Part shown: positions 1 to 64,000 of the stretch, in pieces
Numbering within the stretch: the first letter of the stretch is position 1
Layout: every line of letters starts with the position of its first letter
Sequence record: MT446392.1
Origin: Escherichia virus TH15
Length of the DNA stretch: 64,000 nt
Reading direction: 5' to 3' (one strand)
The notes under the pieces: generated by a model
Told to the model about the DNA's origin: nothing
The model's input: the letters and a program-made list of their open reading frames with translations, nothing else
Database searches by the model: none
Made by a program: the position numbers and the translations under genes

Positions 1-561
1 AATATGTTGATTGACCTGGAAGCAGGCCTTAAGGCGTTTGCTGACATGCCTATGCCAGATGATAATGAAGGCCTGAGCATTACAGACCTTATCGATGCCG
101 ATGATGAATTGTCTGGTGCTAAATTTGATGGTGATGATTCAGCCAAAGAAGAAGCCAAGCTCTTATTTGATGCTCCAGAAGCACCGGTTGAAGTAGTCGA
201 AGTTACCCAGGAAGTTGTTCCTGAACCAGAAGTTAAACTCGTTGAAATTGAAGTACCATTTGTCTCCAAAGACTTTGAAGAAGCTGTTGCTCAAATCATC
301 GAAGCTGAAACTCTTAAATTTACACTACCTAAAAACTTTAGCCCTAACCTGCTTATGTTGGGCAAAGCTCCTGGATACTGCACTCTCCCTTGGTGGATTT
401 ACCAGTGGATTAAAGAGACTCCAGATTGGAAAGAACGTCCTACCTCTTTTGCTCATGCAAGCGCGCATCAAACTCTGTTTAGTCTGATTTATTATATCAA
501 TCGCGATGGTTCGATTCTTATTCGCGAAACTCGCAACTCTTCTTTTGTTCGTTTAAATTAA
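1..561 (+). CDS. acidic hypothetical protein, probably 5'-truncated at window edge; position immediately upstream of hoc matches T4 inh (prohead protease inhibitor) by synteny only
   Basis: Open frame runs to nt 1 with no stop; 185-aa ORF in track; followed by terminator and hoc. Confidence 0.45.
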   Translation, partial: NMLIDLEAGLKAFADMPMPDDNEGLSITDLIDADDELSGAKFDGDDSAKEEAKLLFDAPEAPVEVVEVTQEVVPEPEVKLVEIEVPFVSKDFEEAVAQIIEAETLKFTLPKNFSPNLLMLGKAPGYCTLPWWIYQWIKETPDWKERPTSFAHASAHQTLFSLIYYINRDGSILIRETRNSSFVRLN

Positions 562-564
562 TAA

Positions 565-586
565 GGGACCCTTCTGGTCCTTTTTA
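565..586 (+). terminator. intrinsic terminator-like hairpin GGGACC-cttct-GGTCC followed by TTTTT
   Basis: Perfect 6-bp stem plus T5 directly after stop of ORF 1-561. Confidence 0.5.
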
Positions 587-595
587 GGAGATAAT

Positions 596-1723
596 ATGGC
601 TTTTATTGTATCTATTGCAGGTTCAGCCTCAATGAAAATTGGCGATAGCGCCAACTATACCGCTACTGCATCAGGAGCAGCGGTGGAAGGAACTGTCACA
701 TATGTATGGACTATTGATGGCGCCTCAAATCCAGAATCAACTAACGTTCTTCGTTATACGGGTACTGCTCCCGCGGGAAAGAAAATTTTAAAAGTAGTCG
801 CGACTTCCACACCGGCTGAAGGTGAGCCTGAAGTAGCCGAAAATACTTTTGAAGTAAATGTATCTAATAAAACTATGAGTATTTCTTTAGCTTTGGACCC
901 AGTTTCTGTATCTAAAGAAATTGGCCAATCTCAAGTTGTTACTGCTAACGTAACAGGTGCTCCTTCTGGAGCCACGATTGCTTATGTTTGGAAACGCAAT
1001 TCTAATGTAATCGCAGGTCAAACTGGTAAAACTATTACCGTAACCGAAGCAGCAGAAGCAAATTATACTTTGAACTGTGAAGTTACGGTTACTGCTCCTG
1101 AATATGATTCAGCTACTGCTACTAAAGGCGCGACGGTAACTTTTGCCAAGAAAACAATGTCAGGTGTTTCTGTTGTTTTAACACCGGAATCAATTAATGT
1201 TCCTAAAGATACACCAGCATCATTTAAGGCCGATGTAGTCGGTGCACCGAGTGAAGCATCCGGTGTTTATACATGGAAAAAAGATGGTTCTCCTGTTGAA
1301 GGTTCAACTTCCACTTTGACAATTGATACAAGTACCGAAGGTTCTCAAGTCATTGAAGTTTCGGTTGTTGTTTCTGCGCCCGATTATAAATCAGTAACAG
1401 TGACAACAACAGGTAATGTTACTATAACAGCTAAAGTTGCGCCGGAACCAGAAGGGGAACTTCCATATATTCATCCATTACCAGTTCGCAATTCAGCATA
1501 TATTTGGGCCGGTTGGTGGGTTATGGATGAGATTCAGAAGATGACTCTTGCTGGTAAAGACTGGAAAACCGATGAACCTGATAGTAATTATTATCTTCAT
1601 CGATACACTCTTGCCAAAATGCTTAATGATTATCCAGAGGTTGATGTACAAGAATCTCGCAATGGTCGAATTATTCATCGCACCGCGCTTGACGCTGGTA
1701 TTATCTACGACTACGTATATTAA
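596..1723 (+). CDS. hoc: Hoc, highly immunogenic outer capsid protein (Ig-like domains plus C-terminal capsid-binding domain)
   Basis: 375 aa; C-terminal block KVAPEPEGELPYIHPLP...WWVMDEIQKMT...YPEVDVQESRNG matches T4 Hoc as remembered; SD present. Confidence 0.9.
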   Translation: MAFIVSIAGSASMKIGDSANYTATASGAAVEGTVTYVWTIDGASNPESTNVLRYTGTAPAGKKILKVVATSTPAEGEPEVAENTFEVNVSNKTMSISLALDPVSVSKEIGQSQVVTANVTGAPSGATIAYVWKRNSNVIAGQTGKTITVTEAAEANYTLNCEVTVTAPEYDSATATKGATVTFAKKTMSGVSVVLTPESINVPKDTPASFKADVVGAPSEASGVYTWKKDGSPVEGSTSTLTIDTSTEGSQVIEVSVVVSAPDYKSVTVTTTGNVTITAKVAPEPEGELPYIHPLPVRNSAYIWAGWWVMDEIQKMTLAGKDWKTDEPDSNYYLHRYTLAKMLNDYPEVDVQESRNGRIIHRTALDAGIIYDYVY

Positions 1724-1728
1724 AAAAG

Positions 1729-1752
1729 AAAGGGCCTTGCGGCCCTTTTTTA
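1729..1752. terminator. bidirectional intrinsic terminator between convergent hoc and hoc-like genes
   Basis: GGGCC-ttgc-GGCCC hairpin flanked by A-run upstream and T6 downstream. Confidence 0.7.
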
Positions 1753-1753
1753 T

Positions 1754-2620
1754 TTACCAAACTAAATCCTTTTTACCTAAAATATATCCGTTTCTTGATT
1801 CCTGTACTTCAATATCAGGATATTTCTCAAGCATTTCTGCTATCTTAGCAAGCTCACATTTGTATTTAAATCTATCGTGCATAGGATTCTTATGCCATTC
1901 AAAGCCTTCTATCAAAGCCTCTAAAATCTCATCATGAACCCACCAGCCAATCCACATATAAACTTTATTTCGACCACCACTTAAATGACTAAGATGCTCA
2001 TACTGATTAAGGTCATGAACATAGATATCTTTACATTCTATAGTAGTAGAAGGAGGAACTAATTGAATGTCAATTAGAGCTGTTGTTTCTTTATATCCAC
2101 CATGACTAAATGCTGTAGTAGATAATGTATAAGTTCCGTAATAAGAATCATCTTCAACAGTAAGACTAAATTGTTCATCAGTTCCTATTTGAATGCCATT
2201 ACGAAGCCAAACACACTTTCTATGAACCCATGTTGGCTCTACTATACACTGAGGAGCAAAATGGACCTGGCCGCCTATAGGAACTTCTATATAAAGTCTA
2301 GTTTTAAACTGTATTGTCGGTTCTCTAAGTTCTTCGCCTATTTCTAATTGAATTCTATTAGTTCTATACATCTCCCCTGTTGACTTAACGCCTAAAAGAG
2401 CGTAATATTCTCCTTCGGCTGGATAACCGACATCCCATAAATTTAGAGTCCATGGGTTTTCAGAATCCAACTTAGGTATAAGAACTACATCTTTATACCA
2501 TGCTACGTGAATATCATCAGGATGTATATTTACAGGCAAAGAAATCTCGGATAAATCAAATGTAATATCTTGACCTATCTGAGCATAATGAGGACCATGC
2601 ATAACGGCATATAATTTCAT
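1754..2620 (-). CDS. Hoc-like capsid decoration protein paralog: divergent N-terminal domains plus conserved Hoc C-terminal capsid-binding module
   Basis: 288 aa; C-terminus YMWIGWWVHDEILEA...YPDIEVQESRNGYIL aligns with Hoc YIWAGWWVMDEIQKM...YPEVDVQESRNGRII in the same window; 9 nt downstream of collagen-like gene. Confidence 0.75.
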   Translation of the reverse strand: MKLYAVMHGPHYAQIGQDITFDLSEISLPVNIHPDDIHVAWYKDVVLIPKLDSENPWTLNLWDVGYPAEGEYYALLGVKSTGEMYRTNRIQLEIGEELREPTIQFKTRLYIEVPIGGQVHFAPQCIVEPTWVHRKCVWLRNGIQIGTDEQFSLTVEDDSYYGTYTLSTTAFSHGGYKETTALIDIQLVPPSTTIECKDIYVHDLNQYEHLSHLSGGRNKVYMWIGWWVHDEILEALIEGFEWHKNPMHDRFKYKCELAKIAEMLEKYPDIEVQESRNGYILGKKDLVW

Positions 2621-2629
2621 GGGTTCTCC

Positions 2630-3949
2630 TTAAGATGCAAATATTATAGGTATACGCCCATGATTATTATTTTTAATAACCTGAATATAGATGTCAGAAT
2701 CAACATAATCATTTAAAGACCCGGTTGGAAGCATTTTTAAAGTATACCAAAAACCTGTGGCTTTATCTATAATTTCTGCAGTTGAACCTTCTCGACACTT
2801 ATCAAAAGAAATGTTATCCCATGTTACCCATGAGCTAGTCAGGTTTAAATTATTATCTGACTTGTTTTCTAAGCCAACCGCGTCATAGTTTGTGGTTCTA
2901 CGATAAGAATATGAAGCTGGCAAAGAGTCATTAAATCTTTTGACACTGATATCAAATGTGTTTTTAGTTGTGACTTTATATTTCATAGAAATATTAGTAT
3001 CAGCTAGTTTGACCGTGGCTTCAGCATTAGGAGAAGACATTGAATTAAAGCTTAAAATAATTTCCCAATATTTCTTAGGTTCAAATGGTTTAAGCTTGTC
3101 ATATAATTCCTCTAATTGAGATTCTGTCAAGCTGCCAATATCAAGAGCAGGGCCTTGAGGGCCTTGTGCACCGTCTATACCATTTTTACCAGGGTCGCCT
3201 TTTAATCCTTGCAGGCCTTGTGGTCCTTGAGGGCCATCTGTTCCAGCAGGACCTTGGTCACCTTTATCTCCTTTATCACCCTTGTCTCCTTTTGCGCCAG
3301 CCGATGCCATTATGGCCCAATCGTCATTTGACGGCAACGGCGGAATACCGGTATGAGTCGTAAGACTAAAATAGGTAGCTCCTTGGTACGCTACGGCGTC
3401 ATTTGGTACATACTCAATAGATATATCATATTCACCTTTCCATATTAATCCTGTTGCTCCTGCGGGGCCCGGGTCGCCTTTAGGACCATCTAGACCATTT
3501 TTACCCGGGTCGCCTTTAGGACCTTGAATACCTTGAATACCTTGAGGGCCGGTAGCCCCATCAATGCCGTTAGTTCCATCAGCCCCTTTAGGACCTTGAA
3601 TACCAGGTGCACCATCCATCCCGTGTACACCTGCCAGGCCTTGGGGACCTTGTAGACCATCTATTCCAGCAGGACCTTGTGGTCCTGGGTCACCTTTTAA
3701 TCCTTGTGGGCCTTGAATGCCCTGGATACCTTGGTCGCCTTTTGGGCCTACTGCGCCATCAGAAATTCCTATAAATGTCTTTGCTTCTTCTGAAGTAGCT
3801 TTAGTTAAAAATTCTAAACTCCAATCGGTAGTTGAACTTGTCGTAATAAGGTCTTCTACTTGTTTTGTATTACCTGCCTCTGGATTTCTAATGGTTTTGC
3901 CAGAAAAGTTACCTCTACCATCATGCCCAAACAATCTTTCGTCAGCCAT
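2630..3949 (-). CDS. collagen-like protein with two Gly-X-Y tracts and a C-terminal globular domain
   Basis: 439 aa; residues ~66-167 and ~217-267 are uninterrupted G-X-Y triplets; late promoter 36 nt upstream. Confidence 0.8.
3149..3301 (-). repeat. collagen Gly-X-Y triplet tract 2 (about 17 triplets, includes [11 protein letters not shown])
   Basis: Read from translation. Confidence 0.8.
3449..3754 (-). repeat. collagen Gly-X-Y triplet tract 1 (about 34 triplets) within collagen-like CDS
   Basis: [22 protein letters not shown]... periodicity read from translation. Confidence 0.8.
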
Positions 3950-3984
3950 TGTATCTTCTCCAATTTATTTGAATAACACAATTG

Positions 3985-3992
3985 TATTTATA
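3985..3992 (-). promoter_or_regulatory. T4-type late promoter TATAAATA for collagen-like/hoc-like operon
   Basis: Plus strand TATTTATA = minus TATAAATA, 36 nt upstream of ATG at 3949. Confidence 0.7.
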
Positions 3993-4041
3993 CTGTTTAC
4001 AAGTTAAAAATTCTATGTTAGGATAGCTTCACTAACTCAAC

Positions 4042-4245
4042 ATGAGAATCATTATGGATAAGGTTAAAGTACATTTTTTACATGAATCGGGTATGACATT
4101 TATTGAAATCGCCAAGGTATTGGGCGGGACTGCTAAAGAAATGGCAAAGGCATGGGTTGATGTAGAACACGCCAAAACCAAATTTAAAGCCAAAGAGAAA
4201 GTTGTGTATCGTAAACGTTTGAATAACAAAAAGGTGAAGAAATGA
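4042..4245 (+). CDS. hypothetical small basic protein
   Basis: 67-aa ORF with ATG; position corresponds to T4 24.3/24.2 region. Confidence 0.4.
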   Translation: MRIIMDKVKVHFLHESGMTFIEIAKVLGGTAKEMAKAWVDVEHAKTKFKAKEKVVYRKRLNNKKVKK

Positions 4246-4505
4246 CATTCGCAGAAGAACTACGCCAAATGGCCAAAGAGTCACAAGATAAAGTTGCAAA
4301 TGACTTTATTGCTATATTTCGCAAAGTGGCTATTGCCGCCGCCGAGAATGGCAAAGATGCTGTTAATATGGCAGTTTCTGAAAAAGAGTATGAAGAAGGA
4401 AACCGCGCAAAGATATCTGAATTTCTGCGAGCAGAAAAATTTACATCTTTTACCTGGAATTATGACTGGCAAGATAACAAACCAATGCTGTATGTAAAAT
4501 TCTGA
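4242..4505 (+). CDS. hypothetical protein
   Basis: 87-aa ORF, ATGA overlap with upstream ORF. Confidence 0.45.
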   Translation: MTFAEELRQMAKESQDKVANDFIAIFRKVAIAAAENGKDAVNMAVSEKEYEEGNRAKISEFLRAEKFTSFTWNYDWQDNKPMLYVKF

Positions 4506-4508
4506 CCT

Positions 4509-4538
4509 TTTTGCTTCAAATAAAATTGTGGTATAATG
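4509..4538 (+). promoter_or_regulatory. T4 middle-type promoter: MotA-box-like TTTGCTTCA plus TATAAT -10
   Basis: TGCTT at 4512-4516, TATAAT at 4533-4538, upstream of rnlB. Confidence 0.5.
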
Positions 4539-4634
4539 GTTCTAGACCCTTTGAGACTATTAATTCCTTTCAGAGAAAGAAAGTATAGTGGGTCTAATTT
4601 ATAATGATATTTATAACATCAAAAGTGAGAGAAT

Positions 4635-5639
4635 ATGTTTAAGAAATATAACAGCCTTGAAAATCACTATAACAACAAGTTCATTGAAAAGATTCGCCTG
4701 CAAGGCTTCACCAGCGGTGAATGGGTAGCTCGTGAGAAAATTCATGGTACCAACTTTTCATTAATTATTGAACAAAATAATGTGACATGTGCGAAACGCA
4801 CTGGACCTATCCTACCTGCAGAAGATTTCTATGGCTACGAAATTGTACTCAAGAACTATGCAGATTCCATTAAAACTGTGCAGAGACTTTTACAGGATAT
4901 TAATTACCAATCATACCAAATTTATGGTGAGTTTGCTGGTACAGGTATCCAGAAGAATGTGGATTATGGCGACAAAGATTTCTATGTGTTTGATATCCGC
5001 GTTACTAAGGAAGATGGCTCTGAATCTGTTTTGACTGATTCATTGATGGAAGCCTTCTGTATTATCCATAAATTTAAGGTTGCCCCACGCCTGGCTACGG
5101 GTAGTTTTGAAGACTTGATTAAGCTCCCTAACGACCTGGATTCTGTGGTTCCTGATTACAATTTTACAGTAGATAATGCGGGTTTGACTACCGCGAATAC
5201 CACCGATTTTGACGCAAAGGTTGAAGGTAAAGTATTCACTGCAGAAGGGTATGTTCTTAAACCTGATACTCCTGCCTGGTTACCTAATGGTGAGCGCGTA
5301 GCGATTAAATGTAAGAACTCTAAATTCAGCGAAAAGAAAAAGTCTGATAAGCCTATCAAGGCTGCTGTTGTGTTGTCCCAGGAAGACCTGGACATTTTAT
5401 GGAAGTTTACCGATTATGTGACTGTTAACCGTATCAATAATGTTATCAGTAAAATTGGGGAAGTAACGCCAAAGGATTTTGGAAAGGTAATGGGTTTGAC
5501 TGTTCAAGATATTTTGGAAGAAGCGGGTCGGGAAGGCCTTGAATTAACCCAAACGGAAAATCCTGTTGAAGTTAAAAAGCAACTCATTGCAAATGTAAGA
5601 GATACATTAAGACATGTTTGGATTGCATTAATTAGTTAA
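4635..5639 (+). CDS. rnlB: RNA ligase 2
   Basis: 334 aa; MFKKY..LENHYN.KFIEK...[18 protein letters not shown]...[16 protein letters not shown] matches T4 Rnl2 as remembered; nucleotidyltransferase KxHG lysine motif. Confidence 0.92.
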
Positions 5640-5644
5640 TAAAA

Positions 5645-5670
5645 AAGGGCCGCAAGGCCCTTATTCTTTT
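5645..5670. terminator. bidirectional intrinsic terminator (GGGCC-gcaa-GGCCC) after rnlB (+) and gp24 paralog (-)
   Basis: Hairpin with A6 upstream and T-rich run downstream. Confidence 0.7.
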
Positions 5671-6944
5671 TCCAGTGGTGGAAGTTTAACACCAAGATAA
5701 GAACTCAATTGGCTTTGGTTAGCCATCTTATCCATATCAGCCCCATCAATAATGCGAGCTTCTTTATCGTCTTTAGCAACGGTATAAGGGTTCGCAGTCA
5801 GTGCATAACGAGCTAACAGTGCAACTGTAGGCTGTAAACTTTCAGGGTCAACGATAACCTTGAATTCCCCAACCGAGGTGTCACCCTCATCATCAACTTC
5901 ACTAAGACCTTCCGTATAAGGCGCATAATACAAAGATGCGACCGTCTGACCTTCACCCATATCGGCATTTACGCCAACAATAACATAATCGCATGGGCTA
6001 TTCATATCTGCATAAAGCGGCAAACCGTTCTTCAGAACGCCATAGGCCAATTCATCCTGGTCGTCCTTTTTCTCAACCCAACCAGAAGCTGCTAAAATAG
6101 CTGCACACCGGGAAGAGGCAACTGCATATGTACCAGCGAACGAAGTCTGACGTTGAACTGCGGAATTCATTTCGCACATATAATAATACAGGGTTCGAGC
6201 CCGGTCTTGCGCATTATCATATCTCGGGTCGGTAAGATTCAATACACCTTTTTCAGAAACACCTTGTACCTTGAAGCGGGAACTAACAGTAATAAGGGAT
6301 TGCAGTACGTCCTTATTAATTTCCTCTGCCATTTGAATGCCAAGGATATTATCAATAAAATCTGTTGCGTCGAAACCATTTGCTTCCAGGTCCTGAGCAA
6401 GCTCAACAGTTAAAGAGGTTTTCAGTTTTCTGGATTTGACTTCGGTCTGCCATTTATCGATACGGAAACCGGCTTCAGCAATTTCAGGATGACCCTGTTC
6501 AAATTTATTAGTGAAAGCTGCATCCGACATCATTCTTATATGGCCAGCAGCAATGGCTTCAGAAATAACTTCACCCAAATCAGTTTCAAGGGTCCCAGCA
6601 AAAGGAGAAGCTTCCAAAACTTTGAATACAACGCTTTCGAACTGGAACATATCGCCGACTGCATAAGCTTCGTCTTTATTTGTAAATTCTGGGATATTCT
6701 TACGCTCGAACATGCCAATCTGGCCTGCAAATGTTGCTCCACCAAGATATGTCATTTTATCATCTGGGTTCAGAACACGAACACCATACAACGCTGCAAC
6801 AGGCTGGGTAGTTTTCTGTTCGGCAACGAGTGCTTTAAAAATTCGTTTATTCGTAGCCTGGGTATAAGAAAGCAAATTAGGACGGGCGACCTGGTTGGCC
6901 GCCGTTAATGTTGATTCGTGAATTAGTGCGTTAATCTTTTGCAT
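5661..6944 (-). CDS. second gp24-like head vertex protein (divergent tandem paralog)
   Basis: 427 aa; shares NKWxxxVKSRKLKTxLTVELAQDxEANGF and INKDVLQSLITVS blocks with adjacent gp24; start ATG abuts gp24 stop (TAAATG). Confidence 0.8.
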   Translation of the reverse strand: MQKINALIHESTLTAANQVARPNLLSYTQATNKRIFKALVAEQKTTQPVAALYGVRVLNPDDKMTYLGGATFAGQIGMFERKNIPEFTNKDEAYAVGDMFQFESVVFKVLEASPFAGTLETDLGEVISEAIAAGHIRMMSDAAFTNKFEQGHPEIAEAGFRIDKWQTEVKSRKLKTSLTVELAQDLEANGFDATDFIDNILGIQMAEEINKDVLQSLITVSSRFKVQGVSEKGVLNLTDPRYDNAQDRARTLYYYMCEMNSAVQRQTSFAGTYAVASSRCAAILAASGWVEKKDDQDELAYGVLKNGLPLYADMNSPCDYVIVGVNADMGEGQTVASLYYAPYTEGLSEVDDEGDTSVGEFKVIVDPESLQPTVALLARYALTANPYTVAKDDKEARIIDGADMDKMANQSQLSSYLGVKLPPLEKE

Positions 6945-8225
6945 TTACGCCTCATAAATGATTGGCGGAAGTTTAACACCGAGCAGATAAGACATATTGC
7001 TCTGGCCGGCCATTAAATCCATATTAGTTGCATCGATAATACGAGCTTCTTTGTCGTCTTTAGCAACGGTGTAAGGGTTAGCTGAAAGTGCATATCGAAC
7101 CATCAGGGAGATAGATGGCTGCAAGCTGTCTGGGTCCACAATGACCTTAAATGCACCTACGTGTTCTTCATCATCTAAGTCCAGGCCTTCGGTATAAGGA
7201 GCATAGAAGATTGAGCCTACGACTTCGTTTCCGCCATAATTTTCTTTAACGCCAACGGTTACATAATCTAATGGACTGTTAACATCACAGAATACAGGAA
7301 GACCATTAATCAAATAACCATACGCGGTTTCCGGGAGCCATTGTTCATCTTCAGGTTTATGTTTCAACCAACCGGAACCGGCGAGCATCGCGGCCACACG
7401 ACTTGAGGCAACAACGAATGTACCAGAGTAAGATGTAGTTTTCTGAATTTCAGAGTTCATTTCGCACACCAGTTCGTACAGTTTACGTGCGCCTTCTGGA
7501 GCTGAATCATATGTCAAATCGATGAAACCTTTATCAGAAACGCCAGTGACTTTATAACGCTTGGAAACGGTAATCAGAGACTGAAGAACATCTTTGTTAA
7601 TTTCATCTGCCATAGTAGTTGCAAGCAGGTCTTCCAGGAAAGCAGGAGCATTAAAACCGTTTGCTTCCATATCCTGTGCAAGTTCAACAGTCAGTGCAGT
7701 TTTCAATTTACGGGATTTAACAGGAGCATTCCATTTATTAACCTGGAATACAGCGTTACTAATTTCAACATCACCAGCTTCAAATTTCTCGGTGTGTGCA
7801 GCATCAGGAACTAAACGAATAGTCGATGCAATAAGACCTTCTTGCAGAACATCAGATAATACTGTTTCTGTAGTCGTTGCAAATGGATTATCCACCAGAG
7901 CTTTGTAAACGATATTTTGATATTTTACATATTCGCCTTTAGCAACAGGTTGAGTAGCTGTAGCTAATTCTGGAATAGTTGTACGGTCTTTAGAACCGAC
8001 TTCACCACCATAAGTAGCACCAGTCTGGAAACTGAATTCATTATCAGGAGTAAGATATTTAACACCGTACAGCGCAGCAACAGGCTGGTTAGTACGTTGT
8101 TCAGCGATGATATCGCGGTAAATCAATTTAGTTGTAGCGCGGGTCAAAGCAACAAGATTCGGGCGGCCTAATGAGTTGCTGGATGTAGTAGTTGACTCGC
8201 GCAGCAGTTCGTTAATCTTTGCCAT
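6945..8225 (-). CDS. 24: gp24 head vertex protein
   Basis: 426 aa; N-terminus MAKINELLRESTTT...GRPNLVALTRATTKLIY matches T4 gp24 as remembered. Confidence 0.9.
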   Translation of the reverse strand: MAKINELLRESTTTSSNSLGRPNLVALTRATTKLIYRDIIAEQRTNQPVAALYGVKYLTPDNEFSFQTGATYGGEVGSKDRTTIPELATATQPVAKGEYVKYQNIVYKALVDNPFATTTETVLSDVLQEGLIASTIRLVPDAAHTEKFEAGDVEISNAVFQVNKWNAPVKSRKLKTALTVELAQDMEANGFNAPAFLEDLLATTMADEINKDVLQSLITVSKRYKVTGVSDKGFIDLTYDSAPEGARKLYELVCEMNSEIQKTTSYSGTFVVASSRVAAMLAGSGWLKHKPEDEQWLPETAYGYLINGLPVFCDVNSPLDYVTVGVKENYGGNEVVGSIFYAPYTEGLDLDDEEHVGAFKVIVDPDSLQPSISLMVRYALSANPYTVAKDDKEARIIDATNMDLMAGQSNMSYLLGVKLPPIIYEA

Positions 8226-8250
8226 TGCGCTTTCCTTTTGTGATATACTT

Positions 8251-8258
8251 TATTTATA
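8251..8258 (-). promoter_or_regulatory. T4-type late promoter TATAAATA upstream of gene 24
   Basis: Minus-strand TATAAATA 26 nt upstream of ATG at 8225. Confidence 0.65.
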
Positions 8259-8264
8259 AAAGTT

Positions 8265-8294
8265 GTTTACACTCTAGTTGAACTGAGTTATAAT
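8265..8294 (+). promoter_or_regulatory. early-type promoter (GTTTAC -35, TATAAT -10) for homing endonuclease gene
   Basis: GTTTAC 8265-8270, 18-nt spacer, TATAAT 8289-8294. Confidence 0.5.
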
Positions 8295-8318
8295 TTTGAT
8301 ATTAGAGGAGACTAAATT

Positions 8319-8978
8319 ATGCATTATTTAATTTACAAAATAACTAACTTGATAAATCATAAAATTTATATTGGGGCGCACGCCACAGAAAACGTGTATG
8401 ACTCCTATATGGGGTCGGGAGTCAACATTGTCAAATCCATCAAAAAACATGGTATTAAGAACTTTAAAAAAGAAATTTTGTTTGTTTTTGATACTTCATA
8501 TGAAATGTATGAGAAAGAAGCTGAACTTGTTAATGAACAATTTGTGCTTAGAGCTGATACATACAATGCAGCTATTGGCGGCAAGGGAAATCCAATTATT
8601 GTTAAACTACAAGACCCTTCATACAGAAAAATGATTTCAGAAAAGACAAAAGCAGGTATGACCGTAGAAGTAAAGCGGAAAATATCAATAGCAAAAACAG
8701 GAGTCAAACAGTCACAAGAGCTTATTGATAAACGTACGGCGGGTGTCAAAAAATATTTAGAAACACACCAGCATCACAACAAAAATAAACCAATAAGCGA
8801 TAGCCACCGCAAAGCAATTTCAGAAAAATTAAAAGGGATTAAAAAACTTATTAAGATTTCAATCAAAGGTAAGACTTTTGATAACCCAGATTTTGCTGCT
8901 GAACATTTTGGCGTTTCTCCAAAAACAATACGCAATTGGATAAATTCAGATAAACACCCAGACTGCTTCAAACAATAA
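8319..8978 (+). CDS. GIY-YIG homing endonuclease (Seg-like) with NUMOD3-type DNA-binding repeats
   Basis: 219 aa; N-terminal [19 protein letters not shown]...GSG GIY-YIG-type motif; inserted between genes 23 and 24 on opposite strand. Confidence 0.8.
8319..8978 (+). mobile_element. free-standing homing endonuclease gene insertion between 24 and 23
   Basis: Same as CDS; opposite strand to flanking late genes. Confidence 0.6.
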
Positions 8979-9002
8979 AAAAGGGACTCCGAAGAGTCCC
9001 TG
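8975..9002 (-). terminator. intrinsic terminator downstream of gene 23 (GGGACTC-cgaa-GAGTCCC)
   Basis: 7-bp stem; T7 run on minus strand. Confidence 0.7.
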
Positions 9003-9016
9003 AAATTTATTAAGGA

Positions 9017-10576
9017 TTAAATTCCCTTAACATATACACGTCTAAAGTAACCGTTCAAGCCGAGGCTGTTAACGATGTCCGGCATACCGTTTTGAATACG
9101 CTTGGTCGGAGCCTGAGCTGCCGGGTCAGCGAACGGGTTAATACCGATACCGTAACGGGTTTTGAAGCCCATAACCGGCTGGAAGTTTTTCGGGTCAGAG
9201 CCACGCAGCGGTGTCAGTGCAACATATGGTGCGTAGTAGATACCAGCATCCATTTCGTTAGCACCTTTGTAACCGATGGTGAAGTAATCTGCGCGAGCAT
9301 ACTGGTCGATATAGACACGGTATTTGCCACCCAGAACACCAGCGAACACAGCTTTAGTGGTGTCAACGTTGAAACCTTTACCCAGACCCTGAGCAGCATA
9401 AGATACGGAGGTATCAACTGCAGCCAGTACGTTAACTACGTTACGGGAAGCGATGATGAAGTTACCTGCACCACGACCGGTCTGACGAGCGATTTCAGCA
9501 GCTTCTTTGTCAATCTGGAACAGTAAAGCTTTGAAGCTTTCACCAGCCCAACGAGCGCCACGGATATCAATCGGGTCCTGGAAGTCAAACACACCAGCTT
9601 TAGCGCCAACGGTGTTGGTCATACCAGATTTACCAACCTGTGCGGAGTAGTTAATCCAATCGATAACTTCGCGGTTGATTTCCAGCATAATTTCAGTAGC
9701 CAGAATACCACTCAATTCAGCATCAGCGTCCATACCGTGAACAGCGCGCAGGTCCTGTGCCAGTTCGATAGAGTAGCTTGCTTTCAGCTGACGGGATTTA
9801 GCTTCGATAACTTGTTTATCGATGCGGAAGCCCATTTCGTTCCACGGGTTATCCTGAGAACCGTTGAAACCTTCCTGCAGTTCGGCGATAGAGGTAGCCA
9901 TACCTTCAGCGATTTCTGCCAGTTTACCAGCTTCGAGCAGTTTGGTAACTTCAGCGTCAAGTTTAGCAGCATCAGTAGCGGCGGCATCAACGGTTACAGC
10001 TTCAACAGCCTGGTAGTGTGCGGAACCGGTTGCTTCGAAGAAGTGAGAATAAATTTTACCAACGGTAAGAACTTTGCTTGCAGCCAGAGCTTCGAAAGCT
10101 TCAGCAGCGCCCTGACCGGAGAACATAGCGTTCGGAGCATACATCGGGTGGAAAGCTTCTTTAGCACCAGCAGCTACAGGGTCTTTACCGTAAACTGCAC
10201 GCAGGGCAAATACCTGGCCAGTCGGGTTGTTCAGAGGCTGGACGCCACAAATATCAAACGCAATCAGATGCGGGATAGCACGACGAACCATACCCATAAC
10301 TGCCGGCCCAATCTGAGTTACTGCACCAGAGGTCTGGCCAGCAGCGATATTGGTAGCATCATAACCATGGTCACCACCGATTTCAGCTTCGGTCAGGAAA
10401 GAACCAAATGCTTCGGAGATTTTTTCGTCACGGTATTCTGGAGCGGTCAGGATATCTTGTTCCTGGTTTTCAAAGATTTTAGCGATGATAGCTTGTTTAG
10501 AAGCACCAACGATTTCAGGAAGAGCTTCATTTTCCAGCAGAGCGGACCATTTTTGTACTAATGCATTCTTTTTCAT
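9017..10576 (-). CDS. 23: gp23 major capsid protein
   Basis: 519 aa; long blocks matching T4 gp23 as remembered (AIIAKIFENQE, GPAVMGMVRRAIP, NPWNEMGFRIDKQVIEAKSRQLKA). Confidence 0.97.
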   Translation of the reverse strand: MKKNALVQKWSALLENEALPEIVGASKQAIIAKIFENQEQDILTAPEYRDEKISEAFGSFLTEAEIGGDHGYDATNIAAGQTSGAVTQIGPAVMGMVRRAIPHLIAFDICGVQPLNNPTGQVFALRAVYGKDPVAAGAKEAFHPMYAPNAMFSGQGAAEAFEALAASKVLTVGKIYSHFFEATGSAHYQAVEAVTVDAAATDAAKLDAEVTKLLEAGKLAEIAEGMATSIAELQEGFNGSQDNPWNEMGFRIDKQVIEAKSRQLKASYSIELAQDLRAVHGMDADAELSGILATEIMLEINREVIDWINYSAQVGKSGMTNTVGAKAGVFDFQDPIDIRGARWAGESFKALLFQIDKEAAEIARQTGRGAGNFIIASRNVVNVLAAVDTSVSYAAQGLGKGFNVDTTKAVFAGVLGGKYRVYIDQYARADYFTIGYKGANEMDAGIYYAPYVALTPLRGSDPKNFQPVMGFKTRYGIGINPFADPAAQAPTKRIQNGMPDIVNSLGLNGYFRRVYVKGI

Positions 10577-10597
10577 GTGTTGTATAACCTTATTAAA

Positions 10598-11416
10598 TTA
10601 AGAAATTCGTGATGCTGCGAGAGCAGACAAGTCCGCGAAGGACAGGGTAGGCTTGGCGCCTTTTTCTTCAACTGCTTCTGAAATGTAATTCAGTGCCGCA
10701 GCATCGTCTACATTTTTATTTATAGCGGCTTCGGTGATTGGTTTTTCGGTGGGTTCTACCTGACCTTTAACCATTTCAACAATAGCGCCAATTTTGGTAC
10801 CGAATGCATCAGAGTAATCCATGCCTTCTACCAGAGAACCAACTTTTTCTTTCTGAGATTCAGTCAGGTCTTTGGTTGCTTCAGTCAACGCAACTTCACG
10901 TTGGACATAATTGATATAAGCATCACGCTTAGAAACTTCTTCGAACAGACTAGCGGTTTCTTCTTTCTGTTCAGCCAGTTCTTCCTGCATTTCTGCAACA
11001 ACATCAACAGATTCTTCTGGAACAACAACGTTGTGCTCAACGAACAGTTCTTTCATGCCGGTAAACATGGATTCGAACAGGTCAGCTTTAATGCCACGGT
11101 CGACAGCCAGTTTGTTTTCAGCAAGCCATTCTTTAGCAACGTGGTCCAGGAATTTAGCTGCAGATTCTTTCAGTTTTTTCTCTGCTTTTTCGTCGGATTC
11201 TTCTTTATTCTTTTCGACTTCTTCTTCAGCTTTTTCAGCGATGGCGTGAATGTGAGATTCTGCCAGTTTGATGGCGTGTTGCTTGACGGTAGCTTCGAAT
11301 ACAGTGCCGAAGGTAGCTTTCGCTTCCGGGGACAAATTAACTGATTCGAAAATACTATCAAGAGCAACGGAAGCATCGATATTCTGAGCTTCAGAAATGA
11401 GTTGTTCTTTAAGCAT
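10598..11416 (-). CDS. 22: gp22 prohead core scaffold protein
   Basis: 272 aa acidic coiled-coil protein between 21 and 23; T4 synteny. Confidence 0.88.
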   Translation of the reverse strand: MLKEQLISEAQNIDASVALDSIFESVNLSPEAKATFGTVFEATVKQHAIKLAESHIHAIAEKAEEEVEKNKEESDEKAEKKLKESAAKFLDHVAKEWLAENKLAVDRGIKADLFESMFTGMKELFVEHNVVVPEESVDVVAEMQEELAEQKEETASLFEEVSKRDAYINYVQREVALTEATKDLTESQKEKVGSLVEGMDYSDAFGTKIGAIVEMVKGQVEPTEKPITEAAINKNVDDAAALNYISEAVEEKGAKPTLSFADLSALAASRIS

Positions 11417-11445
11417 TTTGTAGTCCTGTTGTTAAGATATACATT

Positions 11446-11453
11446 TATTTATA
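11446..11453 (-). promoter_or_regulatory. T4-type late promoter TATAAATA upstream of gene 22
   Basis: 30 nt upstream of ATG at 11416. Confidence 0.65.
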
Positions 11454-12087
11454 ACGTCTTTAAAGCCTCTGCGAGAGCCATAAAGGCGTCATCGGCACTG
11501 GTATCGGCTTCCGCCGTTTGTGATTCTGTAATCTGCTTCGGTTTGACCCAAGCGTCCGGAGCACTCGGCCCCCATACTGCATCCACTCCAACCGTCAATT
11601 TAAAACCTTCGTTGACGATACTATAACCTTTGGCTGATTTAGTCAAGGAACCAAGTCCACGACTAGATACACCCGGAATCCAACCTGCTCTTATATTTGC
11701 GGCAAGTTTATCACCTGGGCCATGGTCGCCTTCAATAATTCGTGCACGTCCATATACATCATTTCCTTTCCACCACATTTCTTCAATAATAATTGCGGCT
11801 TGCATAGGGTCGACGTTCGCACGGGGTGGATGGTTTAATTCTCCAAGTGACTGCTTGGTTTCAACCTGTTCGGCGATATAATCCGCAACGGCTTTTTCCA
11901 AAATATGTTTAGGATAAAGTCGTTTATTACGGTTGACAACTTCAGCTTGTAGGAAAATCCCTTCAATATAAAGTCCAGGTTTTAAACCGCTGCCAGAACC
12001 ATCATGTGATTCCAGCATCGGTACACCATCTTTAATTTCGCCCGGTTGACCCCAGTGTTCGATTAGTAACTCTGGTTTCTGTTCCAT
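11449..12087 (-). CDS. 21: gp21 prohead core protease
   Basis: 212 aa; LLIE.WGQPGEI.DGVPMLESHDG...LGELNHPPRANVDPMQAAIIIE matches T4 gp21 as remembered. Confidence 0.95.
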   Translation of the reverse strand: MEQKPELLIEHWGQPGEIKDGVPMLESHDGSGSGLKPGLYIEGIFLQAEVVNRNKRLYPKHILEKAVADYIAEQVETKQSLGELNHPPRANVDPMQAAIIIEEMWWKGNDVYGRARIIEGDHGPGDKLAANIRAGWIPGVSSRGLGSLTKSAKGYSIVNEGFKLTVGVDAVWGPSAPDAWVKPKQITESQTAEADTSADDAFMALAEALKTL

Positions 12088-12515
12088 TAATTCAGTCCGA
12101 ATGCTTTACGCTTAGCTCGAGCTTTTTTGCGCTTGCGCTCTGCTCTGATTTGCGTTGATGGGTTTGCACGTTTGGTTTTAGTAGCTTTACGGGCAATTTG
12201 ACGACGTTTTGCTTTAGAAAGACCGGTTGTCTGGAAAGCGTTACGGCTACGAGTAGCACGGTCTTTTGTGCGGGTTAATTCACCGCGGGACGATACATGT
12301 TTAACGATAAATTCGTCAAGCTGAATATCTTCATTCAGTGCACCGATAACGATTGCTTTTTCAATCTCACCGTTGGCAAACATGTTTTCTACAATAATAT
12401 TTATATCGTCCGTTTCTAAGGCTTCGGATAATGAGTCAAATTGTCCCTGAGCTGCTTCTGAAATACTTTCGATATTTTCAAGAGTTAATTCGTAACCTTC
12501 AGGGAGAATAAGCAT
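12087..12515 (-). CDS. 68: gp68 prohead core protein
   Basis: 142 aa, basic C-terminus; position between 67 and 21 as in T4. Confidence 0.75.
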
Positions 12516-12778
12516 TATTCGTCGTCCTCATCGTCTTCATCATCGTCGTCGCCTTCATCGGCATCGTCAGAATCTTTTTTATCTTTCTTCTCGTCCTTGG
12601 TATCTTTATCGTCTTCATCATCTTCTTTAGGCTCTTCGCCTTCAATCATGATGGAACGTGCAATTTCAATCTTACGTTCTTGAATCAAACTACCGCATAC
12701 TGGGCCAATGTTTTCAGCAAAATATTTGCGAACGGCTACGAGGTCGTTTGATTTAATGGCTTCAAATAAATCATCCAT
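12515..12778 (-). CDS. 67: gp67 prohead core protein (acidic C-terminal tail)
   Basis: 87 aa with poly-D/E tail; position between 20 and 68 as in T4. Confidence 0.75.
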
Positions 12779-14352
12779 TAGAAATCCTCTTCTTCTTCTT
12801 CAGGGTTTTGGAAACGAGCCTCTTTGGACTCCAACTCAATTTGCTTAGCTTCTTGGTTGATTTCTTCATCAGACATTTGGAGGAAATCCTTCATTGCAGT
12901 TTGATGCGAAATATATTTACCGATAAACGGTTCAGCCATTGTTAGCATATTGATTCTGCGTTCCATGATTTCTGCGTCTTTCATTTCGGTGAAATAGCTA
13001 TCACGGTTGAACGTAACTTTAATATTATTTAGTTCCTTGTCCCACTCATCCTCTGTGATAACTTTCTTAAGGATAAGGTTTGTTTTCAATGGGTCAAGGA
13101 AAACTTCTTCAAATTTATTCTGGAGCTGACGAATCCACTTAGCAAAATTCAACTCATCACGAGTAATTGTTGCCCCGGCATCAAACATAACACCACTGTT
13201 TTGGTCGTTAGGGATACGAGATAATGGAATTCTCAAGGCTTGATATAGGTTGTTCTTAAACCAGCGAACATCGTCCATATCCGACATACCTTGCGCACCT
13301 GGCAATGTATCAACTTCGGTGACTGCTTTACCATCACGACGTTGTAACCAATAGTCTTCTGTCATAGACATGTTATGTTGTTGGTTTTTGATTTTACCTG
13401 TGGTTGCATCATATACGACACGGTTTTTCATCGTGTTCATAATATGTTGCATGTGTGCTGCTGCCTTACGAGACGGCATGTTTCCTGTGTCGATATAAAA
13501 TACACGACGGTCTGGAGCACGAGTAATACGGTAGATAACTAATGCATCTTCTAATAGTTTTAATTGGTTTGCAGGTTTGATTGCTCGTTGCAGGTATCCG
13601 ATGATATTCTTACCGCAACGATCAAGTAATCCGGAATGCGCATATACAATTGCCGCACGAGGAATTTTTATTTTTGTACCTGCTTCATATATACGACCAT
13701 CGGCACAATAACTTTCATGACCTGTATCGTATACAAAATATTCTCTGTAACCGTCAACAATTTTCGTACCATTTTCCATGCGTGTAACGATTTCACGGAT
13801 GAACTGGATTTGTCTTGGGTCAAGGCGACGAAGTTCTTGAACGCCTTCTTTAATTTTTGAAGGGTTGATAATTTTGTGGAAGAAAATTCGAGAATCCACA
13901 TACCAACGTTTAAAATGGTCAGAGCCTTTACGTTCGAAATTAAGGAGGTTATTCACTTCCAAAAATTCTTCAAGGATTCTATCTTTAATATTCTGACTAA
14001 ATTCAGTAGCATCAAGGTTAAGAGCTACAACATCTTTACCGTCTTCAAATACGATGGCATCAGACACAATCTCTTGAACCGCGTTATCAACTTCATAATT
14101 ATTTAGTAGGTTGCGGTATGTGTCAATTAATTCCCTGGTGTTTTTTACTTCCGGTTCGTTGCTCCCGAACATCTGTTGCATCAATGCATTATACGGGACG
14201 TTTTGTTCTTGTGACTCAATTTCGCGAGCCCCATCATCAAACTTCGGCCCGGTCATTGACTCTAAATTATTTTTTTCTTGTTGCTTATATTCTTGTTCAT
14301 CTTCTTTAGCCCAAGGCTTAAGAAAATTTAGTATTGTATTAAAACCTGCCAT
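12778..14352 (-). CDS. 20: gp20 portal vertex protein
   Basis: 524 aa, same length as T4 gp20; synteny. Confidence 0.93.
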
Positions 14353-14400
14353 TAGAGTCTCCGAAGTTTGGGAAATGAGGCCGAAGCCTCATAATAACTT

Positions 14401-14408
14401 TATTTATA
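14401..14408 (-). promoter_or_regulatory. T4-type late promoter TATAAATA upstream of gene 20
   Basis: Minus-strand TATAAATA about 49 nt upstream of ATG at 14352. Confidence 0.6.
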
Positions 14409-14409
14409 C

Positions 14410-14901
14410 TTATTCCCACCAGTCAATTGCAAACGTAGTTTCGAATGTCTCAATCTCATTATTCGAATCCCAATCCATCTGAACTTCCCCAACGTTAGTT
14501 GGCCACATGCCGGTGATAACAACTTCTTTAGTAACGGTCTTGCCATCACGATGGAACTGGCGAACAGTAGCGGTTTTCTTATAATCAGCAGGAGCTGCAC
14601 CGGTAATTTCGTTGGTCATACCGTGACACATATTTTGCCAATCAACAATTGCTTGACGAACTTTATGAGCATCGTCGTTATAAATCGTAATAGTCCAGTC
14701 ATCAAATGTACGGTCTCCCGCAACGTTGATTTTACGGTTCATGTAACCAACTGGTACTTTTTCTACAATGCCTGCTGGCATCGGGGCTGCTTTACAATGG
14801 AAAGCAAAGTTTTTACCCAGGAATGGGATTTCGACTTCGAACAGGTTAGGGCGAGCAAAGTCACCGGATTCGAAAGCGCGTGTGATATCGGTCAACTCCA
14901 T
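14410..14901 (-). CDS. 19: gp19 tail tube protein
   Basis: 163 aa from ATG at 14901 (MELTDITRAFESGDFARPNLFEV matches T4 gp19 N-terminus); track start at 14952 rejected. Confidence 0.93.
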   Translation of the reverse strand: MELTDITRAFESGDFARPNLFEVEIPFLGKNFAFHCKAAPMPAGIVEKVPVGYMNRKINVAGDRTFDDWTITIYNDDAHKVRQAIVDWQNMCHGMTNEITGAAPADYKKTATVRQFHRDGKTVTKEVVITGMWPTNVGEVQMDWDSNNEIETFETTFAIDWWE

Positions 14902-14953
14902 TAAGGAATCCTCTTTATAGACACAGGTCGCGCGTACGCGTCCCTGATGCATG

Positions 14954-14961
14954 TATTTATA
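14954..14961 (-). promoter_or_regulatory. T4-type late promoter TATAAATA upstream of gene 19
   Basis: 53 nt upstream of ATG 14901. Confidence 0.6.
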
Positions 14962-15019
14962 CTAGGTAATATGATTCATCATCTCAAGATAATGGCTTCC
15001 CAGAATCAACCACAGGAGC

Positions 15020-15070
15020 CCGTAGAACCGATTATGCTTTTATTTATAACACTGTATAATGGTTCTACGG
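15020..15070. repeat. 10-bp perfect inverted repeat CCGTAGAACC / GGTTCTACGG with 31-nt spacer in 18-19 intergenic region
   Basis: Read directly; spacer contains TATTTATA and TGTATAAT. Confidence 0.7.
15041..15048 (-). promoter_or_regulatory. second TATAAATA late promoter motif in 18-19 intergenic region
   Basis: Exact octamer inside loop of inverted repeat. Confidence 0.45.
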
Positions 15071-15106
15071 TTTTACTGCTAATTAATTCTTTCTAAGCGA
15101 TGATAA

Positions 15107-17086
15107 TTATTGTGGCCCAATCAGCTCATCAAAATCAGCACCAGTGCTTGTGGCTACGAAATTAAGCGTGATGTAGTTGATGCTGCGCGCAGGTTTAAAA
15201 TAAATGCTAGCAACAAACTCATTTCGGTCTATGACCGACGGGGTGTTGTTAGTAGTATCACAAACCACACGACCTTCATAAATGCCACCAAGCGCGCGAA
15301 TACCATCCAAGTATTGAGAAGTTTCCATACGGAATGATGCACGAGTGAAGTTATCGTTAAGCTCAAACAGTTTATATTTGGATGCGTCACCGATATTTTT
15401 CTTCAGCATATTCGTAAGACGGCGAACGTTAATATGGTCCATCGGAGATGGAACTTTAGTTGCAGTCTTATCACCATACAGAACAAAACCATCACCACCT
15501 GCGAAACCAACAACCGGGTTGATAGCTTCTTGATACATGCGGTCACGCTGGGTCTGACGAGGTTCAACAGCCAATTTCAGAACGTTCAAAATCTGACCAC
15601 GGTTATAACCAGCCGGAGACATCCAAGGCTGAGAAACATCATCAGTACGAGCACACAGACCAGCCATATCAGCTGCCAGAGGAACCCAACGGTTAACGTC
15701 GTTATATTTATCATACTGATATTTATAGTTGCCATCAATCGCTGCATAAGTCGTGCTGATATTCATGTTATCAGTATCGAATGTACCACCGCCTGTACGC
15801 CAGTCAATCAGGTTATCCACTGCACGGGTCAGAGGAACATTAACCAACAGCCCTTTCGGAGGAGAAATGAATGCCAGACAATCCTGACGTTCGTCAGCAA
15901 TAGAAACTACGTGCTTCTGAACAGTGGAAGCAGTTGCATCACCTTCACCAGCTACTGCACCAGCAATAAGCAGGTTAATATGCAGAGCTTCACGGTCAGC
16001 GAACAGGTCCCAACCTTGCATCAAATCACCAGCAGTAATCTTATCGTTTGCAGAAATACCACCCGACAGATTGATAATACCGCTGAAGCCTACAGGCCAG
16101 TTACGAGATGTTGCATAGATGTAGTTGGAAGTACCTTTTGCAAAGTAGTCATCCAGGTAAATATTATTACCGTAAACATCTTTTTCGCCCTGCTTAGTAG
16201 ATAGAACAACGTTTTCGACGATTGCACCATCACGGCGAACGATAATTGCATATTGGTTTTCGGACTGGGGTCCATAGTTAAACAATGCACGAGCTACAGA
16301 AGCACGCGTACCACCACCAGGGAAAATATCCAGATTTGTAGTTGCACCTTTTTCGAATTCAGCTTTAGATACGATTTCAACTTCCAGAGTCGAACCAATT
16401 TCACCAGGATAAAGAGCAACAACACCTGGCATTGCATATTTGGCTAAAGATGCCTGGAATTCCAGAGAAGTAATTACTTCTTCACTGTTTTCTGCTTCGG
16501 TCAACAGAATACCTGAATCGGTAACAATTTTACCTACAGTGATTGTACCGGATACACCAGAAGAAGTGGTCGTAACTTCTGCAGTCCACGCACTACCCAA
16601 ATTAGGATACTGATTAATAGTTTTAGCAAATGCAATAATCTTATTGGTAGGAATAAAGATTGCCAGAATTTTACCATCAACATCAACCTTGGTCACACGG
16701 CCAGCTGGTTCAACGACCGTCTGGTTATGCTTAACCTGGATAACATCACCAACGGCATAGTTTGTACCCGCAGTAACGATGGTAGTTTCAATATTGCCGG
16801 CAACAGGGGATGCGTTTTTAGCTTCGTCGCGGTTAACAACACGTACAGTACGAAGGTCGTTACCATATTGCAGGAAGTTCATCCCACTCATAAAGTAATC
16901 TGCTGTTTCATTATTCGGACCACCAAACAAATCAACAAGTTCAACTTCGTTTGTAATCTGAGTTACCTGGAAAGCTGGGCCCCACTGGAATTTACCAACC
17001 AGCGCCGCACGACCCGTCGCGTTACGAACAACAGTGCTTTGGACCGTTGTTTCTTTGAGCTCAATGCCCGGGGATAATAAAGCCAT
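15107..17086 (-). CDS. 18: gp18 tail sheath protein
   Basis: 659 aa, same length as T4 gp18; synteny. Confidence 0.95.
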   Translation of the reverse strand: MALLSPGIELKETTVQSTVVRNATGRAALVGKFQWGPAFQVTQITNEVELVDLFGGPNNETADYFMSGMNFLQYGNDLRTVRVVNRDEAKNASPVAGNIETTIVTAGTNYAVGDVIQVKHNQTVVEPAGRVTKVDVDGKILAIFIPTNKIIAFAKTINQYPNLGSAWTAEVTTTSSGVSGTITVGKIVTDSGILLTEAENSEEVITSLEFQASLAKYAMPGVVALYPGEIGSTLEVEIVSKAEFEKGATTNLDIFPGGGTRASVARALFNYGPQSENQYAIIVRRDGAIVENVVLSTKQGEKDVYGNNIYLDDYFAKGTSNYIYATSRNWPVGFSGIINLSGGISANDKITAGDLMQGWDLFADREALHINLLIAGAVAGEGDATASTVQKHVVSIADERQDCLAFISPPKGLLVNVPLTRAVDNLIDWRTGGGTFDTDNMNISTTYAAIDGNYKYQYDKYNDVNRWVPLAADMAGLCARTDDVSQPWMSPAGYNRGQILNVLKLAVEPRQTQRDRMYQEAINPVVGFAGGDGFVLYGDKTATKVPSPMDHINVRRLTNMLKKNIGDASKYKLFELNDNFTRASFRMETSQYLDGIRALGGIYEGRVVCDTTNNTPSVIDRNEFVASIYFKPARSINYITLNFVATSTGADFDELIGPQ

Positions 17087-17115
17087 TTTGAGTCCTCTAA
17101 TAGTTTGCTTTACTT

Positions 17116-19422
<2,307 letters not shown>

Positions 19423-19426
<4 letters not shown>

Positions 19427-20298
19427 AATGGTACCTTATTTTGTCGCGGTGCTGGGGGTGCCGGGTCAACCGGTACAGGAATATCCTGCGAATATGTTTG
19501 AATGGATTCACCTTGCCAGTCTTCTTGGTCAACGCCTCGTGGAACGGCTTCCGAGTCAACAGATTCGAAATTACCTTCCGGAGCAAGCTCTCTGGAATTT
19601 GCAAAGAAGTCAAGATAGATAGTACGGATTTCTCCGGCCACTTCTTTAACCGGTGGATATAACCAGCCGTTAACTTCGAACATAATAGACCATTCGAGTC
19701 TACGACGAGTCATTGCATCACCTTCAATTTGCTCATCCATAGCAATGGACTGAAGCACGATTCTTATATCACGTTCGAATGTAATTTCATTCGTGTAAAG
19801 TTCGGTGATAGTTGTATTAAAATGTGGCTGGAAGTATGGCATGATTTGTTCGATAATCTGGAACATATCATCTTGGTGCCTTGTATATATCCCAAGCTCA
19901 AAAATCATTTTGACCGGTACAGGAGAATATTGAGATATCTGCTTGCGAGGGTCGTTATTAGCAAATCGCGCCTGTGTGTGATTCTGGAGAGCCGTTTTAT
20001 ATTGCCCGTTATACATCAAGTCAACAAGATGTAAGTTCATACGGGGCAATACGGTCTCGATTTTAGCCTTCTGAGCAGCACGTTCTTGTGGTGACATGTC
20101 AGGAGTCGGTGTATTCTGAATTGCGGTCCATTTTCCAAGCTGCATCATGAATTTTTCTTTTGATGCATAGGAAATAGGGACCTTAATATATTTAAGTCCA
20201 GTGTCTTCTCTGGTTCTGGCCACTTGTACATGGGAAAATAAATCGCCCATTAAAACGATATAGCGACGCAGAGACGAATTATAAAAATGCCCAAACAA
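19423..20298 (-). CDS. 15: gp15 tail sheath stabilizer / tail terminator
   Basis: 291 aa; MFG.FYNSS.RRY..LMGDLFS matches T4 gp15 N-terminus. Confidence 0.92.
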
Positions 20299-20341
20299 AG
20301 TAACCTCCAGGCGCCCAGTTCGGGCGCATTAATAAATGTAT

Positions 20342-21127
20342 TTATTCATCAAAGAAACTATCGTCAAAGCTATCCTGTTTTGCCTTAGGCGGTGACTCGA
20401 GCCCTCGTCCATTCTGCACAAAATATGGTTTAACATATTCAGCTGCTTCTGCATTAATCTCATCAGATTCTGCATAAGGGATATCACTGATATCTGTAAG
20501 GCCATCGATATTGTGGATTGGTTGCAAATCGAGCTCACTGAATTCTGGAATATTAATACCTTCATTTCGTTGCAATTCAGGTTTAAGCTCTTCTCCGGAG
20601 TAAATGTATTTGCTCGCGGTGATTTTACGGATGGCGTTTTGACCTACCTGATAGAACGGGTCATAAGGCTGTACCCAGGTTATTTCGAACAGACTGTTAT
20701 CGAGAGGGAAATAAATCAAATCCCCTGCAATAGGTTCGGTGCCGTTGCATTGATGTTTAAACAGATTAGGGTTAATCGACACTGTGATTTCATCATTCAC
20801 AGTCATACCAAATTTACTGAAGATGGAACCATCACCCTGATAAGCATCGAACGTATCCAGATAACCAGCAAATTTCCATGCTTTATCAAATTTGCTCTGG
20901 AGGTCTTCGCCGAATAACAAATCTGGTTTAACGAATTGTCTTGGGATGTAATAGAGAGACATTCCGCGCATCTGAATACTTTCAGCAACAATAGCATCGG
21001 CTAAAGTCTGGGTATTTTCATGATGCATAAAGTTTACATAAGGGTTCAATATCTCTGTGGCATTGGTATTGTCATACCCGGTCCCGTCTTCGAGCCGGGC
21101 GAATAAGTTCGCGTCATATGTAGCCAT
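20342..21127 (-). CDS. 14: gp14 neck protein
   Basis: 261 aa; synteny between 13 and 15. Confidence 0.88.
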
Positions 21128-22065
21128 TAGCCCACCAATATAGGAGTCGGTGCATCCAGCAGGTCAAGTTCTTCGCGGAGACGTTCTTTTTCCATACGAG
21201 CTTCTTCGATTAAACGAACACCATCGACCGTAACTCCACCTGGCATCATCATCCCTTGGTGTTTAGCCAATACGTTGCCGTTAACTTCCTTAACAAGCGC
21301 CGTGGCATAGTCTTTCACCCAACGGTTGTTATATGCACCATCTTGAAGCCCAAGGTCCTCGCCAGCTCTCATACCGCTTATTCTGCGTGCCGGGTTATCC
21401 CACTGTGCACCGGCATTCCACGGATTATCACAATCAGCCGAGGTAAAACCATAACCAGCTGTATTGCCAACCATTGAATCCACACCGTTATATGATTTGG
21501 TATAAACTTCAATTACAATCACATCCCCTTGACGGAAGTTGCCCATAATTTTAAGTTGTTCGGTATCATCGTTATACCAGTAATCCGGAAGCGGAACCAT
21601 CAGGTCTTGCATCATCGAACGATATTGCATAAGCTGTGTAAAATAACCAAGGTCTGCACCAAAGGCATTTGGACCAAAGCTATTACATGAGCTACCCATC
21701 CCACCGTTAATCCCGGCAAGTCCCAGAACGAAATCTGTAAACCATGGATATGTGGCTTGCCCGTCCATTGAAGTTAATGAACCGACGTTAGTACGAATAA
21801 TCTGCGTTACTGCAAAAATATTACGTCCTTTTAAATCGAAAACACCATCGCGGAATTTCTGTTGTGAAACTTCATCATGACCGATATAAAAAGCCTGATA
21901 ACCTTTGTTATATCCATTATAATGATATTCACCGTATAATTCTAATGCACGCTGGATGCAATCATAGACTTGGTCGGTCGTAACTTCGATATTCGTGATT
22001 GGAGCACCAAGACGACGAAGGATTGCATCTTTTAATTGTTTCGGGTTGTATGATTCAGTTGCCAT
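21127..22065 (-). CDS. 13: gp13 neck protein
   Basis: 312 aa; [32 protein letters not shown] matches T4 gp13. Confidence 0.93.
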
Positions 22066-22083
22066 ATGTTTTCCTCTTTACTG

Positions 22084-22091
22084 TATTTATA
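22084..22091 (-). promoter_or_regulatory. T4-type late promoter TATAAATA upstream of gene 13
   Basis: 19 nt upstream of ATG at 22065. Confidence 0.6.
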
Positions 22092-22093
22092 CG

Positions 22094-22118
22094 AAAAAAG
22101 GGCCGAAGCCCTTTTGTT
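22094..22118 (-). terminator. intrinsic terminator downstream of wac (GGGC-ttcg-GCCC plus T6 on minus strand)
   Basis: Hairpin read on minus strand directly after wac stop. Confidence 0.65.
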
Positions 22119-24141
22119 ATGGTCCAACAGTCACGAATGTAGACAAAAGAACCCATGCATTATCAACAAGCACGTAAGGGAGACCATCAGCCGCAGGAGC
22201 GACAGGAGGCCTTTTGGTGAGCTCTGTTTCCAAGGCTGATACTTTACCTTCCAAAGTAGTTATCTTCGTCTCGGCTGCATCCAGGCGACCAGGGAGCGGA
22301 GTTACTGTACCTTCAAGAGTTGTCACACGATCAGTTAACGGTGTAATTTTTGCAGTATCGAGTTTAATTGCAGTGATTTCCCCTTCCGCCGAAGTCATTC
22401 GACCGGTCAAGGTTACCAAACCGCCTTTGTTTGTTTCGATATTTGCTTTAATGGTAACCAGCTCACCTTCAACATTGCTAACGTCTAAAGCTAAAGCAGT
22501 GACATCATCATCGGTCGTAGATGTTTTAGTTTCCAATGCGGTTATTTTACCATCAACAGTCGTATCCTTCGTTTCTAATGCAGTAATTCGACCATCTTGT
22601 TCCGTATCTTTATTTTGCAGAGCGAGAACATCTGCCTTAATATTCGTAACGGAAGTGTTCAATGCACCATAACGAGTATCTAACGAACTGATTGCCGTAT
22701 CATTATCATCGACACGACCAGTTAATGTTGTTACGCGTCCATCAGTTGTTACCAATGAAGCTTTAACTGCATCAACTTCGGTTGTGGAATCGATAATTTC
22801 AGACCAGGCACCTTGCTTGCGACCGTATAACTTGTTGTCCAATGGCGCATCGTTCAACTTGGATGCCATCAACATATCCAAGTTAATTACGACTGGAAGA
22901 ACACCACGTTCAGCCACAGTAGCACCGTTAGGGTTAGTCCCGTTCATCTGGCTAGTTAAAGTCAAAATAGAACCTTTCATACCAGTGCTATTTGTACCAA
23001 TTTCAGCCTGCACATCCTGAAGACCTGATGCAGTTTCATTAGCCAGCGTAGTGGTTGCATTCAACTTATACGTGATGGTGTTTGGCTCCGGAGATTGCTC
23101 TGTACCGATTCTCTGAGAAAGCCATGCAGTGGTCCCGCGTAAACCGGAGCTTGAATCCTGACCAACAACAGCCTGCAATCCATTAACATCCGAGCGCAAA
23201 GCACTGATTCGACCATTAATTGTTAATGGTTCCAGAGCGGTGCCGATATCAGCTTCGACCTTAGTAAGTCTTGGTTTGATATTCGCAATATCTGTTTCAT
23301 TGACCGAAACACGCCCACCAAGATTTTCAACGCGAGTTGTAATTGCAAGCCCGGTACCAAAACCGATAGCTTCTTGAATATTGGTAATATCTTCGTCAAT
23401 TTCGACTACTTTGTCATCAAGAGTATTCAGTCGAACAAATACAGCCGGTTTACCTACTGCTAAAGTCGACTCACCCAATTCTTCGCGAATTTTAATTACT
23501 TTTACGTTAAGAGAACCAACATCAGAATCATGGTAATTATCCTCAAGAGTCTTAATACGAACTCCATGGGCAACAATAGCCGAACTGTTATCGAGGATAC
23601 GACGTTTCATGCCTTTTGACGGATTACCAATAACCTGTAGACCATTTATATCCTGGTCAACATACTGACCCAATTCATTTTTAATCCATACAAGGTCATT
23701 ACGAACTGTGCGATAATACGAATCGGTTAACGGGTCATAAACACCAACATCTTCTTTTAACTTTGTAAGACCTTCGGATGTTTCGCTTGACAGCAATTCG
23801 GTATTAAATTGACGTTCATCAAGGTCAAGAATATCCGTACGGTTTTTTTCAATTTGCTTAACAACTTCCGTGTTAGTTGTTATATCCAAAGCTTCCTGGA
23901 TATTATTGACGTTATCAATAATTTCATTGATTTTTTCTTTAGATGTATTTGAGTTGTCGTCGAGTGTATCTACGTTTATTTGAACGCCAACCGCGGCGGC
24001 GTTCAAATTACCATCATGACCATATTTGGTACTGGCCGCAGTCATACAATCGCCGTTTTGTATCCAACGAATTCTCTGTTGACCTTCGTCTGGAATACCG
24101 ATGCTATACGGCAGTTCTTTGAGACTGAGTTTATTAATCAT
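22117..24141 (-). CDS. wac: fibritin (whisker/neck fibre), long coiled coil with C-terminal foldon-like end
   Basis: 674 aa; heptad-rich; C-terminus GLPYVLVDNAWVLLSTF resembles T4 foldon; synteny 12-wac-13. Confidence 0.88.
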   Translation of the reverse strand: MINKLSLKELPYSIGIPDEGQQRIRWIQNGDCMTAASTKYGHDGNLNAAAVGVQINVDTLDDNSNTSKEKINEIIDNVNNIQEALDITTNTEVVKQIEKNRTDILDLDERQFNTELLSSETSEGLTKLKEDVGVYDPLTDSYYRTVRNDLVWIKNELGQYVDQDINGLQVIGNPSKGMKRRILDNSSAIVAHGVRIKTLEDNYHDSDVGSLNVKVIKIREELGESTLAVGKPAVFVRLNTLDDKVVEIDEDITNIQEAIGFGTGLAITTRVENLGGRVSVNETDIANIKPRLTKVEADIGTALEPLTINGRISALRSDVNGLQAVVGQDSSSGLRGTTAWLSQRIGTEQSPEPNTITYKLNATTTLANETASGLQDVQAEIGTNSTGMKGSILTLTSQMNGTNPNGATVAERGVLPVVINLDMLMASKLNDAPLDNKLYGRKQGAWSEIIDSTTEVDAVKASLVTTDGRVTTLTGRVDDNDTAISSLDTRYGALNTSVTNIKADVLALQNKDTEQDGRITALETKDTTVDGKITALETKTSTTDDDVTALALDVSNVEGELVTIKANIETNKGGLVTLTGRMTSAEGEITAIKLDTAKITPLTDRVTTLEGTVTPLPGRLDAAETKITTLEGKVSALETELTKRPPVAPAADGLPYVLVDNAWVLLSTFVTVGP

Positions 24142-24149
24142 TTTGGTCC

Positions 24150-25700
24150 TTAATAGTGAACTTTAATAATATAGTTTAAAGACATATTCCAAGGTCTTGT
24201 TTCATATCCGATAAGGCCTTCACGGTTTAACGTTCCGAGAGAATCACGACCACCACCTAATTCAAATCCATCATTTGTGAAATACGAAGCATTATCCCAG
24301 TCTGAATATTTTCTGGTACCAAGATAACCTTGATAAACTGACGCACCAAATGGAGCTTCATTGCGTTGATATTCGCCCCAACCTCCGGCGTGTTTGTGAT
24401 AAGACATCTGCTGAGCTTGTACACCACCGACCCAAGAACCATCACAACCAACACCCAAGCGGTCTTTACCATAACCATCTTGACCCCGGTTATTCAGAAT
24501 ATGACCGCCTGTACCTGCGCCACGAACGAATAAGCCGCGCATATCAGGAACGCCAGGGTTATTCCAGTCACCACCAAAACGAGCCCCAACAGTATTTCGA
24601 TAGTCAGGGAATTGGTCGCCATTAACAGTACCACCATGACACATAATCCAACCAGGAGGAGCGCTATCACCTGCAAACATCATCACGGTTCCGACAGGAA
24701 CACGTTCGGAAGCATAACGCTGTGTAGAAAGTAATTGACCGCCCATATGAGCCGTAGTGGAGTCAAAATTGCCAGTGGAAATATAATCTAAAGAAAGACT
24801 TCCATTAATTCGTTGACCACCTCGAGTGTTAATTACATCTGCGTTCCAAGCCAGGGCTCCAGCTCCATCACCACCAGGAGCAATCCCAGCCTGAGTAGTT
24901 AATCTAACGACGCCACGAATATCGGTTGTAGCACCACGACCATTAAGAGTTGCACCAGTTACCGCAACACCATCAGCACTGTTATTGATTTCTGACTGAT
25001 TACCCAGACGAATAATCCCTGCGCGGTCTTGTGTTGCTGTACGAGCATTTAAACCAGCCGGAGAAATCGCCACGCCGTCACCCAGAGTTCCTGCTTGTAC
25101 TTCAGCATTTGTAGCAATTCGCACTAAACCGGAAACAGTTTGTGTAGCAGTTGAATAAGTCGGAAGAGCGGCGGTTGCTTTACCAATTGCCAGAGCAACT
25201 TTCAACGGAGACATGGCGGTTGTGTCGTCTGTACCAGCTAAAGCTGCATCTTCGGTGCTAATACGAAGAACACCCAGATTATTTTCGGTACCGACACGAA
25301 CAGTAAAAACATCATCAATTGTTGCTTTTAATGAAGATGGAACAATAGCTGCATCGGTTACTGTCCCTGCTATTGCTTCGGCATTAGTTGCATAACGGGT
25401 AATACCTACATAAGTTTCGGTAGCTTGTGTAGGGATGTCTAAACGAGCTTTTAAGGTCGCCGGAGTAACAGCAGAGTCTGGACTAATACCATCAATAACT
25501 TCTTGTGTGGTGGCTAGTCTGATGAGTCCTGCGGTCGTTTCGGAAGAGGCTGGGATATATCCATCTAACGCAATTTTATTAAGAGACCCCAAAGCCTCTT
25601 GTACGTTGGTAACAGTCGACGGGAAAGCTGTTCCCGTCGGGTCGAATGTTTTATATTCGGATTTATCGCTAATGTGTTTTAGCGTGTTAGTCGTTGTCAT
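24150..25700 (-). CDS. 12: gp12 short tail fibre
   Basis: 516 aa; synteny 11-12-wac. Confidence 0.9.
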   Translation of the reverse strand: MTTTNTLKHISDKSEYKTFDPTGTAFPSTVTNVQEALGSLNKIALDGYIPASSETTAGLIRLATTQEVIDGISPDSAVTPATLKARLDIPTQATETYVGITRYATNAEAIAGTVTDAAIVPSSLKATIDDVFTVRVGTENNLGVLRISTEDAALAGTDDTTAMSPLKVALAIGKATAALPTYSTATQTVSGLVRIATNAEVQAGTLGDGVAISPAGLNARTATQDRAGIIRLGNQSEINNSADGVAVTGATLNGRGATTDIRGVVRLTTQAGIAPGGDGAGALAWNADVINTRGGQRINGSLSLDYISTGNFDSTTAHMGGQLLSTQRYASERVPVGTVMMFAGDSAPPGWIMCHGGTVNGDQFPDYRNTVGARFGGDWNNPGVPDMRGLFVRGAGTGGHILNNRGQDGYGKDRLGVGCDGSWVGGVQAQQMSYHKHAGGWGEYQRNEAPFGASVYQGYLGTRKYSDWDNASYFTNDGFELGGGRDSLGTLNREGLIGYETRPWNMSLNYIIKVHY

Positions 25701-26365
25701 TACGATACTCGCTTATAATGGTAAAGTGAAATTGCGCCATTTGCTGTGCCACCGGATAATGTCTGGGTTGAAGTTCCAAGATATTCCCAGGAACCATAAC
25801 CACCACGCGGTTGCTGTGTAATAGTCTGGCTAAGCGTACAACCATATTGAGCGAAAGGCGCAAAATTATGGTTTTGATAGTCGTTATATGTAATATTTAA
25901 TATAGACTGGTCCACACTATCAATTGCAGAGCTTGACACGATTAAACTATCAGCAACAGCCGTCAACAAAGCATCGTTAACCTTGGAAGCGACCAATACA
26001 GCTGAATCCCCAACAATAACCTCAACAGGAATACCAAAAATGAAAAATAAAACAGTATCACCGACCCCGGCACCAGAAATAGACCCGGTGAATTTAATTT
26101 TATCCGACTGGCTGATTGCTGCCGGAGAAAGGTTATTTGTATTAGTAATTACACTACCAACCGGAAGCTCATATCGAAACGCAATATCATCTATTGCGCT
26201 CTGAACTGTTGGGTAAAAAATACCTTCGGTTGTCTGTGTTGCGGATGGCCCACCGATTGCTCGTTGGCCCATCACAGCCGTAATATTTTTTGATGTATTT
26301 TGAAATTCTAAGTAACTAGCATGGCGGGAAATTACTCCAGCCTTTTTATTCGTTAATGTTTTCAT
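25700..26365 (-). CDS. 11: gp11 baseplate wedge / short tail fibre attachment protein
   Basis: 221 aa; NKKAGVISR N-terminus like T4 gp11; synteny. Confidence 0.9.
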   Translation of the reverse strand: MKTLTNKKAGVISRHASYLEFQNTSKNITAVMGQRAIGGPSATQTTEGIFYPTVQSAIDDIAFRYELPVGSVITNTNNLSPAAISQSDKIKFTGSISGAGVGDTVLFFIFGIPVEVIVGDSAVLVASKVNDALLTAVADSLIVSSSAIDSVDQSILNITYNDYQNHNFAPFAQYGCTLSQTITQQPRGGYGSWEYLGTSTQTLSGGTANGAISLYHYKRVS

Positions 26366-28176
26366 TAAGCAATCCTTACCCAGCGATGAGCAATCAAATA
26401 TGGAGGCATTGTATAAACCGGTTGAGCTTGAGGGTCTTGTGCCTGATTAATGGTGGCTTTATCTTCTCTGTATTTGGTATAAGCTGGACCTTGTGCATCT
26501 GGGTCTACCTGACAACCACCGACGACAATTGGACCATTATCATCAACAACCAAAACTTTCTCATCAGTTTCAAGTTTAGGTACATTTATATCTTTAATAT
26601 GAACTTCAACGCTACCGCCTGTGCCACCTGCCGTCGCTTGTGGGTTACCACCAGAATCCAGGTCGTTATTGTTTGTATGGAAGTTTGAGGCAGGGTCATC
26701 CGACCAGGCAACAATTACGCGTTCTTTAAGACGTTTCCATGAACCAAACCCCATATAAGTAACCGGGTTATTTGGGTTAACCGTATTTTCGTAAATTGTA
26801 CCAACAGGGTAGAATAATTCAAAGATAGCACCAACAGAAGATGGAACAACTTCTTGAAGACCAACTGGCTCAACGTTCGGTGCAAATGGATTATCAAAAT
26901 CTGTAATACGTACACGACCGGTTAGGCTCAATGTATTTCCCTGAGAAACATAAAGAGTATCAGTCTCATCACGGATTTCATCCATGGTCATAGTTGTGCC
27001 GATATCGTTATTGTACCAAATGACCGACAGAATATCACCGTCTTCAAATTCACGATAAATGCTAATACCTTCAATACGGTTGTCATCATCAAATTGTAGC
27101 AAATAATCCTGGGTTGATTCGGACCAACTACCACCATTCGCACTACATTCCGCAGCAGTAGAACCTTGTGCACCTTCACAATAAAATACTGGAGTTCCTG
27201 CAGTACCGGCTTGATGTTGTAAAATACTGTTAATGAATACCTGACATGCGTTTGGGTTAATTGGACTACCTGGAGAAATACCAAGTTCTTCAATTGTAAA
27301 TGTGTGTTTGGATGTCAAATCTGTAACAATCAAAGAACCATTAATTGTTGTTTCTTTAGTCCTGTCCTGGCTACGAACAAGTACATCACGGCGGTTATAT
27401 GAACTACGCCATTGAGCAATACCATCATTAAATGTTCGGATGATAACCGTATCACCTTCAGCACATGGCATTTTTAGACGGATACTTTTACCGTCAAGCG
27501 CAACAATTTCACCGGGGTTTGCACCCGGGGAACCGAATTCAGCATTCGCCGGGTCAAAAATATCGTCTTTACCATAAAACAAGTCGTTACCACGATGTTT
27601 GACTTCTAAGTTCGATACACTATACGGAATAGCACCAAAAACGTTGATAAAGTCAGTTTGACCTTCAGTTGCAATAAACTGTTGGGATGCAACTGTGGCA
27701 ACGTCGTTATTTGAAATTTTATCGACTTGTTTATTATCAATATATTCCCAGCGACCTGGTGAACAATATACAAGTTCGAGGTCAGCCAAGTTGCGTTTAA
27801 TTTCTACTGGGTTTGGTGAGCCTTTAATTGTATCCCCGACTGCAGGAACAATTGTCACTGGGTTGATTTGCCATGTAGCAAACACATCACGCAAACGAAT
27901 TACATAATTGTATTCTTGAGTTGTCCCTTTCGGAAGGACAACTCGAACTGCGCCAGCTGATGTATCGATGGTATAGCTTCGACCCATAACAGCAGACAAC
28001 TCGGTGCCTTCTTGCGTAGTCCAGGTTTTCCATGCCCCGGCCGCGTGAGGATTTTCACCGTCACCCAGCTGATAATAAAGGTCATCAAAGTTATTGTTTA
28101 TTTTTTGACCACCGAGACGAAGGTAATCACCAGTACCATCATCAACCATATTGCCAATTTTTAAATTCTGTTTCAT
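26365..28176 (-). CDS. 10: gp10 baseplate wedge protein
   Basis: 603 aa (T4 602); synteny. Confidence 0.92.
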   Translation of the reverse strand: MKQNLKIGNMVDDGTGDYLRLGGQKINNNFDDLYYQLGDGENPHAAGAWKTWTTQEGTELSAVMGRSYTIDTSAGAVRVVLPKGTTQEYNYVIRLRDVFATWQINPVTIVPAVGDTIKGSPNPVEIKRNLADLELVYCSPGRWEYIDNKQVDKISNNDVATVASQQFIATEGQTDFINVFGAIPYSVSNLEVKHRGNDLFYGKDDIFDPANAEFGSPGANPGEIVALDGKSIRLKMPCAEGDTVIIRTFNDGIAQWRSSYNRRDVLVRSQDRTKETTINGSLIVTDLTSKHTFTIEELGISPGSPINPNACQVFINSILQHQAGTAGTPVFYCEGAQGSTAAECSANGGSWSESTQDYLLQFDDDNRIEGISIYREFEDGDILSVIWYNNDIGTTMTMDEIRDETDTLYVSQGNTLSLTGRVRITDFDNPFAPNVEPVGLQEVVPSSVGAIFELFYPVGTIYENTVNPNNPVTYMGFGSWKRLKERVIVAWSDDPASNFHTNNNDLDSGGNPQATAGGTGGSVEVHIKDINVPKLETDEKVLVVDDNGPIVVGGCQVDPDAQGPAYTKYREDKATINQAQDPQAQPVYTMPPYLIAHRWVRIA

Positions 28177-29045
28177 TATACCGGTACTCCGATTGTTTGG
28201 GCGGAAATTACTTTAATAGCGAGCTTCATGGCAGTGGGTGAGCTTATAGCCGCCTGGATGATGTCCTGATTATCAATTCTAAAATCGATGGCGTATATCT
28301 CATCTTCTTCACTAGCTTGTCCACGTCTGATTACAGCGTATTCTGTGCTATATACCTTGCGGTCTTTAAGGTCGATATAAAGTAATATTTCTGATGCTTT
28401 GTATTTAGTTTCGTCTGTTGAAATAGCTGTCAGCATCAATTTTATAGTTTTATAATCTGCACGGAAAGCGATTGGAATATCACGAACAACCGAGCTCATA
28501 TTATATGTTTTGTCGAGCAATACAGATTGGTTGCCAAACATACTTTCGATTTTGTAGTCCCAGGTCCCTACGCCGTTGGCATCGTCAATACACCACAATG
28601 TAATTTTTGTATAAGGTTGGGTAAATTTCATTTTGTTTGTTGCAGCGGTCAGGAACGAATCTGTGCCTTGCAGTTCAACTTCCAGTGGCATCGAGGTAGA
28701 TAATGAACCGTTGGAGTTAATAAAGATAATGCCTTCACCCGCTTTACCTTTTGCAATTCTTGCAGTAACAACTCCTTCTGCAGTATTGACATCACGCATA
28801 GAGCCGAGAGCAACAGTTGAGTTCCATTCGATGATATTTGTAGCTTTTTGATAGTAGCCAGTCGCATGAAGTACCTGGGAGTTTTCTCCATTGTTCACAG
28901 AGTACAGACGCTGGTCACCGAATGTATTATACAAACTGTCTAAATCCACGTTCAGTTTACGACCGCCTTCATATAGAATATCACCGGTGCTGGCGTTACC
29001 AATCTCGCCGATGTCTACTAATAATTTTGGGGTTTGATTAATCAT
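28176..29045 (-). CDS. 9: gp9 baseplate wedge, long tail fibre socket
   Basis: 289 aa (T4 288); synteny. Confidence 0.92.
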   Translation of the reverse strand: MINQTPKLLVDIGEIGNASTGDILYEGGRKLNVDLDSLYNTFGDQRLYSVNNGENSQVLHATGYYQKATNIIEWNSTVALGSMRDVNTAEGVVTARIAKGKAGEGIIFINSNGSLSTSMPLEVELQGTDSFLTAATNKMKFTQPYTKITLWCIDDANGVGTWDYKIESMFGNQSVLLDKTYNMSSVVRDIPIAFRADYKTIKLMLTAISTDETKYKASEILLYIDLKDRKVYSTEYAVIRRGQASEEDEIYAIDFRIDNQDIIQAAISSPTAMKLAIKVISAQTIGVPV

Positions 29046-29072
29046 AGGTAAGCCTCGTTATTGATATAGCTA

Positions 29073-29080
29073 TATTTATA
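29073..29080 (-). promoter_or_regulatory. T4-type late promoter TATAAATA upstream of gene 9
   Basis: 28 nt upstream of ATG at 29045. Confidence 0.65.
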
Positions 29081-29083
29081 AAA

Positions 29084-29106
29084 TAAAAAAGGGACCCGAA
29101 GGTCCC
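29084..29106 (-). terminator. intrinsic terminator downstream of gene 8 (GGGACC-ttcg-GGTCCC plus T7)
   Basis: Hairpin and T-run on minus strand between genes 8 and 9. Confidence 0.65.
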
Positions 29107-29109
29107 TTG

Positions 29110-30114
29110 TTAGAATTCAAAAATAATATTAACTTCTTCTGTCTGGTCCATTGCACGGATAATCGGCGGACGGTTTTCCATGTAAATCATTTCCCCAGAA
29201 TGACGGTCCAAATCAATCGCATCATAGTATTCTTTGATTGCTTTGATATTTGGGTCATTAGGGTGAACTTTTACTTCCAATGGGTTAGCAATAATCGACA
29301 GCTGACGGAAACCTTTGTTACCTGGTAAACTAAATTCCGGGAAGTAAATGGAATCCATGAATGCTTTAAATCGAATCGTATAACCTTTAATTCGATAAAT
29401 CAATCCATAATCATTTTGCTGCCAGCTGATATTGTCTGCATATCCCCAACGAACAGGGTCTTCCTCAATTTCTTCCGGCCATGGAACAACGATATATTCG
29501 TTTGTGCATCGGTTGATAGACACATCCGGTGGAATCTCATACAAATATTCCCACAGATAACCATCGCCCATATCAACTCTTCCTTCGGTATCACCTGTAC
29601 CTGCGGGGGCACGGGTTGAGTTAAATTCTGCAGTCCAGCGACCACCGAGTTTTAAGCATTCTTCTTTATTGATAATTGAATAAATGGAGCAAGTACCAAC
29701 ATCCGGAACATCAACACAACGATAAACCATCCAACCTTTACCAACATCTGTTCGGTTATATGGTGCGCTGTTAGCTACAACAATTTCACCGACTTGGAAG
29801 TTCAACGGATTAGGATATCTTATATCACCCCAGTCTTTGCGAGGGACAACACAGTCAAGCATTGATTTGTAAACCTTAACGGCGCCCATCATATTTGTCC
29901 ATGTATCTTCAACACCTTGCGCTGTATCAACAGGATAAGGAGGGGCGAACCCCGGGTCATTCTCATTCGATGCCCAGGGTTCAGCGCGACCGAACGTCAC
30001 ATACATAGTGTTTTCGTCCGGTTCGTTGCCAATCATTTTATAGAAATTATACATTTTTTCCGTTCGAAATTTGGAGGTAATTATCGAACGGTAAACTACA
30101 GTTGAATTATTCAT
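29110..30114 (-). CDS. 8: gp8 baseplate wedge protein
   Basis: 334 aa; long blocks matching T4 gp8 (GEMIYMENRPPII, NRCTNEYIVVPWPEE). Confidence 0.95.
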   Translation of the reverse strand: MNNSTVVYRSIITSKFRTEKMYNFYKMIGNEPDENTMYVTFGRAEPWASNENDPGFAPPYPVDTAQGVEDTWTNMMGAVKVYKSMLDCVVPRKDWGDIRYPNPLNFQVGEIVVANSAPYNRTDVGKGWMVYRCVDVPDVGTCSIYSIINKEECLKLGGRWTAEFNSTRAPAGTGDTEGRVDMGDGYLWEYLYEIPPDVSINRCTNEYIVVPWPEEIEEDPVRWGYADNISWQQNDYGLIYRIKGYTIRFKAFMDSIYFPEFSLPGNKGFRQLSIIANPLEVKVHPNDPNIKAIKEYYDAIDLDRHSGEMIYMENRPPIIRAMDQTEEVNIIFEF

Positions 30115-33100
30115 TTACTTTTACCTGTGTCGGGTCTCTAGGGTCACGTGGATTTCCAATATCATCCTTAAGACGTTGATTAACCAAATTGCGCCAGTTA
30201 GAAAATGTAACCGCAGACTGGTCAAACAATGGACTGTACTTTTTACGACGTTCAGAAGGAAGAGTTCCATGGAAATCCGAGAAATCGTTTTCTGCATCGT
30301 AATCGGCCGGTAATGGGAACGGCAATCCAGCATTAGGAGCAATATTATATACTGCTTCACCAGTGACTGGGTTTTTCTCAATATTACCATCAACACCGAT
30401 AACTGCGATACGGTCGCACCATTCAGACGGAATACCAGACGACCAACGATAGTTGTTCAATTTGTTGATGATTGTCTCAGTGTGTTTTAATGACAAACCC
30501 GCGTTAACAAACATCGTCAATAATGTAATTCCAACAAATCCAAATCCAACCGGATGCACAAAACGCAAAACGTCATTGCGATAACGGGAGGTAGGCAGAC
30601 TTGATTTAATAGTCATCACATAATAAGAACGATTTCGGTTGATATAGTCAATATTGTTGCTTAACAATTCTTTACCGCGAACACCCTGAACAATCATACC
30701 TTCGAAAGAAGTTCGTTCGGATTTAATTTCTTGACCGACAATAAAGCGTCCAAGCAAGTTATGGATTGTTATACGCCATCTCAATTTACCCTGTTTATAG
30801 TCACGCTCCATATAAGTTACGTTACTACGGCCAGTTGGGGTGTAAATGGTTTGCCCTACGATATCTTCACTGATATTATCAGATTCAACAATTATGTCGT
30901 ATTCGGTTCCATTCTTGGATTCGATATCAATTTCAACGTCTTCATTGTACAACAATTTAAACAAGAATTTGTAAGACGCTTCAGTCCCCTTGGTTGCCCA
31001 GAAATCTGATTGACGGGCTTCGAAAAACCTTACAACTTCATCACGCTTGGTTTTTGACAAATAAATGTTTCTTTTGTACATCTCACTCCACAAGTATTCC
31101 CATGCATCTTCTTCACGAGGATATTGGTTGCGGATAAGATTTAAAAGGTTGTTGTAATACGTACCAGAGCCATCACTGATAAACTGCAAATAGTATTCAC
31201 AGAATTTTTCAAAGTTGGAATCTTGTAGCAAGTAACTATCCGGTACCATTTTAGTTAACAACGGGCGCAAGTCCGGGTCTTTTTCCTGATTATCATTATC
31301 AGGAGTCCATGGAATATCGTGTTCCTGGTTTTGTAATTCAGCAGTGAACATAATTTCTTTTGGTTTCCAGATAAGGCGAACTTCATCACGCATACGATAG
31401 TCGAATTCAAAATAACCAATAAGTTCCCCTGTATTTTTATGTAACATAATACCGGAAGCATATTTTTTAAAGCCATTAAATTCGATGTTAGGCGCTGTTA
31501 CTGTTACTTGACCTTTGTTCCAATATTCATGCACAATACGTTCCGGGGATGAACCGCCGAATGTATCGATAATTTTTTGATACAACATATCGTTGTACAC
31601 AACCAGAGCTCGGTCAGAAGTCGTAATCCAACAACGAGTATCATCGCGTCTTGACCAGTTGAAAAATGGTTCAGCGTAATAAGTCATTCGACCTGGTTTA
31701 AATTCTTCCCAGCCTGAATCTTTATTTGACCTAAAACTCATCATCAAATAATGCTTGTCATGTATCCATTGTTCGTCGTACACATATTTGACTGCGCTAT
31801 TAACTTCATCAGGGTATTTTTCAGGTAATGCAGTATCTGGTTCCACGGAATAATGGAAGTTACTTGAACTGATAAAAAGTTCAATTCCATCAGTTGACAT
31901 GCTTGTGTAACCATGTTCAATACGGCGACGTTCGTCTTCTGTGTTACCAAAAACTCGTGTCCATGTATCGGTATCAGTATTTAATTTATAAACGCCCTTC
32001 GATAGTGAATCGACAACGTTTTCAGGTTTAGTCGGGTCTTGACGTTCTTCTTGTACTTCACCTGTGATTAATGCAAACACTTCACCATCAATTGAATCCA
32101 TCTTATAACAAACAGCTTTTGGGTTGCCGCTTATTGTGCTAAAACCAGCTTCAAACAATTTTTCACCAAACGTTGGAGAGTTAGGGTCATTATCAATCGG
32201 AGCATCAGAAGATTTAGCTTTGTACACGCGGTCACGGCCAGAAACGTAAATCATGGAATCAGTCGTAGTAATTGCTTCAGCAATTGTTGAGATATAAGCA
32301 GGGAGTCTTGCATACGTGCCAAATATTTCAATATCGAATCCGAGATTGATATCCGAACCAATTTTTGCAAATGTTATATCCTGAGAACTGAATCGAACAT
32401 CATCAGCAGACCATCTTACGTCACTTGATTTACGACCGTAAAAAATTCGGTCATACCCGAGCACATAAGTTGTCGTATCTGATTGATAATAAATTGTGCG
32501 CGATACGGGGTTGCCGATACGGTCATTAAACAATTTCACATAATACCAGTTCTGTCCTTTATCATTGGAGACTTTGACAGTTGTCTGGAATCGTTCAAAC
32601 AAATACAACACGCCACCAAGTTCAGCAATCATCGTACGATTAACATCGTTACACACTGGCTGAATGCTACCCTGAATTTCGTGATATTGGTCTTCCTTTA
32701 ATACATAGTTTGAAATTGAAGACAAATGAGAATATGCAGGAGTAAAGCTAAAATCTTCGGACATCAACGATGCCGTAATCGCATCATTATTAAAGTTAAT
32801 ATAAGCCTGGTTGTTGTTTGCGAATTTTTCTTCAATGAATTTATTTGTTAATGTAAACTCACGCATGTGTTCAAATGTGTATGCGTTAGTTGCAAAGGTT
32901 TCAAATTCTTCGGTATAAACCCAATCAGATTGCTCAAAACCCATTGCTGCAACGGCAACACGCATTTTGTAAAATGATACTGGACGAATAAAATCTTGTT
33001 CGAACCATTCATTGTCTGGAGTATAACCTAAATTCCTCCATAACAGATTTTCTTCTGGAATAGCAACACCATTTTCTTTTGTCGGAGCAATCTCAACAAA

Positions 33101-33205
33101 ATAATAAAAGTTGGCGCCAACATTATCCCATTTTATGCTAACCTGGTTAGCAGATAGTTTATCAATCCGTAAGCTGGTTACATAAGGGGCTTTAACACTC
33201 ATCAT
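30107..33205 (-). CDS. 7: gp7 baseplate wedge initiator protein
   Basis: Start re-set to ATG at 33205 (MMSVKAPYVTSLRI.KLSANQV matches T4 gp7 N-terminus); 1032 aa equals T4 length; SD AAGGAAA. Confidence 0.93.
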   Translation of the reverse strand: MMSVKAPYVTSLRIDKLSANQVSIKWDNVGANFYYFVEIAPTKENGVAIPEENLLWRNLGYTPDNEWFEQDFIRPVSFYKMRVAVAAMGFEQSDWVYTEEFETFATNAYTFEHMREFTLTNKFIEEKFANNNQAYINFNNDAITASLMSEDFSFTPAYSHLSSISNYVLKEDQYHEIQGSIQPVCNDVNRTMIAELGGVLYLFERFQTTVKVSNDKGQNWYYVKLFNDRIGNPVSRTIYYQSDTTTYVLGYDRIFYGRKSSDVRWSADDVRFSSQDITFAKIGSDINLGFDIEIFGTYARLPAYISTIAEAITTTDSMIYVSGRDRVYKAKSSDAPIDNDPNSPTFGEKLFEAGFSTISGNPKAVCYKMDSIDGEVFALITGEVQEERQDPTKPENVVDSLSKGVYKLNTDTDTWTRVFGNTEDERRRIEHGYTSMSTDGIELFISSSNFHYSVEPDTALPEKYPDEVNSAVKYVYDEQWIHDKHYLMMSFRSNKDSGWEEFKPGRMTYYAEPFFNWSRRDDTRCWITTSDRALVVYNDMLYQKIIDTFGGSSPERIVHEYWNKGQVTVTAPNIEFNGFKKYASGIMLHKNTGELIGYFEFDYRMRDEVRLIWKPKEIMFTAELQNQEHDIPWTPDNDNQEKDPDLRPLLTKMVPDSYLLQDSNFEKFCEYYLQFISDGSGTYYNNLLNLIRNQYPREEDAWEYLWSEMYKRNIYLSKTKRDEVVRFFEARQSDFWATKGTEASYKFLFKLLYNEDVEIDIESKNGTEYDIIVESDNISEDIVGQTIYTPTGRSNVTYMERDYKQGKLRWRITIHNLLGRFIVGQEIKSERTSFEGMIVQGVRGKELLSNNIDYINRNRSYYVMTIKSSLPTSRYRNDVLRFVHPVGFGFVGITLLTMFVNAGLSLKHTETIINKLNNYRWSSGIPSEWCDRIAVIGVDGNIEKNPVTGEAVYNIAPNAGLPFPLPADYDAENDFSDFHGTLPSERRKKYSPLFDQSAVTFSNWRNLVNQRLKDDIGNPRDPRDPTQVKVNE

Positions 33206-33233
33206 GGTTTCCTTAAAAAGCCTCCGAAGAGGC

Positions 33234-35180
33234 TTATAGTGTAATTGGTTCGAGGTCAATCTTTGTATATTGGGGACGAAGGTCATTCTCAAATACAATC
33301 AGCGAACCATCTTGCGTGTATATATTATCTTGGTTAGGACTTGCATAAAGTTCGATTGATTGAACCTCAAAGCGGTCGGAGGTCAATCCAATCGCAGCGA
33401 TATCCCAAAAAATATAATCAGAATAATAGTCAATTTCGCCGATTGCGTAATAAACTGTTTGGTCAGCCGGAGCTTCCATTTTATTAAAGTCATCTTGTAG
33501 ATAAGGCTGGATGTTTACGTTTTCGATAACATCGCCTTGACGGAATGGACCAATTACCATTTTACCATCACCACGAGAATCTTTATCGGTTGCAACAATG
33601 CGAACGTTATAGGCTTCACCTGTGGTCGGAACAAATTCAAATTCACTTGATTCGACAGAACGGTTGCCATACTGGTTATAGTATTTAATGCCGGATTCTG
33701 GTGTCTTAAAGAAGTTCAGGACTTCACGCACCATCGAAATAGTTGCAGACGAACCAAGAATACTATGATCAGTATTATCAACATATGTGAGCATTTTTGA
33801 CTTAGCAAAACTTCTGTTAAAGATTTCGACTTCATCGATATAATAACGGTCAATTTGATTAATGATTTGCGCTTGCAACCATTGTTCAGATTCTTGTAAT
33901 TTGTTCAGCGCATAAGATACTTTGATATTATGTCTAAGGAACAAATAATCTGGAGAAATAACCGATGGTGTAATTGTTGATACGTTGAAATCCGCCAGGT
34001 AGTTCTGTATGTCCTCACGCTGCACTGCAGTGAGATATAGGCCCGATTTAGGCTTAACTGATATAAACGCATACCCAGGTTTATTGGCGTCCGTAAACGT
34101 CTGTACGGCTTGCACGATTGAGCCGAATCTTTCAGATACGAAGGTATCATAATCCGTTCCGGTGACAGCACGCATCTGCGCTTCACGTTTAACAACAGCC
34201 AGTTCACGGATTCGTTCGATATCTTCCTGGTCCCCGCCACCATCGGCACCGACATAATCAGGGTCGTCATTGTAGTTTTCGGTAATCTTATCCACTGTGA
34301 TATAAGACAACGTATCAGCATAACTGAAATCTACTGCACCGTTAGCATCCGCTCCTGATGTACGAAGATACTCAATAACAATTGTCGAATCTTGTACAGG
34401 TTTAAGACCGCCAATATAGTTGGCTTCCATAACGCCGCCGGCTACAGATTTAGTAGATTCACCTTCACCGAAGAAAAATTCCGTATAACCATCGATTGTT
34501 TCACGCATATAAAATATGGTGGAAGTCGAACCAGCGTGAACCATTGATTTGTTCGTCCAGTCAACCCACTCAACGCCGTTCACGTATAACTTAACTTCTT
34601 TGCGGTCGATATCCGGGTCACGAATAAGAATAGGTTGTTTCGGGTCATATAAAAGTTCTGTACGAATAATACGACCTTGTGCCAGAGATACAATCGGAAG
34701 GTATTGGTTGTTAATATCTTTAACTGCGATAACATTTTCAGTGGTAACAAAAACATAAGGGTCAGCTGATGTATCCCGAGCATAAGCCAGGAACTTAGTT
34801 CCACGAGGTATTTCAATATTCGATGGTTGCAGAGCATGGGAACACGTCAACATAACAGAAGTCTTTGCAGCTGAGCGAGAAGATGGAAGATAGCCATTAT
34901 CCTGTGCCGCCTGAACAACCGAAGACCTTAAGTTTGCAGTTCCGATGAATGTTTCATAAACCGCTGTATTAGCAAACTGCTGCATATACAATGTATTATA
35001 TGCAAGCATATCAATCAGGATGTTCATTCGCGAACCTACGAAATCATAATCCTTAAATTCATCCTGGCTTGATAACCAGTCGATGATGTTCTTTTTAATT
35101 TCTTCAAACGTAGCTCCCACAAATACTTTTGGGATAGCGTTAACGGTTCTTGTTAATTGGTAATTCGTAGGAGTAGCCAT
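33234..35180 (-). CDS. 6: gp6 baseplate wedge protein
   Basis: 648 aa; synteny between 5.4 and 7. Confidence 0.9.
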   Translation of the reverse strand: MATPTNYQLTRTVNAIPKVFVGATFEEIKKNIIDWLSSQDEFKDYDFVGSRMNILIDMLAYNTLYMQQFANTAVYETFIGTANLRSSVVQAAQDNGYLPSSRSAAKTSVMLTCSHALQPSNIEIPRGTKFLAYARDTSADPYVFVTTENVIAVKDINNQYLPIVSLAQGRIIRTELLYDPKQPILIRDPDIDRKEVKLYVNGVEWVDWTNKSMVHAGSTSTIFYMRETIDGYTEFFFGEGESTKSVAGGVMEANYIGGLKPVQDSTIVIEYLRTSGADANGAVDFSYADTLSYITVDKITENYNDDPDYVGADGGGDQEDIERIRELAVVKREAQMRAVTGTDYDTFVSERFGSIVQAVQTFTDANKPGYAFISVKPKSGLYLTAVQREDIQNYLADFNVSTITPSVISPDYLFLRHNIKVSYALNKLQESEQWLQAQIINQIDRYYIDEVEIFNRSFAKSKMLTYVDNTDHSILGSSATISMVREVLNFFKTPESGIKYYNQYGNRSVESSEFEFVPTTGEAYNVRIVATDKDSRGDGKMVIGPFRQGDVIENVNIQPYLQDDFNKMEAPADQTVYYAIGEIDYYSDYIFWDIAAIGLTSDRFEVQSIELYASPNQDNIYTQDGSLIVFENDLRPQYTKIDLEPITL

Positions 35181-35188
35181 TTTATTTC

Positions 35189-35482
35189 CTATTTTATAAA
35201 GACTTTTGATGAGGCTTGAGCCACAGTATCACCACATGAAATCGGGTCTGCCATCTGGACGGCCTTTTTGCCTGTAACATACACCTTTGATGTTCTAGGT
35301 TGGGTTACTCCACCATGGGTTTCATATGGTTTTTTAATTTCTGTATGTTCGGTAATAGGGTCCCCGGCAACTAACACAGGAATTCCCCCTGTGAATACTT
35401 TACCTTGGGTTGCATTGATTACAGTCGGCGGCCATGCTTCGTGACCTGCTGTAACACATTGATTAAAACTTAATCCAGCCAT
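35189..35482 (-). CDS. 5.4: gp5.4 PAAR-repeat spike tip protein
   Basis: 97 aa, same length and position as T4 gp5.4. Confidence 0.88.
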
Positions 35483-36040
35483 TTAATCCCTCGCGTATAC
35501 GTATGAACGCAATTTATCTGCACATCGGCTCCAGTTACCGACGATAGTTTTTGTGTAAACTTTTGTCATTGTCTTTCTTACTGGGGCCGGAGGTGGGTCT
35601 GTCTCGTTGCCTGCCCGACTATTACTACCACCAGAGTTCCCTGTGTCTCCTCCAGAGCTCTCTTCTTGAAAGTCATAGGTTAGGGTTACTGTGTATGAAA
35701 AGACCTTCTGGAGGCTCGCTGGGGCCCTCCAGAGATACAATTGAGTGCTCTTATCCACAGGAAGTTCTTCCCATGAAGCAGCAGTTTTGAATTCATCATC
35801 AAGCCGATATTTAAGTGCATCATCTGCAAATCCGAACACGGATTCATAAACACCATAAAGATGATTGCCCTCAACATTAACGCCAGGGGTGGCCTCATAT
35901 TCAGTTATATTTATTTCGACTAATGTTTCGTTTGTTTCTAATTGAGCTGTAAACGTAACATCGATTGAGGCTCCTTCCATGGAGTCTCCTAGGTCAGTGC
36001 TCATTGGGGTTATATTAGCCAATGTCAATCCTCGAACCAT
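35483..36040 (-). CDS. hypothetical protein in the 5.1/5.3 position; start uncertain (track ORF begins at non-ATG 36064)
   Basis: ORF between gene 5 and 5.4; first ATG at 36040, another at 36004. Confidence 0.5.
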   Translation of the reverse strand: MVRGLTLANITPMSTDLGDSMEGASIDVTFTAQLETNETLVEINITEYEATPGVNVEGNHLYGVYESVFGFADDALKYRLDDEFKTAASWEELPVDKSTQLYLWRAPASLQKVFSYTVTLTYDFQEESSGGDTGNSGGSNSRAGNETDPPPAPVRKTMTKVYTKTIVGNWSRCADKLRSYVYARD

Positions 36041-37757
36041 CAATAGTATATTGTCCAGATGCAATAGAACTCATTGAAGCCATAGTCTCGGACCAAGCAC
36101 CTGCACAAGTCCAAGATACAGTACCATTTACAGTCCAGTTTAAATTACCATTAGTCGTGCGAGTTTCATTACCTTCTACTAAGGTAGTCGCATCACCCTT
36201 AACAGTAACATCAGCATTTCCTTCAACAATAACAGTAACGTTGCCTTTAACTCTGAGTGTTCCATTACCTTCTACAGTTTTCTCTTCGTTACCACGAATA
36301 TGGATGGTTTCGTTTCCATCGGTCTGACGACGAACGTTAGCCATATTGTAATAGGTTTCATCACCGCCAACGTTGACTTTATTATTACCACCGACATAAG
36401 TACTCGAATCGCCCTGGGTCATATAATAACCATCGGCTACCGTCTTCGAAGTCTTACGACCATCTGGTGCAACTTCCTCGTAGGAGCCAGTCGGGTGAAT
36501 CAGTCGATAACGTTCTTGCCCTGGAGTGTTATCGAATTCCTGAATATGTCCGCCTTCGGTTTGCATTGTCTGCACATAAGGATATTCGCCCTTGTAACTT
36601 GATTCTGGCTCTTTAAATAGAATCCTCGTATCTTCTGGAGTCCACGGGTCGGCCGGGTCAGAATTTGTAGGGGCCGCAAAGGTTTGAATCATCCTATATG
36701 AACGCCCTTTAAATTCCATTTCTTTAGGGGCCATTATACCATATGATTCCATATTACCGGTAAGGATAATCATTGATACCCTTGATGCACGCCCTTTAGT
36801 TTGGTTAAACCATACTGAATTACGAGCTTCCTCAAATGCCTTTTTATAATCGCCTATTAACATTGCACTAAGCATTCCACGGAATTTAGCAAGTCCACCT
36901 AATCCCATTTGGAAAGCCATGTTTTCAAGAGCCATTTGTCTCGAACGGTTTTCTTTATTGTAAACCGGACCTACAACACTATGCCTACCTATATCACTTT
37001 GTACTTTCTTAAGGTCTTCCTGGAATAATTTGGAAGCCTCGTCCATTGATATTGCGCCAGGGTTACCTTTAACTTCACGGCCTATTTGATTAGATAATAT
37101 TTTGTTTATCTGATTCATATCTCTAATAGGTTGTGGTGTAATAAGGTGGCCAATCCCGACAGTCGGATAACCTTCGGTGTCCCAATATACTTTCAGACGA
37201 AGCCCCTCATCACGGTGAAGCATATTTTCAATTGTGAAATTAGGGTTATCGTCTGGCTTAACCTGACTTAAATCAAGACCATCAGGGTTAATACCCAAAT
37301 CAAGGTTTGAATCCTGGATTACGTTTGAAGTGGCATCATAACCAACTTCACCCCCTCGGTTAAGCGCTGCAGCATCATTACCGACATAAAGTGGGTATTG
37401 TCCTGTGGGGTCAGAGAAACCTTCGTTAGGATTTGCTTTTTGCCTTGAGGCTGAACCGTATGTACCAATGACAAGACCGTTGAGCTTCCACTTGTCTAAA
37501 AAGTGACCATACACCTGAGTCCCTGGTACCATACCAGTCATGGCAGTTTGAATTCCAGAAACCGACGCAGATGATGTTGGCATCAGCACAGACATCCATG
37601 GTAGGTCTTCAGTTCTGATACCTTTTACAGGCCCTTGTGATTTCTCATATGGATGCATACCCCATACACGAACACGGACTCTACCTTGCTGAAGCGGGTC
37701 CATTCGGTCTTCAACCACACCGACGAACCAGCTTACACTATCTGACATATTAATCAT
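36015..37757 (-). CDS. 5: gp5 baseplate hub / cell-puncturing device with lysozyme domain
   Basis: 580 aa; internal lysozyme block YWDTEGYPTVGIGHLI similar to e lysozyme; C-terminal beta-helix repeats VxGN. Confidence 0.95.
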   Translation of the reverse strand: MINMSDSVSWFVGVVEDRMDPLQQGRVRVRVWGMHPYEKSQGPVKGIRTEDLPWMSVLMPTSSASVSGIQTAMTGMVPGTQVYGHFLDKWKLNGLVIGTYGSASRQKANPNEGFSDPTGQYPLYVGNDAAALNRGGEVGYDATSNVIQDSNLDLGINPDGLDLSQVKPDDNPNFTIENMLHRDEGLRLKVYWDTEGYPTVGIGHLITPQPIRDMNQINKILSNQIGREVKGNPGAISMDEASKLFQEDLKKVQSDIGRHSVVGPVYNKENRSRQMALENMAFQMGLGGLAKFRGMLSAMLIGDYKKAFEEARNSVWFNQTKGRASRVSMIILTGNMESYGIMAPKEMEFKGRSYRMIQTFAAPTNSDPADPWTPEDTRILFKEPESSYKGEYPYVQTMQTEGGHIQEFDNTPGQERYRLIHPTGSYEEVAPDGRKTSKTVADGYYMTQGDSSTYVGGNNKVNVGGDETYYNMANVRRQTDGNETIHIRGNEEKTVEGNGTLRVKGNVTVIVEGNADVTVKGDATTLVEGNETRTTNGNLNWTVNGTVSWTCAGAWSETMASMSSIASGQYTIDGSRIDIG

Positions 37758-38356
37758 AGCGACTTCTCCATCTCACGAATAAGCGCCGAAATAAAAGATT
37801 CGATATCGTTAGGGTCGATTATCTTTATTTCTCGTTTGTATTCATTTTTGCGAATAGCATCTTCATAGATATCCACTGCGGCTAATGGACCTTCGTATTG
37901 TGGGTATAATTTGTTTTTATCGCCTTTATCGTACCAGGTGTATGGATTATCAGGATAAGAAACAAGGTTCCAGAATTTTTCACCATCTTCATTTACATGA
38001 TAAAGAACCTGATTGCCCCCGACATTCGAATATTTCTGAATTGATGCTTGATAAGATGCTTCTTGGGTACAAAGCCAACCATAATACGGGTCATAGATAT
38101 CATTGAGCATAAGGAGAACCCAATAGAGCTGAGTGTTGCCGTATAGCTGATATGCTAATTCTTCCGGGCGCGGAGCTCCGGCAATGTAATAGGTTTTTGG
38201 TGTATAATTGGCCGCGACTCTATCAAAGTAAGCACGATAATTTCTGAAGATGTCTGTCATTGGAATGCTTAAGACGTCTTCTTTCGTTAATGATGCCGAG
38301 TTTTTTCTGATTGTTTTAGCATCATAATCAATTGGGTTAAAAAATGAAAAAAGCAT
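37754..38356 (-). CDS. 53: gp53 baseplate wedge protein
   Basis: Start re-set to ATG 38356 (MLFSFFNPIDY..KT matches T4 gp53 N-terminus); ~200 aa. Confidence 0.9.
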   Translation of the reverse strand: MLFSFFNPIDYDAKTIRKNSASLTKEDVLSIPMTDIFRNYRAYFDRVAANYTPKTYYIAGAPRPEELAYQLYGNTQLYWVLLMLNDIYDPYYGWLCTQEASYQASIQKYSNVGGNQVLYHVNEDGEKFWNLVSYPDNPYTWYDKGDKNKLYPQYEGPLAAVDIYEDAIRKNEYKREIKIIDPNDIESFISALIREMEKSL

Positions 38357-38368
38357 AAAGCCTCCATT

Positions 38369-38376
38369 TATAAATA
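38369..38376 (+). promoter_or_regulatory. T4-type late promoter TATAAATA for gene 4; near-consensus TATAAATG on the opposite strand for divergent gene 53
   Basis: Exact octamer 29 nt upstream of gene 4 ATG. Confidence 0.65.
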
Positions 38377-38404
38377 AGTATATCAATATTTATTAGGAGG
38401 CTAT

Positions 38405-38854
38405 ATGGCGTACTCCGGGAAATTTAAGCCCACTAATATAGAAAAATATAAGGGCGACTGGAAGAAAATACAATACAGGTCAAGTTGGGAGGCTTGGTTG
38501 ATGAGATGGCTTGACAACCATCCGAACGTTGTTCAATGGGGTTCTGAGACTGTTATCATCCCTTACTTTAGCAATGCTGATGGTAAAAAGCGCAGGTATT
38601 ATATGGATTTCTGGGTTAAGTTTGATACAGGACAACAGTTCTTTTTCGAAGTTAAGCCATTAAAAGAAACAAGGCCTCCAGCCAAACCGGTTAATAATAC
38701 CGCCGCGAGTAAAAAGAGATTTATTAACGAGATGTACACCTGGAGCGTTAACTCTGACAAATGGAAAGCTGCACAAGCTACCGCGGATAAGATGGGTATA
38801 ACGTTCAGGATAATCACTGAAAACTCACTGAAAAAATTAGGATGGAAAGGATGA
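38405..38854 (+). CDS. 4: gp4 head completion protein
   Basis: 149 aa; MAYSGK....N..KY.GD.KKI.YRS.WE matches T4 gp4. Confidence 0.92.
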
Positions 38855-39675
38855 GTATTTTTACATTTATCAATGAATCTGCAGATAAACCGGGTCCGAA
38901 ACCCAGTAAATCCGAACAACAATGGGTTGAGATAGGGGTTGAATTTTATACAGCAAAAGAAAAGGGAATGACCTCGAAGAAGTTTGCTGAAGAGAAGGGA
39001 ATCAACTATTCAACCTTTACCAAAAGCATGTCAAGATATCATTCGAGAATTCAGACTGCTTATAAAGTATCCAAACTCAAAAAGAAACCTGCTGGTAAAC
39101 TTACAAAGGCTGAACGCCAGCTGATAATGGTGAATAGCTTTAGGAAGAGCATAAGAGATAAAATTGCTAACGAAGGTGCTGCAAGCAACACCAAATCTGC
39201 CAGATGGTTCGCTGAGACAATTAAGAAAGCTGTCAGAGGGCACGTAACGGCTAAACCTCAACCAGGTAAGATTTATGCTTATATCTATGATGCAAAGCAT
39301 AAGGATACTCTTCCGTACTGGGACAAATATCCATTAATCATTTATCTTGGGTTAGGTAAGCACAATTTGATGTATGGTTTGAACTTGCACTATATTCCAC
39401 CGAAGGCACGTCAAGAGTTCCTTGAGGAACTTCTTAAGCAATATGCTAATACTCCTACGATTACGAACAAGACTCATCTGAAGATTGATTGGTCAAAGGT
39501 GAAGGGATTTAAAGGGGCTGACCAGATGATTAAAGCATATATACCTGGTAATATAAAAGGCACTATCACTGAAATCAAGCCCAGCGACTGGGCAAATGTG
39601 GTATTACTCCCCCTCCAACAATTTATGTCGAAAGGCAAAAGATTCTCTTCACAAAAAGTATGGAGAAATTCATAA
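38842..39675 (+). CDS. 2: gp2 DNA end protector protein (alternative start at 38851 overlapping gp4 stop)
   Basis: 277 aa; synteny 4-2-3-1. Confidence 0.85.
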
Positions 39676-39760
39676 TCTATTATCGGTCAGTGTTATTGGT
39701 AAGGACAAAAGGTCTAGAACCATTATAACACTGATTGGTTTAAAGCAAACAAGGTGCACT

Positions 39761-40360
39761 ATGTCAGGTTTATATAATCAAACTAACACGACTAACTTTA
39801 TATTAGAGGTAAGCGATTCAAACCTCACACAGACTTTTAAACTCAACGTTCAAGACGTTACCCTCCCAGGAGTTCACATCCCTGTTACAGATGTCCCGGG
39901 TGGAACACAAGGCATAAATCGCTCCAGTCTTCCTGGTAGTACAATAGAATTCGACCCGCTGATTGTTAACTTTCTGTGTGACAAAGACCTAAGGGCATGG
40001 CTTGATATCTATAAATGGATGCTCTCGCTTAACAACTACATCACACACGAATCAAAGGCATGGCATCCAAAGGGTCGTCCCGAAGCGGTCACGCTTCATA
40101 TCTTAGATAACAACAAGGACAAAATTGTCATGTCAATCCATTACTATGGAGCATGGCCGTCCGACCTGTCAGAGATTCAGTATTCATATAAAGAAGATTC
40201 TGACCCTGCTATCAACGCAACAGCAACTTTTAACTTTAAGTCTTTTGCTGTGGAAATTGATGGTATAATAATAGAAGGTAGACCACAGATTGATAGTAAT
40301 GCAGCAATGCAACAGGAAATCAGGTCTAAGTCAATGCATCCATCTATGAGAAACGTATGA
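39761..40360 (+). CDS. 3: gp3 tail completion and sheath stabilizer protein (start set to first ATG with SD)
   Basis: ~199 aa; position between 2 and 1. Confidence 0.7.
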   Translation: MSGLYNQTNTTNFILEVSDSNLTQTFKLNVQDVTLPGVHIPVTDVPGGTQGINRSSLPGSTIEFDPLIVNFLCDKDLRAWLDIYKWMLSLNNYITHESKAWHPKGRPEAVTLHILDNNKDKIVMSIHYYGAWPSDLSEIQYSYKEDSDPAINATATFNFKSFAVEIDGIIIEGRPQIDSNAAMQQEIRSKSMHPSMRNV

Positions 40361-41033
40361 AATTAATTGCGATTGTGGGTAAAAAACGCAGTGGTAAAGA
40401 TACGACTGCTGATTATGTTATTAGTCAAAACGGAACAAAGTGGCAACTTGCTGGTCCAATTAAAGAAGCGCTTTATAAAGCGTGGGTTCGTCAAGACCTG
40501 CCACACAATTTGACCCTGGAAAATTTTGATGGACAAGGTTATGACCGTGAAAAAACATTGATAATGAACAACACCGAAGCTCATATTCTTCTGGTTGATG
40601 CTCTTGAATGGTTAAAACAACAATATAATCTTGACCTTCCGAATCCAGATATGGTTCGTAAAATCATTGAATTTCACACACTAAATAATGTTGAGCCCTG
40701 GACAGTTAGACGTTTCATGCAGACCCTTGGAACTGACATCGTTTGTACAGAGTTCGACAGCATGTTTTGGATTAAAACTTTTGCATGCGATTATCTTGAC
40801 AACCTCTATTCTGGATATAAATATTACGTTGTCCCAGATGTTCGCCAAAAGAACGAACTTGATTCGCTTCGGGCGATGGGTGCTACAATAATCTTTGTAG
40901 AGCGCGATGAAGCAAATCATTCTACTGATACACACATTACGGAAGCTGGACTTCCACCACTAGCTAGTGACATTGTTATTAAAAACGATGGCACACTCGA
41001 AGAACTTTTTGATAAAATTAATAAGGTAATATA

Positions 41034-41034
<1 letters not shown>
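40357..41034 (+). CDS. 1: gp1 deoxynucleoside monophosphate kinase
   Basis: 225 aa; P-loop GKKRSGKDTTADY like T4 gp1. Confidence 0.92.
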
Positions 41035-41723
<689 letters not shown>

Positions 41724-41725
<2 letters not shown>

Positions 41726-41762
41726 TGTACAAATGAGTGTAGGTGCAGTATTATGTTCCTAC
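41724..41762 (+). promoter_or_regulatory. early promoter (GTGTAC -35, TATTAT -10) with -10 inside inverted repeat GTGTAGG/CCTACAC
   Basis: Read directly upstream of first internal-protein-like gene. Confidence 0.5.
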
Positions 41763-41785
41763 ACCAACGAACAAACGGAGTTAAA

Positions 41786-42118
41786 ATGAACATCAAGACT
41801 TATAACGAGTTTTTAGTCGAATCCGCCATCAATGAGACCAAATCAATTGATGATAGTGAAGGCTCTCTGAAATTTGGTTTATCCAAAAATGCAGATGGTG
41901 TTTTCTTTCAGATTGGTAATGAACGTTTTCAAACGTCCAAATATTCCAAAGCTGCAGTTGAAGCTGTCCTGAAATCTGGTGGCAAGTGGAAAGGCAAAGA
42001 AGGTACTAAAGAAATTGGTATCGCTGTTGACGGCGGTATGGCTTATTTCAAAATTGGTGATGAACAATTCATTATGTCTGCTCGCGGACGTAAAGAACTT
42101 GCAAAACTTTATAAATAA
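41786..42118 (+). CDS. internal-protein-like capsid-targeted protein (N-terminal CTS-like MNIKTYNEFLVE)
   Basis: 110 aa from ATG 41786; N-terminus resembles T4 IP capsid targeting sequence MKTYQEFIAE. Confidence 0.65.
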   Translation: MNIKTYNEFLVESAINETKSIDDSEGSLKFGLSKNADGVFFQIGNERFQTSKYSKAAVEAVLKSGGKWKGKEGTKEIGIAVDGGMAYFKIGDEQFIMSARGRKELAKLYK

Positions 42119-42126
42119 GGTTTCTT

Positions 42127-42399
42127 ATGAAAACTTTCAATGAATTTTTCAACGAGTCCCAACTGAATGAAGAAGTAAAAATTAGTAAATCAGTCAAAGC
42201 TATGATTGACAATATCAATCACCTGTATAGCATTGACTTAACTGACCATATAACAATTGGCAACAAACGCAACTTTTTCGCGTTTGACATTTCAGAACTT
42301 GACCAGAACCAAATTAATAACATTGAGCGTTTTGCCAATGATAAGGGTCTCCGCCACGAGACAGCTGGTTATAAAAAATATGCAATTTATCTAAAATAG
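42127..42399 (+). CDS. internal-protein-like protein (CTS-like MKTFNEFFNE)
   Basis: 90 aa. Confidence 0.65.
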   Translation: MKTFNEFFNESQLNEEVKISKSVKAMIDNINHLYSIDLTDHITIGNKRNFFAFDISELDQNQINNIERFANDKGLRHETAGYKKYAIYLK

Positions 42400-42407
42400 G
42401 ATTTCAA

Positions 42408-42707
42408 ATGCAAACTTTTCATGAATTTTTGGTAGAAAACAATTACCTGGCGGAAGCAAAAACCTGGCCTCTGGGCCTTCAGAAGAAAAACACCTACAAA
42501 TGGGTTGACTTCAAAGGCAAAGGCGACGCTGAAGACTTTGACCAGCTGCGTAAAAATGGTTATACCTTCCTTGACTCTAACTATAATAAAATTACCTCAT
42601 TTGGTCAGAAATCCAGCATCGCATATATTGAAACTGGTAAAAACACCCCTAAGAACATCACTGACGACTTCGCAGCTTATGGCGTGATTCGCGGTTCAAA
42701 AATGTAA
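42408..42707 (+). CDS. internal-protein-like protein (CTS-like MQTFHEFLVE)
   Basis: 99 aa. Confidence 0.65.
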   Translation: MQTFHEFLVENNYLAEAKTWPLGLQKKNTYKWVDFKGKGDAEDFDQLRKNGYTFLDSNYNKITSFGQKSSIAYIETGKNTPKNITDDFAAYGVIRGSKM

Positions 42708-42742
42708 TGTACATGATGGGATAACTGCAGTATAATTATCCC
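42708..42742 (+). promoter_or_regulatory. early promoter with -10 TATAAT embedded in inverted repeat GGGATA/TATCCC (PeSL-like cassette)
   Basis: TATAAT at 42731-42736; conserved leader TATCCCATCAACTACTGGAG follows. Confidence 0.5.
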
Positions 42743-42762
42743 ATCAACTACTGGAGCTACTA

Positions 42763-43041
42763 ATGAAAACTTATCAAGAATTTATTAACGAATCAATTAG
42801 TCACCCGGATATGCTGGAAGACCTGAAAGGACATCTGATGGTTAAGGCCAAACCGGTTGATGGTGGCGCATTTGAGTTGTTTCTTGTTAAAGGCGAAAAC
42901 GGTCCTGATAACAAGAAAGTTTCAGCAATGATGTTGACTAAAGGTTACAAAGTCAGTTCTTCCTGGAATGCTCCATTCACTTACGCGGTAAGCCCTCGTG
43001 AACTGAAAAAAGTTAAAGCTGGACAATATACAAAAATTTAG
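42763..43041 (+). CDS. internal-protein-like protein (CTS MKTYQEFINE)
   Basis: 92 aa. Confidence 0.7.
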   Translation: MKTYQEFINESISHPDMLEDLKGHLMVKAKPVDGGAFELFLVKGENGPDNKKVSAMMLTKGYKVSSSWNAPFTYAVSPRELKKVKAGQYTKI

Positions 43042-43076
43042 TGTACGTGATGGGATAGTTGCAGTATAATTATCCC
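43041..43076 (+). promoter_or_regulatory. early promoter GTGTAC / TATAAT within GGGATA/TATCCC inverted repeat (PeSL-like)
   Basis: Near-identical to 42708-42742 cassette. Confidence 0.5.
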
Positions 43077-43096
43077 ATCAACTACTGGAGCTACTA

Positions 43097-43351
43097 ATGA
43101 AAACTTATCAAGAATTTATTAACGAAGCCGCAGATGCAAAAGTTGAGTTTGCTTACGTTGGTTCCCCGCGCGGCAGTTTTTCTAATGAAGAATTCCGTCG
43201 TTCACTGGACAATTTCATGCAGTTAAGTGCTGAAGTATCGCATGATGGCCGTTATGACATCGTTACTATTAGCGGTTCTGAAGACCTTATCAAAAAGTGG
43301 TACAAGCAGAAAGATGTTGAGATGCGTTACTATCGTATCCCTAAAAAATAA
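43097..43351 (+). CDS. internal-protein-like protein (CTS MKTYQEFINE)
   Basis: 84 aa. Confidence 0.7.
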   Translation: MKTYQEFINEAADAKVEFAYVGSPRGSFSNEEFRRSLDNFMQLSAEVSHDGRYDIVTISGSEDLIKKWYKQKDVEMRYYRIPKK

Positions 43352-43386
43352 GTGTACATTTGAATGGGATAGCGTATAATTATCCC
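43352..43386 (+). promoter_or_regulatory. early promoter GTGTAC / TATAAT within GGGATA/TATCCC inverted repeat (PeSL-like)
   Basis: TATAAT 43375-43380. Confidence 0.5.
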
Positions 43387-43408
43387 ATCAACTACTGAGG
43401 AGAATAAA

Positions 43409-43594
43409 ATGAAACGTTGCGAATTAATTAGAAATGTTACTGCCATTGTTGCTGTTACCGCTTTTGGTTTTAGCATGTTTGCTGGCTTTATGTTGAATAT
43501 GCTTTCAACTTCTGAGAATATAATCTCTTTAGTAGTGGCATTCTTAATTGGTTCAATCTCTTTTGTTATGGATAAAATCTCTAAAGGTGAGTAA
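43409..43594 (+). CDS. small membrane protein (two predicted hydrophobic helices)
   Basis: 61 aa; hydrophobic stretches. Confidence 0.5.
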   Translation: MKRCELIRNVTAIVAVTAFGFSMFAGFMLNMLSTSENIISLVVAFLIGSISFVMDKISKGE

Positions 43595-43595
43595 A

Positions 43596-43976
43596 ATGTA
43601 TAAAGTGTACGCGGATTATCAGGCAAACCCATCTGACAAACCAGAATGTCAAATTGGGTGGGCGCATGACACCCTGCTTGAAGCGGTAGATAACGCCCAG
43701 AAATTAGGATATAGTTACGTAGATATTGTTCAACCATCTGGAACGGTTATTACTCTTGAAGAATTCAAGAATATCAAAACAAACTTTTTACTCTTTGCTG
43801 GCGATAGCTATTATCCCCGGGGCGGTTATGCAGACCTAATCGCAAAAGCCGCTACCGAAGATGAACTGCGTGATATCATTAAAGAAAACGAGAATAAGCC
43901 TCAATATGGTTCTAACCGTTTTGACTGGTGGCAGATTGTTAATGCCAATACTCATACTATTGTTGATGAAGGTTGA
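43596..43976 (+). CDS. hypothetical protein
   Basis: 126 aa from ATG 43596 with SD AAAGGTGAG; ATGA coupling to next ORF. Confidence 0.55.
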   Translation: MYKVYADYQANPSDKPECQIGWAHDTLLEAVDNAQKLGYSYVDIVQPSGTVITLEEFKNIKTNFLLFAGDSYYPRGGYADLIAKAATEDELRDIIKENENKPQYGSNRFDWWQIVNANTHTIVDEG

Positions 43977-44455
43977 TTATGAATATTAAATTTGGTCAGA
44001 CCATCCCTAAAGGTTATGTGATTGAAATTGAAACCTGGGAAAATGATGGTGACAACTATAAAACCCAGACAATATTTGGTGTAGAAGAACAAGAAATCCA
44101 GCAGTACAAATATATCCTGGAACTTTTTCAAGGCTCTCATTGTAACTATCCAGATAAATGTGGTAATTCAGAATGGGACGTAGTTAAAGACTTTCTTATC
44201 GCACACATTGAATCTGGTGTAAAATCTGGTCAATTAACTCCTGAATTCATTAACAAAACACTTTGTATTGAAAATCTGGAAAACCTGGTTGAAGGTGACA
44301 ACGGCCAGGAATTTGAATTATTGTGTTCTCTCCAGGAATTGCTGGGCGAGCCGGTGGAATATGATAGCGTTTTGCGCGTAGTTTCGTGGGTAAAATTATA
44401 CATCATCGAAGAAGAAATCCAAATACCAAACGTTAAAGCACTTAATATGCTTTAA
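43973..44455 (+). CDS. hypothetical protein
   Basis: 160 aa. Confidence 0.55.
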   Translation: MIMNIKFGQTIPKGYVIEIETWENDGDNYKTQTIFGVEEQEIQQYKYILELFQGSHCNYPDKCGNSEWDVVKDFLIAHIESGVKSGQLTPEFINKTLCIENLENLVEGDNGQEFELLCSLQELLGEPVEYDSVLRVVSWVKLYIIEEEIQIPNVKALNML

Positions 44456-44533
44456 GAGTTATGTGTTATTATTAATAAGTACCCTCTATTACCAAAGGTT
44501 CTTCCCTCAAAGAACCTCTCATAATAGAATTAA

Positions 44534-44607
44534 GGCCCTGTAGCTGGACGGTCAAGCGAGCGACTCATAATCGCTGGATGGTGGTTCGATTCCACCCAGG
44601 GCCACCA
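44534..44607 (+). tRNA. tRNA with anticodon CAT (Met, or Ile if lysidine-modified as in T4 tRNA-Ile), encoded CCA
   Basis: Manual fold: acceptor GGCCCTG/CAGGGCC, anticodon stem AGCGA/TCGCT, loop CTCATAA, T-arm GGTGG-TTCGATT-CCACC. Confidence 0.8.
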
Positions 44608-44741
44608 AACTTATTTTAAATTATCATGGCGATAGGTATTGTAGATGCGGTTCGATTCCGTCCGGGGTAAGTGCCCTAGCATGCTTGGAGCATGAGTGAC
44701 TTAATATTGGTGGTTCGAGTCCACCCCGCTATGAACAAACA
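44608..44741 (+). other. tRNA-like remnant or small stable RNA candidate (two T-arm-like motifs, no canonical cloverleaf found)
   Basis: GCGGTTCGATTCCGTC and GGTGGTTCGAGTCCACC present; acceptor pairing not found by hand. Confidence 0.3.
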
Positions 44742-44817
44742 CGAGGCATAGCTCAGAAGGAAGAGCAAGGACCTTCTAAGTCCTAGGTCGTAGGTTCGAT
44801 TCCTACTGTCTCGACCA
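44742..44817 (+). tRNA. tRNA-Arg (anticodon TCT), encoded CCA
   Basis: Manual fold: acceptor CGAGGCA/TGTCTCG, D-stem GCTC/GAGC, anticodon stem AGGAC/GTCCT, loop CTTCTAA, T-arm GTAGG-TTCGATT-CCTAC. Confidence 0.85.
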
Positions 44818-44989
44818 AACAAGAAACCGGGTCGCTACCGGTAAGTCGTCGGACTGAAGTTCCCTGTTTAAGGACTGACATTAATAAATCTTTATGTTTT
44901 GTTAATGACCCCTTATCTCACAGCTGAAACGGCGCACCTAATTATCGATTCGAGGAAATATCTTTGCCGTAAGCCGAGTGGCGTTTTTG

Positions 44990-45085
44990 ACGGAACGTTC
45001 GGATATGGTCGAGATATGGCCTTTTAAAAATATTGAGTAGCGTCAACTACTTGATAACCGGGTTCGAATCCCGGCGTATCGTACA
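44990..45085 (+). other. tRNA-like element or stable RNA candidate with canonical T-arm CCGGG-TTCGAAT-CCCGG
   Basis: T-arm seen; matching 5' acceptor not found. Confidence 0.25.
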
Positions 45086-45132
45086 AACACTTGCCTAGCA
45101 GGTGGAACCCCGACAAGGTTACCCTAGGTTAA

Positions 45133-45162
45133 AGCCCCTCCCGAAAGGTTGGGGCTTTTTTA
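45133..45162 (+). terminator. intrinsic terminator closing the tRNA cluster (AGCCCC...GGGGCT plus T6)
   Basis: Hairpin 45133-45156, T-run 45157-45162. Confidence 0.75.
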
Positions 45163-45168
45163 TAAATA
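45161..45168 (+). promoter_or_regulatory. T4-type late promoter TATAAATA on plus strand
   Basis: Exact octamer 27 nt upstream of ATG 45195. Confidence 0.6.
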
Positions 45169-45194
45169 TAACGTACCCATAACTAAGGAAATTT

Positions 45195-45749
45195 ATGAAA
45201 CTTTTAAAATATCTAAGCTGGATTCTGTTAGTGCCACTGGATTTCATTTCAATGATTCTGGCTGTTATCCTTGCACCATTTGTAGTGCCGTTCCATAACA
45301 AAAAGACTGGTAAGCTTCCGTTCGGATTTGACTGGATGATGACATACGATAATCCAATTGATGGTGACCGTGGTCATGTTAAACGTTGGGAAAAAATCAG
45401 AAAATGGCCGTTAGGTGTTTACTTCCAGCGAGTGGCCTGGCTCTGGCGAAATAAAGCCTACAATTTTGCTTATCATAAGCTGGGTCGCGATTGCGATTCT
45501 AAATTCCATTATAAAGGTAATCCTGATGTTGAATCGGGCTCCCCGGATAAAGCTCACCATGGCTGGCTCTGGATGTGGAATGATAATGCATGGGGCGTGT
45601 TCGCTTCCGTACCTTATCTTAAAGTTGGTGGAATCACCTTTTATCTGCGCGTGTATTGCGGTTGGAAGCTCAAAAGTCTTCTGTCCCGTCCTATCCCGAA
45701 AGCTATGTTAGCCTTTCATATCAATCCCTTCCGTTTTTATAAGAACTAA
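45195..45749 (+). CDS. hypothetical membrane-anchored Trp-rich protein, apparently late-expressed
   Basis: 184 aa; N-terminal hydrophobic segment; late promoter upstream; terminator downstream. Confidence 0.55.
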   Translation: MKLLKYLSWILLVPLDFISMILAVILAPFVVPFHNKKTGKLPFGFDWMMTYDNPIDGDRGHVKRWEKIRKWPLGVYFQRVAWLWRNKAYNFAYHKLGRDCDSKFHYKGNPDVESGSPDKAHHGWLWMWNDNAWGVFASVPYLKVGGITFYLRVYCGWKLKSLLSRPIPKAMLAFHINPFRFYKN

Positions 45750-45754
45750 TCGAA

Positions 45755-45778
45755 CCCGCTCCGGCGGGTTTATTTTTA
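45755..45778 (+). terminator. intrinsic terminator (ACCCGC-tccg-GCGGGT plus T-run)
   Basis: Read directly. Confidence 0.6.
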
Positions 45779-45796
45779 ATATTTCTTCAAAAAGTA

Positions 45797-45826
45797 GTGT
45801 ACATCCGGATTGACCGGGTGCATAAT
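45797..45826 (+). promoter_or_regulatory. early promoter GTGTAC / CATAAT
   Basis: 18-nt spacer; leader CCATACTGAGTTAC shared with 46345 and 46876. Confidence 0.45.
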
Positions 45827-45876
45827 GATTCCATACTGAGTTACACACTGAATCACAAAAACTTTGGAGAAATAAA

Positions 45877-46302
45877 ATGAACTTTCTGACCCTGACCTCT
45901 GCATTCTCTGTTACCCGCATCACTAACAAAATGGTTGCTGATGAAGTATGTGAAATCTGCATTCGTGAAGATGCACTTATCCATCTGACTTCAACCCAAA
46001 TTGTTGCCATCGCCAAGTCCCTTAATTCTGAACTGAAGGTAAACACCAAACAGTCAAAAGAATCCATCATTGAATTAATCCAAGCTGAAATGATTGAATT
46101 CCCAATTGAAGAAGTTAAAGAAGAAAAAATCCAGTCCAAATCTGGTAACGCCCGTGACATTTGCTTCCAGGCATTTGCAGAAATTGATATGAATGATAAT
46201 GCAGCTCGTCGCGCTCTGATTGATGACCTGGTTACTACCCATGATATCAAAAAGACTGTTGTTCAGTCTTATGCTTCCAACTTCCGCAAAGCTCAAAAAT
46301 AA
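45877..46302 (+). CDS. hypothetical protein, paralog of 46386-46829 (shared C-terminal motif QSYASNFRK)
   Basis: 141 aa. Confidence 0.55.
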   Translation: MNFLTLTSAFSVTRITNKMVADEVCEICIREDALIHLTSTQIVAIAKSLNSELKVNTKQSKESIIELIQAEMIEFPIEEVKEEKIQSKSGNARDICFQAFAEIDMNDNAARRALIDDLVTTHDIKKTVVQSYASNFRKAQK

Positions 46303-46313
46303 TTGAGAAAAGT

Positions 46314-46350
46314 GTTTTACTTCCAAGTGGGATAGTGTATAATTATCCCA
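46314..46350 (+). promoter_or_regulatory. early promoter with TATAAT inside GGGATA/TATCCC inverted repeat (PeSL-like)
   Basis: TATAAT 46338-46343. Confidence 0.5.
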
Positions 46351-46385
46351 TACTGAGTTACCAAATAAACAAACGGGATAATAAA

Positions 46386-46829
46386 ATGAAAACTTCAAAA
46401 CTGGTTAAGTACGTTAAACTGGCATTAAACAACTCTTCTGAAGCTGAAGCGCAATCCGCAGCGCGTATGTTCTTCAAACGTCTGACAGCTGAAGGTATTT
46501 CATTTAACCCGGCAGTATTTGGTATCACTCGTGGCGAAGCTGCTAAACTGGCAACTCTGGCAGGTAAAATTTTTAAAGGTCTGAATGATGGACAGGTTAA
46601 ACCAGAAGTTAAACCTACTCCTAAAGCTGAACCAAAAGCTGAGTGTAAGGCACCTAAACGCTCCGGTATGAGCAACAAAGATTTATGCTATGATATGTTC
46701 AAAACTGTTAATATGTCTAATGGTGCTGCTCGCAGAGCTGTTATTGATATGATTGTGCGTGAGTTTGGATTCAACAAAGCATCAGTTCAATCTTATGCTT
46801 CCAACTTCCGCAAAGAATTTGAAATTTAA
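46386..46829 (+). CDS. hypothetical protein, paralog of 45877-46302
   Basis: 147 aa from ATG 46386; C-terminus ...ASVQSYASNFRKEFEI. Confidence 0.55.
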   Translation: MKTSKLVKYVKLALNNSSEAEAQSAARMFFKRLTAEGISFNPAVFGITRGEAAKLATLAGKIFKGLNDGQVKPEVKPTPKAEPKAECKAPKRSGMSNKDLCYDMFKTVNMSNGAARRAVIDMIVREFGFNKASVQSYASNFRKEFEI

Positions 46830-46841
46830 TTCAAAAAGGGG

Positions 46842-46871
46842 GTATACAAGCCCCCTGCTTTAAGGCATAAT
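46842..46871 (+). promoter_or_regulatory. early promoter GTATAC / CATAAT overlapping a G5/C5 hairpin
   Basis: Read directly. Confidence 0.4.
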
Positions 46872-46910
46872 GATTCCATACTGAGTTACCAAATAAAACT
46901 GGAGAATAAA

Positions 46911-47216
46911 ATGAAATTCATCATCAACCTGGCGCTTGTTGACTTTGATAAAACTGGTAATTTCGCATCTGCTGAAAATATGATTCGCAACACTAAGTTC
47001 AAAGTGCAAGTCCAGCAGGCGGTAGCAAAAGAGTTCTTTACTGATAAATTAACCCACGTTGTCAATCACCTGAATGTGCAAGTTAAATTCACTCGTAAAG
47101 CAGAAACTACAGTTGAATTTGATTTTGAATGTCGTTACCATGATGAATATGTTCGCCGCATCCTTAATATTGTATCTGATGAACTTTACTATGGTGTGCA
47201 GGAAAACAAAATCTAA
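46911..47216 (+). CDS. hypothetical protein
   Basis: 101 aa. Confidence 0.5.
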   Translation: MKFIINLALVDFDKTGNFASAENMIRNTKFKVQVQQAVAKEFFTDKLTHVVNHLNVQVKFTRKAETTVEFDFECRYHDEYVRRILNIVSDELYYGVQENKI

Positions 47217-47220
47217 ATCA

Positions 47221-47256
47221 GTGTACGCTTTAACGGGAACATGATAGTATGTTCCC
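47221..47256 (+). promoter_or_regulatory. early promoter GTGTAC / TAGTAT with -10 inside 8-bp inverted repeat GGGAACAT/ATGTTCCC
   Basis: Read directly. Confidence 0.45.
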
Positions 47257-47292
47257 TGGATAATAAAACATTAACCAACTGAAGGAAATACC

Positions 47293-47886
47293 ATGAATAC
47301 TTTAAAGAAACTTGTTGAATTCATCCGCTCCAAACTGGGTACTGCAATGGCACAAAACCTGTCTATTGAAGACCAATATACTAAAGCGGCAACAACCCTG
47401 ATTGACAAGATTACTGAGCTCCAGACTGCCCACGTTAAGTCTGTTAATGAAGAAAAACGCATCCGCGAGTTAGCGAATGAAAAAGACCAGCTCGCTGCTT
47501 CAAAAGAGCGTGAAATCCGTAAACTGATTGCTGATGGTGCTGATGTTCAGGTCCATGCTAAACTAGGTCTCCTGTATCGCCACACGGCTAAACAACTTCG
47601 TAAGAAGGCAGATGATTATGTTGAAATGCGTAATGAAATTAAATTGAAAGTTAAAGAGCTGGATGATTCTCGTCAGGAACTAGCTGTTAAACTGGAATAC
47701 ATCCGCGAAACTCGTAAGGTATCTGCCCTGGGTATTGCGACTGCAGATGATGTTGTTGAAATCGCTGCATTGACTAAGATTGATATTGAAGACACTCTGA
47801 TGCGTGTTGAAACCTTCAAAGGCCCACAGGTTGGTGTGGATACCACATCCGCTGACATTGAAGAATACATCAATTCACTTAAGTAA
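47293..47886 (+). CDS. hypothetical coiled-coil protein
   Basis: 197 aa, charged heptad-rich. Confidence 0.55.
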
Positions 47887-47929
47887 GATAAAAGGGGGCT
47901 TTGCCCCCTAATTGGGAGAGGAGAATATT

Positions 47930-48484
47930 ATGACTTCATACGATAATCTTATATCAAATGTAGAATGGTTTGGCGGCAGTGGTCTTGCCACTGAAACTAA
48001 TACAGTTCTTTATAGAATCCGTGGTGACCTAGGTTATTCCAATGATTTCTTAAGAAGAACAACTAGTCGGGGCGATACTACCAAATTACCTTTTATTTTT
48101 GCTTTGGCTGAAGACCTTTCTTTCGCAGATGCCTTGGAAATTATTGACGTGAATCTGGGCATTCAACGAGTGGAATTCGCTGGACTACGTTATTCAGTGT
48201 ATGCATTAAACGACCCTAGCGATTATAGACAACTTATTGATGCAGACGATGATTATCATTTAGTGTGTTATTTGATGTTAGAAAATGGTGACCACTTTGG
48301 AATGGTTGACCGCCGTCCAACTTACTCTGATATTAAAAATTATGATAAAGATGAGCTTACTATTTTGGCTGCTGAGTATACATCAGAGAGTCGTAAGCAA
48401 CAACGGAAGCTTAATCGTTTTATTACTGAATGTCGTGAATATGCTAAAGGGGTTCAAAATGCGAACGCTATATCTGCCAAGTAA
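47930..48484 (+). CDS. hypothetical protein with C-terminal F-I-x-E-C motif
   Basis: 184 aa from ATG 47930, SD GGGAGAGGAG. Confidence 0.5.
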   Translation: MTSYDNLISNVEWFGGSGLATETNTVLYRIRGDLGYSNDFLRRTTSRGDTTKLPFIFALAEDLSFADALEIIDVNLGIQRVEFAGLRYSVYALNDPSDYRQLIDADDDYHLVCYLMLENGDHFGMVDRRPTYSDIKNYDKDELTILAAEYTSESRKQQRKLNRFITECREYAKGVQNANAISAK

Positions 48485-48818
48485 ACCAGAAAAATTTGTA
48501 TACGCGGACAAGATTGATAAAGACCTTATGCCTCCATTTGGAGCTTTGTCCATGTGCATCGTTGGGGTTATAATGATGGTGCTTTGTGGGGATATGGATA
48601 TCATTAGTGTCGGAGTCGCCTGGACACTAATAATCGCAACTCCTTTTATTACAGTCCTGAGTATGATTTTGATAAATGTGTGGCATCAAAATCATATGAA
48701 TAAAGGATATCGTGGACGAGTTAAAGAGTGGGAACAAAAATGTGTTTCCCTACAAAAAGAGCACAAAATTAAATGTGCAGAAGAATTTATCAAGGAGGTT
48801 CGCAATGGAACGGCCTAG
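48459..48818 (+). CDS. small membrane protein (F-I-K-E motif at C-terminus)
   Basis: 119 aa from ATG 48459; hydrophobic helices. Confidence 0.5.
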   Translation: MRTLYLPSKPEKFVYADKIDKDLMPPFGALSMCIVGVIMMVLCGDMDIISVGVAWTLIIATPFITVLSMILINVWHQNHMNKGYRGRVKEWEQKCVSLQKEHKIKCAEEFIKEVRNGTA

Positions 48819-49158
48819 TCTTGCACTACATGTTTATCAATTGGCTGAATATGATATTGGTGCCAATTTATTATTAGGGATTGTTACCGCTATGCTCGGG
48901 GGCTTGGTTGGCCTGGTAATGACCACAGTTATGGCTGCAATCGAGGGAGTCATGCCTATTGAGATGGGCTTCTTTATGATAATTGCTCCGGCTGTTGTAG
49001 CCTATTTTATCCCGGTTGTGTATGATATCTGTCACACAAACACCTTGAATGCTCCCATCCGTAAGAGATACGCTTTGGCAATGGCTGAGTATAATAAGTT
49101 CCTGGACAAAACAAAACGTAATGAACTTGAAACCTTTATTAAGGAATGTAAATCATGA
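48805..49158 (+). CDS. small membrane protein ending FIKECKS
   Basis: 117 aa from ATG 48805, SD AAGGAGG. Confidence 0.5.
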   Translation: MERPSLALHVYQLAEYDIGANLLLGIVTAMLGGLVGLVMTTVMAAIEGVMPIEMGFFMIIAPAVVAYFIPVVYDICHTNTLNAPIRKRYALAMAEYNKFLDKTKRNELETFIKECKS

Positions 49159-49445
49159 ATAAAATTGAAATCGCTATCCCTAAGTATTATGATGAGAAAT
49201 CTGCAGAAAAAGCTATCTATTCTCTTCTAAATAAGACTTCTGAAATTGAAACACATTGTGAAGAAATCGCTGATGAATATGGCATTGAATTCAGCACCGG
49301 CGATTACGGCACAGGTCGTACATACCACCCAGTCGGTTATGAATGCTCTGAATGGTTTACCCATCATATTGAAGCCAATGGCGGTCGGGTTGAAAATGGT
49401 GTTGTTACCGTTGGTGCTTGGGTCTCCTCTTCTGAGATGTGTTAA
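49155..49445 (+). CDS. small acidic protein, member 1 of tandem W-x-SS-x-x-C family (ends WVSSSEMC)
   Basis: 96 aa. Confidence 0.55.
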   Translation: MNKIEIAIPKYYDEKSAEKAIYSLLNKTSEIETHCEEIADEYGIEFSTGDYGTGRTYHPVGYECSEWFTHHIEANGGRVENGVVTVGAWVSSSEMC

Positions 49446-49454
49446 GGAAATGGT

Positions 49455-49736
49455 ATGATGAACGATTACAGTAAAAATAAAGAACTGGCCAACGCAGTAA
49501 ACGAAATCCATAAAGCTATTCGGCGCGCCGAGGAAATTGCAGACAAATATGAGACTCATTTTAATATATACCCTGCTCGCGGTATGGGCGGTGACTATTA
49601 TTCTCCTGGCGCCTTGAAAGCTGACCTTGCTCATTGGGAAAACTACGGTGAAGCCCAATACGCCATTGTTAACCAACATGACTACACAACGGACCTTGAA
49701 AAAGGTGGTTGGGTTTCCTCTTCTTCTGAATGTTAA
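49455..49736 (+). CDS. small acidic protein, family member 2 (ends WVSSSSEC)
   Basis: 93 aa. Confidence 0.55.
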   Translation: MMNDYSKNKELANAVNEIHKAIRRAEEIADKYETHFNIYPARGMGGDYYSPGALKADLAHWENYGEAQYAIVNQHDYTTDLEKGGWVSSSSEC

Positions 49737-49744
49737 GGAATTAT

Positions 49745-49942
49745 ATGTCCCGTGAATTAGATTGTGCAATCCGTACTGCTGCGGCAGCTATTGAAAACGT
49801 TATCCAGATTTGCAAAGAAGAACGCGAAGAAGCTGATATCTATATTGACGGTCAGCGTAATCTGGAACAACATATTACGCTTTATAATGGTTGTATTACT
49901 ATTAGTGGTACCTCTTGGGTGTCCTCCTCTTACGAATGCTAA
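49745..49942 (+). CDS. small acidic protein, family member 3 (ends WVSSSYEC)
   Basis: 65 aa from ATG 49745 with SD TAAGGAA. Confidence 0.5.
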   Translation: MSRELDCAIRTAAAAIENVIQICKEEREEADIYIDGQRNLEQHITLYNGCITISGTSWVSSSYEC

Positions 49943-49950
49943 GGAAATAA

Positions 49951-50178
49951 ATGACTACTAAAACTGTTAAAGAAATTGAAGACCAAATCCGTGCACTAAT
50001 CTGTGAAGGTGAACAGCTGGCCGATAAAACTGGTGAATACTTTCATGTATATGCTGACAGTCTTCAACGATATATTCCTGCGGGCTGTCCAGAATATGAA
50101 GAATATGACTGGATTCGCGGTGATTATGGTATCCCAGAAGGTAAAGGTTTCTGGTACACCTCCTCTATGTCTTGCTAA
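49951..50178 (+). CDS. small acidic protein, family member 4 (ends WYTSSMSC)
   Basis: 75 aa. Confidence 0.55.
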   Translation: MTTKTVKEIEDQIRALICEGEQLADKTGEYFHVYADSLQRYIPAGCPEYEEYDWIRGDYGIPEGKGFWYTSSMSC

Positions 50179-50187
50179 GGAATAAAA

Positions 50188-50412
50188 ATGTCTGATATTA
50201 ATGAATTAGAAAAAGCAGCTCTTGAACTGGCTGCGCTGTATAAGAAAGTTAAAGATATGGCTTCTGCTCAAGATTTCGGTATTGAGCTCGATGATTATGA
50301 TGGCGAAGTTCGTCTTGAAGACTGGTTGAACAGCTCTTGTTATGGTGAAGAAGCTGGTCGAACCTTCGTTGCTCACCCGGATGGTAAAATCTGGTACCCG
50401 AGCAGCTGCTAA
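50188..50412 (+). CDS. small acidic protein, family member 5 (ends WYPSSC)
   Basis: 74 aa. Confidence 0.55.
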   Translation: MSDINELEKAALELAALYKKVKDMASAQDFGIELDDYDGEVRLEDWLNSSCYGEEAGRTFVAHPDGKIWYPSSC

Positions 50413-50514
50413 AATTATCACAAGGATGTGATAGGAGGACTTATGCACAAGATTTAGTATACAAGTCTAAAGAAACATAGTATCATTATCTCGTCAACTA
50501 ATGAGGAAATCAAT

Positions 50515-50745
50515 ATGTGGTATTACGCCCCAATGGCTGATGAGCCTGTGAAAATTAGTCGCGCTAAGTTTACAAAGATTTACGGCCTCGTTTATAAGAA
50601 GTCTGATTACGGTGTTCGTTTTGAAGATGCACACTGTATCAACGACCCTTATAATGAAGACCTCTATGGCAAATTGGTTCCTATCGTTAAGGGGTCCGCC
50701 TCTGAGATGATAGATGAATCTAATATCTCTGCTGCTGAAATTTAA
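50515..50745 (+). CDS. hypothetical protein
   Basis: 76 aa. Confidence 0.45.
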   Translation: MWYYAPMADEPVKISRAKFTKIYGLVYKKSDYGVRFEDAHCINDPYNEDLYGKLVPIVKGSASEMIDESNISAAEI

Positions 50746-50763
50746 GTTACTGAGGAAAATATT

Positions 50764-51723
50764 ATGATGTTAGTTATTGGCTCTCGCGCATTACATAACG
50801 CCGGTCTGATTGAAAGTAAGAAAATTGAAAACTCTGATTGGGATTTTATCGCTGACCAGGGTTCCTGGAACAGCTTTAAAACCCAGATGATGGGGCAGCA
50901 TGTTCATGTGGATAACCCAGATGTGCAAGCTTTTAAATGTATGCACAATGGTAAAGAAACTTATTTTGAAGCGTACATCGTCCGCGCACTGACAAGTGTT
51001 CGTGAGTTGACTGATGAGTTGCAAGAGGAAGATTTTACTTCCAGTTATCGTCTGCTCAAATATGCAAAGGCAAATATTCAGAAAGACCGTCTATCTGGTT
51101 TTTACTGGGCGACCCCTGATATTTGTCTGGCAATTAAATTGTCTCATCGTTACCTGAAGAACAATCCATTCTTCCTGAAGACAATGAGCCATATTAATTA
51201 CCTTCGTAATAAGGGTGTTGTTCTTAATGATGAACTACAAAAAATCATGCAACAACGACAGGCAGAAACACTGTCATATAGTCACCCTAAACTAGACGTG
51301 GGCAAGAAAACTTTCTTTAATGATACAATCTATACCCTTGACCATGACTCCATCCACGAGGCCGTGGCGCTTGCTGATAAGCCTGCATATAAGTTCTATA
51401 TGAAGGATGATTCAGAAGTCATGACCTCACGTGAAAAATTTGAAGCACTCCCTGATGTTATTAAACTGGCAGGGGTTTATGAAGAAGCATGTGTGCTCGC
51501 TCTGGAGCGTTCGCAGGTTCCTAACGAGTTTAGTATCCCGGCCAGTCATAGCTTCCATATGGCTCTGGAAAAAGTCTGCACCTCCATTACTTCTGGATGG
51601 TTTCGTGAGTATGCCTGGGAACATTACCAGGATGTGGTTAATATGTACAACACCCTGGGTCGCGAAGACTATGTTAAACGTTTCAAGGCTAACCAGCATT
51701 TAATTCGTCCTTTTTCAAAATAA
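50764..51723 (+). CDS. hypothetical protein (largest uncharacterised early ORF; weak GS...DxD nucleotidyltransferase-like motif near N-terminus)
   Basis: 319 aa; motif VIGSRALH...SDWDFI. Confidence 0.55.
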   Translation: MMLVIGSRALHNAGLIESKKIENSDWDFIADQGSWNSFKTQMMGQHVHVDNPDVQAFKCMHNGKETYFEAYIVRALTSVRELTDELQEEDFTSSYRLLKYAKANIQKDRLSGFYWATPDICLAIKLSHRYLKNNPFFLKTMSHINYLRNKGVVLNDELQKIMQQRQAETLSYSHPKLDVGKKTFFNDTIYTLDHDSIHEAVALADKPAYKFYMKDDSEVMTSREKFEALPDVIKLAGVYEEACVLALERSQVPNEFSIPASHSFHMALEKVCTSITSGWFREYAWEHYQDVVNMYNTLGREDYVKRFKANQHLIRPFSK

Positions 51724-51725
51724 GT

Positions 51726-51755
51726 GTGTACAACCAAATGGGGCTATGACATAAT
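51726..51755 (+). promoter_or_regulatory. early promoter GTGTAC / CATAAT
   Basis: 18-nt spacer. Confidence 0.4.
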
Positions 51756-51782
51756 GGTCCCACAATCAATGAGGAAAATATT

Positions 51783-52469
51783 ATGAACGGTCCTAAAACT
51801 TTTAATAGTCAAGCTCGTGCAGTTGGTGGTTTTGCACATAACGTACAAAATGACCAAATCAAAAATGAACCAATGTTCTTTAACTGTGATTTGAGTTTTG
51901 CTTGGGATAATGGTGGTCCAATCACTCGTAGCTTTATTGCCAATCTCCCAATTGATTGGACTAATCAACATGTTGTGTTTGATTCACGTGCGCATATGTT
52001 AATGCCAGGTTGGTATCCAGCTATCCCTGGCTATCATCATGATGATGTTCCTCGTCCACCCATTCCAACAGGACAACATTTTATTACTGCAGGACAACCT
52101 GATTATGACAATCCTCGCTATTTGTCTGAACACATTCTTGGTCTTGTTAACGCTGATGTGTGCCCTACCCATTTTGCTACAGGCGAAGCCACCTTTAGTG
52201 AAATCCCAGAAGGTGAACTGATTTATCGCCAATGGCATAAAGAAGTTCTGGCTAAAATTGAATCAGGTGAATTAGAGCAATGGGAAGCTCCTGACCGCAC
52301 ACTCCTGCAGTTTAATTGTCATACCTGGCATACTGGTTCCCAGACAGTGCGCAATGGCTGGCGTTGGTTTGGTCGTGTATCTCGTAACACTGACCGTGTT
52401 AAAAATATTACCAATGAAATCCGCGTTAATGCCCAAGTATATCTGGAATTCCCTATGGAGGGATGGTAA
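51783..52469 (+). CDS. hypothetical protein
   Basis: 228 aa. Confidence 0.55.
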   Translation: MNGPKTFNSQARAVGGFAHNVQNDQIKNEPMFFNCDLSFAWDNGGPITRSFIANLPIDWTNQHVVFDSRAHMLMPGWYPAIPGYHHDDVPRPPIPTGQHFITAGQPDYDNPRYLSEHILGLVNADVCPTHFATGEATFSEIPEGELIYRQWHKEVLAKIESGELEQWEAPDRTLLQFNCHTWHTGSQTVRNGWRWFGRVSRNTDRVKNITNEIRVNAQVYLEFPMEGW

Positions 52470-53044
52470 TGATGTATGAACCCGGTTGCATGGGTGATAT
52501 GAAAGGTCCACAAGGATGTGCAGGTATTCCAGTTCCAAGAGATGAATTTATGATTACCAAAAGATATTGGGCAAACCTTGATGATGGTGATGAAGGAATC
52601 AAGGTGGAAAACGTTGATTGGTCGCACTGTAACCGTCATATGAAAGAGCTTTTGATTGAGGAATATAAAATGAAGCACATCGTTAAAGGTTGGCAACCAG
52701 AACCACATAAAGAACAAACACCTGACCCATTGATTTGTTATAGTGAAAAATATGGTTTTCGTACATGGAGCGATGAATATGACAAGTTGGTGTGCTCCAG
52801 GTTCTATGTTTGGATGGGAATACTATTTTTTCCAATCCTGTGGTTTTTCCTGACAACGAAAAATGACTTGCCAATTTGCGTATTCGGGGCAGCAGTATCT
52901 GCGGCCATTGCAGGTATTATCGCATCATTTTTGTGGACCTCTGTTATTGAAGTACCTTTTCGTATTTCTAAAGTTAAAAAGGTATATGACAATATCACAA
53001 AGAAAAATACATTAAACTCTTTTATTGAGGAATGTCGTAAATGA
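52463..53044 (+). CDS. hypothetical membrane protein ending FIEECRK
   Basis: 193 aa; C-terminal hydrophobic helices. Confidence 0.5.
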   Translation: MVMMYEPGCMGDMKGPQGCAGIPVPRDEFMITKRYWANLDDGDEGIKVENVDWSHCNRHMKELLIEEYKMKHIVKGWQPEPHKEQTPDPLICYSEKYGFRTWSDEYDKLVCSRFYVWMGILFFPILWFFLTTKNDLPICVFGAAVSAAIAGIIASFLWTSVIEVPFRISKVKKVYDNITKKNTLNSFIEECRK

Positions 53045-53277
53045 GTATTGCAATTTATATTAAATCAGAGTCATGTGATTCTTACCTGTATTCCTATGAT
53101 AAAGGTACGCCCGAAGTTGAAATCAAAGATGATTTAGAAATTGACCTGGACTTGTTCCGCCCGATTTCTGAATACAGAGTTCAAACTTCTAGTAGTGAAT
53201 CGCCATCAACAGAAACACGTATTGAAATTATTATGGCCGAAATCTTTAAAAAATCTTGGGAACGTGATGATGAGTAA
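53041..53277 (+). CDS. hypothetical small acidic protein
   Basis: 78 aa; ATGA overlap upstream. Confidence 0.4.
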   Translation: MSIAIYIKSESCDSYLYSYDKGTPEVEIKDDLEIDLDLFRPISEYRVQTSSSESPSTETRIEIIMAEIFKKSWERDDE

Positions 53278-53728
53278 GAAAAACGTGGTGAAAGAATTAT
53301 CTGCTGGCATTATTTTCATGACTGAAGATAAAGAGTTATTCATGGGTCGTGTGACTGGTTCTCGCAAACCGGGTATGCCTGCACATAAATGGGATATCCC
53401 TAAGGGTCATGTTGAAGCCGGCGAATCCCCGATTGAAGCGGCTATGCGTGAATGTGAAGAAGAAACAGGCTTTACCCAGTATGACCCGGCATTCTTAAAA
53501 GACCTAGGCGAGTTCCGTTATTCAGATAACAAAAACCTTCACCTGTTTTTGTACACGGTCCCGGTCGAGCATGAGCAATTCAGACATAGTAAATGCTCCG
53601 CATATCATACATTCCCGGATGGTAGTTCGGTCCCAGAGTTTGATGCATTTGCTCTGATTAAACCGAGTCAATGGCAATACGTAATGGGTAAATCGATGTA
53701 TAAGGTTTTGACTCAAATTTTCGGATAA
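53267..53728 (+). CDS. nudE: NudE Nudix hydrolase
   Basis: Nudix box GHVEAGESPIEAAMRECEEETGF; precedes e as T4 e.1/nudE. Confidence 0.8.
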   Translation: MMSKKNVVKELSAGIIFMTEDKELFMGRVTGSRKPGMPAHKWDIPKGHVEAGESPIEAAMRECEEETGFTQYDPAFLKDLGEFRYSDNKNLHLFLYTVPVEHEQFRHSKCSAYHTFPDGSSVPEFDAFALIKPSQWQYVMGKSMYKVLTQIFG

Positions 53729-53739
53729 TAAATACACAT

Positions 53740-54495
53740 ATGAATTATCTAAAAATATATGAATCTTTAATAGTATCTGCTATTAAAAGACCTCTTACAC
53801 AAGGATACACCGAAAAACATCATATTTTACCGAAATCGATGGGTGGTAATGATTCTATTGATAATTTAGTTACCCTTACCGCCCGTGAACATTTTATTGC
53901 ACACTTATTATTGGCAAGAATTTTTAAGAATCGCGAAATGTGGTCCGCTGCATATATGATGGCTTCAACAAGTCTAACTAACTCGGATAGACATAGATGC
54001 TCGTCACATTTATATGAATTATTGCGTAAACAAGCGTCGGTATATAATTCAGGTGAAAATTCTCCAAATTGGGGAATAAAACGTTCTGAAGAAACACGAT
54101 TAAAAATGTCAATTTCAAAAATGGGTATCAGGAATCCAATGTACGGTATTCCACAATGTTTGGAACACTCTCATAAAATTAGCCTTGGTGTTACCGAAGC
54201 TTTTAAAAATCCAGAAATGAAAGAACGCCACCGTCAAAGTGTTTCTGGAGAGAATAATGGGTTTTATGGAAAAAAACATTCCGAAAAAAGTTTGGAAAAA
54301 CAGCGGAATACAAAACGGAAAGGATTTCCTTGGGACAATTATTTGGAATTGTACCCAATTTGGGTTTCATTAAATTGCCCCAAGCATCCAACATTCACAA
54401 ATGAACTTGTTAAATTGGGATACCCCAAAAAGAAGCTTGTTCGAATAGTGGAAGAGTTTAAAAATGAATATATTCGAAATGCTACGCATAGATGA
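53740..54495 (+). CDS. HNH homing endonuclease (Mob-like) with NUMOD3 repeats
   Basis: 251 aa; [34 protein letters not shown] motif; ENSPNWG / NPMYG / [11 protein letters not shown] repeats; overlaps e start by 32 nt. Confidence 0.8.
53740..54495 (+). mobile_element. free-standing HNH homing endonuclease gene inserted between nudE and e
   Basis: Same as CDS. Confidence 0.6.
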
Positions 54496-54952
54496 AGGTT
54501 GTAAATTAGATTTGTATAAAGATACCGAGGGGTACTATACCATTGGTATCGGGCAACTGATAACTAAGAACCCATCGAAAGATGTTGCTCGTGCCGAGCT
54601 CGACAAGCTCATGGGTCGCGTCTGTAATGGTCGCATAACCCAGCACGAAGCTGAAACATTGTTTAACCGTTCGGTCGAAAAAGCTAAAGCCGGAATATTG
54701 AGGCATCCTGTCTTAAAACCTGTTTATGATGTACTGGATGAAGTTCGTCGTTGTGCACTCATTAATATGGTATTCCAGATGGGTGTTGCCGGGGTTGCTG
54801 GTTTTCCTAAGGGACTGCGATTGCTCAAGGCCAAATCGTGGGAAGCTGCTGCTAAGGAACTGGCGGACTCAAGATGGTATAAAGTCCAGACTCCAAACCG
54901 GGCCAAACGAGTTATTGAAACTTTCCGTACTGGAACTTTTGACGCTTATTAG
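54464..54952 (+). CDS. e: endolysin (T4 lysozyme)
   Basis: 162 aa; [12 protein letters not shown]...[13 protein letters not shown]...[12 protein letters not shown]...NRAKRVI.TFRTGT.DAY matches T4 E. Confidence 0.97.
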
Positions 54953-54989
54953 TTTACATCTCCAAACGATAGGGTTATAATGACCCTAT
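54952..54989 (+). promoter_or_regulatory. early promoter GTTTAC / TATAAT with -10 inside inverted repeat ATAGGGT/ACCCTAT
   Basis: Upstream of denV. Confidence 0.5.
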
Positions 54990-55007
54990 CAACTACGGAG
55001 AACAAAC

Positions 55008-55424
55008 ATGACTCGCATTAATTTAACCCTGGTATCTGAACTTGCTGACCAACACCTTATGGCTGAATACCGCGAGCTTCCTCGCGTGTTTGGTGCTGTT
55101 CGTAAGCATGTGCAAAATGGTAAAAAGGTGTCTGACTTTAAAATCCCATCATCTTTTCTTTTAGGAACTGGTCATGTCACCTTCTTTTATGATAAGCTTT
55201 TGTTCCTTAAAAACCGTCATCAAGAACTTATTGCTGAATGTTTAAAGCGAGGGTTTAATATAAAAGATATTTCTACCCAAGATTTAAATGATATTCCTGA
55301 TGAATGGAAGAATGATTATCAACCATCAATCTGGTCAATTGAAATCAGTCAATCCAGACTGAATGAGAAAATTTCTCAAAAGCCTACCTGGTACAAATAC
55401 TATGGGAAAGCTGTGTACGCTTAA
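55008..55424 (+). CDS. denV: DenV endonuclease V (pyrimidine dimer DNA glycosylase)
   Basis: 138 aa; [34 protein letters not shown] matches T4 DenV nearly throughout. Confidence 0.97.
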
Positions 55425-55442
55425 CTAAAAAGGTTGTATAAT
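55413..55442 (+). promoter_or_regulatory. early promoter GTGTAC / TATAAT
   Basis: Overlaps denV 3' end. Confidence 0.45.
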
Positions 55443-55472
55443 GATTTTATCAACCAAACAATGGAATATAAA

Positions 55473-55736
55473 ATGAAAACTTATCAAGAATTTATTACTG
55501 AATCTGCCAAAGCTCCTGCTGGTTCCTTTAAAGTCCGTGCCTTCGCTGGTGATGCTGAAGACTTTGGCTCACTGAAGCGCAACGGTTATTCTTTCTTTGG
55601 TGGTGATGGTAAAGAAATTGTTACCTATGCAAAACGTCGCGAAATCGCATTCGTGGTTGCTGGTAAGAAAGTATCCCCAGAAGATATTGAAGTTGACTTT
55701 GAGACCTTTGGTATTGTTTCTGGCGGTAAAGCTTAA
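55473..55736 (+). CDS. internal-protein-like protein (CTS MKTYQEFITE)
   Basis: 87 aa from ATG 55473. Confidence 0.65.
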   Translation: MKTYQEFITESAKAPAGSFKVRAFAGDAEDFGSLKRNGYSFFGGDGKEIVTYAKRREIAFVVAGKKVSPEDIEVDFETFGIVSGGKA

Positions 55737-55738
55737 CT

Positions 55739-55767
55739 GTTTACTTTATGATGGGATAGTGTATAAT
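55739..55767 (+). promoter_or_regulatory. early promoter GTTTAC-17-TATAAT whose -10 box contains the ATG of the next IP-like ORF
   Basis: GTTTAC 55739-55744, TATAAT 55762-55767. Confidence 0.45.
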
Positions 55768-56065
55768 GTTAACTTATCAAGAATTTATCACAGAAGCCAA
55801 AGTTCCTAAAGCATTTCAAATTGGGGTTCAAGGCAATTTAGACCAACAATATGTTGATGCTATTGTAGCAAGCCTCGGTAAACAAGGGGTGCAAGTGGAT
55901 TTGGTTGATTTTACCAAAGGCAATACTTTTAATATTGTTACATCTAAAGGTTCTTTAGCTAAAGTTAAAAAGGCCTTTGGCGTAGCACAAGCATACGAAA
56001 TCGACCATTCTGAATTCGAAAATAAAGGTCGCCAGAACACAATTAAAGGCTCTGGTTCTTTTTAA
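55766..56065 (+). CDS. internal-protein-like protein (degenerate CTS MLTYQEFITE); expression context unusual
   Basis: 99 aa; only possible ATG lies inside promoter -10. Confidence 0.45.
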   Translation: MLTYQEFITEAKVPKAFQIGVQGNLDQQYVDAIVASLGKQGVQVDLVDFTKGNTFNIVTSKGSLAKVKKAFGVAQAYEIDHSEFENKGRQNTIKGSGSF

Positions 56066-56229
56066 TAAAGGCAAACCGACCCTCTCCTCATGAACGTCGT
56101 GTCCTCTGAGTGATGGACCTTTCCCTACCTGTAATAAGGTCGAGCCCGAGTGCGGTAAGGGGTTTACATTCGGATACATGGATGAATTAATGTGCCAAGG
56201 AATGGCCCCAAAACCTTAAGAGAAACAAT

Positions 56230-56775
56230 ATGAGAACTTTTTTAACTGGACCTTATCTATCCCTGATGAATGCTTTTACCCACCATTCTGATGCTCGAAT
56301 AGAAGAACTTTGTAAGACCGATTGTTATATTCCTCCAATGGAAGTCTTGCTCAAAGAATACTGCACACTCCGTATGGATGGCGGGCGACAATCAGGTAAA
56401 TCTACTGCAGTAACTAATTTTGCTGCTAACTGGATTTATGACGGAGGTACAGTAATTGTCCTGTCTAATACCTCGGCTTATGCAAGAATTTCATCCGATT
56501 CTATCAAAAATGATTTTATTCGTTTTAGCGCGGAAGATATTCGTTACCGGCTTTTCCATGATTCATTACGTAGCTTTATCGGTAATAAAGGTTCTAAATT
56601 CCGTGGCCTTGCGCTTTCACGCGTATTGTATATAATTGATGAACCTATTAAAGCTCCTGATATGGACAAGATTTACGATATCCATATGAAAACTGTACAA
56701 CACTGCTGCCATGCTCATTGTTTTAAAACGGGTGAAACAGTTCGTCCTCAATTTTTTGTGATTGGAATGCAATGA
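56230..56775 (+). CDS. small P-loop NTPase-like protein (Walker A GGRQSGKST, Walker B LYIIDE)
   Basis: 181 aa. Confidence 0.5.
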   Translation: MRTFLTGPYLSLMNAFTHHSDARIEELCKTDCYIPPMEVLLKEYCTLRMDGGRQSGKSTAVTNFAANWIYDGGTVIVLSNTSAYARISSDSIKNDFIRFSAEDIRYRLFHDSLRSFIGNKGSKFRGLALSRVLYIIDEPIKAPDMDKIYDIHMKTVQHCCHAHCFKTGETVRPQFFVIGMQ

Positions 56776-57128
56776 TGAATACTATCGAAGTTTTTGAATA
56801 TTGTTATAGCAGCTCCGCTTGTAATAAAAAGGCCCTCGTAGAAAACTATGAGATATTCCATTTTAAACCTAAACGGTATCGTTTGACTAAAGGTCCATTC
56901 AAGGGACAACAGGTTCTCTGTACCGCACCAAATGAACGTCTGATGAATATCATTCCATATTTCAAAATGGAATTCATTGGCAGACGTTATAAAGGGCTAA
57001 TCACTCAAAGCCTGATGGCTTATGGCTCTGATCCGATTTTGATGGAACAAACCGAATTTAAAAAGTTTTATACAGGTTCAGCCGTTTTAGCTGAACCTAA
57101 AGGCTTTACGGTGGCCCATCATGGCTAA
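56772..57128 (+). CDS. hypothetical protein
   Basis: 118 aa, ATGA overlap. Confidence 0.45.
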   Translation: MMNTIEVFEYCYSSSACNKKALVENYEIFHFKPKRYRLTKGPFKGQQVLCTAPNERLMNIIPYFKMEFIGRRYKGLITQSLMAYGSDPILMEQTEFKKFYTGSAVLAEPKGFTVAHHG

Positions 57129-57339
57129 ATTGATTATCGAAGGTTCTGATGAAGCCTTGAAAAGATTCGTTGAATGGTTTAATGGCCCGGGCGAACAAGA
57201 CTTTCTGGAAGTCTGGGACGGTGGTCAATGGAATGGTAAAGAAATGGTTTACCCAACTACCTATATCTCCGTGCAAGGGTGGACTGACAGACTTCGTTTG
57301 GTAGAATATGATATCGCAACTGGCGAGGAAGTGAAATGA
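57121..57339 (+). CDS. hypothetical protein
   Basis: 72 aa. Confidence 0.45.
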   Translation: MAKLIIEGSDEALKRFVEWFNGPGEQDFLEVWDGGQWNGKEMVYPTTYISVQGWTDRLRLVEYDIATGEEVK

Positions 57340-57599
57340 TTGAAGATATCAAAGGTTACAAGCCACATACCGACGATAAAATCGGTAAAGTGAACGCTAT
57401 TAAAGATGCAGAAGTTCGTCTTGGATTGATGTTTGATGCTCTGATTGAAGAAGCATATATCTTGAAAGAAAATGAAACAGAGCAACAAACCAAAGAAGAT
57501 ATGGATGCAGTGCAGGCTCTTAAGTATGCTAAGCAACATCTAAAAGAAGCCAGCATGTGGGCATGTCGTGCAGTATTTCGACCCGAGGAAAAATACTAA
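57336..57599 (+). CDS. hypothetical protein
   Basis: 87 aa. Confidence 0.45.
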
Positions 57600-57904
57600 T
57601 GGCGCAGATTAATTCTGGTTTTGGTTATGAGTTATCAACCGCTTCTCATCGCCGCATAAATGATTCCAATCCGTTTGGATTCACATCGAAACAGCCAAAA
57701 ATTCAAAGTCTAGACGATTTCCAGGAAGTTATTCGTAAGGCCTTTCAGGACTACGGGAACTATCTTAAAGAAGATTCAAACGACTGTCTTGAAGAAGATG
57801 AAATTGCTTACTACGAGCAACGCCTTGAACAGCTTAAGAATTTGCACGCTGTTCGTGCCGAAGTCTCACAATCATTAAATAAGCTAATTCGTTTTAAAGA
57901 ATAG
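57599..57904 (+). CDS. hypothetical protein (start at ATG overlapping upstream stop)
   Basis: 101 aa. Confidence 0.4.
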
Positions 57905-57940
57905 TGTACAAGCAGGTTGAAATGAGTTATGATTATCCCA
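57904..57940 (+). promoter_or_regulatory. early promoter GTGTAC / TATGAT followed by TATCCCATCAAAC leader
   Basis: Read directly. Confidence 0.4.
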
Positions 57941-57960
57941 TCAAACAAAAGGAGATAATC

Positions 57961-58419
57961 ATGACTACTATCGATTCAAGTGTTTACATTCGCCGCAATA
58001 AACTTCGTCGTATTTTTGAAACGGAGTTCCTCAAAATTAATAATGCTATCAACAAGGCTTGTAAAGAAGCAGGCCTTGAAGCATTCTTCATTAAGTACAG
58101 TCCACACCTGTTGGACCGTGCAATCCAACGTGAAATTGACGAACAATATGTTTTTGACTTGTTTGGAAAAATCACACCACATGTAAAAGAAATTGTTGAA
58201 TTCCTGGAGATGAAACCACTCCCGGAAGTTGAAGCACAAATTGACCCGAATGTGAACTACCGTCCACTTCGTCTGGAAATCACAGACAAGAACCTATGGT
58301 TAGGAATGACAGTTAACCCAGCTCTTCCTGGGAAGTCTCCAACCATGTGTTGTCGTATGGCGTTTGTTAACTCTAATCGTCTGGAAGGAAAAATTAGCAC
58401 AAAAGTGATTTATATCTAA
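57961..58419 (+). CDS. hypothetical protein
   Basis: 152 aa from ATG 57961, SD AAGGAG. Confidence 0.5.
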   Translation: MTTIDSSVYIRRNKLRRIFETEFLKINNAINKACKEAGLEAFFIKYSPHLLDRAIQREIDEQYVFDLFGKITPHVKEIVEFLEMKPLPEVEAQIDPNVNYRPLRLEITDKNLWLGMTVNPALPGKSPTMCCRMAFVNSNRLEGKISTKVIYI

Positions 58420-58429
58420 TGGGGAATTC

Positions 58430-58972
58430 ATGAAAAAAGTAATAGCCACTTTACTATTGACAGTTAGTATGTCTGCCCATAGCGTAGAGCCTACTTTCAG
58501 TAATGAACAGATGGAAAATCTTCAATATGCGTATGCATTTGGAGAACAGTTCCAGAAAAATGGTAAGTACAAAGAAAATCCGCACCAACATAATGGTTTG
58601 GGATATATCATGGCTGGATTAACCTGGCAGGAAAGTTCTGCCGGGGTTAATACAGGATTAAATAAAGATAAGCATCATGCATATGGTATATTCCAAAATT
58701 ATCTTCCAACCGTGCGCGAGCGCGTAAAACAGGTTGGGTGGACAATGACAGATAAAGAAATAATCAAGATGATAAGCAAGAGAGAGAACAGTGCACGCTG
58801 GGCTTATATTGAGCTTTCATACTGGTTGAACATTCACAAGGGGGACATAAGAAAAACACTATCATCATATAACGCAGGGTGGAATGTGAAAGCTGGAAAT
58901 ACGTATGCTTCACAGGTCCTAGAAAAAGCTAACTACTTAAAATCACGAGGCCTATTAAAAACGGTGGATTAA
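58430..58972 (+). CDS. secreted lytic transglycosylase-like (SLT domain) protein with signal peptide
   Basis: 180 aa; N-terminal signal MKKVIATLLLTVSMSAHS; motifs QESS, YGIFQ, SYNAG typical of SLT family. Confidence 0.55.
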   Translation: MKKVIATLLLTVSMSAHSVEPTFSNEQMENLQYAYAFGEQFQKNGKYKENPHQHNGLGYIMAGLTWQESSAGVNTGLNKDKHHAYGIFQNYLPTVRERVKQVGWTMTDKEIIKMISKRENSARWAYIELSYWLNIHKGDIRKTLSSYNAGWNVKAGNTYASQVLEKANYLKSRGLLKTVD

Positions 58973-59332
58973 ATGGTAAGAGTCATAACTTTAGCCATAG
59001 GGTTAGTATTCAGCACGGGAGGAATAGCTTCAGTACAGAGCGATGATAATAATAGCATCATAGAATATGCAACGAGGACGGCCAAAGATTATTGTGCATC
59101 AAGCAATGTGGATTGTGTAATCCAGTTTAGTGCCAAACTCACTGCTGCATATAAAGACGGTCAAAATGATGTTGAACACACTCTTATGAAAAAGAGTATT
59201 TTATCCAACAAATATGAAAAGAAACTATTTGAAATGGATTGTATTCTGTCGAGTGCCAAATATAAAGCGGCCTGCACCAGTATGGTTGACAGGTTAGTCG
59301 ATTCCTATAACAGAGGATTGAACTCTAAATGA
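58973..59332 (+). CDS. small secreted protein (signal peptide, 4 Cys)
   Basis: 119 aa; translationally coupled to upstream gene. Confidence 0.45.
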   Translation: MVRVITLAIGLVFSTGGIASVQSDDNNSIIEYATRTAKDYCASSNVDCVIQFSAKLTAAYKDGQNDVEHTLMKKSILSNKYEKKLFEMDCILSSAKYKAACTSMVDRLVDSYNRGLNSK

Positions 59333-59793
59333 TTGTTAACTATATTAAGGGCGATATTGTCGCCCTTTTTCTCGAAGGAAACATCATAGCTCATGGCTGT
59401 AATTGTTTCCATACAATGGGTTCAGGCGTTGCTGGCCAACTGGCAAAGGCTTACCCAAAAATTTTAGAAATGGATAAGACATCAACTGAATACGGTTCCC
59501 GAGAAAAACTCGGTGATATGTCTATCGTTTTTAAACATAAACCAACTGGATTTGGTATGTGCTATAACCTTTATACCCAGTATGAACCGGGTCCAAATCT
59601 GGATTATGGTGCTTTAGTAAATTGCATGATAGAATTAAATCGACAAGCAGAATCCCTTTTGTTCAAGCCTGTGATTTATATTCCCAGGATTGGATGTGGT
59701 ATTGCAGGTGGTGATTGGGATAAGGTTTCCCGGTTAATTGATATGTTTACTCCTGACATTGATTTGATAGTGGTGGATTATGAGTCAAACTAG
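59329..59793 (+). CDS. TARG1/OARD1-like macro domain protein (ADP-ribose processing)
   Basis: 154 aa; blocks YIKGDIVA, IIAHGCNCFHTMGSGVAGQLAKAY and IPRIGCGIAGGDWDKVSRLIDMF resemble TARG1-type macro domains as remembered. Confidence 0.65.
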   Translation: MIVNYIKGDIVALFLEGNIIAHGCNCFHTMGSGVAGQLAKAYPKILEMDKTSTEYGSREKLGDMSIVFKHKPTGFGMCYNLYTQYEPGPNLDYGALVNCMIELNRQAESLLFKPVIYIPRIGCGIAGGDWDKVSRLIDMFTPDIDLIVVDYESN

Positions 59794-59986
59794 TATTCTT
59801 AAAAATGCTCACTGTGAAAAGTGTAAATGGCCAGTTGTTTTTGCTTTATGCAACGATGAAATGATATGTGATTTTGATTATTGGTGCTATTGTTCTAATA
59901 AAGGGTGTGTGAATCATGCAGGCGCCGGTTTCTATTCCGGGTTTCAACCGTATCCAGACTTTGTAAAACAAGGTGAACCGAAATGA
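59780..59986 (+). CDS. small Cys-rich (putative zinc-binding) protein
   Basis: 68 aa with 8 Cys. Confidence 0.45.
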   Translation: MSQTSILKNAHCEKCKWPVVFALCNDEMICDFDYWCYCSNKGCVNHAGAGFYSGFQPYPDFVKQGEPK

Positions 59987-60168
59987 GTTTAAGTATTAGT
60001 CAGAAAAGTAGATTGTTTGAGCTTATCCATGAGCTTTTGGACGAGCATACGGAAGCGAACGCTTTTTATGATGAATACGGCCCGATAGATGCCGAACATC
60101 AGGAAGAATTTGCTAATCGGTTTGATGAGAAAGAAAACGAATTAATTGCTTATGTGAATACTCTTTAA
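59983..60168 (+). CDS. hypothetical small acidic protein
   Basis: 61 aa. Confidence 0.4.
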   Translation: MSLSISQKSRLFELIHELLDEHTEANAFYDEYGPIDAEHQEEFANRFDEKENELIAYVNTL

Positions 60169-60177
60169 GAAGGTGAT

Positions 60178-60750
60178 ATGGCGAGTTTAATTTATCATTA
60201 CGCAGCAATGAATGCAGGCAAAACAGCTTCATTGCTGACTGCAGCTTATTCCTATAAAGAGCGTGGAATGAGTGTGCTTTTGCTAAAACCTGTTATTGAT
60301 AATCGGGACTCGGAATCTGAAATTAAATCACGTATTGGTATTAGCCAGGAAGCAAACCTGGTAACGGCCGACATGAACCTGTTTGAATTCTATAAATGGG
60401 CCGAGTCTCAAAAGGATATCCATTGTGTCCTGGTTGATGAAGCTCAATTTTTGTTACCAGAGCAAATTGACCAGTTAGCACGAGTGGTTGATAATTACAA
60501 TATCCCCGTTATGTGTTACGGGTTAAGAACAGATTTTCGGGGTCAATTATTTCCCGGTTCAGCCAGACTTCTGGCTATTTCGGATAAACTGGTTGAATTA
60601 AAGGGCGTCTGCCATTGCGGCCGGAAAGCAACCATGACCGCTCGAGTAATCGACGGTGCTGCTGTAAAGGACGGCGAGCAAGTGTTAGTCGGTGGGAATG
60701 AATCGTACGTATCTTTATGCAGGAAACATTGGCTCGAATTGACAAGCTGA
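60178..60750 (+). CDS. tk: thymidine kinase
   Basis: 190 aa; MASLI..YAAMNAGK.ASLL.AA..YKERGMSVL.LKP.ID.RDS matches T4 Tk. Confidence 0.96.
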   Translation: MASLIYHYAAMNAGKTASLLTAAYSYKERGMSVLLLKPVIDNRDSESEIKSRIGISQEANLVTADMNLFEFYKWAESQKDIHCVLVDEAQFLLPEQIDQLARVVDNYNIPVMCYGLRTDFRGQLFPGSARLLAISDKLVELKGVCHCGRKATMTARVIDGAAVKDGEQVLVGGNESYVSLCRKHWLELTS

Positions 60751-60757
60751 GGTCCTT

Positions 60758-61033
60758 ATGATATATAAGATTTGGACGTATATCTCTATTTTTGTTATTG
60801 CTGGAATTGCATTTATCCCCACACAAACAGATAGCGAGAGATATGAAAGGGAAATTGAAATAGTAGCAAGCACGTACCATTCTGTTAATAAAGAATGCCC
60901 GAATAAAAATGGAATAAATTTACAAAAAGCACATTATATGCTGACTGTTACTAGCCCAGTGCAAAGAATATGGGTTGATAGACATTTTTCTGATTTATTT
61001 GCAATATATTGTTTCAAGTTTAAAAGATTATAA
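60758..61033 (+). CDS. hypothetical small membrane protein
   Basis: 91 aa, N-terminal hydrophobic helix. Confidence 0.4.
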   Translation: MIYKIWTYISIFVIAGIAFIPTQTDSERYEREIEIVASTYHSVNKECPNKNGINLQKAHYMLTVTSPVQRIWVDRHFSDLFAIYCFKFKRL

Positions 61034-61036
61034 ATA
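61029..61036 (+). promoter_or_regulatory. T4-type late promoter TATAAATA on plus strand
   Basis: Exact octamer 72 nt upstream of lipoprotein ATG 61108. Confidence 0.45.
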
Positions 61037-61107
61037 CAGTTACTAACTAGTATTCCGCTATGTTAAGGCTGCAAAGCGTAATCATGACCAACAATAAGGA
61101 GTCCTTT

Positions 61108-61404
61108 ATGGACCTTATTCGAGGACTTTCTCTAAGTCTATTACTAATGGGCTGTTTAGGCCCAAATCTGTCCTCTGCTACAGATGGTAAATTTACCCAG
61201 TATGCAGATAGTGCGATGCAAATCTATTCGCAATTCAAAGAACCCAGCGTCGAGCAGTCCGAACAATTTTGGGCTTTTATTAAAACCGAATGGAACAATA
61301 AGAGTCAATGTGTAAATGAAATCACATGTCAAATTGATGGCCGGGCTGCTGCAGTCGAATACGCTAAATTAATGAAGGTAAAATTGGAAGATGAAATTCG
61401 ATGA
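61108..61404 (+). CDS. putative lipoprotein (lipobox LLMGC)
   Basis: 98 aa from ATG 61108 with strong SD TAAGGAG; signal plus Cys. Confidence 0.5.
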   Translation: MDLIRGLSLSLLLMGCLGPNLSSATDGKFTQYADSAMQIYSQFKEPSVEQSEQFWAFIKTEWNNKSQCVNEITCQIDGRAAAVEYAKLMKVKLEDEIR

Positions 61405-61774
61405 TTTCGTAACAGGTCGTGGGTCTGAGGTGGATTCATACATTGGGTGGCTATTAACCTCTTTAGCATATTTTAAGTCCGCCCATCTTGAAACCAAAAG
61501 TTACGCCCGCCATAAAGCTTATGATTTCTACTTCACAGAAATCCAAGGTCCACTCGACCAGTTCAGTGAGCAATGGTTAGGTTACAGCGGGAAACAATAC
61601 AAAGCTGCATTACCGTCCGCCTCGGACTTGCCGAAAGATACAATTTTGTTTTTAGATGAAATGATTAAAAGCTCGGAAAGAGTCTATAAAGTTGTACCCA
61701 AGGCTATTCAATCGACTCTGGACGATATCGTTGGAGTTTTCTTTCAGACTAAGTATCTGTTAACACTAGAGTAA
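61391..61774 (+). CDS. hypothetical protein
   Basis: 127 aa. Confidence 0.5.
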   Translation: MKFDDFVTGRGSEVDSYIGWLLTSLAYFKSAHLETKSYARHKAYDFYFTEIQGPLDQFSEQWLGYSGKQYKAALPSASDLPKDTILFLDEMIKSSERVYKVVPKAIQSTLDDIVGVFFQTKYLLTLE

Positions 61775-61780
61775 TTCAAA

Positions 61781-61808
61781 AGGTCTGCCTTCGGGTGGAC
61801 CTTTTTTC
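61781..61808 (+). terminator. intrinsic terminator (GGTC...GACC hairpin plus T6)
   Basis: Read directly. Confidence 0.6.
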
Positions 61809-61816
61809 ATTTAGGG

Positions 61817-61852
61817 GTTTACATCCTCATAAAAAGGGTGTACTATTATCCC
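61817..61852 (+). promoter_or_regulatory. early promoter region (GTTTAC, GTGTAC) with TATCCCATCAACTACTGAGG leader
   Basis: -10 assignment ambiguous. Confidence 0.35.
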
Positions 61853-61874
61853 ATCAACTACTGAGGAGAACACA

Positions 61875-62078
61875 ATGAGAATTAAAAATATCAAGATTGA
61901 TGCAGTTAATACTGGTGATGAGGTTGTTATCTATCTTAATGATTATGCAATCTTTATGGACAGTGCCACTGATGAAGAAGTGGTTGAACTCTTACAGAAA
62001 GCTCCATTTGAACTGTGTGAAGAAGATGCTACTCATCTTTCATCAGCAATTTTCTCATTATCATATGTGGTGGAATAA
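61875..62078 (+). CDS. hypothetical small acidic protein
   Basis: 67 aa. Confidence 0.45.
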   Translation: MRIKNIKIDAVNTGDEVVIYLNDYAIFMDSATDEEVVELLQKAPFELCEEDATHLSSAIFSLSYVVE

Positions 62079-62314
62079 TGAAACTTACAAATACCATGGT
62101 TTCATTGGAATATGAAACCAATAATCATATTCTTGAAATTAAGATATTTGATGACAGAAGCATATTTGCTGATTACAGGGGGTACAGAATCCGCTTGGAA
62201 AAGGAACAGCTTAAAGATGTTGAGCTTTTTAAAGAAACATTAAAAAGTTGCGGGTGTAAACTGAAAAATACTCAAGTCCAAGAATTAATTTCTACCATTA
62301 TCAAATACTGGTGA
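62078..62314 (+). CDS. hypothetical protein
   Basis: 78 aa. Confidence 0.45.
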   Translation: MKLTNTMVSLEYETNNHILEIKIFDDRSIFADYRGYRIRLEKEQLKDVELFKETLKSCGCKLKNTQVQELISTIIKYW

Positions 62315-62317
62315 TAT

Positions 62318-62500
62318 ATGATTACTTTAGAACAAATTGAAAAAATTATTAAACTCGCTCGCGATATTGAAATTGACTCATATGAACTAGCTGTTGAACA
62401 TTGCGAAGGATATTCATATTCTGGGATAGAGCAGTGCAAACGTGATTTAAATGGTTCTAAAGAAAAATTAGTCGCTTATCTAAACGAGTTGAAAGCATAA
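62318..62500 (+). CDS. hypothetical protein
   Basis: 60 aa. Confidence 0.4.
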   Translation: MITLEQIEKIIKLARDIEIDSYELAVEHCEGYSYSGIEQCKRDLNGSKEKLVAYLNELKA

Positions 62501-62757
62501 TGGCTGTTGGATTTGCAAAAGATGGTGCTGAACAGTTAGAGATGGAAGCGGTTGTACAAGCCGCTATCACCCATGCGAGAGCACAGGTTTCAGTTGAAAG
62601 GGAGTCTGCTAAATTCTGTTTTGACTGCGATGAAAAAATTCCTGAAGCGCGGAGACAAGCGATTAAAGGTGTGATATATTGTGTTGGTTGCCAATCAATG
62701 CATGATAAAGTTTTTAAACGTGAGCCACGTAACTGTTGGCATAGGAGCATGAGATGA
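62500..62757 (+). CDS. TraR/DksA-like C4 zinc-finger protein
   Basis: 85 aa; CFDC...17 aa...CVGC. Confidence 0.5.
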   Translation: MAVGFAKDGAEQLEMEAVVQAAITHARAQVSVERESAKFCFDCDEKIPEARRQAIKGVIYCVGCQSMHDKVFKREPRNCWHRSMR

Positions 62758-62848
62758 TTTACTATCTTGAACCTTGGGCTTGGTTAATAATGGCTGTAGG
62801 GCCTGTTTTAATTGGTTTATTCTTTTCATGGTTAGCGAGGAAACTGTA

Positions 62849-63064
62849 ATGTTATACGACCCTAGTGGTAATTCTGAAAATGGTGTGATTGTTCTGGAGC
62901 CTGAGCATCCGACTGGTGATGTATACCGTACCGTTGAAGTGTGTGAATGTAATTTCGTTGAAGGAAATACCGGTGGGATTTCCATTGAGCAAGATGATGA
63001 TGTTATTTACCTGGATGCAAGCCAAGTAGAAGCTCTTTATAGTATTTTAAAACATAACCGTTAA
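62849..63064 (+). CDS. hypothetical small acidic protein
   Basis: 71 aa from ATG 62849 with SD GAGGAAA. Confidence 0.45.
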   Translation: MLYDPSGNSENGVIVLEPEHPTGDVYRTVEVCECNFVEGNTGGISIEQDDDVIYLDASQVEALYSILKHNR

Positions 63065-63076
63065 GAGGAAATTAAA

Positions 63077-63631
63077 ATGATTATTGAAAAATCTGGGTTG
63101 TTTGGTGACCTGACTGCCGATGTAATTGATAATGCAATCGTGCTTAAACAAGAAGATGATACAGTCGTTTTGACCATTCAAGATATTCAGAACCTGTACG
63201 AGTTGTCTGTTATTGATGCAGAGCAGTATATTCGAACTCGTAATCGTGTCTTTAAAATTAACGATGAAGTTGTGGCTTGGTTGTATCGAGGTGAAAATGG
63301 CTTTAATCTGGAAACCGAATGGGCTTGTTTATCCATTAAAAACCGTTCAGAATTTTTAGAGAAAATTTTTAAACTCTTCCAAGAAGAGTGTGTACCTGAG
63401 CTCGAATGGAAAATCCCCGGTTGTGATGCTATTATACATTCAAGCGAAACCTTTGAAGGTGATGAAGAAGGTGATTATAATACTGAATTCAGTGTCTACC
63501 AATATCAAGGTCGCGATATGTTATCTATCATCCAGACCCACGGTGGTGAAGCTGAAGTAGTATTCACTAAAGACGAATTAAAAGTTCTGGTAAAATACCT
63601 GAACACTGTTATCCCAACTATGAACCCTTAA
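63077..63631 (+). CDS. hypothetical protein
   Basis: 184 aa. Confidence 0.5.
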   Translation: MIIEKSGLFGDLTADVIDNAIVLKQEDDTVVLTIQDIQNLYELSVIDAEQYIRTRNRVFKINDEVVAWLYRGENGFNLETEWACLSIKNRSEFLEKIFKLFQEECVPELEWKIPGCDAIIHSSETFEGDEEGDYNTEFSVYQYQGRDMLSIIQTHGGEAEVVFTKDELKVLVKYLNTVIPTMNP

Positions 63632-63641
63632 GGAAAATATT

Positions 63642-64000
63642 ATGATTATCAATACAAACTCTTGGCACGCTAAATTACACGACCGTTTTTATGACCGTCA
63701 TTCTCGACCACACTCTTTGTGTGCTTACTTCTGGAAAATTGTATGGGCCTGTTTTGTTTGTGCAGGTTTTATTGGCAGTACAGTCTTCTGCTTAACTGTT
63801 GCAGGTGCTGGTGTATTGGAGCAGTTCTTTGTATTAAGTATTCCGGTTGGTTTAGGGCTAGGGTTTATTTTAGGACTGGCTACAATGGCTATTATTCTGG
63901 CGGTAGTATTTGGTTTAATGTATGGTCTAATGAATTTATGGTCCTGGTATGATTTACGTAAAGAAGAAAAAGAATGGGAACGAATTAAAGCTGGGCGTGA
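63642..64000 (+). CDS. hypothetical membrane protein, 3'-truncated at window edge
   Basis: My own translation from ATG 63642 gives MIINTNSWHAKLH... with two hydrophobic helices and no stop to window end; not in ORF track. Confidence 0.45.
   Translation, partial: MIINTNSWHAKLHDRFYDRHSRPHSLCAYFWKIVWACFVCAGFIGSTVFCLTVAGAGVLEQFFVLSIPVGLGLGFILGLATMAIILAVVFGLMYGLMNLWSWYDLRKEEKEWERIKAGR

Follow-up and report, generated by a model that had tools for sequence, protein, structure and literature searches.

A long Gaprivervirus fibritin with two foldon-like motifs: classification with the JS98 type and a distal spacer of variable length

The fibritin gene, wac, of Escherichia virus TH15 raises the question of where a whisker protein of 674 amino acids carries its additional length when its T4 counterpart has 487, and whether such a length is at all out of the ordinary for the family. 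The original prediction, made on the 64,000-nucleotide stretch of record MT446392.1 that was analysed (the window), had set these two lengths side by side and proposed a fibritin with a foldon-like C-terminus, extra length consisting of coiled coil and, by implication, longer whiskers. Both lengths are correct: the intact ORF, on the minus strand and with an ATG start, translates into 674 residues plus a stop codon, and the 1464 nt of T4 wac in NC_000866 yield 487 residues, which leaves an excess of 187. That the gene is wac is agreed on by the Pfam Fibritin_C family (PF07921, 61.1 bits with a cut-off of 21), by T4 fibritin in the PDB (2bsg, phmmer E 1.3e-87), by BLASTP to T4 Wac (E 1e-92) and by its position between gp12 and gp13.

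The local gene order is gp10-gp11-gp12-wac-gp13-gp14, as read from Pfam matches and the labels of an identical locus (L008). By Pfam, gp12 lies at 24150-25700 and gp14 at 20342-21127, and the 312-aa ORF at 21127-22065, which has no Pfam match in the window, is PF26809 Phage_T4_gp13 on the identical locus. The start of gp13 is 51 nt 3′ of the wac stop codon, the gap being occupied by a hairpin and by TATAAATA, which we take to be the T4 late-promoter consensus. A scan for consensus terminators and promoters did not pick up the hairpin, which was found by reading the sequence and confirmed by folding (-11.2 kcal/mol, z -3.4, with none of 200 shuffles equally stable). Relatives have the same arrangement of terminator, late promoter and then gp13 after wac. 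There is no dedicated chaperone gene downstream of wac, where the Aeh1 type has one; gp13 comes next. A megablast search with the gene retrieved 25 phage records at 90-98% identity, all Gaprivervirus-type coliphages apart from one Yersinia phage, and with wac DNA 92-98% identical to Gaprivervirus wac genes, the window is, on nucleotide identity, from a Gaprivervirus, i.e. a VR7/VR26-like T4-type coliphage.

Table 1. Features of the wac locus, by position in the window; residue numbers are those of the 674-aa protein
Feature	Position	Strand	Basis
wac (fibritin) ORF, 674 aa + stop	22117..24141	-	PF07921 61.1 bits; T4 fibritin 2bsg/3j2o E 1e-87; JS98 Wac 48% end to end
gp12 stop codon overlapping the wac ribosome-binding site, TAAGGACCAAA 5′ of the ATG	24142..24152	-	sequence reading
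Residues 1-50, conserved N-terminal domain, putative neck/collar attachment (function by analogy with T4; PMC3797505, PMC3004832)	23992..24141	-	alignment with T4 4-50
Residues 51-416, T4-colinear segmented coiled-coil shaft	22894..23991	-	T4 ~50-421 at 37% identity
Residues 417-450, short helix and internal foldon-like beta-hairpin, NDAPLDNKLYGRKQGAWSEI	22792..22893	-	Pfam, BLASTP, foldon HMM, AF2
Residues 451-645, distal coiled-coil spacer, bulk of the extra length	22207..22791	-	heptad scan, AF2, 4lin match, JS98 homology
Residues 588-611, EITAIKLDTAKITPLTDRVTTLEG, one 72-nt / 24-aa repeat unit, present once	22309..22380	-	repeat comparison with VR26 and MN01
Residues 646-674, terminal foldon	22120..22206	-	foldon HMM E 6.7e-18; alignments with T4 459-485 and PDB 1avy; AF2 hairpin 656-659/662-665
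Terminator-like hairpin directly 3′ of the wac stop, AAAAGGGC-TTCG-GCCCTTTT then TT	22094..22115	-	sequence reading; folding
Candidate T4-type late-promoter box, TATAAATA, 18 nt 5′ of the gp13 ATG	22084..22091	-	sequence reading

The layout of the protein (Table 1) begins with a domain matched by PDB N-terminal fibritin fragments (1ox3/2ibl, E 2e-14), residues 5-84 aligning with T4 4-82, and its invariant columns P11, P17, Q21, R23 and W26 are kept across 41 fibritins. A segmented coiled-coil shaft follows by prediction: 72% of residues 81-416 fall in heptad-positive windows with T4-like interruptions (the heptad scan being calibrated on shuffles), and AF2 predicts 11 helices with loops between them over residues 51-416. 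The distal spacer is of a different regularity, with 100% heptad-positive windows over residues 451-645 and a single unbroken register from ~443 to 600; AF2 helices are at 452-573 (pLDDT 84-96 over 470-560), 596-612 and 616-641. The AF2 run was of a monomer, on an alignment of 41 sequences, and gave a pTM of 0.23; only secondary structure was used, and with a pLDDT below 50 over residues 574-614, prediction of a helix in that stretch, and of a straight rod, is weak. At the C-terminus, the foldon of the original prediction holds good: PPVAPAADGLPYVLVDNAWVLLSTFVTVGP matches the foldon HMM at E 6.7e-18 and aligns with T4 459-485, and a hairpin is predicted.

With phmmer, T4 residues 4-421 pair with 5-416 and T4 420-485 with 603-671, so that the difference between the two proteins is one block, residues 417-602. 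An alternative pairing is given by BLASTP, with T4 foldon residues 457-477 placed opposite residues 427-446, ASKLNDAPLDNKLYGRKQGAW. The additional residues make up a discrete module in the distal part, opening with a second foldon-like hairpin, and do not amount to a general stretching of a T4-type shaft. On the heptad scan and AF2 model, ~88% of the inserted block is coiled-coil-like and the remainder is the internal hairpin; the coiled-coil nature that had been proposed for the extra length is thus upheld for the helical, heptad-regular residues, while the foldon-like hairpin among them had been overlooked. With T4 fibritin (gpWac, NP_049771, 487 aa; PDB 1AA0, 1AVY, 2BSG, 3J2O) the protein shares the N-terminal domain, the segmented shaft (37% identity over ~410 aa), the C-terminal foldon, the gene position and gp13 downstream. 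Where T4 has one foldon, it has a 186-aa insertion, 417-602, made up of the foldon-like hairpin and coiled coil, and its terminal foldon differs from that of T4 in an extra residue (AP-AA-DG) and in V/L at T4 E461/R471 (BLASTP alignment).

The Pfam Fibritin_C match is itself internal, at residues 369-449 (positions 3-90 of the 93 in the profile). The foldon HMM, for which C-terminal sequences of 50 fibritins were used, detects two motifs in the protein, at 425-448 (E 2.7e-3, 9.9 bits) and at 638-671, and one only in T4. The internal motif of relatives, at the same position, gives E-values of 1e-6 to 2e-11, and AF2 places strands at 439-442 and 445-448 within the motif (~429-450). Two or more foldon-like motifs are found by the HMM in 35 of 126 sequences. 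The distance from foldon to foldon ranges from 50 to 337 aa across these 35 proteins, being 217 aa in the present case, and the tryptophan of the first motif lies at 446-451 in 33 of them; the terminal tryptophan of the shortest fibritins (455-466 aa), at 447-453, occupies the same position.

By sequence, the internal motif could be a degenerate relic, with its weak score, an N in place of the Gly of ‘DG’ and no counterpart to the hydrophobic C-terminal strand/helix, ‘VLLSTFL’, with which a true foldon ends (…WSEIIDS as against …WVLLSTFL). Taken further, such a reading has the motif as a decayed relic or loop devoid of a trimerising role, in a protein that works as a plain, longer single-foldon fibritin; one foldon suffices in T4-type fibritin, and long fibritins (548-662 aa) with only a terminal foldon detected do exist. 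However, equivalents of T4 foldon A6, P7, D9, Y13, R15, K16, G18 and W20 are retained (BLASTP alignment), a hairpin is what AF2 predicts, and the near-fixed position of the motif stands against distal parts that vary by up to 287 aa. This fixity amid variable distal parts argues for purifying selection on the internal motif, and an idle relic is considered rather unlikely.

Whether the length is unusual is readily answered. In a search of 5.8 billion proteins, the best 120 of 180 fibritin matches (E <= 1e-5) span 455-799 aa, and the length as such, which the original prediction had singled out, is not a distinguishing feature: fibritins of JS10 (799 aa), VR5 (768), JS98 (751) and dhabil (720) are already annotated, and cover 100% of the query at ~50% identity. 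A two-foldon type is also in the literature, the JS98-type fibritin having two T4-like foldon motifs with a coiled-coil spacer between them whose length varies (Letarov & Krisch 2013, PMC3797505), and a single deletion or duplication is viewed as enough to turn the T4 and JS98 types into each other (PMC3797505). The alignment with JS98 Wac extends over residues 1-672 (48% identity, 65% positives, E 0.0). Both proteins run from an N-terminal domain through a segmented shaft to foldon motif 1 at ~425-450, and on through a coiled-coil spacer to the terminal foldon. They have conserved spacer blocks in common, TDDDVTALALDVS for example, and their terminal foldons are almost identical in sequence. 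The two differ in total length (674 vs 751 aa), in foldon-to-foldon distance (217 vs 289 aa), in the distal spacer repeat, which is of the ‘EITAIKLDTAKIAPL’ type (one copy) here and of the ‘LETGLAAVKVESDKVAG’ type in JS98, and in genus, JS98 being a Dhakavirus. On profile and alignment evidence, the wac product is a JS98-type two-foldon fibritin, a known and common type whose architecture has already been described.

Other comparisons delimit this classification. The Wac proteins of VR26 (YP_009214008.1, 722 aa) and MN01 (QIN95418.1, 789 aa) fall in a common 90%-identity cluster with the present one and have the identical architecture; at the DNA level its gene is 97.7% identical to that of VR26 and 92% to that of MN01, and it is without two (VR26) or five (MN01) 72-nt units present in theirs. 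Short single-foldon fibritins (455-466 aa, e.g. the 457-aa protein of Pectobacterium phage PM2) are colinear with the proximal residues 1-450, their terminal Trp at 447-453 corresponding to the internal Trp 446, but stop there, whereas the present protein runs on for a further 224 residues. A different type of likeness is that of the distal region to the P22-like tail-needle gp26 (PDB 4LIN, 3C9I, 2POH), whose trimeric alpha-helical coiled coil is matched over residues 441-605 (4lin, E 4e-9, phmmer vs PDB). Kinship to the tail needle was considered and rejected: the likeness is restricted to that coiled coil, the N-terminus is a fibritin domain and not the tail-plug (gp10-binding) domain of gp26, and the gene is in a T4-type neck/baseplate cluster, with another location in the virion.

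Length variation is marked among close relatives, with annotated Wac lengths of 528 aa in VR7, 541 in UPEC01, 722 in VR26 and 789 in MN01, and one 90%-identity cluster contains alleles of 541, 543, 558, 560, 674, 722, 748 and 789 aa. A 72-nt unit, which encodes EITAIKLDTAKIAPLTxRVxxxEx, is present once in the window, three times in VR26 and six times in MN01, at 72-nt spacing; proteins of 674, 722, 748 and 789 aa contain the motif 1, 3, 4 and 6 times respectively. Tandem Repeats Finder found no repeat in the wac gene of the window because it holds a single copy, the repeat being visible only in VR26 and MN01. The DNA alignment with VR26 has a clean 144-nt in-frame indel bordered by the repeat. 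The 541-aa alleles involve a deletion of 399 nt, whose junction, …GATGCAATTAAA…, fuses two similar heptads. Part of the length variation among close relatives is, from these alignments, due to copy number of the 72-nt unit.

Two rival explanations concern the long ORF itself. One, named in the original prediction as what would overturn it, is that the start is mis-assigned and the true protein T4-sized. Annotation of starts in the family is indeed not uniform, those of some relatives being 17 codons apart (558 vs 541 aa). However, 8 nt separate the gp12 stop from the ATG at 24141, which has a TAAGGA Shine-Dalgarno site just 5′, an in-frame TAA four codons upstream makes an earlier start impossible, and homology to the T4 Wac N-terminus sets in at residue 5-7 (BLASTP, phmmer), including the conserved N-terminal domain, which would be truncated by a start at codon 33, the next ATG in frame. 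The main counterpoint is that the extra length is towards the C-terminal end and not at the N-terminus. The ATG at 24141 is securely the correct start, and the chance of a hidden T4-sized protein is negligible. The other explanation is an artefact of sequencing or assembly, either fusion with a downstream ORF or a repeat that was collapsed or expanded, and here it is pertinent that wac has a repeat-prone region of the type that assemblers may mis-size, the genes of relatives being whole multiples of 72 nt apart in length. Against this, the identical 674-aa protein is present on a 171,591-bp NCBI contig and, independently, in the Logan assembly of SRR11772944 (on a 94.8-kb contig), and a second 674-aa member is on 7 contigs. 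The two-foldon architecture, in one frame, is shared by over 30 homologues that belong to different genera, gp13 follows its terminator and late promoter as it does in relatives, and with a single repeat copy in the window there is nothing to collapse. An artefact is very improbable.

The reading preferred here, and considered very probably correct as a whole, is that of a Gaprivervirus neck-whisker protein of JS98-type architecture, with roles by analogy with T4 and JS98, and with recombination in the spacer altering its length. By that analogy, the C-terminal foldon would register three parallel chains, with zipping in the direction of the N-terminus; a probable task of the internal foldon-like knot is to clamp the proximal shaft or bring it back into register; the N-terminus would anchor the trimer in the gp13/gp14 collar; and the distal part would aid attachment of the long tail fibres and hold them retracted in unfavourable conditions. 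In T4, the distal end of fibritin binds the kneecap of the long tail fibre and assists both attachment and retraction (PMC3004832, PMC3797505). Both the T4 and JS98 types fold into trimers by means of the foldon motifs alone, with no extra chaperones, in the account of Latypov et al. 2007 as cited in PMC3797505, and the present product may likewise be a putative parallel homotrimer that self-folds via its foldon motifs. The extra 187 residues would be a ‘foldon + coiled coil’ module either appended here or deleted in T4. Within the genus, spacer length would then change as 72-nt units, and likewise similar heptads, recombine with one another in frame, giving rise to Wac alleles of 528-789 aa, with the one in the window as a single-repeat allele of 674.

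Coiled coil has a rise of ~1.5 Å per residue. If fully extended, the ~164 extra helical residues and one hairpin knot would add ~25 nm to T4's whisker of 53 nm (530 Å for T4 fibritin; PMC3004832), and whiskers ~1.5 times the length of those of T4 are plausible as an estimate. A longer proximal tail fibre to match a longer Wac was also considered, and rejected: in the three genomes compared, gp34 and Wac are of 1289 and 487 aa in T4, 1291 and 528 aa in VR7, and 1337 and 722 aa in VR26, and there is no co-variation of gp34 length. With gp34 not tracking Wac, it is in doubt whether the terminal foldon of long alleles reaches the tail-fibre site used in T4. A more speculative proposal, which we regard as decidedly unlikely, is that the internal knot, whose distance from the neck is fixed, maintains the canonical geometry of the whisker and its contact with the long tail fibre, with the distal coiled coil and terminal foldon being a separately evolving, repeat-driven ‘antenna’ of variable length (alleles of 528-789 aa in one genus, again with no gp34 co-variation), perhaps for tuning environmental sensing or for contact with the cell surface.

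From a practical perspective, the gene merits the label of JS98-type (two-foldon) fibritin, its length being inside the range already known from those best matches. The wac spacer is a repeat-prone locus, polymorphic in length, that can mislead assemblers and identity-based clustering. The natural internal foldon is an example of a foldon-like hairpin placed midway along a coiled coil, and protein engineers who work with foldon tags may find it of interest. For the family, natural alleles that differ only in spacer length are a ready series for relating whisker length to tail-fibre retraction.

In T4 fibritin, E461 and R471 form an inter-chain salt bridge. The terminal foldon of the window Wac (residues 646-674), which is of the Gaprivervirus/Dhakavirus type, has V and L where T4 has this pair, and its AP-x-DG loop is longer by one residue. 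At the positions equivalent to T4 E461 and R471, the internal foldon-like motif of the same protein retains D and R. The spacer coiled coil of Wac (residues 441-605) also matches the coiled coil of the P22-like tail-needle protein gp26 (PDB 4LIN) significantly in sequence (E 4e-9), a similarity that could reflect common ancestry of trimeric coiled-coil modules or compositional convergence.

Features of wac and its 3′ flank, in window coordinates
Feature	Window position	Strand	Free energy
gp26-like coiled-coil match	22327-22821	-	
Terminal foldon	22120-22206	-	
Stable hairpin AAAAGGGC-TTCG-GCCCTTTT with late-promoter box	22084-22115	-	-11.2 kcal/mol (hairpin)

At the other end of the protein, some near-identical relatives are annotated with an N-terminus 17 aa longer (558/560 versus 541/543 aa, in the cluster of P0001/P0123/P0127/P0129 compared with P0125/P0122), which suggests that start-codon calls for wac are inconsistent among deposited genomes. 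Such an extension is impossible in the window Wac because of an in-frame TAA four codons upstream. Between wac and gp13, the hairpin, on which a terminator scan made no call, is followed immediately by a T4-type late-promoter box, TATAAATA, with the gp13 ATG 18 nt further on. The gp13 and gp14 genes then adjoin, sharing base 21127 and with no insert, whereas in phage VR26 a gene for a SegC-like homing endonuclease (L002:5713-6294) separates the two.

Foldons are otherwise arranged in some other fibritins. In Serratia phage CHI14 Wac (P0038, 584 aa) and the fibritin P0040 (550 aa), four to five foldon-like motifs stand in tandem, at approximately residues 428-582, with hardly any coiled coil separating them, a layout unlike that of the JS98 type. 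In the Yersinia phage MHG19 fibritin (P0078, 593 aa), residues 429-453 form a good foldon-like motif (E 8e-9), but the C-terminus does not resemble a foldon; the protein appears to be a fibritin whose internal foldon is its sole foldon.

Follow-up and report, generated by a model that had tools for sequence, protein, structure and literature searches.

The spacer between the divergent genes 53 and 4 of Escherichia virus TH15, a T4-like coliphage of the VR7/VR26 group (genus Gaprivervirus), probably comprises two crossed late promoters of the T4 type, and this region is orthologous to the gene 4/53 region of T4. A stretch of 64,000 nucleotides (MT446392.1, referred to here as the window) was analyzed, and we infer late-promoter activity and start sites from the sequences, positions, conservation, enrichment, and strand bias of the promoter boxes identified in it. 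An exact TATAAATA at 38369–38376 (+) is a well-supported candidate for the late promoter of gene 4, and the probable promoter of gene 53 is the AATAAATA box at 38394..38387, which lies 15 bases from the site named for this gene in the original prediction.

Locus and Gene Organization

Over positions 37600–39000 the window is 95.4% identical to phage vB_EcoM_VR26 and 94.6% identical to VR7, and the matching region of both phages is annotated as genes 5, 53, 4, and 2. Genes 53 and 4 diverge here, the former opening a minus-strand block (53-5-...-7) and the latter a plus-strand block (4-2-3-...), in which gene 2 comes after gene 4. The features of the locus are as follows (positions in the window):

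37754..38356, minus strand: gene 53, baseplate wedge subunit, with ATG at 38356 (open reading frame; 97% identity to VR7 gp53)
38405..38854, plus strand: gene 4, head completion/closure, with ATG at 38405 (open reading frame; 98% identity to VR7 gp4)
37757..36015, minus strand: gene 5, directly after gene 53
38361..38365, minus strand: Shine-Dalgarno sequence GGAGG of gene 53 (read from the sequence; complement CTCC conserved across the alignment)
38395..38400, plus strand: Shine-Dalgarno sequence AGGAGG of gene 4, abutting the predicted gene 53 box (read from the sequence; conserved in the alignment)
38369..38376, plus strand: predicted late promoter box of gene 4, exact TATAAATA, −13 to −6 (exact consensus match)
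38387..38394, minus strand: predicted late promoter box of gene 53, AATAAATA, with A at −13 (7/8 match; −12 to −6 invariant in the aligned spacers)
38372..38365, minus strand: TATAAATG, the gene 53 box of the original prediction (present; overlaps TATAAATA by TATA, 38369–38372)

The gap between the two ATGs (38356 on the minus strand and 38405 on the plus strand) covers positions 38357–38404 and measures 48 nt instead of the 49 nt initially given for the divergent region. Its sequence shows no difference from the spacers of VR7, VR20, VR25, and VR26. Transcripts reading through from gene 5 promoters cannot enter gene 53, since gene 5 comes after gene 53 on the minus strand. The stop codon of gene 53 overlaps the start codon of gene 5 in the sequence ATGA at 37754–37757, which suggests translational coupling of these two genes.

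A TTG-initiated open reading frame of 210 amino acids (37754–38386) that runs across the spacer was discarded, since all relatives conserve the ATG at 38356 together with its Shine-Dalgarno sequence. Neither a sigma-70-like site nor a terminator was found when these were sought in the 53/4 spacer. The two predicted leaders fold no better than shuffled sequences (z = −0.27 and −0.44), indicating that both would be unstructured.

Late Promoter Boxes in the Window

Exact TATAAATA occurs 19 times in the window compared with 5.4 expected copies, a number that none of 100 shuffles attained. All copies at or to the left of 29080 are on the minus strand and all those from 38369 rightwards are on the plus strand, a bias that follows the prevailing gene direction on either side of the switch point at 38380. 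Ten of the 19 copies sit 18–48 nt upstream of the start of an open reading frame. This enrichment and strand bias imply that a T4-type late system operates in the genome; in VR7, which is nearly identical, gp33 is among the annotated proteins. Two of the minus-strand copies form a tandem pair (14954–14961 and 15041–15048, 87 nt apart). Another copy, at 42110–42117 (+), overlaps the preceding stop codon and is separated from the next ATG by 9 nt, a distance that may be too short for it to serve that gene.

The box of T4 late promoters occupies positions −13 to −6 (PMC1524935), and an AT-rich sequence just downstream of it is typical of these promoters (PMC2988020). Across 18 well-placed exact boxes of the window and VR7, the −5 to −1 segment contains 2–4 AT of 5 positions (mean 3.4). 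The box assigned to gene 4 is situated 28 nt upstream of ATG4, compared with 18–35 nt for other well-placed boxes, and is invariant in 13 of 13 aligned spacers and in 18 of 18 distinct spacers. It is followed by AGTAT (4/5 AT) and adjoins the ribosome-binding site of gene 53. Placing the box at −13 to −6 puts the predicted +1 at the A in position 38382, and the predicted leader of 23 nt contains AGGAGG. Gene 4 thus possesses a consensus box with AT-rich sequence downstream and a Shine-Dalgarno sequence kept in the leader, and its transcription would start from about 38382 (+) via the exact TATAAATA. On this point the original prediction is borne out, as the box that it had named for gene 4 is an exact match of an enriched motif, conserved, and well positioned.

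The predicted gene 53 box matches the 8-bp TATAAATA consensus at seven of eight positions, the sole mismatch being A at −13. It is located 30 nt upstream of ATG53 and is followed by TTGAT (4/5 AT). The predicted +1 is the A at 38381, and the resulting 25-nt leader contains GGAGG, so that this box also has an AT-rich segment downstream and a Shine-Dalgarno sequence retained in the leader. Transcription of gene 53 would accordingly be expected from about 38381 (−) via AATAAATA. A at −13 is found in nine of 50 listed T4 late promoters and is the commonest documented natural variant (PMC2988020). In other T4-like phages T(−13) is poorly conserved, and either A or T is used there (PMC1524935). The protein pockets of gp55 take bases −12, −9, and −8, not −13 (PMC7892883). 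Upstream of inh, T4 itself carries AATAAATA at the equivalent position. The window contains four copies of AATAAATA, of which the gene 53 box is the one that is well placed; the motif is not enriched at promoter positions.

For the minus-strand genes between 29110 and 38356, no other box with one mismatch at most was identified 10–60 nt before any gene start, and the next well-placed exact box, at 29073–29080, is beyond the gene 53–7 block. A single A(−13) box, the one predicted here, thus seems to serve all 9.2 kb of the baseplate block (genes 53 to 7). A search of the literature for 5′-end mapping at genes 53/4 or 26/51, or for VR7 late promoters, returned nothing specific, and no promoter features are annotated in the T4 GenBank and RefSeq records. 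A dRNA-seq dataset exists for T4 (GSE255091; bioRxiv 10.1101/2024.04.04.588121).

Conservation Across Related Spacers

Eighteen distinct gene 53/gene 4 spacers were compared, and 13 of the sequences were included in an alignment. They come from T4, the JS98 group (Dhakavirus), PEi20, the VR group, Yersinia phage fHe-Yen9-01, Citrobacter phage CF1, and several metagenomic relatives. All 18 spacers have an exact TATAAATA towards gene 4 at 25–31 nt upstream of the first ATG, which is that of gene 4 in 15 spacers and that of an inserted HNH endonuclease open reading frame in the other three. Towards gene 53, all 18 have [T/A]ATAAATA at 27–32 nt upstream of ATG53. The latter box is an exact TATAAATA in 12 spacers (T4, JS98 group, PEi20, and others) and AATAAATA in six; positions −12 to −6 are invariant and −13 alone varies (T in 12, A in six). 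In 17 of the 18 spacers it lies directly against the ribosome-binding site that belongs to the first plus-strand open reading frame (the inserted endonuclease in two of these), the exception being the relative L018, where it is found well upstream of that site. The sole invariant blocks in the 13-sequence alignment are the two boxes, the TCC of the gene 53 ribosome-binding site, and both start codons. These 18 spacers make up a compact natural dataset in which seven positions of the gene 53 box are fixed and −13 toggles between T and A, a pattern consistent with both the gp55 structure and the promoter logo in the literature.

In relatives L015/L025, L018, and L028, where approximately 610–670 nt separate genes 53 and 4, an HNH-type homing-endonuclease open reading frame is inserted on the gene 4 side of the promoter module. 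The two-box module beside gene 53 is intact in all of them, and in L015 and L028 the endonuclease uses the former Shine-Dalgarno sequence and ATG position of gene 4. Megablast matches H10–H13 are split at this place, where an endonuclease or hypothetical gene is annotated in H11–H13 and H10 is unannotated. The spacer of a more distant relative (L030, a contig of 180,500 bp; approximately 1142–1197) is without TATAAATA and carries CCTAAATA 29 nt upstream of ATG53, which resembles the CTAAATA-type late motif of Aeh1 (PMC1524935).

Alternative Explanations for Gene 53 Transcription

According to the original prediction, a single AT-rich stretch serves both genes back-to-back, reading as TATAAATA (+) for gene 4 and as TATAAATG (−) for gene 53. 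The stretch in question, TTTATAAATAAG, is present at 38367–38378 and does contain both strings, which overlap by 4 bp. A true shared-TATA pair, TATTTATAAATA, is used at gene 26/51 in VR7 and T4, and −6 is not a pocket base of gp55, such that G(−6) alone may not abolish recognition (PMC7892883). Nevertheless, we consider it very unlikely that TATAAATG drives gene 53. The string stops 8 nt short of ATG53, and the G at its end already belongs to the Shine-Dalgarno sequence, of which it forms the first base. Its predicted +1 at about 38359 falls approximately 3 nt before ATG53 and downstream of GGAGG, which would result in an mRNA without a ribosome-binding site. It is followed by GAGGC, whose 1/5 AT is below the 2/5 minimum of the 18 well-placed boxes, so that the combination of AT-rich downstream sequence and a Shine-Dalgarno sequence kept in the leader is missing. 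Seven copies of TATAAATG occur in the window compared with 4.6 expected (22 of 100 shuffles got to seven), and none of the other six is positioned 15–50 nt upstream of a gene start; the 50 kb of VR7 that were checked likewise had no copy 15–50 nt upstream of a gene. The alignment shows free variation in the bases immediately to the left of the gene 4 box. At the position of TATAAATG, T4 reads TATAAACA, no motif is present in the JS98 group, and relatives L013 and L014 read TATAAGAG and TATAAAAG, respectively; TATAAATG is also missing in L017 and L027.

As the promoter of gene 53, TATAAATG was rejected on its start site, GC-rich downstream sequence, conservation, and enrichment, although both strings of the AT-rich stretch are there as described. 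Most likely the string has no function and is a by-product of the palindrome TTTATAAA, which is present at the gene 4 box; TTTATAAA equals its own reverse complement, and this largely accounts for the near-match on the minus strand. In the window, TT precedes six of the 19 exact TATAAATA copies, and each of these reads TATAAA on the opposite strand. G(−6) might be tolerated by gp55, in which case TATAAATG might have a minor role. A related and somewhat less improbable explanation, which we still regard as unlikely, is that both minus-strand boxes fire, with AATAAATA giving a translatable gene 53 mRNA and TATAAATG a second transcript lacking the Shine-Dalgarno sequence, which would serve only genes 5, 5.1, 6, and 7 or compete with the gene 4 promoter. 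Extra transcription might help a 9.2-kb block (53 to 7) with no other box of one mismatch at most, and the 7/8 match of TATAAATG spares the pocket positions −12, −9, and −8 (PMC7892883). However, the positional, compositional, and conservation objections to TATAAATG apply here as well, and although the close relatives PEi20 and L024 carry this string, most lineages have lost it without a compensating box.

The departure of the gene 53 box from the consensus could also mean that it was inactivated by a T-to-A change at −13 and that gene 53 is transcribed from further upstream, antisense to genes 4 and 2. This is the least probable of the explanations considered. On the minus strand between 38405 and 42200, the only boxes with one mismatch at most are TAAAAATA (38856), TATAGATA (40006), and TATGAATA (40181), all of which deviate at core positions and are within coding sequence. 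Moreover, A(−13) is the commonest natural variant (PMC2988020); at least three further lineages keep it at 53/4, and T4 itself has it at the inh promoter position. Transcription of gene 53 from the AATAAATA box remains the preferred reading. The correction matters little beyond annotation, namely that the promoter of gene 53 now predicts a translatable mRNA.

Crossed Layout and Its Possible Consequences

The gene 4 and gene 53 boxes are on opposite strands and crossed, 10 bp apart, and the predicted starts are on neighboring base pairs (38381 on the minus strand and 38382 on the plus strand). The overlapping divergent late promoters initially proposed can be retained insofar as both lie within the spacer, but the boxes are not arranged back-to-back. 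Both would be gp55-recognized late promoters of the TATAAATA class without a −35 element, and each box would sit within the leader of the opposite gene. Open complexes melt about −12 to +2, and the melted regions of the two promoters would thus overlap at approximately 38379–38384. Because the melted region and the polymerase footprint overlap, simultaneous occupancy appears unlikely; judging from general footprint sizes, the spacer would accommodate one polymerase at a time, and the two promoters would exclude each other.

It is conceivable, but in our view improbable, that the crossed layout is a conserved device and not an accident of packing. The spacer would then admit one gp55-polymerase-clamp complex at a time, the head-completion block 4-2-3 and the baseplate block 53-5-...-7 would have to initiate alternately, and T or A at −13 would tune their ratio. 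In a weaker version of this idea, TATAAATG may act as a third, decoy, or competing site.

Comparison With Known Systems

The gene 4/53 region of T4 (NC_000866, 77338–77384) contains like genes in the same divergent arrangement, with a spacer of 47 nt compared with 48 nt in the window. As in the window, TATAAATA towards gene 4 abuts the gene 53 Shine-Dalgarno sequence, the late box towards gene 53 abuts that of gene 4, and the boxes are crossed. Different from the window with its AATAAATA, the gene 53 box of T4 is an exact TATAAATA. The gap between the boxes is 7 bp in T4 and the JS98 group and 10 bp in the window, and the predicted 5′ ends overlap by about 5 nt in the former, whereas they merely abut in the latter.

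Crossed boxes of the form TATAAATA-N6-TATTTATT are present at the inh/uvsW junction of VR7 and the inh/segE junction of T4 (L102, 902–923, and L103, 22–43, respectively). Similar to 53/4, these junctions combine one exact box with one A(−13) box, each 27–32 nt from its ATG; they differ from it in the genes that they separate and in a box gap of 6 bp instead of 10 bp. The A(−13) box points to inh in both phages. The gene 26/51 junction of VR7 and T4 consists of TATTTATAAATA, in which two exact boxes on opposite strands share a central TATA, and this is the layout that had been proposed for 53/4. The 26/51 boxes of VR7 are 17 and 24 nt from their ATGs, and both leaders retain a Shine-Dalgarno sequence, whereas the corresponding minus-strand reading at 53/4 is a 7/8 match and too near the ATG. 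The 26/51 element, which VR7 and T4 have conserved, is found at 4548–4559 of L102 (115547–115558 of the VR7 record) and at 4451–4462 of L103 (T4). Two conserved layouts, crossed and shared-TATA, are seen at the divergent late junctions of this phage family, and they could serve to test promoter interference in clamp-activated transcription.

In Escherichia coli, the bioA/bioBFCD genes have overlapping divergent sigma-70 promoters on one short segment, for which mutually exclusive occupancy is expected. Unlike this system, the 53/4 spacer has, to our knowledge, no repressor or operator. It also differs in having no −35 element and in its predicted recognition by gp55 together with the gp33/gp45 sliding-clamp activator. 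As judged from sequence comparison, the 53/4 element is of a known kind and orthologous to that of T4, and its spacer is identical to those of published genomes.

Follow-up and report, generated by a model that had tools for sequence, protein, structure and literature searches.

Two internal-protein loci of a Gaprivervirus and the putative injected cargo of their capsid-targeted genes

Introduction

What are the five small genes that lie in tandem behind gene 57B of this phage and begin so much alike, and what could their products do? T4-type internal proteins (Mullaney & Black 1996, as cited in PMC3012670 and PMC9026906) are the closest known system for comparison, and polymorphic multi-gene internal-protein (IP) loci whose members share only a capsid-targeting sequence (CTS) were described long ago (Repoila 1994, as cited in the same two papers). 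Injected anti-restriction cargo is likewise an already published hypothesis (PMC3012670; Silas et al. 2025, PMC12373910). In T4, each of Ip1, Ip2 and Ip3 inhibits a GmrSD enzyme of its own, and the genes of both Ip loci have been proposed as injected inhibitors of type IV restriction (Silas et al. 2025, PMC12373910); for GmrSD inhibition by a T4 internal protein, Bair et al. 2007 is the work cited.

The window (the whole 64-kb stretch of DNA that was analysed, to which all positions refer) comes from a Gaprivervirus of the VR7/SP18-like type. The five-gene array is the known variable internal-protein locus of T4-like phages, with a gene set already present in published genomes. In our preferred reading, to which we assign a probability of roughly 0.8, it is the first of the two canonical IP loci of Gaprivervirus and consists of five independent cassettes encoding injected anti-defence cargo.

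Gene order of the two loci

Locus 1 (O1 to O5) is followed by homologues of trna.4 and trna.3, one more ORF, and tRNA-Met/Arg genes at 44534 and 44742, whereas locus 2 (O6 and O7) lies 3' of denV (Table 1). The gene orders 57B - O1 to O5 - trna.4 and denV - O6, O7 - vs.8 correspond to both conserved T4-type IP loci, syntenic with the ipI and ipII/ipIII loci of T4. The initial annotation had placed five tandem ORFs of 84-110 aa with MKTYQEFINE-like starts between 57B and the tRNAs and two further members after denV, and the gene order agrees with this throughout. Its left limit, position 41724, was rejected as the start of O1, as it falls within the 57B stop codon; the upstream ATG at 41753 was rejected as well, since the ATG at 41786 is preceded by GGAG 6 nt upstream. 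Note that the 57B homologue is named anti-CBASS Acb1 in the record of one relative. The spacer behind O7 (56066-56229; 165 nt, GC-richer) gave no match in Rfam, and its predicted folding is no better than that of its shuffles.

Table 1. Features of the two internal-protein loci and of the prohead gene region. A slash in the CTS column marks the cut expected from gp21.
Feature	Position	Strand	Length (aa)	CTS	Description
gp22	10598..11416	-			scaffolding core protein
gp21	11449..12087	-			prohead protease, Peptidase_S77; enzyme expected to remove the CTS
gp68	12087-12515				adjoins gp22/gp21 region
gp67	12515-12778				adjoins gp22/gp21 region
57B homologue	41270..41725	+			left boundary of IP locus 1
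Promoter-like TGTACA-N17-TATTAT	41726..41768	+			upstream of O1; hairpin GTGTAGG/CCTACAC around -10
O1	41786-42118	+	110	MNIKTYNEFLVE/S	VR7 gp156 family, phrog_3966 'unknown function'
O2	42127-42399	+	90	MKTFNEFFNE/S	Ip9 homologue, phrog_7673
O3	42408-42707	+	99	MQTFHEFLVE/N	VR7 gp154 homologue ('internal head protein'), phrog_2667
Intergenic repeat, copy 1	42708..42751	+			TGTACA-N17-TATAAT; hairpin 42714-42724/42736-42746
O4	42763-43041	+	92	MKTYQEFINE/S	VR7 gp153 homologue, phrog_15565 'unknown function'
Intergenic repeat, copy 2	43042..43085	+			hairpin 43048-43061/43067-43080, -22 kcal/mol, z -4.4
O5	43097-43351	+	84	MKTYQEFINE/A	divergent Ip6 allele, phrog_8111
Intergenic repeat, copy 3	43353..43395	+			upstream of trna.4 homologue
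trna.4 homologue	43409-43594				right boundary of the array
denV	55008-55424				upstream neighbour of IP locus 2
O6	55473-55736	+	87	MKTYQEFITE/S	VR7 gp127 homologue; IP locus 2
O7	55766-56065	+	99	MLTYQEFITE/A	Ip7; IP locus 2

Capsid-targeting sequences and the processing machinery

All seven ORFs open with a T4-type CTS. Translation of the 64 kb in six frames contains the pattern T[YF]xEF[ILFV]xE seven times, every time at the N-terminus of one of O1-O7, against a chance expectation of 0.007 (mean of 300 Markov shuffles; maximum 1), and a much looser pattern revealed no additional member within the window. T4 IPII and IPIII start with MKTYQEFIAE and T4 IPI with MKTFKEFTST...ITE/A. Experiments with IPIII have established that targeting needs an aromatic residue at position 4 and Phe at position 7, while processing depends on position 8 being hydrophobic and position 10 being Glu (PMC9026906). 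Position 4 is Tyr or Phe and position 7 is Phe in all seven proteins, if O1 is counted with an offset for its two extra N-terminal residues (MNI-KTY). The predicted gp21 sites are, from O1 to O7, LVE, FNE, LVE, INE, INE, ITE and ITE, with the cut expected after Glu; O2 has Phe rather than Ile or Leu at position 8. Furthermore, O2 and O3 contain a second possible L-x-E site at residues 13-16 (LNE/E in O2, LAE/A in O3), which in O3 stands just before the conserved body KTWPLGL and is conserved across the O3 family.

The same window encodes gp20, gp21, gp22, gp67 and gp68 (Pfam matches to Peptidase_S77, T4_CASP, GP67, Portal_T4 and Gp23 at 9017-14352, minus strand), and it is to the gp22/gp67/gp68 core that the CTS would bind. 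The proposal of the initial annotation that these N-termini are T4-type capsid-targeting signals cleaved by gp21 is well supported at the level of sequence, by the key residues kept in all seven proteins, the canonical position of both loci, the presence of the gp21, gp22, gp67 and gp68 genes and the internal-protein names given to homologues. Virion proteomics of O1-O7 or of VR7-like phages was not found in the accessible literature.

The CTS codons of O4, O5, O6 and O7 are near-identical in DNA and part of a repeat, whereas those of O1-O3 have diverged in DNA with the key residues kept. Homologues of O1 in Kanagawavirus, Winklervirus and Moonvirus retain a canonical MKTY[DK]EFL[TA]E/S and occupy either IP locus despite their diverged DNA, and the O1 family as a whole retains the CTS across at least five Tevenvirinae genera. 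Since the tag was kept while the DNA diverged, selection on the tag is indicated.

Protein bodies

With the CTS removed, no pair among O1-O5 reached E<0.1. The claim that the bodies are unrelated to each other thus holds within locus 1; it fails across the loci, as O3 has a paralogue in O6 (61 aa aligned at 38% identity, E 8e-16; HMM 1e-16). O5, O7 and Ip6, which co-match phrog_2667, were considered as distant relatives of O3/O6 and rejected: no signal was left once the CTS was removed, so these cross-matches are driven by the CTS. Five of the seven proteins (O2, O3, O5, O6 and O7) match PHROG families of 'internal head/virion protein', and homologues are named Ip9, Ip6, Ip7 or 'internal head protein' in GenBank. 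T4 IPI, IPII and IPIII belong to other families (phrog_4363, 7857 and 5341, respectively), and neither BLAST and HMM comparisons of the CTS-stripped bodies nor PHROGs gave any homology of O1-O7 to them. None of the bodies has a homologue with demonstrated anti-restriction activity. In Pfam, none of the seven proteins rose above sub-threshold noise, and a PDB sequence search with O1-O5 gave nothing meaningful.

O4 is an ORFan confined to Gaprivervirus, represented by a single 90% cluster in an index of 5.8 billion proteins; the three weak matches from an exhaustive HMMER search, repeat-rich giants with Ig/MBG domains, were treated as spurious, and its single-sequence AF2 model (pLDDT 48) was unusable. 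For O1, which has an internal duplication, a Whirly/PUR-like fold of two beta-beta-beta-beta-alpha repeats is predicted with moderate confidence (pLDDT 75; 54-61 for the other four models), at only 8-13% sequence identity to members of the Whirly, PUR-alpha and MRP1-MRP2 fold. Most solved members of this fold bind nucleic acid, whereas SsgA and ErpC share the fold and do not. The predicted mature proteins are small (about 8-11 kDa) and in five of seven cases have a pI >8.2; mature O2 and O6 lie close to neutrality (pI 6.8 and 8.0), whereas classical IPs are basic.

Relatives and cassette polymorphism

All five locus-1 genes are present in UPEC01 (95-100% aa identity), and O4 and O5, the least common of the five, also in TH41 and TH44. 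The type phage VR7 carries four of the five. Its IP arrays consist of gp156, Ip9, gp154, gp153 and Ip6 in one locus and of Ip10, gp127 and Ip7 in the other; Ip10 is missing from locus 2 of the window. VR7 gp156 differs from O1 in one CTS residue, gp153 is identical to O4, O2 and O3 pair with Ip9 and gp154 on the grounds of gene order and length, gp127 shares 92% identity with O6, and the body of O7 is that of VR7 Ip7. O5, in contrast, is a divergent Ip6 allele (37% identity to VR7 Ip6) found also in RZ, UPEC01 and P8. The description of the locus as expanded is accurate relative to T4, which has one gene where this phage has five, but not within the genus, where five-gene IP arrays are normal.

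Gene content differs among VR7, VR25, VR26, RZ, VR20 and UPEC01. In VR25, one cassette is absent: a VR25-like array corresponds to the removal of one unit of a 96-nt repeat (the gp153 cassette), with the junction inside the conserved block described below.

The intergenic block

Most cassettes are preceded by a block of ~90 nt, which combines an early-promoter-like TGTACR-N16/17-TATAAT and hairpin with the SD and the CTS codons. It is found before O4, O5 and the trna.4 homologue as well as before their counterparts in relatives; its intergenic part exists in three near-identical copies and two variants, with hairpins of -12 to -22 kcal/mol. The intergenic repeat, the SD and the CTS codons make up a 96-nt direct repeat (42697-42792 and 43031-43126), the copies of which are 95% identical and 334 nt apart. 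Homologous recombination within this block would account for the gain, loss and exchange of cassettes, and the conserved promoter/hairpin/CTS joint is thereby documented as a proposed site of cassette exchange.

The predicted promoters before the cassettes are sigma-70-like. The start codon of O7 overlaps a -10 box. The consensus late promoter TATAAATA has just two matches, one inside gene 1 (40816) and one at 42110, where it overlaps the O1 stop and is too near O2 to include the O2 SD; none lies directly upstream of most cassettes, and none was found near locus 2.

The arrangement resembles the PeSLs (promoter-early stem-loops) that T4-type phages carry as mobile regulatory cassettes (Arbiol et al. 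2010; Comeau et al. 2014). In both cases a sigma-70-like promoter, here a predicted one, and a stem-loop are repeated between genes, variable ORFs of a hyperplastic region lie beside the module, and indels between relatives map there. However, the hairpin encloses the -10 box here and stands beside the promoter in PeSLs, the -35 box is TGTACR here, and the conserved block runs into the coding CTS.

Proposed function and alternatives

By analogy with T4 IPIII, the first 10-16 residues would act as the CTS and tether each protein to the gp22/gp67/gp68 core during prohead assembly. gp21 would then cut after the Glu of (I/L/F)-x-E and free the mature body inside the head, where it would stay among the packaged DNA until it is ejected with it into the cell. 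A body that enters with the DNA could therefore act before phage gene expression. The most likely task of such cargo would be to neutralise host defences attacking the incoming DNA, with one specific inhibitor per defence variant; we propose that this is why the bodies are diverse and the gene sets of close relatives differ.

The presumed delivery (packaged, processed, injected) and the genomic hotspot are shared with the GmrSD inhibitors Ip1, Ip2 and Ip3 of T4, and the likeness to T4-type internal proteins extends to the N-terminal CTS with its gp21 site, both loci (57B-trna.4 and beside denV), small size, unrelated bodies, varying gene content and a T4-type prohead core. O1-O7 might accordingly be specific inhibitors of GmrSD-type, glucosyl-hmC-dependent type IV restriction enzymes, each of the three T4 proteins blocking one GmrSD subtype and the authors having extended this to both loci (PMC12373910); BrxU/GmrSD enzymes are, moreover, known from the literature to accept a wide range of modified cytosines. 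This narrower assignment is possible but doubtful. The bodies share no sequence homology with the T4 inhibitors, and ip4-10 of T4-like phages, including the ip6, ip7 and ip9 types homologous to genes here, gave no reproducible inhibition of 15 GmrSD groups (PMC12373910). Furthermore, the hmC pathway of T4 is lacking: there is no gp42 (hydroxymethylase) homologue in the complete genome of the Gaprivervirus TH44 (tblastn, phmmer), and in VR7 neither 42 nor beta-gt is annotated between uvsX and imm, nor alpha-gt between 47 and 55. The enzymes hit by known IPs act on glucosyl-hmC, which is thus probably absent from Gaprivervirus DNA, the base of which has, according to two papers, yet to be identified. 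The injected anti-restriction cargo put forward in the initial annotation matches the published hypothesis, but finds no counterpart in homology to IPI, IPII or IPIII, in the results with ip4-10 or in an hmC pathway of the genus.

A different view is that the proteins are packaged and serve the virion itself, through neutralisation of DNA charge, organisation of the condensate or help in head assembly. T4 IPs are basic and present in ~360 copies each, and in IPIII mutants head assembly proceeds about half as fast and the burst falls to ~40% (PMC9026906); the basic character of most mature forms here and the predicted Whirly/PUR-like fold of O1 point the same way. Such a role nevertheless leaves unexplained why the bodies are unrelated and why genes are present or absent between near-identical phages. 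In addition, T4 can do without its IP genes on laboratory hosts (PMC9026906), and a specific defence target is now known for each of the three T4 IPs (PMC12373910), so that we regard a purely structural function as unlikely. Less probable still is that some of the ORFs are unpackaged, with the CTS codons persisting only as a recombination joint and the products being early cytoplasmic proteins. The near-identical, repeat-embedded CTS DNA of O4-O7 would fit, as would the sigma-70-like promoters and their overlap with the O7 start; retention of the key residues in O1-O3 and of the O1 tag across five genera speaks against it. Injected anti-defence cargo thus remains the preferred reading.

The presence of dCTPase, alc, denA and denB genes in Gaprivervirus makes another non-canonical base likely, and these phages appear to replace cytosine without any gp42-like enzyme. 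With gp42 lacking, a glucosyl-hmC-dependent target should not be assumed for the IP repertoire of this genus. As a speculation to which we give little weight, the seven-member cargo may be tuned to defences that sense such a putative base, and O1, kept with its CTS across genera, may, judging from its model, bind the nucleic acid that enters the cell and not a host nuclease, a mode unlike that of IPI*.

Among phage counter-defences, only injected internal proteins are already in the cell when phage gene expression begins, which makes a catalogue of CTS-tagged cassettes a ready source of candidate inhibitors of DNA-sensing immunity. The field already uses IP loci in this way, and the practical value of this window is modest. 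O1 and O4, 'hypothetical' so far, are CTS-bearing IPs, which supports re-annotation of VR7 gp156/phrog_3966 and gp153/phrog_15565.

CTS-bearing ORFs of the two loci

Five tandem ORFs of 84-110 aa with N-termini resembling the capsid-targeting sequence (CTS) of T4 internal proteins (IPs), which is cleaved by gp21, had been described in the initial annotation between 57B and the tRNAs (O1-O5, locus 1), together with two more after denV (O6 and O7, locus 2). All seven could be confirmed. Each opens with a variant of MKTYQEFI-E, and the pattern T[YF]xEF[ILFV]xE has exactly seven matches when the window is translated in all six frames, each at the start of one of these ORFs (chance expectation in 300 first-order Markov shuffles: mean 0.007, maximum 1). 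The feature is real, and the reading of the locus as an IP array is correct. A deliberately loose CTS pattern revealed no additional member within the window. For O1, ATG 41786 (GGAG 6 nt upstream) is the best choice of start; the resulting length agrees with the VR25 RefSeq annotation. Downstream of O5, homologues of T4 trna.4 and trna.3 come first; a further ORF separates them from tRNA-Met and tRNA-Arg. The window itself codes for the prohead machinery expected for CTS handling.

Genes of the two IP loci, their neighbours and the prohead genes in the window
Feature	Position	Strand	Length	N-terminus or remark
gene 1	40357-41034			upstream of array
57A	41034-41270			upstream of array
57B homologue	41270-41725	+		directly 5' of array
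O1	41786-42118	+	110 aa	MNIKTYNEFLVE
O2	42127-42399	+	90 aa	MKTFNEFFNE
O3	42408-42707	+	99 aa	MQTFHEFLVE
O4	42763-43041	+	92 aa	MKTYQEFINE
O5	43097-43351	+	84 aa	MKTYQEFINE
denV	55008-55424			precedes locus 2
O6	55473-55736		87 aa	MKTYQEFITE
O7	55766-56065		99 aa	MLTYQEFITE
gp23	9017-10576	-
gp22	10598-11416	-		scaffold
gp21	11449-12087	-		Peptidase_S77
gp68				encoded in window
gp67				encoded in window
gp20				portal; encoded in window

T4 IPII and IPIII start with MKTYQEFIAE|A, and IPI with MKTFKEF...ITE|A. According to amber-suppression and truncation work on IPIII, the first 10 residues are enough for packaging, targeting depending on positions 4 and 7 and processing on positions 8 and 10 (reviewed in PMC9026906). 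The determinants are kept in 7 of the 7 ORFs: position 4 is aromatic, position 7 is Phe, position 8 is hydrophobic and position 10 is Glu. In O2 and O3 another site, L-x-E, lies a few residues past the first, which recalls the 19-residue propeptide of T4 IPI; in all homologues of O3 this site directly precedes the conserved body KTWPLGL. The O1 family (11 clusters in an index of 5.8 billion proteins) has an invariant K-T-Y-x-x-F...E. In Edwardsiella phage PEi26 and Serratia phage CHI14 the gene of this family is immediately 3' of 57B, in Citrobacter phage Merlin it is between e and denV, and all three products start with MKTY[DK]EFL[TA]E|S. That the same body has kept its tag in different genera and in both loci argues for selection on the CTS of this family rather than accident.

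Bodies of the proteins

When the bodies were compared all-vs-all by BLAST without the CTS, and searched with HMMs built from O3-family homologues, O3 and O6 were the only related pair (38% identity over 61 aa, E 8e-16; HMM 1e-16). The earlier statement that the bodies are unrelated therefore holds within O1-O5 but not across the loci. A PHROG link of O7 to O3/O6 and a weak match of O5 to the same PHROG disappeared after CTS removal. Pfam and PDB sequence searches with the ORFs were empty, and no homologues of O4 were found beyond Gaprivervirus.

The best AF2 model of O1 (11-sequence alignment; pLDDT 75, pTM 0.62; the other four models 54-61) consists of two beta-beta-beta-beta-alpha repeats, which fits a visible duplication in the sequence. 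The values tabulated for this model were 8.9/8.7 for MRP2/MRP1, 7.5 for SsgA, 7.3 for Pur-alpha, 7.0 for StWhy2 and 6.8 for PBF-2. A Foldseek search of viral models returned mainly O1's own family. With moderate confidence, the predicted fold is Whirly/PUR-like and may serve as a lead; this fold is usually a nucleic-acid-binding module.

Gene content in relatives

The region is 92-96% identical (nt), with mosaic coverage, to the Gaprivervirus genomes VR7, VR20, VR25, VR26, SP18, RZ, UPEC01 and TH41/44. Locus 1 of VR7 is annotated as gp156 (hypothetical), Ip9, gp154 (internal head protein), gp153 (hypothetical) and Ip6. O1-O4 are the counterparts of the first four, O2 and O3 being matched by synteny and length; O1 differs from gp156 in a single CTS residue, and O4 is identical to gp153. 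O5 is a divergent Ip6 allele (37% identity to VR7 Ip6, E 9e-9; phrog_8111), found at 95-97% identity in RZ, P8, UPEC01 and TH41/44. In locus 2 (Ip10, gp127 and Ip7 in VR7), O6 corresponds to gp127 (92% identical) and O7 to Ip7 (body identical), whereas Ip10 is absent from the window. UPEC01 has all five locus-1 genes, and TH41 and TH44 each have both O4 and O5. Every gene of both loci is thus already present in public genomes, and the array is known, as a type of locus and also as this particular gene set; it is "expanded", as first described, relative to the single ipI of T4, but not relative to relatives such as UPEC01. The additions made here are modest: the recognition of gp156 and gp153 as CTS-bearing IPs, the O3/O6 paralogy, the anatomy of the cassette joints and a caveat concerning the DNA base of the genus.

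Relatives also contain CTS-like ORFs not found in the window: a 127-aa ORF (MLTYAEFLN...) 3' of the tRNAs (UPEC01 segment 5991-6374, VR20 segment 5072-5455), ORFs of 89 aa (MKTYQEFLAES...) and 65 aa (MLTYKEFMKE...) in TH44 locus 2, and a 55-aa ORF (MKTFKDFINED...) at TH44 95809, remote from both loci. The TH44 positions for such ORFs are 46151, 55995, 57108 and 95809.

Cassette joints

A block of ~90 nt is located 5' of O4, O5 and the trna.4 homologue. It comprises, in this order, the final codons of the gene before it, GTGTAC(A/G)-16-17 nt-TATAAT, CAACTACTGGAG (SD) and the CTS codons; a hairpin of 8-14 bp (GATGGGATA...TATCCCATC) encloses the -10 element. At the O3/O4 and O4/O5 junctions stand the two copies of a 96-nt direct repeat (95% identical, 334 nt apart). 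O1 is preceded by a block variant with a different stem and O7 by a truncated copy, and in aligned junctions of the window, VR7, VR25 and RZ the same block stands at nearly every cassette boundary. The block resembles the PeSL modules of hyperplastic regions in T4-type genomes but differs from them in hairpin position and in its reach into coding sequence. VR25 is without the gp153 cassette, which corresponds to one 334-nt repeat unit, and its gp154/Ip6 junction passes directly through this block. The third array position is occupied by gp154 or Ip5, the fifth by Ip6 or the O5 allele, and RZ has an additional 73-aa IP. Such variation gives the classic picture of cassette exchange known from the T-even IP locus.

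A near-consensus promoter of the T4 early type (GTTTAC-N17-TATAAT, 55741-55768) lies over the O7 start codon (tataATG), so its transcripts would be without the O7 start. The N-terminus is MLTY in the window and VR7, versus MKTY in the TH44 homologue, and the 5' end of O7 looks like a deletion joining an intergenic element to CTS codon 2-3. The T4 late-promoter consensus TATAAATA occurs at 42110-42117, where it covers the final codons of O1 including its stop (TAT AAA TAA); 9 nt 5' of the O2 start codon, it is too near to include the O2 SD in a transcript and may be coincidental.

Function and the DNA base

T4 IPs are present in ~360 copies per head, processed by gp21 and ejected along with the DNA (PMC3012670, PMC9026906). 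IPI* inhibits GmrS/GmrD, an enzyme of strain CT596 (PMC3012670), and Ip2 and Ip3 each block another GmrSD subtype; all genes of both Ip loci were proposed to target GmrSD variants, and ip4-10 of T4-like phages gave no reproducible inhibition with 15 GmrSD groups (Silas et al. 2025, PMC12373910). Injected anti-restriction cargo, as suggested in the initial annotation, is thus a published working hypothesis; for O1-O7 we infer such a role only by analogy.

The bodies have no homology to T4 IPI, IPII or IPIII, and none of O1-O7 falls into the corresponding PHROG families (4363, 7857 and 5341). The narrow (GmrSD) form of the hypothesis is weakened by this lack of homology to the three proven inhibitors, as well as by the lack of a detectable dCMP hydroxymethylase in the genus. 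In VR7, gene 42 and beta-gt are not annotated between uvsX and imm, nor alpha-gt between 47 and 55, and neither tblastn nor phmmer finds a gp42 homologue in the complete genome of TH44. Gaprivervirus genomes keep dCTPase (56), alc, denA and denB. Two comparative papers reached the same conclusions on gp42 and on these four genes, whose retention makes a non-canonical DNA base likely in Gaprivervirus (PMC8056088, PMC12115623). The target of these cargo proteins need not be a glucosyl-hmC-dependent enzyme.

Other loci in the window

The 57B homologue is annotated as "anti-CBASS protein Acb1" in phage EAWsc9; if true, a second counter-defence gene adjoins the array. The 165-nt non-coding spacer 3' of O7 (56066-56229; GC ~47%, above its surroundings) matched nothing in Rfam, and its stability does not exceed that of shuffled sequence. 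At 5661-8225 and 596-2620 there are two adjacent gp24/major-head-protein-like ORFs (minus strand, 427 and 426 aa) and two Hoc-like ORFs, one on each strand; between genes 24 and 23 lies a homing-endonuclease-like ORF (8319-8978, +). An ORF of 251 aa (53740-54495) contains an HNH-like motif; it is located directly 5' of the lysozyme gene e (54464-54952), which it slightly overlaps, and probably represents an inserted homing endonuclease. Finally, five tandem small + strand ORFs at 49155-50412 (96, 93, 70, 75 and 74 aa) share the C-terminal motif W-[VY]-[STP]-S-S-x(0-2)-C (WVSSSEMC, WVSSSSEC, WVSSSYEC, WYTSSMSC, WYPSSC) and are a putative tandem paralogue family.

Follow-up and report, generated by a model that had tools for sequence, protein, structure and literature searches.

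Promoter stem-loops of T4-type phages

Promoter-early stem-loops (PeSLs) of phages RB49 and phi1 are found in hyperplastic regions and have been associated with indels that distinguish close relatives (Arbiol 2010, PMC2839356; PMC4122927). Their definition, mini-circles, and a terminator assay, in which one PeSL stem-loop of RB49 had experimentally shown terminator activity, have been reported (PMC2839356). That paper describes "PeSL-like" elements at two T-even internal-protein (IP) loci, credits them to Repoila 1994, and in its authors' wording treats the T-even elements as analogues rather than homologues of those in RB49 and phi1. The concept was extended to T4 and PST (Comeau 2014, PMC4122927).

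Here, we analyzed a stretch of 64 kb (the window) of phage TH15, a Gaprivervirus and VR7/SP18-like T4-type coliphage; both T-even IP loci lie in it. The early hyperplastic region (57B, ip, tRNA, e, denV, ip, vs, regB, tk, rI, mobD) extends from 41.7 to 61.9 kb. An earlier note on this DNA had described a recurrent early-promoter cassette and likened it to PeSLs. The cassette was recovered at 15 plus-strand sites between 41725 and 61874, and the PeSL identification is supported, as the sequence-level features of published PeSLs (PMC2839356, PMC4122927) were all found. The recurrent promoter-plus-leader cassette is real, but it is largely known biology, being of the PeSL type described before.

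Like the RB49/phi1 PeSLs, the TH15 cassettes are intergenic and combine an AT-rich upstream region, −35 and −10 boxes, a ribosome site, and a start codon with a stem-loop that mostly lies between the −35 and −10 boxes or overlaps the −10 box. Both are also clustered in hyperplastic regions with tandem copies around small accessory genes, and in both, recombination from one copy to another accounts for indels that separate close relatives. The RB49 promoters, however, are near-perfect TTGACA-N17-TATAAT with polyG/polyC stems, whereas the TH15 cassettes have a promoter of the T4-early type (GTKTAC) and mixed or AT-rich arms (GGGATA/TATCCC and others), with a G5/C5 stem at 46842 only. For RB49, terminator activity and mini-circles have been shown by experiment.

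The PeSL-like elements of the T-even IP loci and the PeSLs of PST and T4 share with TH15 the same two loci (57B–ip–tRNA and e/denV–ip–vs), the promoter type (TTTACW-N17-TAYWAT), and flanked genes with the capsid-targeting N terminus MKTYQEFI; the T4 cassettes show direct sequence homology to those of TH15, and the trna.4 leader is identical. They differ in that many stems straddle the −10 box in TH15 (and, by the present scan, in T4), that the −35 variant GTGTAC predominates in TH15, and that TH15 cassettes also occur beyond the IP loci (e.6, regB, mobD.5, and others). The design recurs, with other arms, at orthologous promoters of T4; it is present there at ipI, trna.4, e.8, denV, regB, and mobD.2a, and arms of at least 7 bp were found at 5 of 28 candidate T4 early promoters, compared with 0.36 expected.

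Inventory of the cassettes

Each cassette runs from GTKTAC over a 16- to 18-nt spacer to TAnnAT and on into a leader with a ribosome site. In the remainder of the window, there is a single comparable promoter, at 8265, which lacks arms. With 15 cassettes for 48 genes, the earlier note's statement that nearly every gene of the region is bracketed does not hold. In six cassettes, the −35 hexamer shares bases with the stop codon of the preceding gene, and the cassette thus occupies the entire intergenic space. Transcription starts are predicted positions; the predicted +1 is A in 12 of 15 cassettes. GT(G/T)TAC and TATAAT, given in the earlier note as common to the sites, do recur, but they are exact in only 11/15 and 7/15 cassettes, respectively. 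Similarly, the conserved leader that it reported, TATCCCATCAACTACTG(A/G)GG (family A), is exact at four cassettes and partial at about five, but a second family, CCATACTGAGTTACC (family B; cassettes 45797, 46315, and 46842), had been overlooked.

All cassettes are on the plus strand, and the intervals below start at the −35 hexamer unless stated otherwise. Cassette 1 (41725–41785) has GTGTAC overlapping the 57B stop codon and TATTAT at 41749; its arms GTGTAGG (41737–41743) and CCTACAC (41758–41764) form an RNA hairpin of −14.8 kcal/mol (z −4.8), and the leader ends in ACGGAG..ATG, followed by gene 41786–42118 (N terminus MNIKTYNEFL). Cassette 2 (42707–42762; −35 ATGTAC; TATAAT at 42731; leader family A) has arms TGATGGGATAA (42714–42724) and TTATCCCATCA (42736–42746; −15.6 kcal/mol) and precedes an internal-protein-like gene (42763–43041; N terminus MKTYQEFINE). 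In cassette 3 (43041–43096), which precedes gene 43097–43351, the arms are TGATGGGATA (43048–43057) and TATCCCATCA (43071–43080; −19.5 kcal/mol). The near-identity of cassettes 2 and 3, previously noted for 42708–42762 and 43041–43096, is longer than was claimed: four mismatches in the first ~20 nt are followed by ~70 identical nt, which extend 30 nt into both ORFs and cover the MKTYQEFINE codons. Cassette 4 (43352–43408) has arms ATGGGATA (43364–43371) and TATCCCAT (43381–43388), an exact strong RegB-site consensus at 43399–43409, and the leader ATCAACTACTGAGGAGAATAAAATG, which is the same as that of T4 trna.4; the gene downstream (43409–43594) is the trna.4 homologue.

Cassette 5 (45752–45876 including a preceding terminator-like hairpin with a T-run at 45752–45771) has GTGTAC at 45797, CATAAT at 45821, and a hairpin, CCGGATTGACCGG, in the spacer and not around the −10 box; gene 45877–46302 follows its family B leader. 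Cassette 6 (46315–46385; −35 TTTTAC; leader family B) has arms TGGGATA (46328–46334) and TATCCCA (46344–46350). In cassette 7 (46837–46910), a GGGGG/CCCCC stem at 46837–46856 surrounds the −35 GTATAC (46842), with CATAAT at 46866, a family B leader, an exact RegB consensus at 46901–46911, and gene 46911–47216 downstream. Cassette 8 (47221–47292), upstream of the e.6 homologue (47293–47886), has arms GGGAACAT (47235–47242) and ATGTTCCC (47249–47256) around GATAGT/TAGTAT (−12.4 kcal/mol). Cassette 9 (50457–50514; −35 GTATAC; −10 TATCAT) lacks a hairpin and has a degenerate family A leader (TATCTCGTCAACTAATGAGG) before gene 50515–50745. Cassette 10 (51726–51782), followed by gene 51783–52469, has an imperfect 9-bp stem, TGGGGCTAT/ATGGTCCCA (51739–51762; −13.1 kcal/mol), with G·U pairs.

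Cassette 11 (54952–55007) is the promoter of denV (55008–55424), with arms GATAGGGT (54968–54975) and ACCCTATC (54983–54990; −16.2 kcal/mol, z −5.3) and an outer helix that joins CTCC (54960–54963) to the ribosome site GGAG (54997–55000). The −35 box of cassette 12 (55413–55472) lies within the 3′ end of denV; a weak GGTTG.TAAAA-type stem (55426–55454; −7.4 kcal/mol) precedes an internal-protein gene (55473–55736; N terminus MKTYQEFITE). Cassette 13 (55739–55765) is truncated: the −35 box, the left arm GATGGGATA, and TATAAT are kept, a deletion has removed the right arm together with the leader, and the −10 box merges into the start codon (TATAATG) of an ip7-like gene (55766–56065; MLTYQEFITE). 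The same truncation is present in VR25 (L007:16846). Cassette 14 (57904–57960), the promoter of regB (57961–58419), has the right-arm/leader sequence TATCCCATCAAAC and no left arm. Cassette 15 (61817–61874; −35 GTTTAC; −10 TACTAT; exact family A leader) pairs only GGG/CCC around the −10 box and has a spacer hairpin, ACATCCTC/GGGTGT, instead; the mobD.5 homologue (61875–62078) lies downstream.

The hairpin around the −10 box

The earlier note had counted at least 10 sites with inverted arms. The arms are real, and all four quoted pairs were found (41737–41764, 47235–47256, 54968–54990, and (TGAT)GGGATA/TATCCC(ATCA) at four sites), but the number was too high. A perfect inverted repeat of at least 7 bp straddles the −10 box in 7 of 15 cassettes, compared with 0.09 expected from shuffled flanks (maximum two in 5000 shuffles), and the enrichment over shuffled sequence on which the note had staked its claim is thus present. 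Among the 576 other −10-like hexamers of the window, only 2% have such a repeat. Imperfect stems occur at two to three further cassettes, including 55413 (5 bp) and 51726 (9 bp including G·U), and the hairpin lies elsewhere in three cassettes, in the spacer at 45797 and 61817 and over the −35 box at 46842. No hairpin was found at cassettes 50457 and 57904 (regB); since both promoters lack it, the hairpin is not required for promoter function. By RNA folding, the cassette hairpins are stable (z −2.8 to −5.3), and among 69 unique cassettes from eight Gaprivervirus genomes, 54 have an MFE helix of at least 5 bp enclosing the −10 box.

At least 10 different arm sequences occur, differing from site to site with complementarity kept, and the left arm matches whichever of the two leader families follows (e.g., TCAGTATGGA/TCCATACTGA in SP18 and GGTCTAG/CTAGACC in MN01). 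Such variation is typical of a structured nucleic acid and not of a site recognized by its sequence. It is therefore highly improbable that a dimeric protein uses the repeat as an operator to shut off early promoters, even though it is centered on the −10 box and reviews call early-promoter shut-off not understood (PMC2988021; PMC3014915): the arms vary in sequence and length and the loops in length, and the repeat is absent from half of the early promoters. Canonical intrinsic termination is unlikely as well, because no T-run follows the cassette hairpins and none of them is in the terminator-like list for the window.

We consider it probable that these are T-even-type PeSL cassettes, whose hairpin acts on read-through RNA and whose repeats enable gene swapping. 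The cassette is a compact intergenic module of ~55 to 100 bp serving the small early gene downstream, to which it would supply a T4-type early promoter (A-rich upstream element, GTKTAC, 16- to 18-nt spacer, TAnnAT), a pyrimidine-rich discriminator, A as the start nucleotide, and a 20- to 44-nt leader with a GGAG/GAGG ribosome site. In about half of the modules, the spacer is complementary to the discriminator and first transcribed bases, which puts the −10 box in the hairpin loop. Cassette-initiated RNA would begin within the 3′ arm and hence be unable to form the hairpin, and read-through RNA would fold, a few bases past the upstream stop codon, into a stable hairpin (−11 to −20 kcal/mol) that, by analogy with the RB49 stem-loop, may serve as an attenuator or as a 3′-end/processing barrier. 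The position around the −10 box is probably due to the spacer and discriminator being the sole unconstrained bases in a short intergenic region.

In the control of T4 e, 49, and soc (PMC3014915), the promoter likewise lies within hairpin-forming sequence, so that upstream-started and internally started transcripts differ by one arm. There, however, the internal promoter is a late one and the ribosome site falls within the hairpin; in TH15, early promoters are involved, and the main hairpin usually ends before the ribosome site. A translational switch of this kind, in which the ribosome site of read-through RNA is hidden in a helix with its 5′ strand upstream of the internal promoter and only cassette-initiated transcripts are translated, seems improbable for TH15. 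The mechanism is known for gene e (PMC3014915), and the outer helix of the denV cassette, as in that control, pairs the ribosome site (GGAG) with the spacer (CUCC). Comparable pairings occur in T4 denV (CTCCTGTAG with CTACAGGAG) and T4 regB (CCTCTTGACTG with CAGTTAAGAGG), and the ribosome site has a predicted accessibility of 0.68 in cassette-initiated and 0.47 in read-through RNA. However, 39 non-cassette genes with the same truncation geometry show a similar drop (ratio 0.84 versus 0.75, p = 0.19), and in most cassettes the 3′ arm stops 8 to 10 nt short of the ribosome site. With this general test negative, the hairpin does not generally sequester the ribosome site.

Proposed recombination between cassettes

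Together with the conserved capsid-targeting codons of the internal-protein genes, the many same-orientation cassettes provide 20 to 90 bp of homology, over which homologous recombination could insert, delete, or swap a gene along with its promoter. Three indels relative to sister phages resolve to crossovers within cassettes, and chimeric cassettes are seen at base-pair resolution. Cassette 6 is such a chimera, joined from two tandem cassettes between which VR25 and MN01 carry an extra gene; its crossover lies within the common 22 nt CCATACTGAGTTACCAAATAAA. Every indel flanked by 33 to 50 nt of duplicated sequence is at a cassette.

Chimeras located in cassettes would also be expected if the hairpin acted in DNA, by cruciform or hairpin extrusion in supercoiled or single-stranded DNA, either as a preferred cleavage/crossover site (e.g., for endonuclease VII) and hence a recombination hot spot, or as a modulator of promoter melting. 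Most arms are perfect Watson–Crick repeats, G·U pairs are not clearly commoner on the sense strand (32/266 versus 22/236), and an RB49 mini-circle crossover was mapped, in one case, to the loop of a stem-loop (PMC2839356). The resolved TH15 crossovers, however, fall downstream of the hairpin, within the shared leader and not in the loop, and the 51726 stem depends on G·U pairs, which are A·C mismatches on the opposite strand. Stems of 7 to 11 bp with loops of 6 to 14 nt are, moreover, generally poor cruciform formers. On average, folding of the sense strand is favored over that of the antisense strand by 1.4 kcal/mol, a marginal preference (p = 0.048) that counts against a role in DNA but does not separate it from one in RNA. 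Overall, we regard a DNA-level role as unlikely.

For exchange by homology between PeSL cassettes, the comparison of cassette positions with breakpoints in relatives, suggested in the earlier note, gave a divided answer: the three crossovers lie in cassettes, but the excess of breakpoints at cassette junctions (10/15, against 15/38 at the other gene junctions) does not reach significance (p = 0.13), and breakpoints are present at most gene junctions. Several indels have another origin, such as a homing-endonuclease insertion (53741–54464) and short repeats (49956/50173). At the cassette 9 junction (50457), all seven relatives have a homology breakpoint, and at the cassette 10 site, four relatives have a perfect GTGGGAC/GTCCCAC in place of the imperfect stem.

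Promoter cassettes of the early region

The stretch from 40.3 to 64 kb is a classical hyperplastic region, which is transcribed early. Based on the annotation of its relatives, it corresponds to T4 gene 1, 57A, 57B, ip genes, tRNAs, e.x, nudE, e, denV, further ip genes, vs.x, regB, vs, tk, rI, and mobD.x. All of its genes lie on the plus strand, and 1–38 kb contains mostly minus-strand late genes. Megablast searches with 41000–47000 and 41000–64000 matched hundreds of T4-type phages. The top matches (TH40, VR26, UPEC07, SP18, MN01, and VR25) belong to the genus Gaprivervirus and align at 90–96% identity, in just 9–15 separate pieces.

Cassettes, i.e., intergenic early promoters followed by a leader and a ribosome site, were located in several ways. 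A strict regular expression returned six sites, and relaxed scans combined with an nhmmer profile and explicit anchoring raised this number to 15, all on the plus strand between 41725 and 61874. The cassette region is mosaic across the relatives. The earlier note had these cassettes bracketing nearly every gene, which does not hold, with 15 cassettes among 48 genes. Pfam searches with the small proteins flanked by cassettes returned no families, and Rfam yielded two tRNAs and nothing else. In the rest of the window (approximately 44 kb), these scans gave a single promoter, at 8265, which is unrelated. It precedes a lone plus-strand gene (8265–8978) amid the minus-strand late block, encoding a SegE-like GIY-YIG endonuclease of 219 amino acids, and it is a perfect early-type promoter (GTTTAC-N18-TATAAT) without inverted arms.

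Across the 15 predicted promoters, the −35 box matches GTKTAC exactly at 11 sites, the −10 box is of the TAnnAT type (exactly TATAAT at seven sites), and the spacer measures 16–18 nt. The region upstream is rich in A/T (13–19 of 22 bases), with tracts of four to six A at nine sites, often within the last codons of the preceding gene. At six sites, the −35 hexamer begins on the final base of the upstream stop codon; at one more, 55413, the −35 box lies within the upstream coding sequence. The discriminator is pyrimidine-rich in each cassette, the predicted +1 is an A in 12 of 15, and the predicted leader is 20–44 nt long in 14 of 15. A ribosome site of the GGAG/GAGG type precedes the ATG in 14 cassettes, the exception being 55739, where the leader is lost. 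The earlier note had described one shared leader, thereby missing a second leader family, CCATACTGAGTTACC. The near identity of two copies (42708–42762 and 43041–43096) was confirmed, and this similarity continues into both ORFs for approximately 30 nt, taking in the capsid-targeting codons for MKTYQEFINE.

The exceptional site is a truncated cassette (55739–55768), from which the right arm of the inverted repeat and the entire leader have been deleted, leaving an ip7-like gene without a ribosome site of its own. As a consequence of this deletion, TATAAT is fused to the start codon (TATAATG) and the N terminus reads MLTYQEF. The same truncated type of arrangement is retained in VR25 (record position 16846).

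The strong RegB/S1 cleavage consensus, GGAGRAYARAA, is matched exactly just twice in 64 kb, at 43399–43409 and 46901–46911. Both matches are ribosome sites in cassette leaders and have the sequence GGAGAATAAAA. The expected number of matches is 0.31, and five of 100 shuffles reached two; as a sequence match, the putative RegB consensus within the cassette leaders is suggestive only. The regB gene itself (57961..58419) follows the cassette at 57904.

The cassette concept is already published. Promoter-early stem-loops (PeSLs) were defined in RB49 and phi1 by Arbiol 2010, with stem-loops most often between the −35 and −10 boxes or overlapping the latter (PMC2839356), and were extended to PST/T4 and nt-1/KVP40 by Comeau 2014 (PMC4122927). 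As cited in Arbiol 2010, Repoila 1994 found PeSL-like sequences at two IP loci of T-even phages, and the paper describes the T-even elements as analogues built on T4 early promoters, their stems being weaker and AT-rich (PMC2839356). Like PeSLs, the present cassettes combine a predicted early promoter, an AT-rich upstream region, a stem-loop at the promoter, a Shine–Dalgarno sequence with a start codon (14 of 15), and a hyperplastic location beside small accessory genes; their promoter consensus agrees with that published for PST/T4, TTTACW-N17-TAYWAT. They do not match the RB49/phi1 family (TTGACA-N17-TATAAT with a Gn-loop-Cn stem), having GTKTAC and arms of mixed sequence instead. In the legend of the PST/T4 PeSL figure, the stems are immediately upstream of the promoter (PMC4122927), whereas in the window and in our T4 scan many lie across the −10 box. 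The feature is real and its reading as PeSL-like was essentially right. No account of early promoters or PeSLs in VR7-group phages was found in the literature searched. The window adds a clean Gaprivervirus example, chimeric cassettes resolved to the base, and co-variation of arms and leaders, as well as tests that found neither termination signals nor a general sequestration of the ribosome site.

An inverted repeat around the −10 box

Seven of the 15 cassettes have perfect arms of 7–11 bp straddling the −10 box. When the flanks were shuffled, perfect arms of at least 7 bp were found at a mean of 0.09 sites, with a maximum of two in 5000 shuffles, and such arms accompany 2% of the 576 other −10-like hexamers in the window. 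This enrichment runs against the refuting condition set in the earlier note and favors the original observation. The number of armed sites given in the earlier note, at least ten, was overstated; beyond the seven perfect cases, two to three more sites have imperfect stems around the −10 box, including 51726 (with G·U pairs) and 55413. At other sites, the hairpin lies in the spacer (45797 and 61817) or over the −35 box (46842), and two of the 15 cassettes, 50457 and 57904, have no hairpin. RNA folding of the hairpins gave −11 to −19.5 kcal/mol, with z-scores between −2.8 and −5.3.

To this set we added the cassettes of seven relatives, yielding a collection of 112 (69 unique), and in 54 of the 69 unique cassettes the minimum free-energy structure has a helix of at least 5 bp that encloses the −10 box. 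The arms are diverse: GGGATA/TATCCC, GTGTAGG/CCTACAC, GGGAACAT/ATGTTCCC, ATAGGGT/ACCCTAT, TGGAAT/ATTCCA, TCAGTATGG(G)A/TC(C)CATACTGA, GGTCTAG/CTAGACC, and GTGGGAC/GTCCCAC. The last of these is the perfect form of the 51726 site, present in four genomes, the G·U-containing form (TGGGGC..) being present in three. In this collection, the left arm complements the discriminator and leader that come next, whichever they are.

The orthologous promoters of T4 have the same design with different arms, as in ipI (TGATGAGGTA/TACCTCATCA). The arms at trna.4 are ATAGGGT/ACCCTAT, followed by a leader identical to that in the window; the design recurs at e.8, denV, and regB, and at mobD.2a with arms of 15 bp. 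In an ad hoc scan of approximately 122 kb of T4, perfect arms of at least 7 bp were found at five of 28 candidate early promoters, versus 0.36 expected. T4 early promoters (NC_000866) with perfect repeats of 8–14 bp across the −10 box include those at approximately 73939, 66498, 57990, 20612, and 129918. Thus, the −10 hairpin recurs among T-even early promoters without being universal, and it is concentrated in plastic regions.

Possible roles of the hairpin

With a start 7 nt past the −10 box, a transcript initiated at the cassette would begin within the 3′ arm and thus would not carry the hairpin. The hairpin would form only in read-through RNA, directly after the upstream stop codon. Its position around the −10 box may reflect that the spacer and discriminator are the sole free positions in an intergenic region of approximately 55 nt. 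One stem-loop of an RB49 PeSL has terminator activity in a lacZ assay (PMC2839356), and by analogy the most economical reading is that the hairpin could serve as an attenuator or as a barrier at RNA ends.

An intrinsic (Rho-independent) terminator in the strict sense was rejected: no −10 hairpin is followed by a T-run, and none appeared in a scan for terminator-like structures, in which just 45752–45771, upstream of the fifth cassette, qualified. We also tested, and rejected, the possibility that the hairpin generally masks the ribosome site of read-through RNA, as described for T4 genes e, 49, and soc (PMC3014915). Predicted ribosome-site accessibility did appear to drop, from 0.68 in cassette-initiated RNA to 0.47 in read-through RNA, but the drop did not exceed that in 39 matched non-cassette genes (p = 0.19). 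The denV cassette (54952) may stand apart in this respect, as it has a CUCC/GGAG outer helix that also occurs in T4. A protein-binding repeat, i.e., an operator, was rejected because the sequence and spacing of the arms vary. The two strands were compared to separate an RNA structure from a DNA structure. For the window and T4 together, the stability of sense-strand folds exceeded that of antisense folds by a marginal amount (p = 0.048), with similar G·U counts, so the hairpin could act at either level.

A further idea is that the hairpin with the −10 box in its loop is a selected device, shared by some of the early promoters of T4 and other T-even phages, that marks RNA by its origin, being present in read-through transcripts and missing from those started locally. 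This difference would decide, gene by gene, whether polycistronic early RNA undergoes decay, processing, attenuation, or translation. We regard this as improbable; if true, the hairpin would do more than “promoter plus terminator” implies, in a way undescribed for T4 early promoters.

Recombination at cassettes and neighboring genes

PeSL copies of RB49/phi1 are known to recombine, giving mini-circles (PMC2839356). Homology-block ends were mapped by blastn of 40–64 kb against seven relatives, and 128 of 138 fell at gene junctions. Comparing cassette positions with these breakpoints, a check proposed in the earlier note, showed breakpoints at 10 of 15 cassette junctions versus 15 of 38 other gene junctions, which is not significant (odds ratio 3.1; Fisher p = 0.13). 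Indels flanked by duplications of 33–50 nt were all at cassettes (43384–43430, 46339–46388, and 55473–55511). Three events were traced to crossovers within cassettes, two of them cleanly. The 46315 cassette joins the 5′ half of the VR25 cassette preceding gp146 to the 3′ half of that preceding gp145, with the crossover inside 22 leader bases common to both, and cassette 43352 joins a pair of MN01 cassettes between which lies an additional IP-like gene. Cassettes help to account for the reshuffling of small accessory genes in T4-like phages, each gene moving with its own expression signals. Many of these genes encode injected anti-defence internal proteins, which bears on host-range evolution and phage engineering.

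Cassettes are not the cause of all indels, as seen from short repeats at 49956/50173 and from the insertion of an HNH/NUMOD3 homing-endonuclease gene. The latter (53740–54495, plus strand; 251 amino acids) lies between nudE and e and is absent in all seven relatives, which have 13 nt there versus 722 nt in the window; at its 3′ end, it runs 32 nt into the lysozyme gene e, which starts at 54464. Within 45165–45773, VR26, SP18, and VR25 lack both a DUF7338 gene (45195..45749) and the terminator-like hairpin that follows it, the strong one at 45752–45771, and the right breakpoint, 45774, is 23 nt upstream of the −35 box of the next cassette.

Seven small genes in 41786–43351 and 55473–56065 have starts resembling the capsid-targeting sequence of T4 internal proteins (MKTYQEFI, MKTFNEFF, MQTFHEFL, and MNIKTYNEFL). 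In several cases (42421/42437, 42792, 43143, and 55505–55517), a homology breakpoint coincides exactly with the end of these approximately 30 nt of targeting codons, and the coding leader therefore provides recombination homology beside the promoter.

Between tRNA-Met and tRNA-Arg, the interval 44608–44741, in which ARAGORN and Rfam detected no tRNA, contains two T-arm-like motifs, GGTTCGATTCC and GGTTCGAGTCC. Since SP18 has a tRNA-Asn at the same position, the motifs appear to be what is left of decayed tRNA genes.
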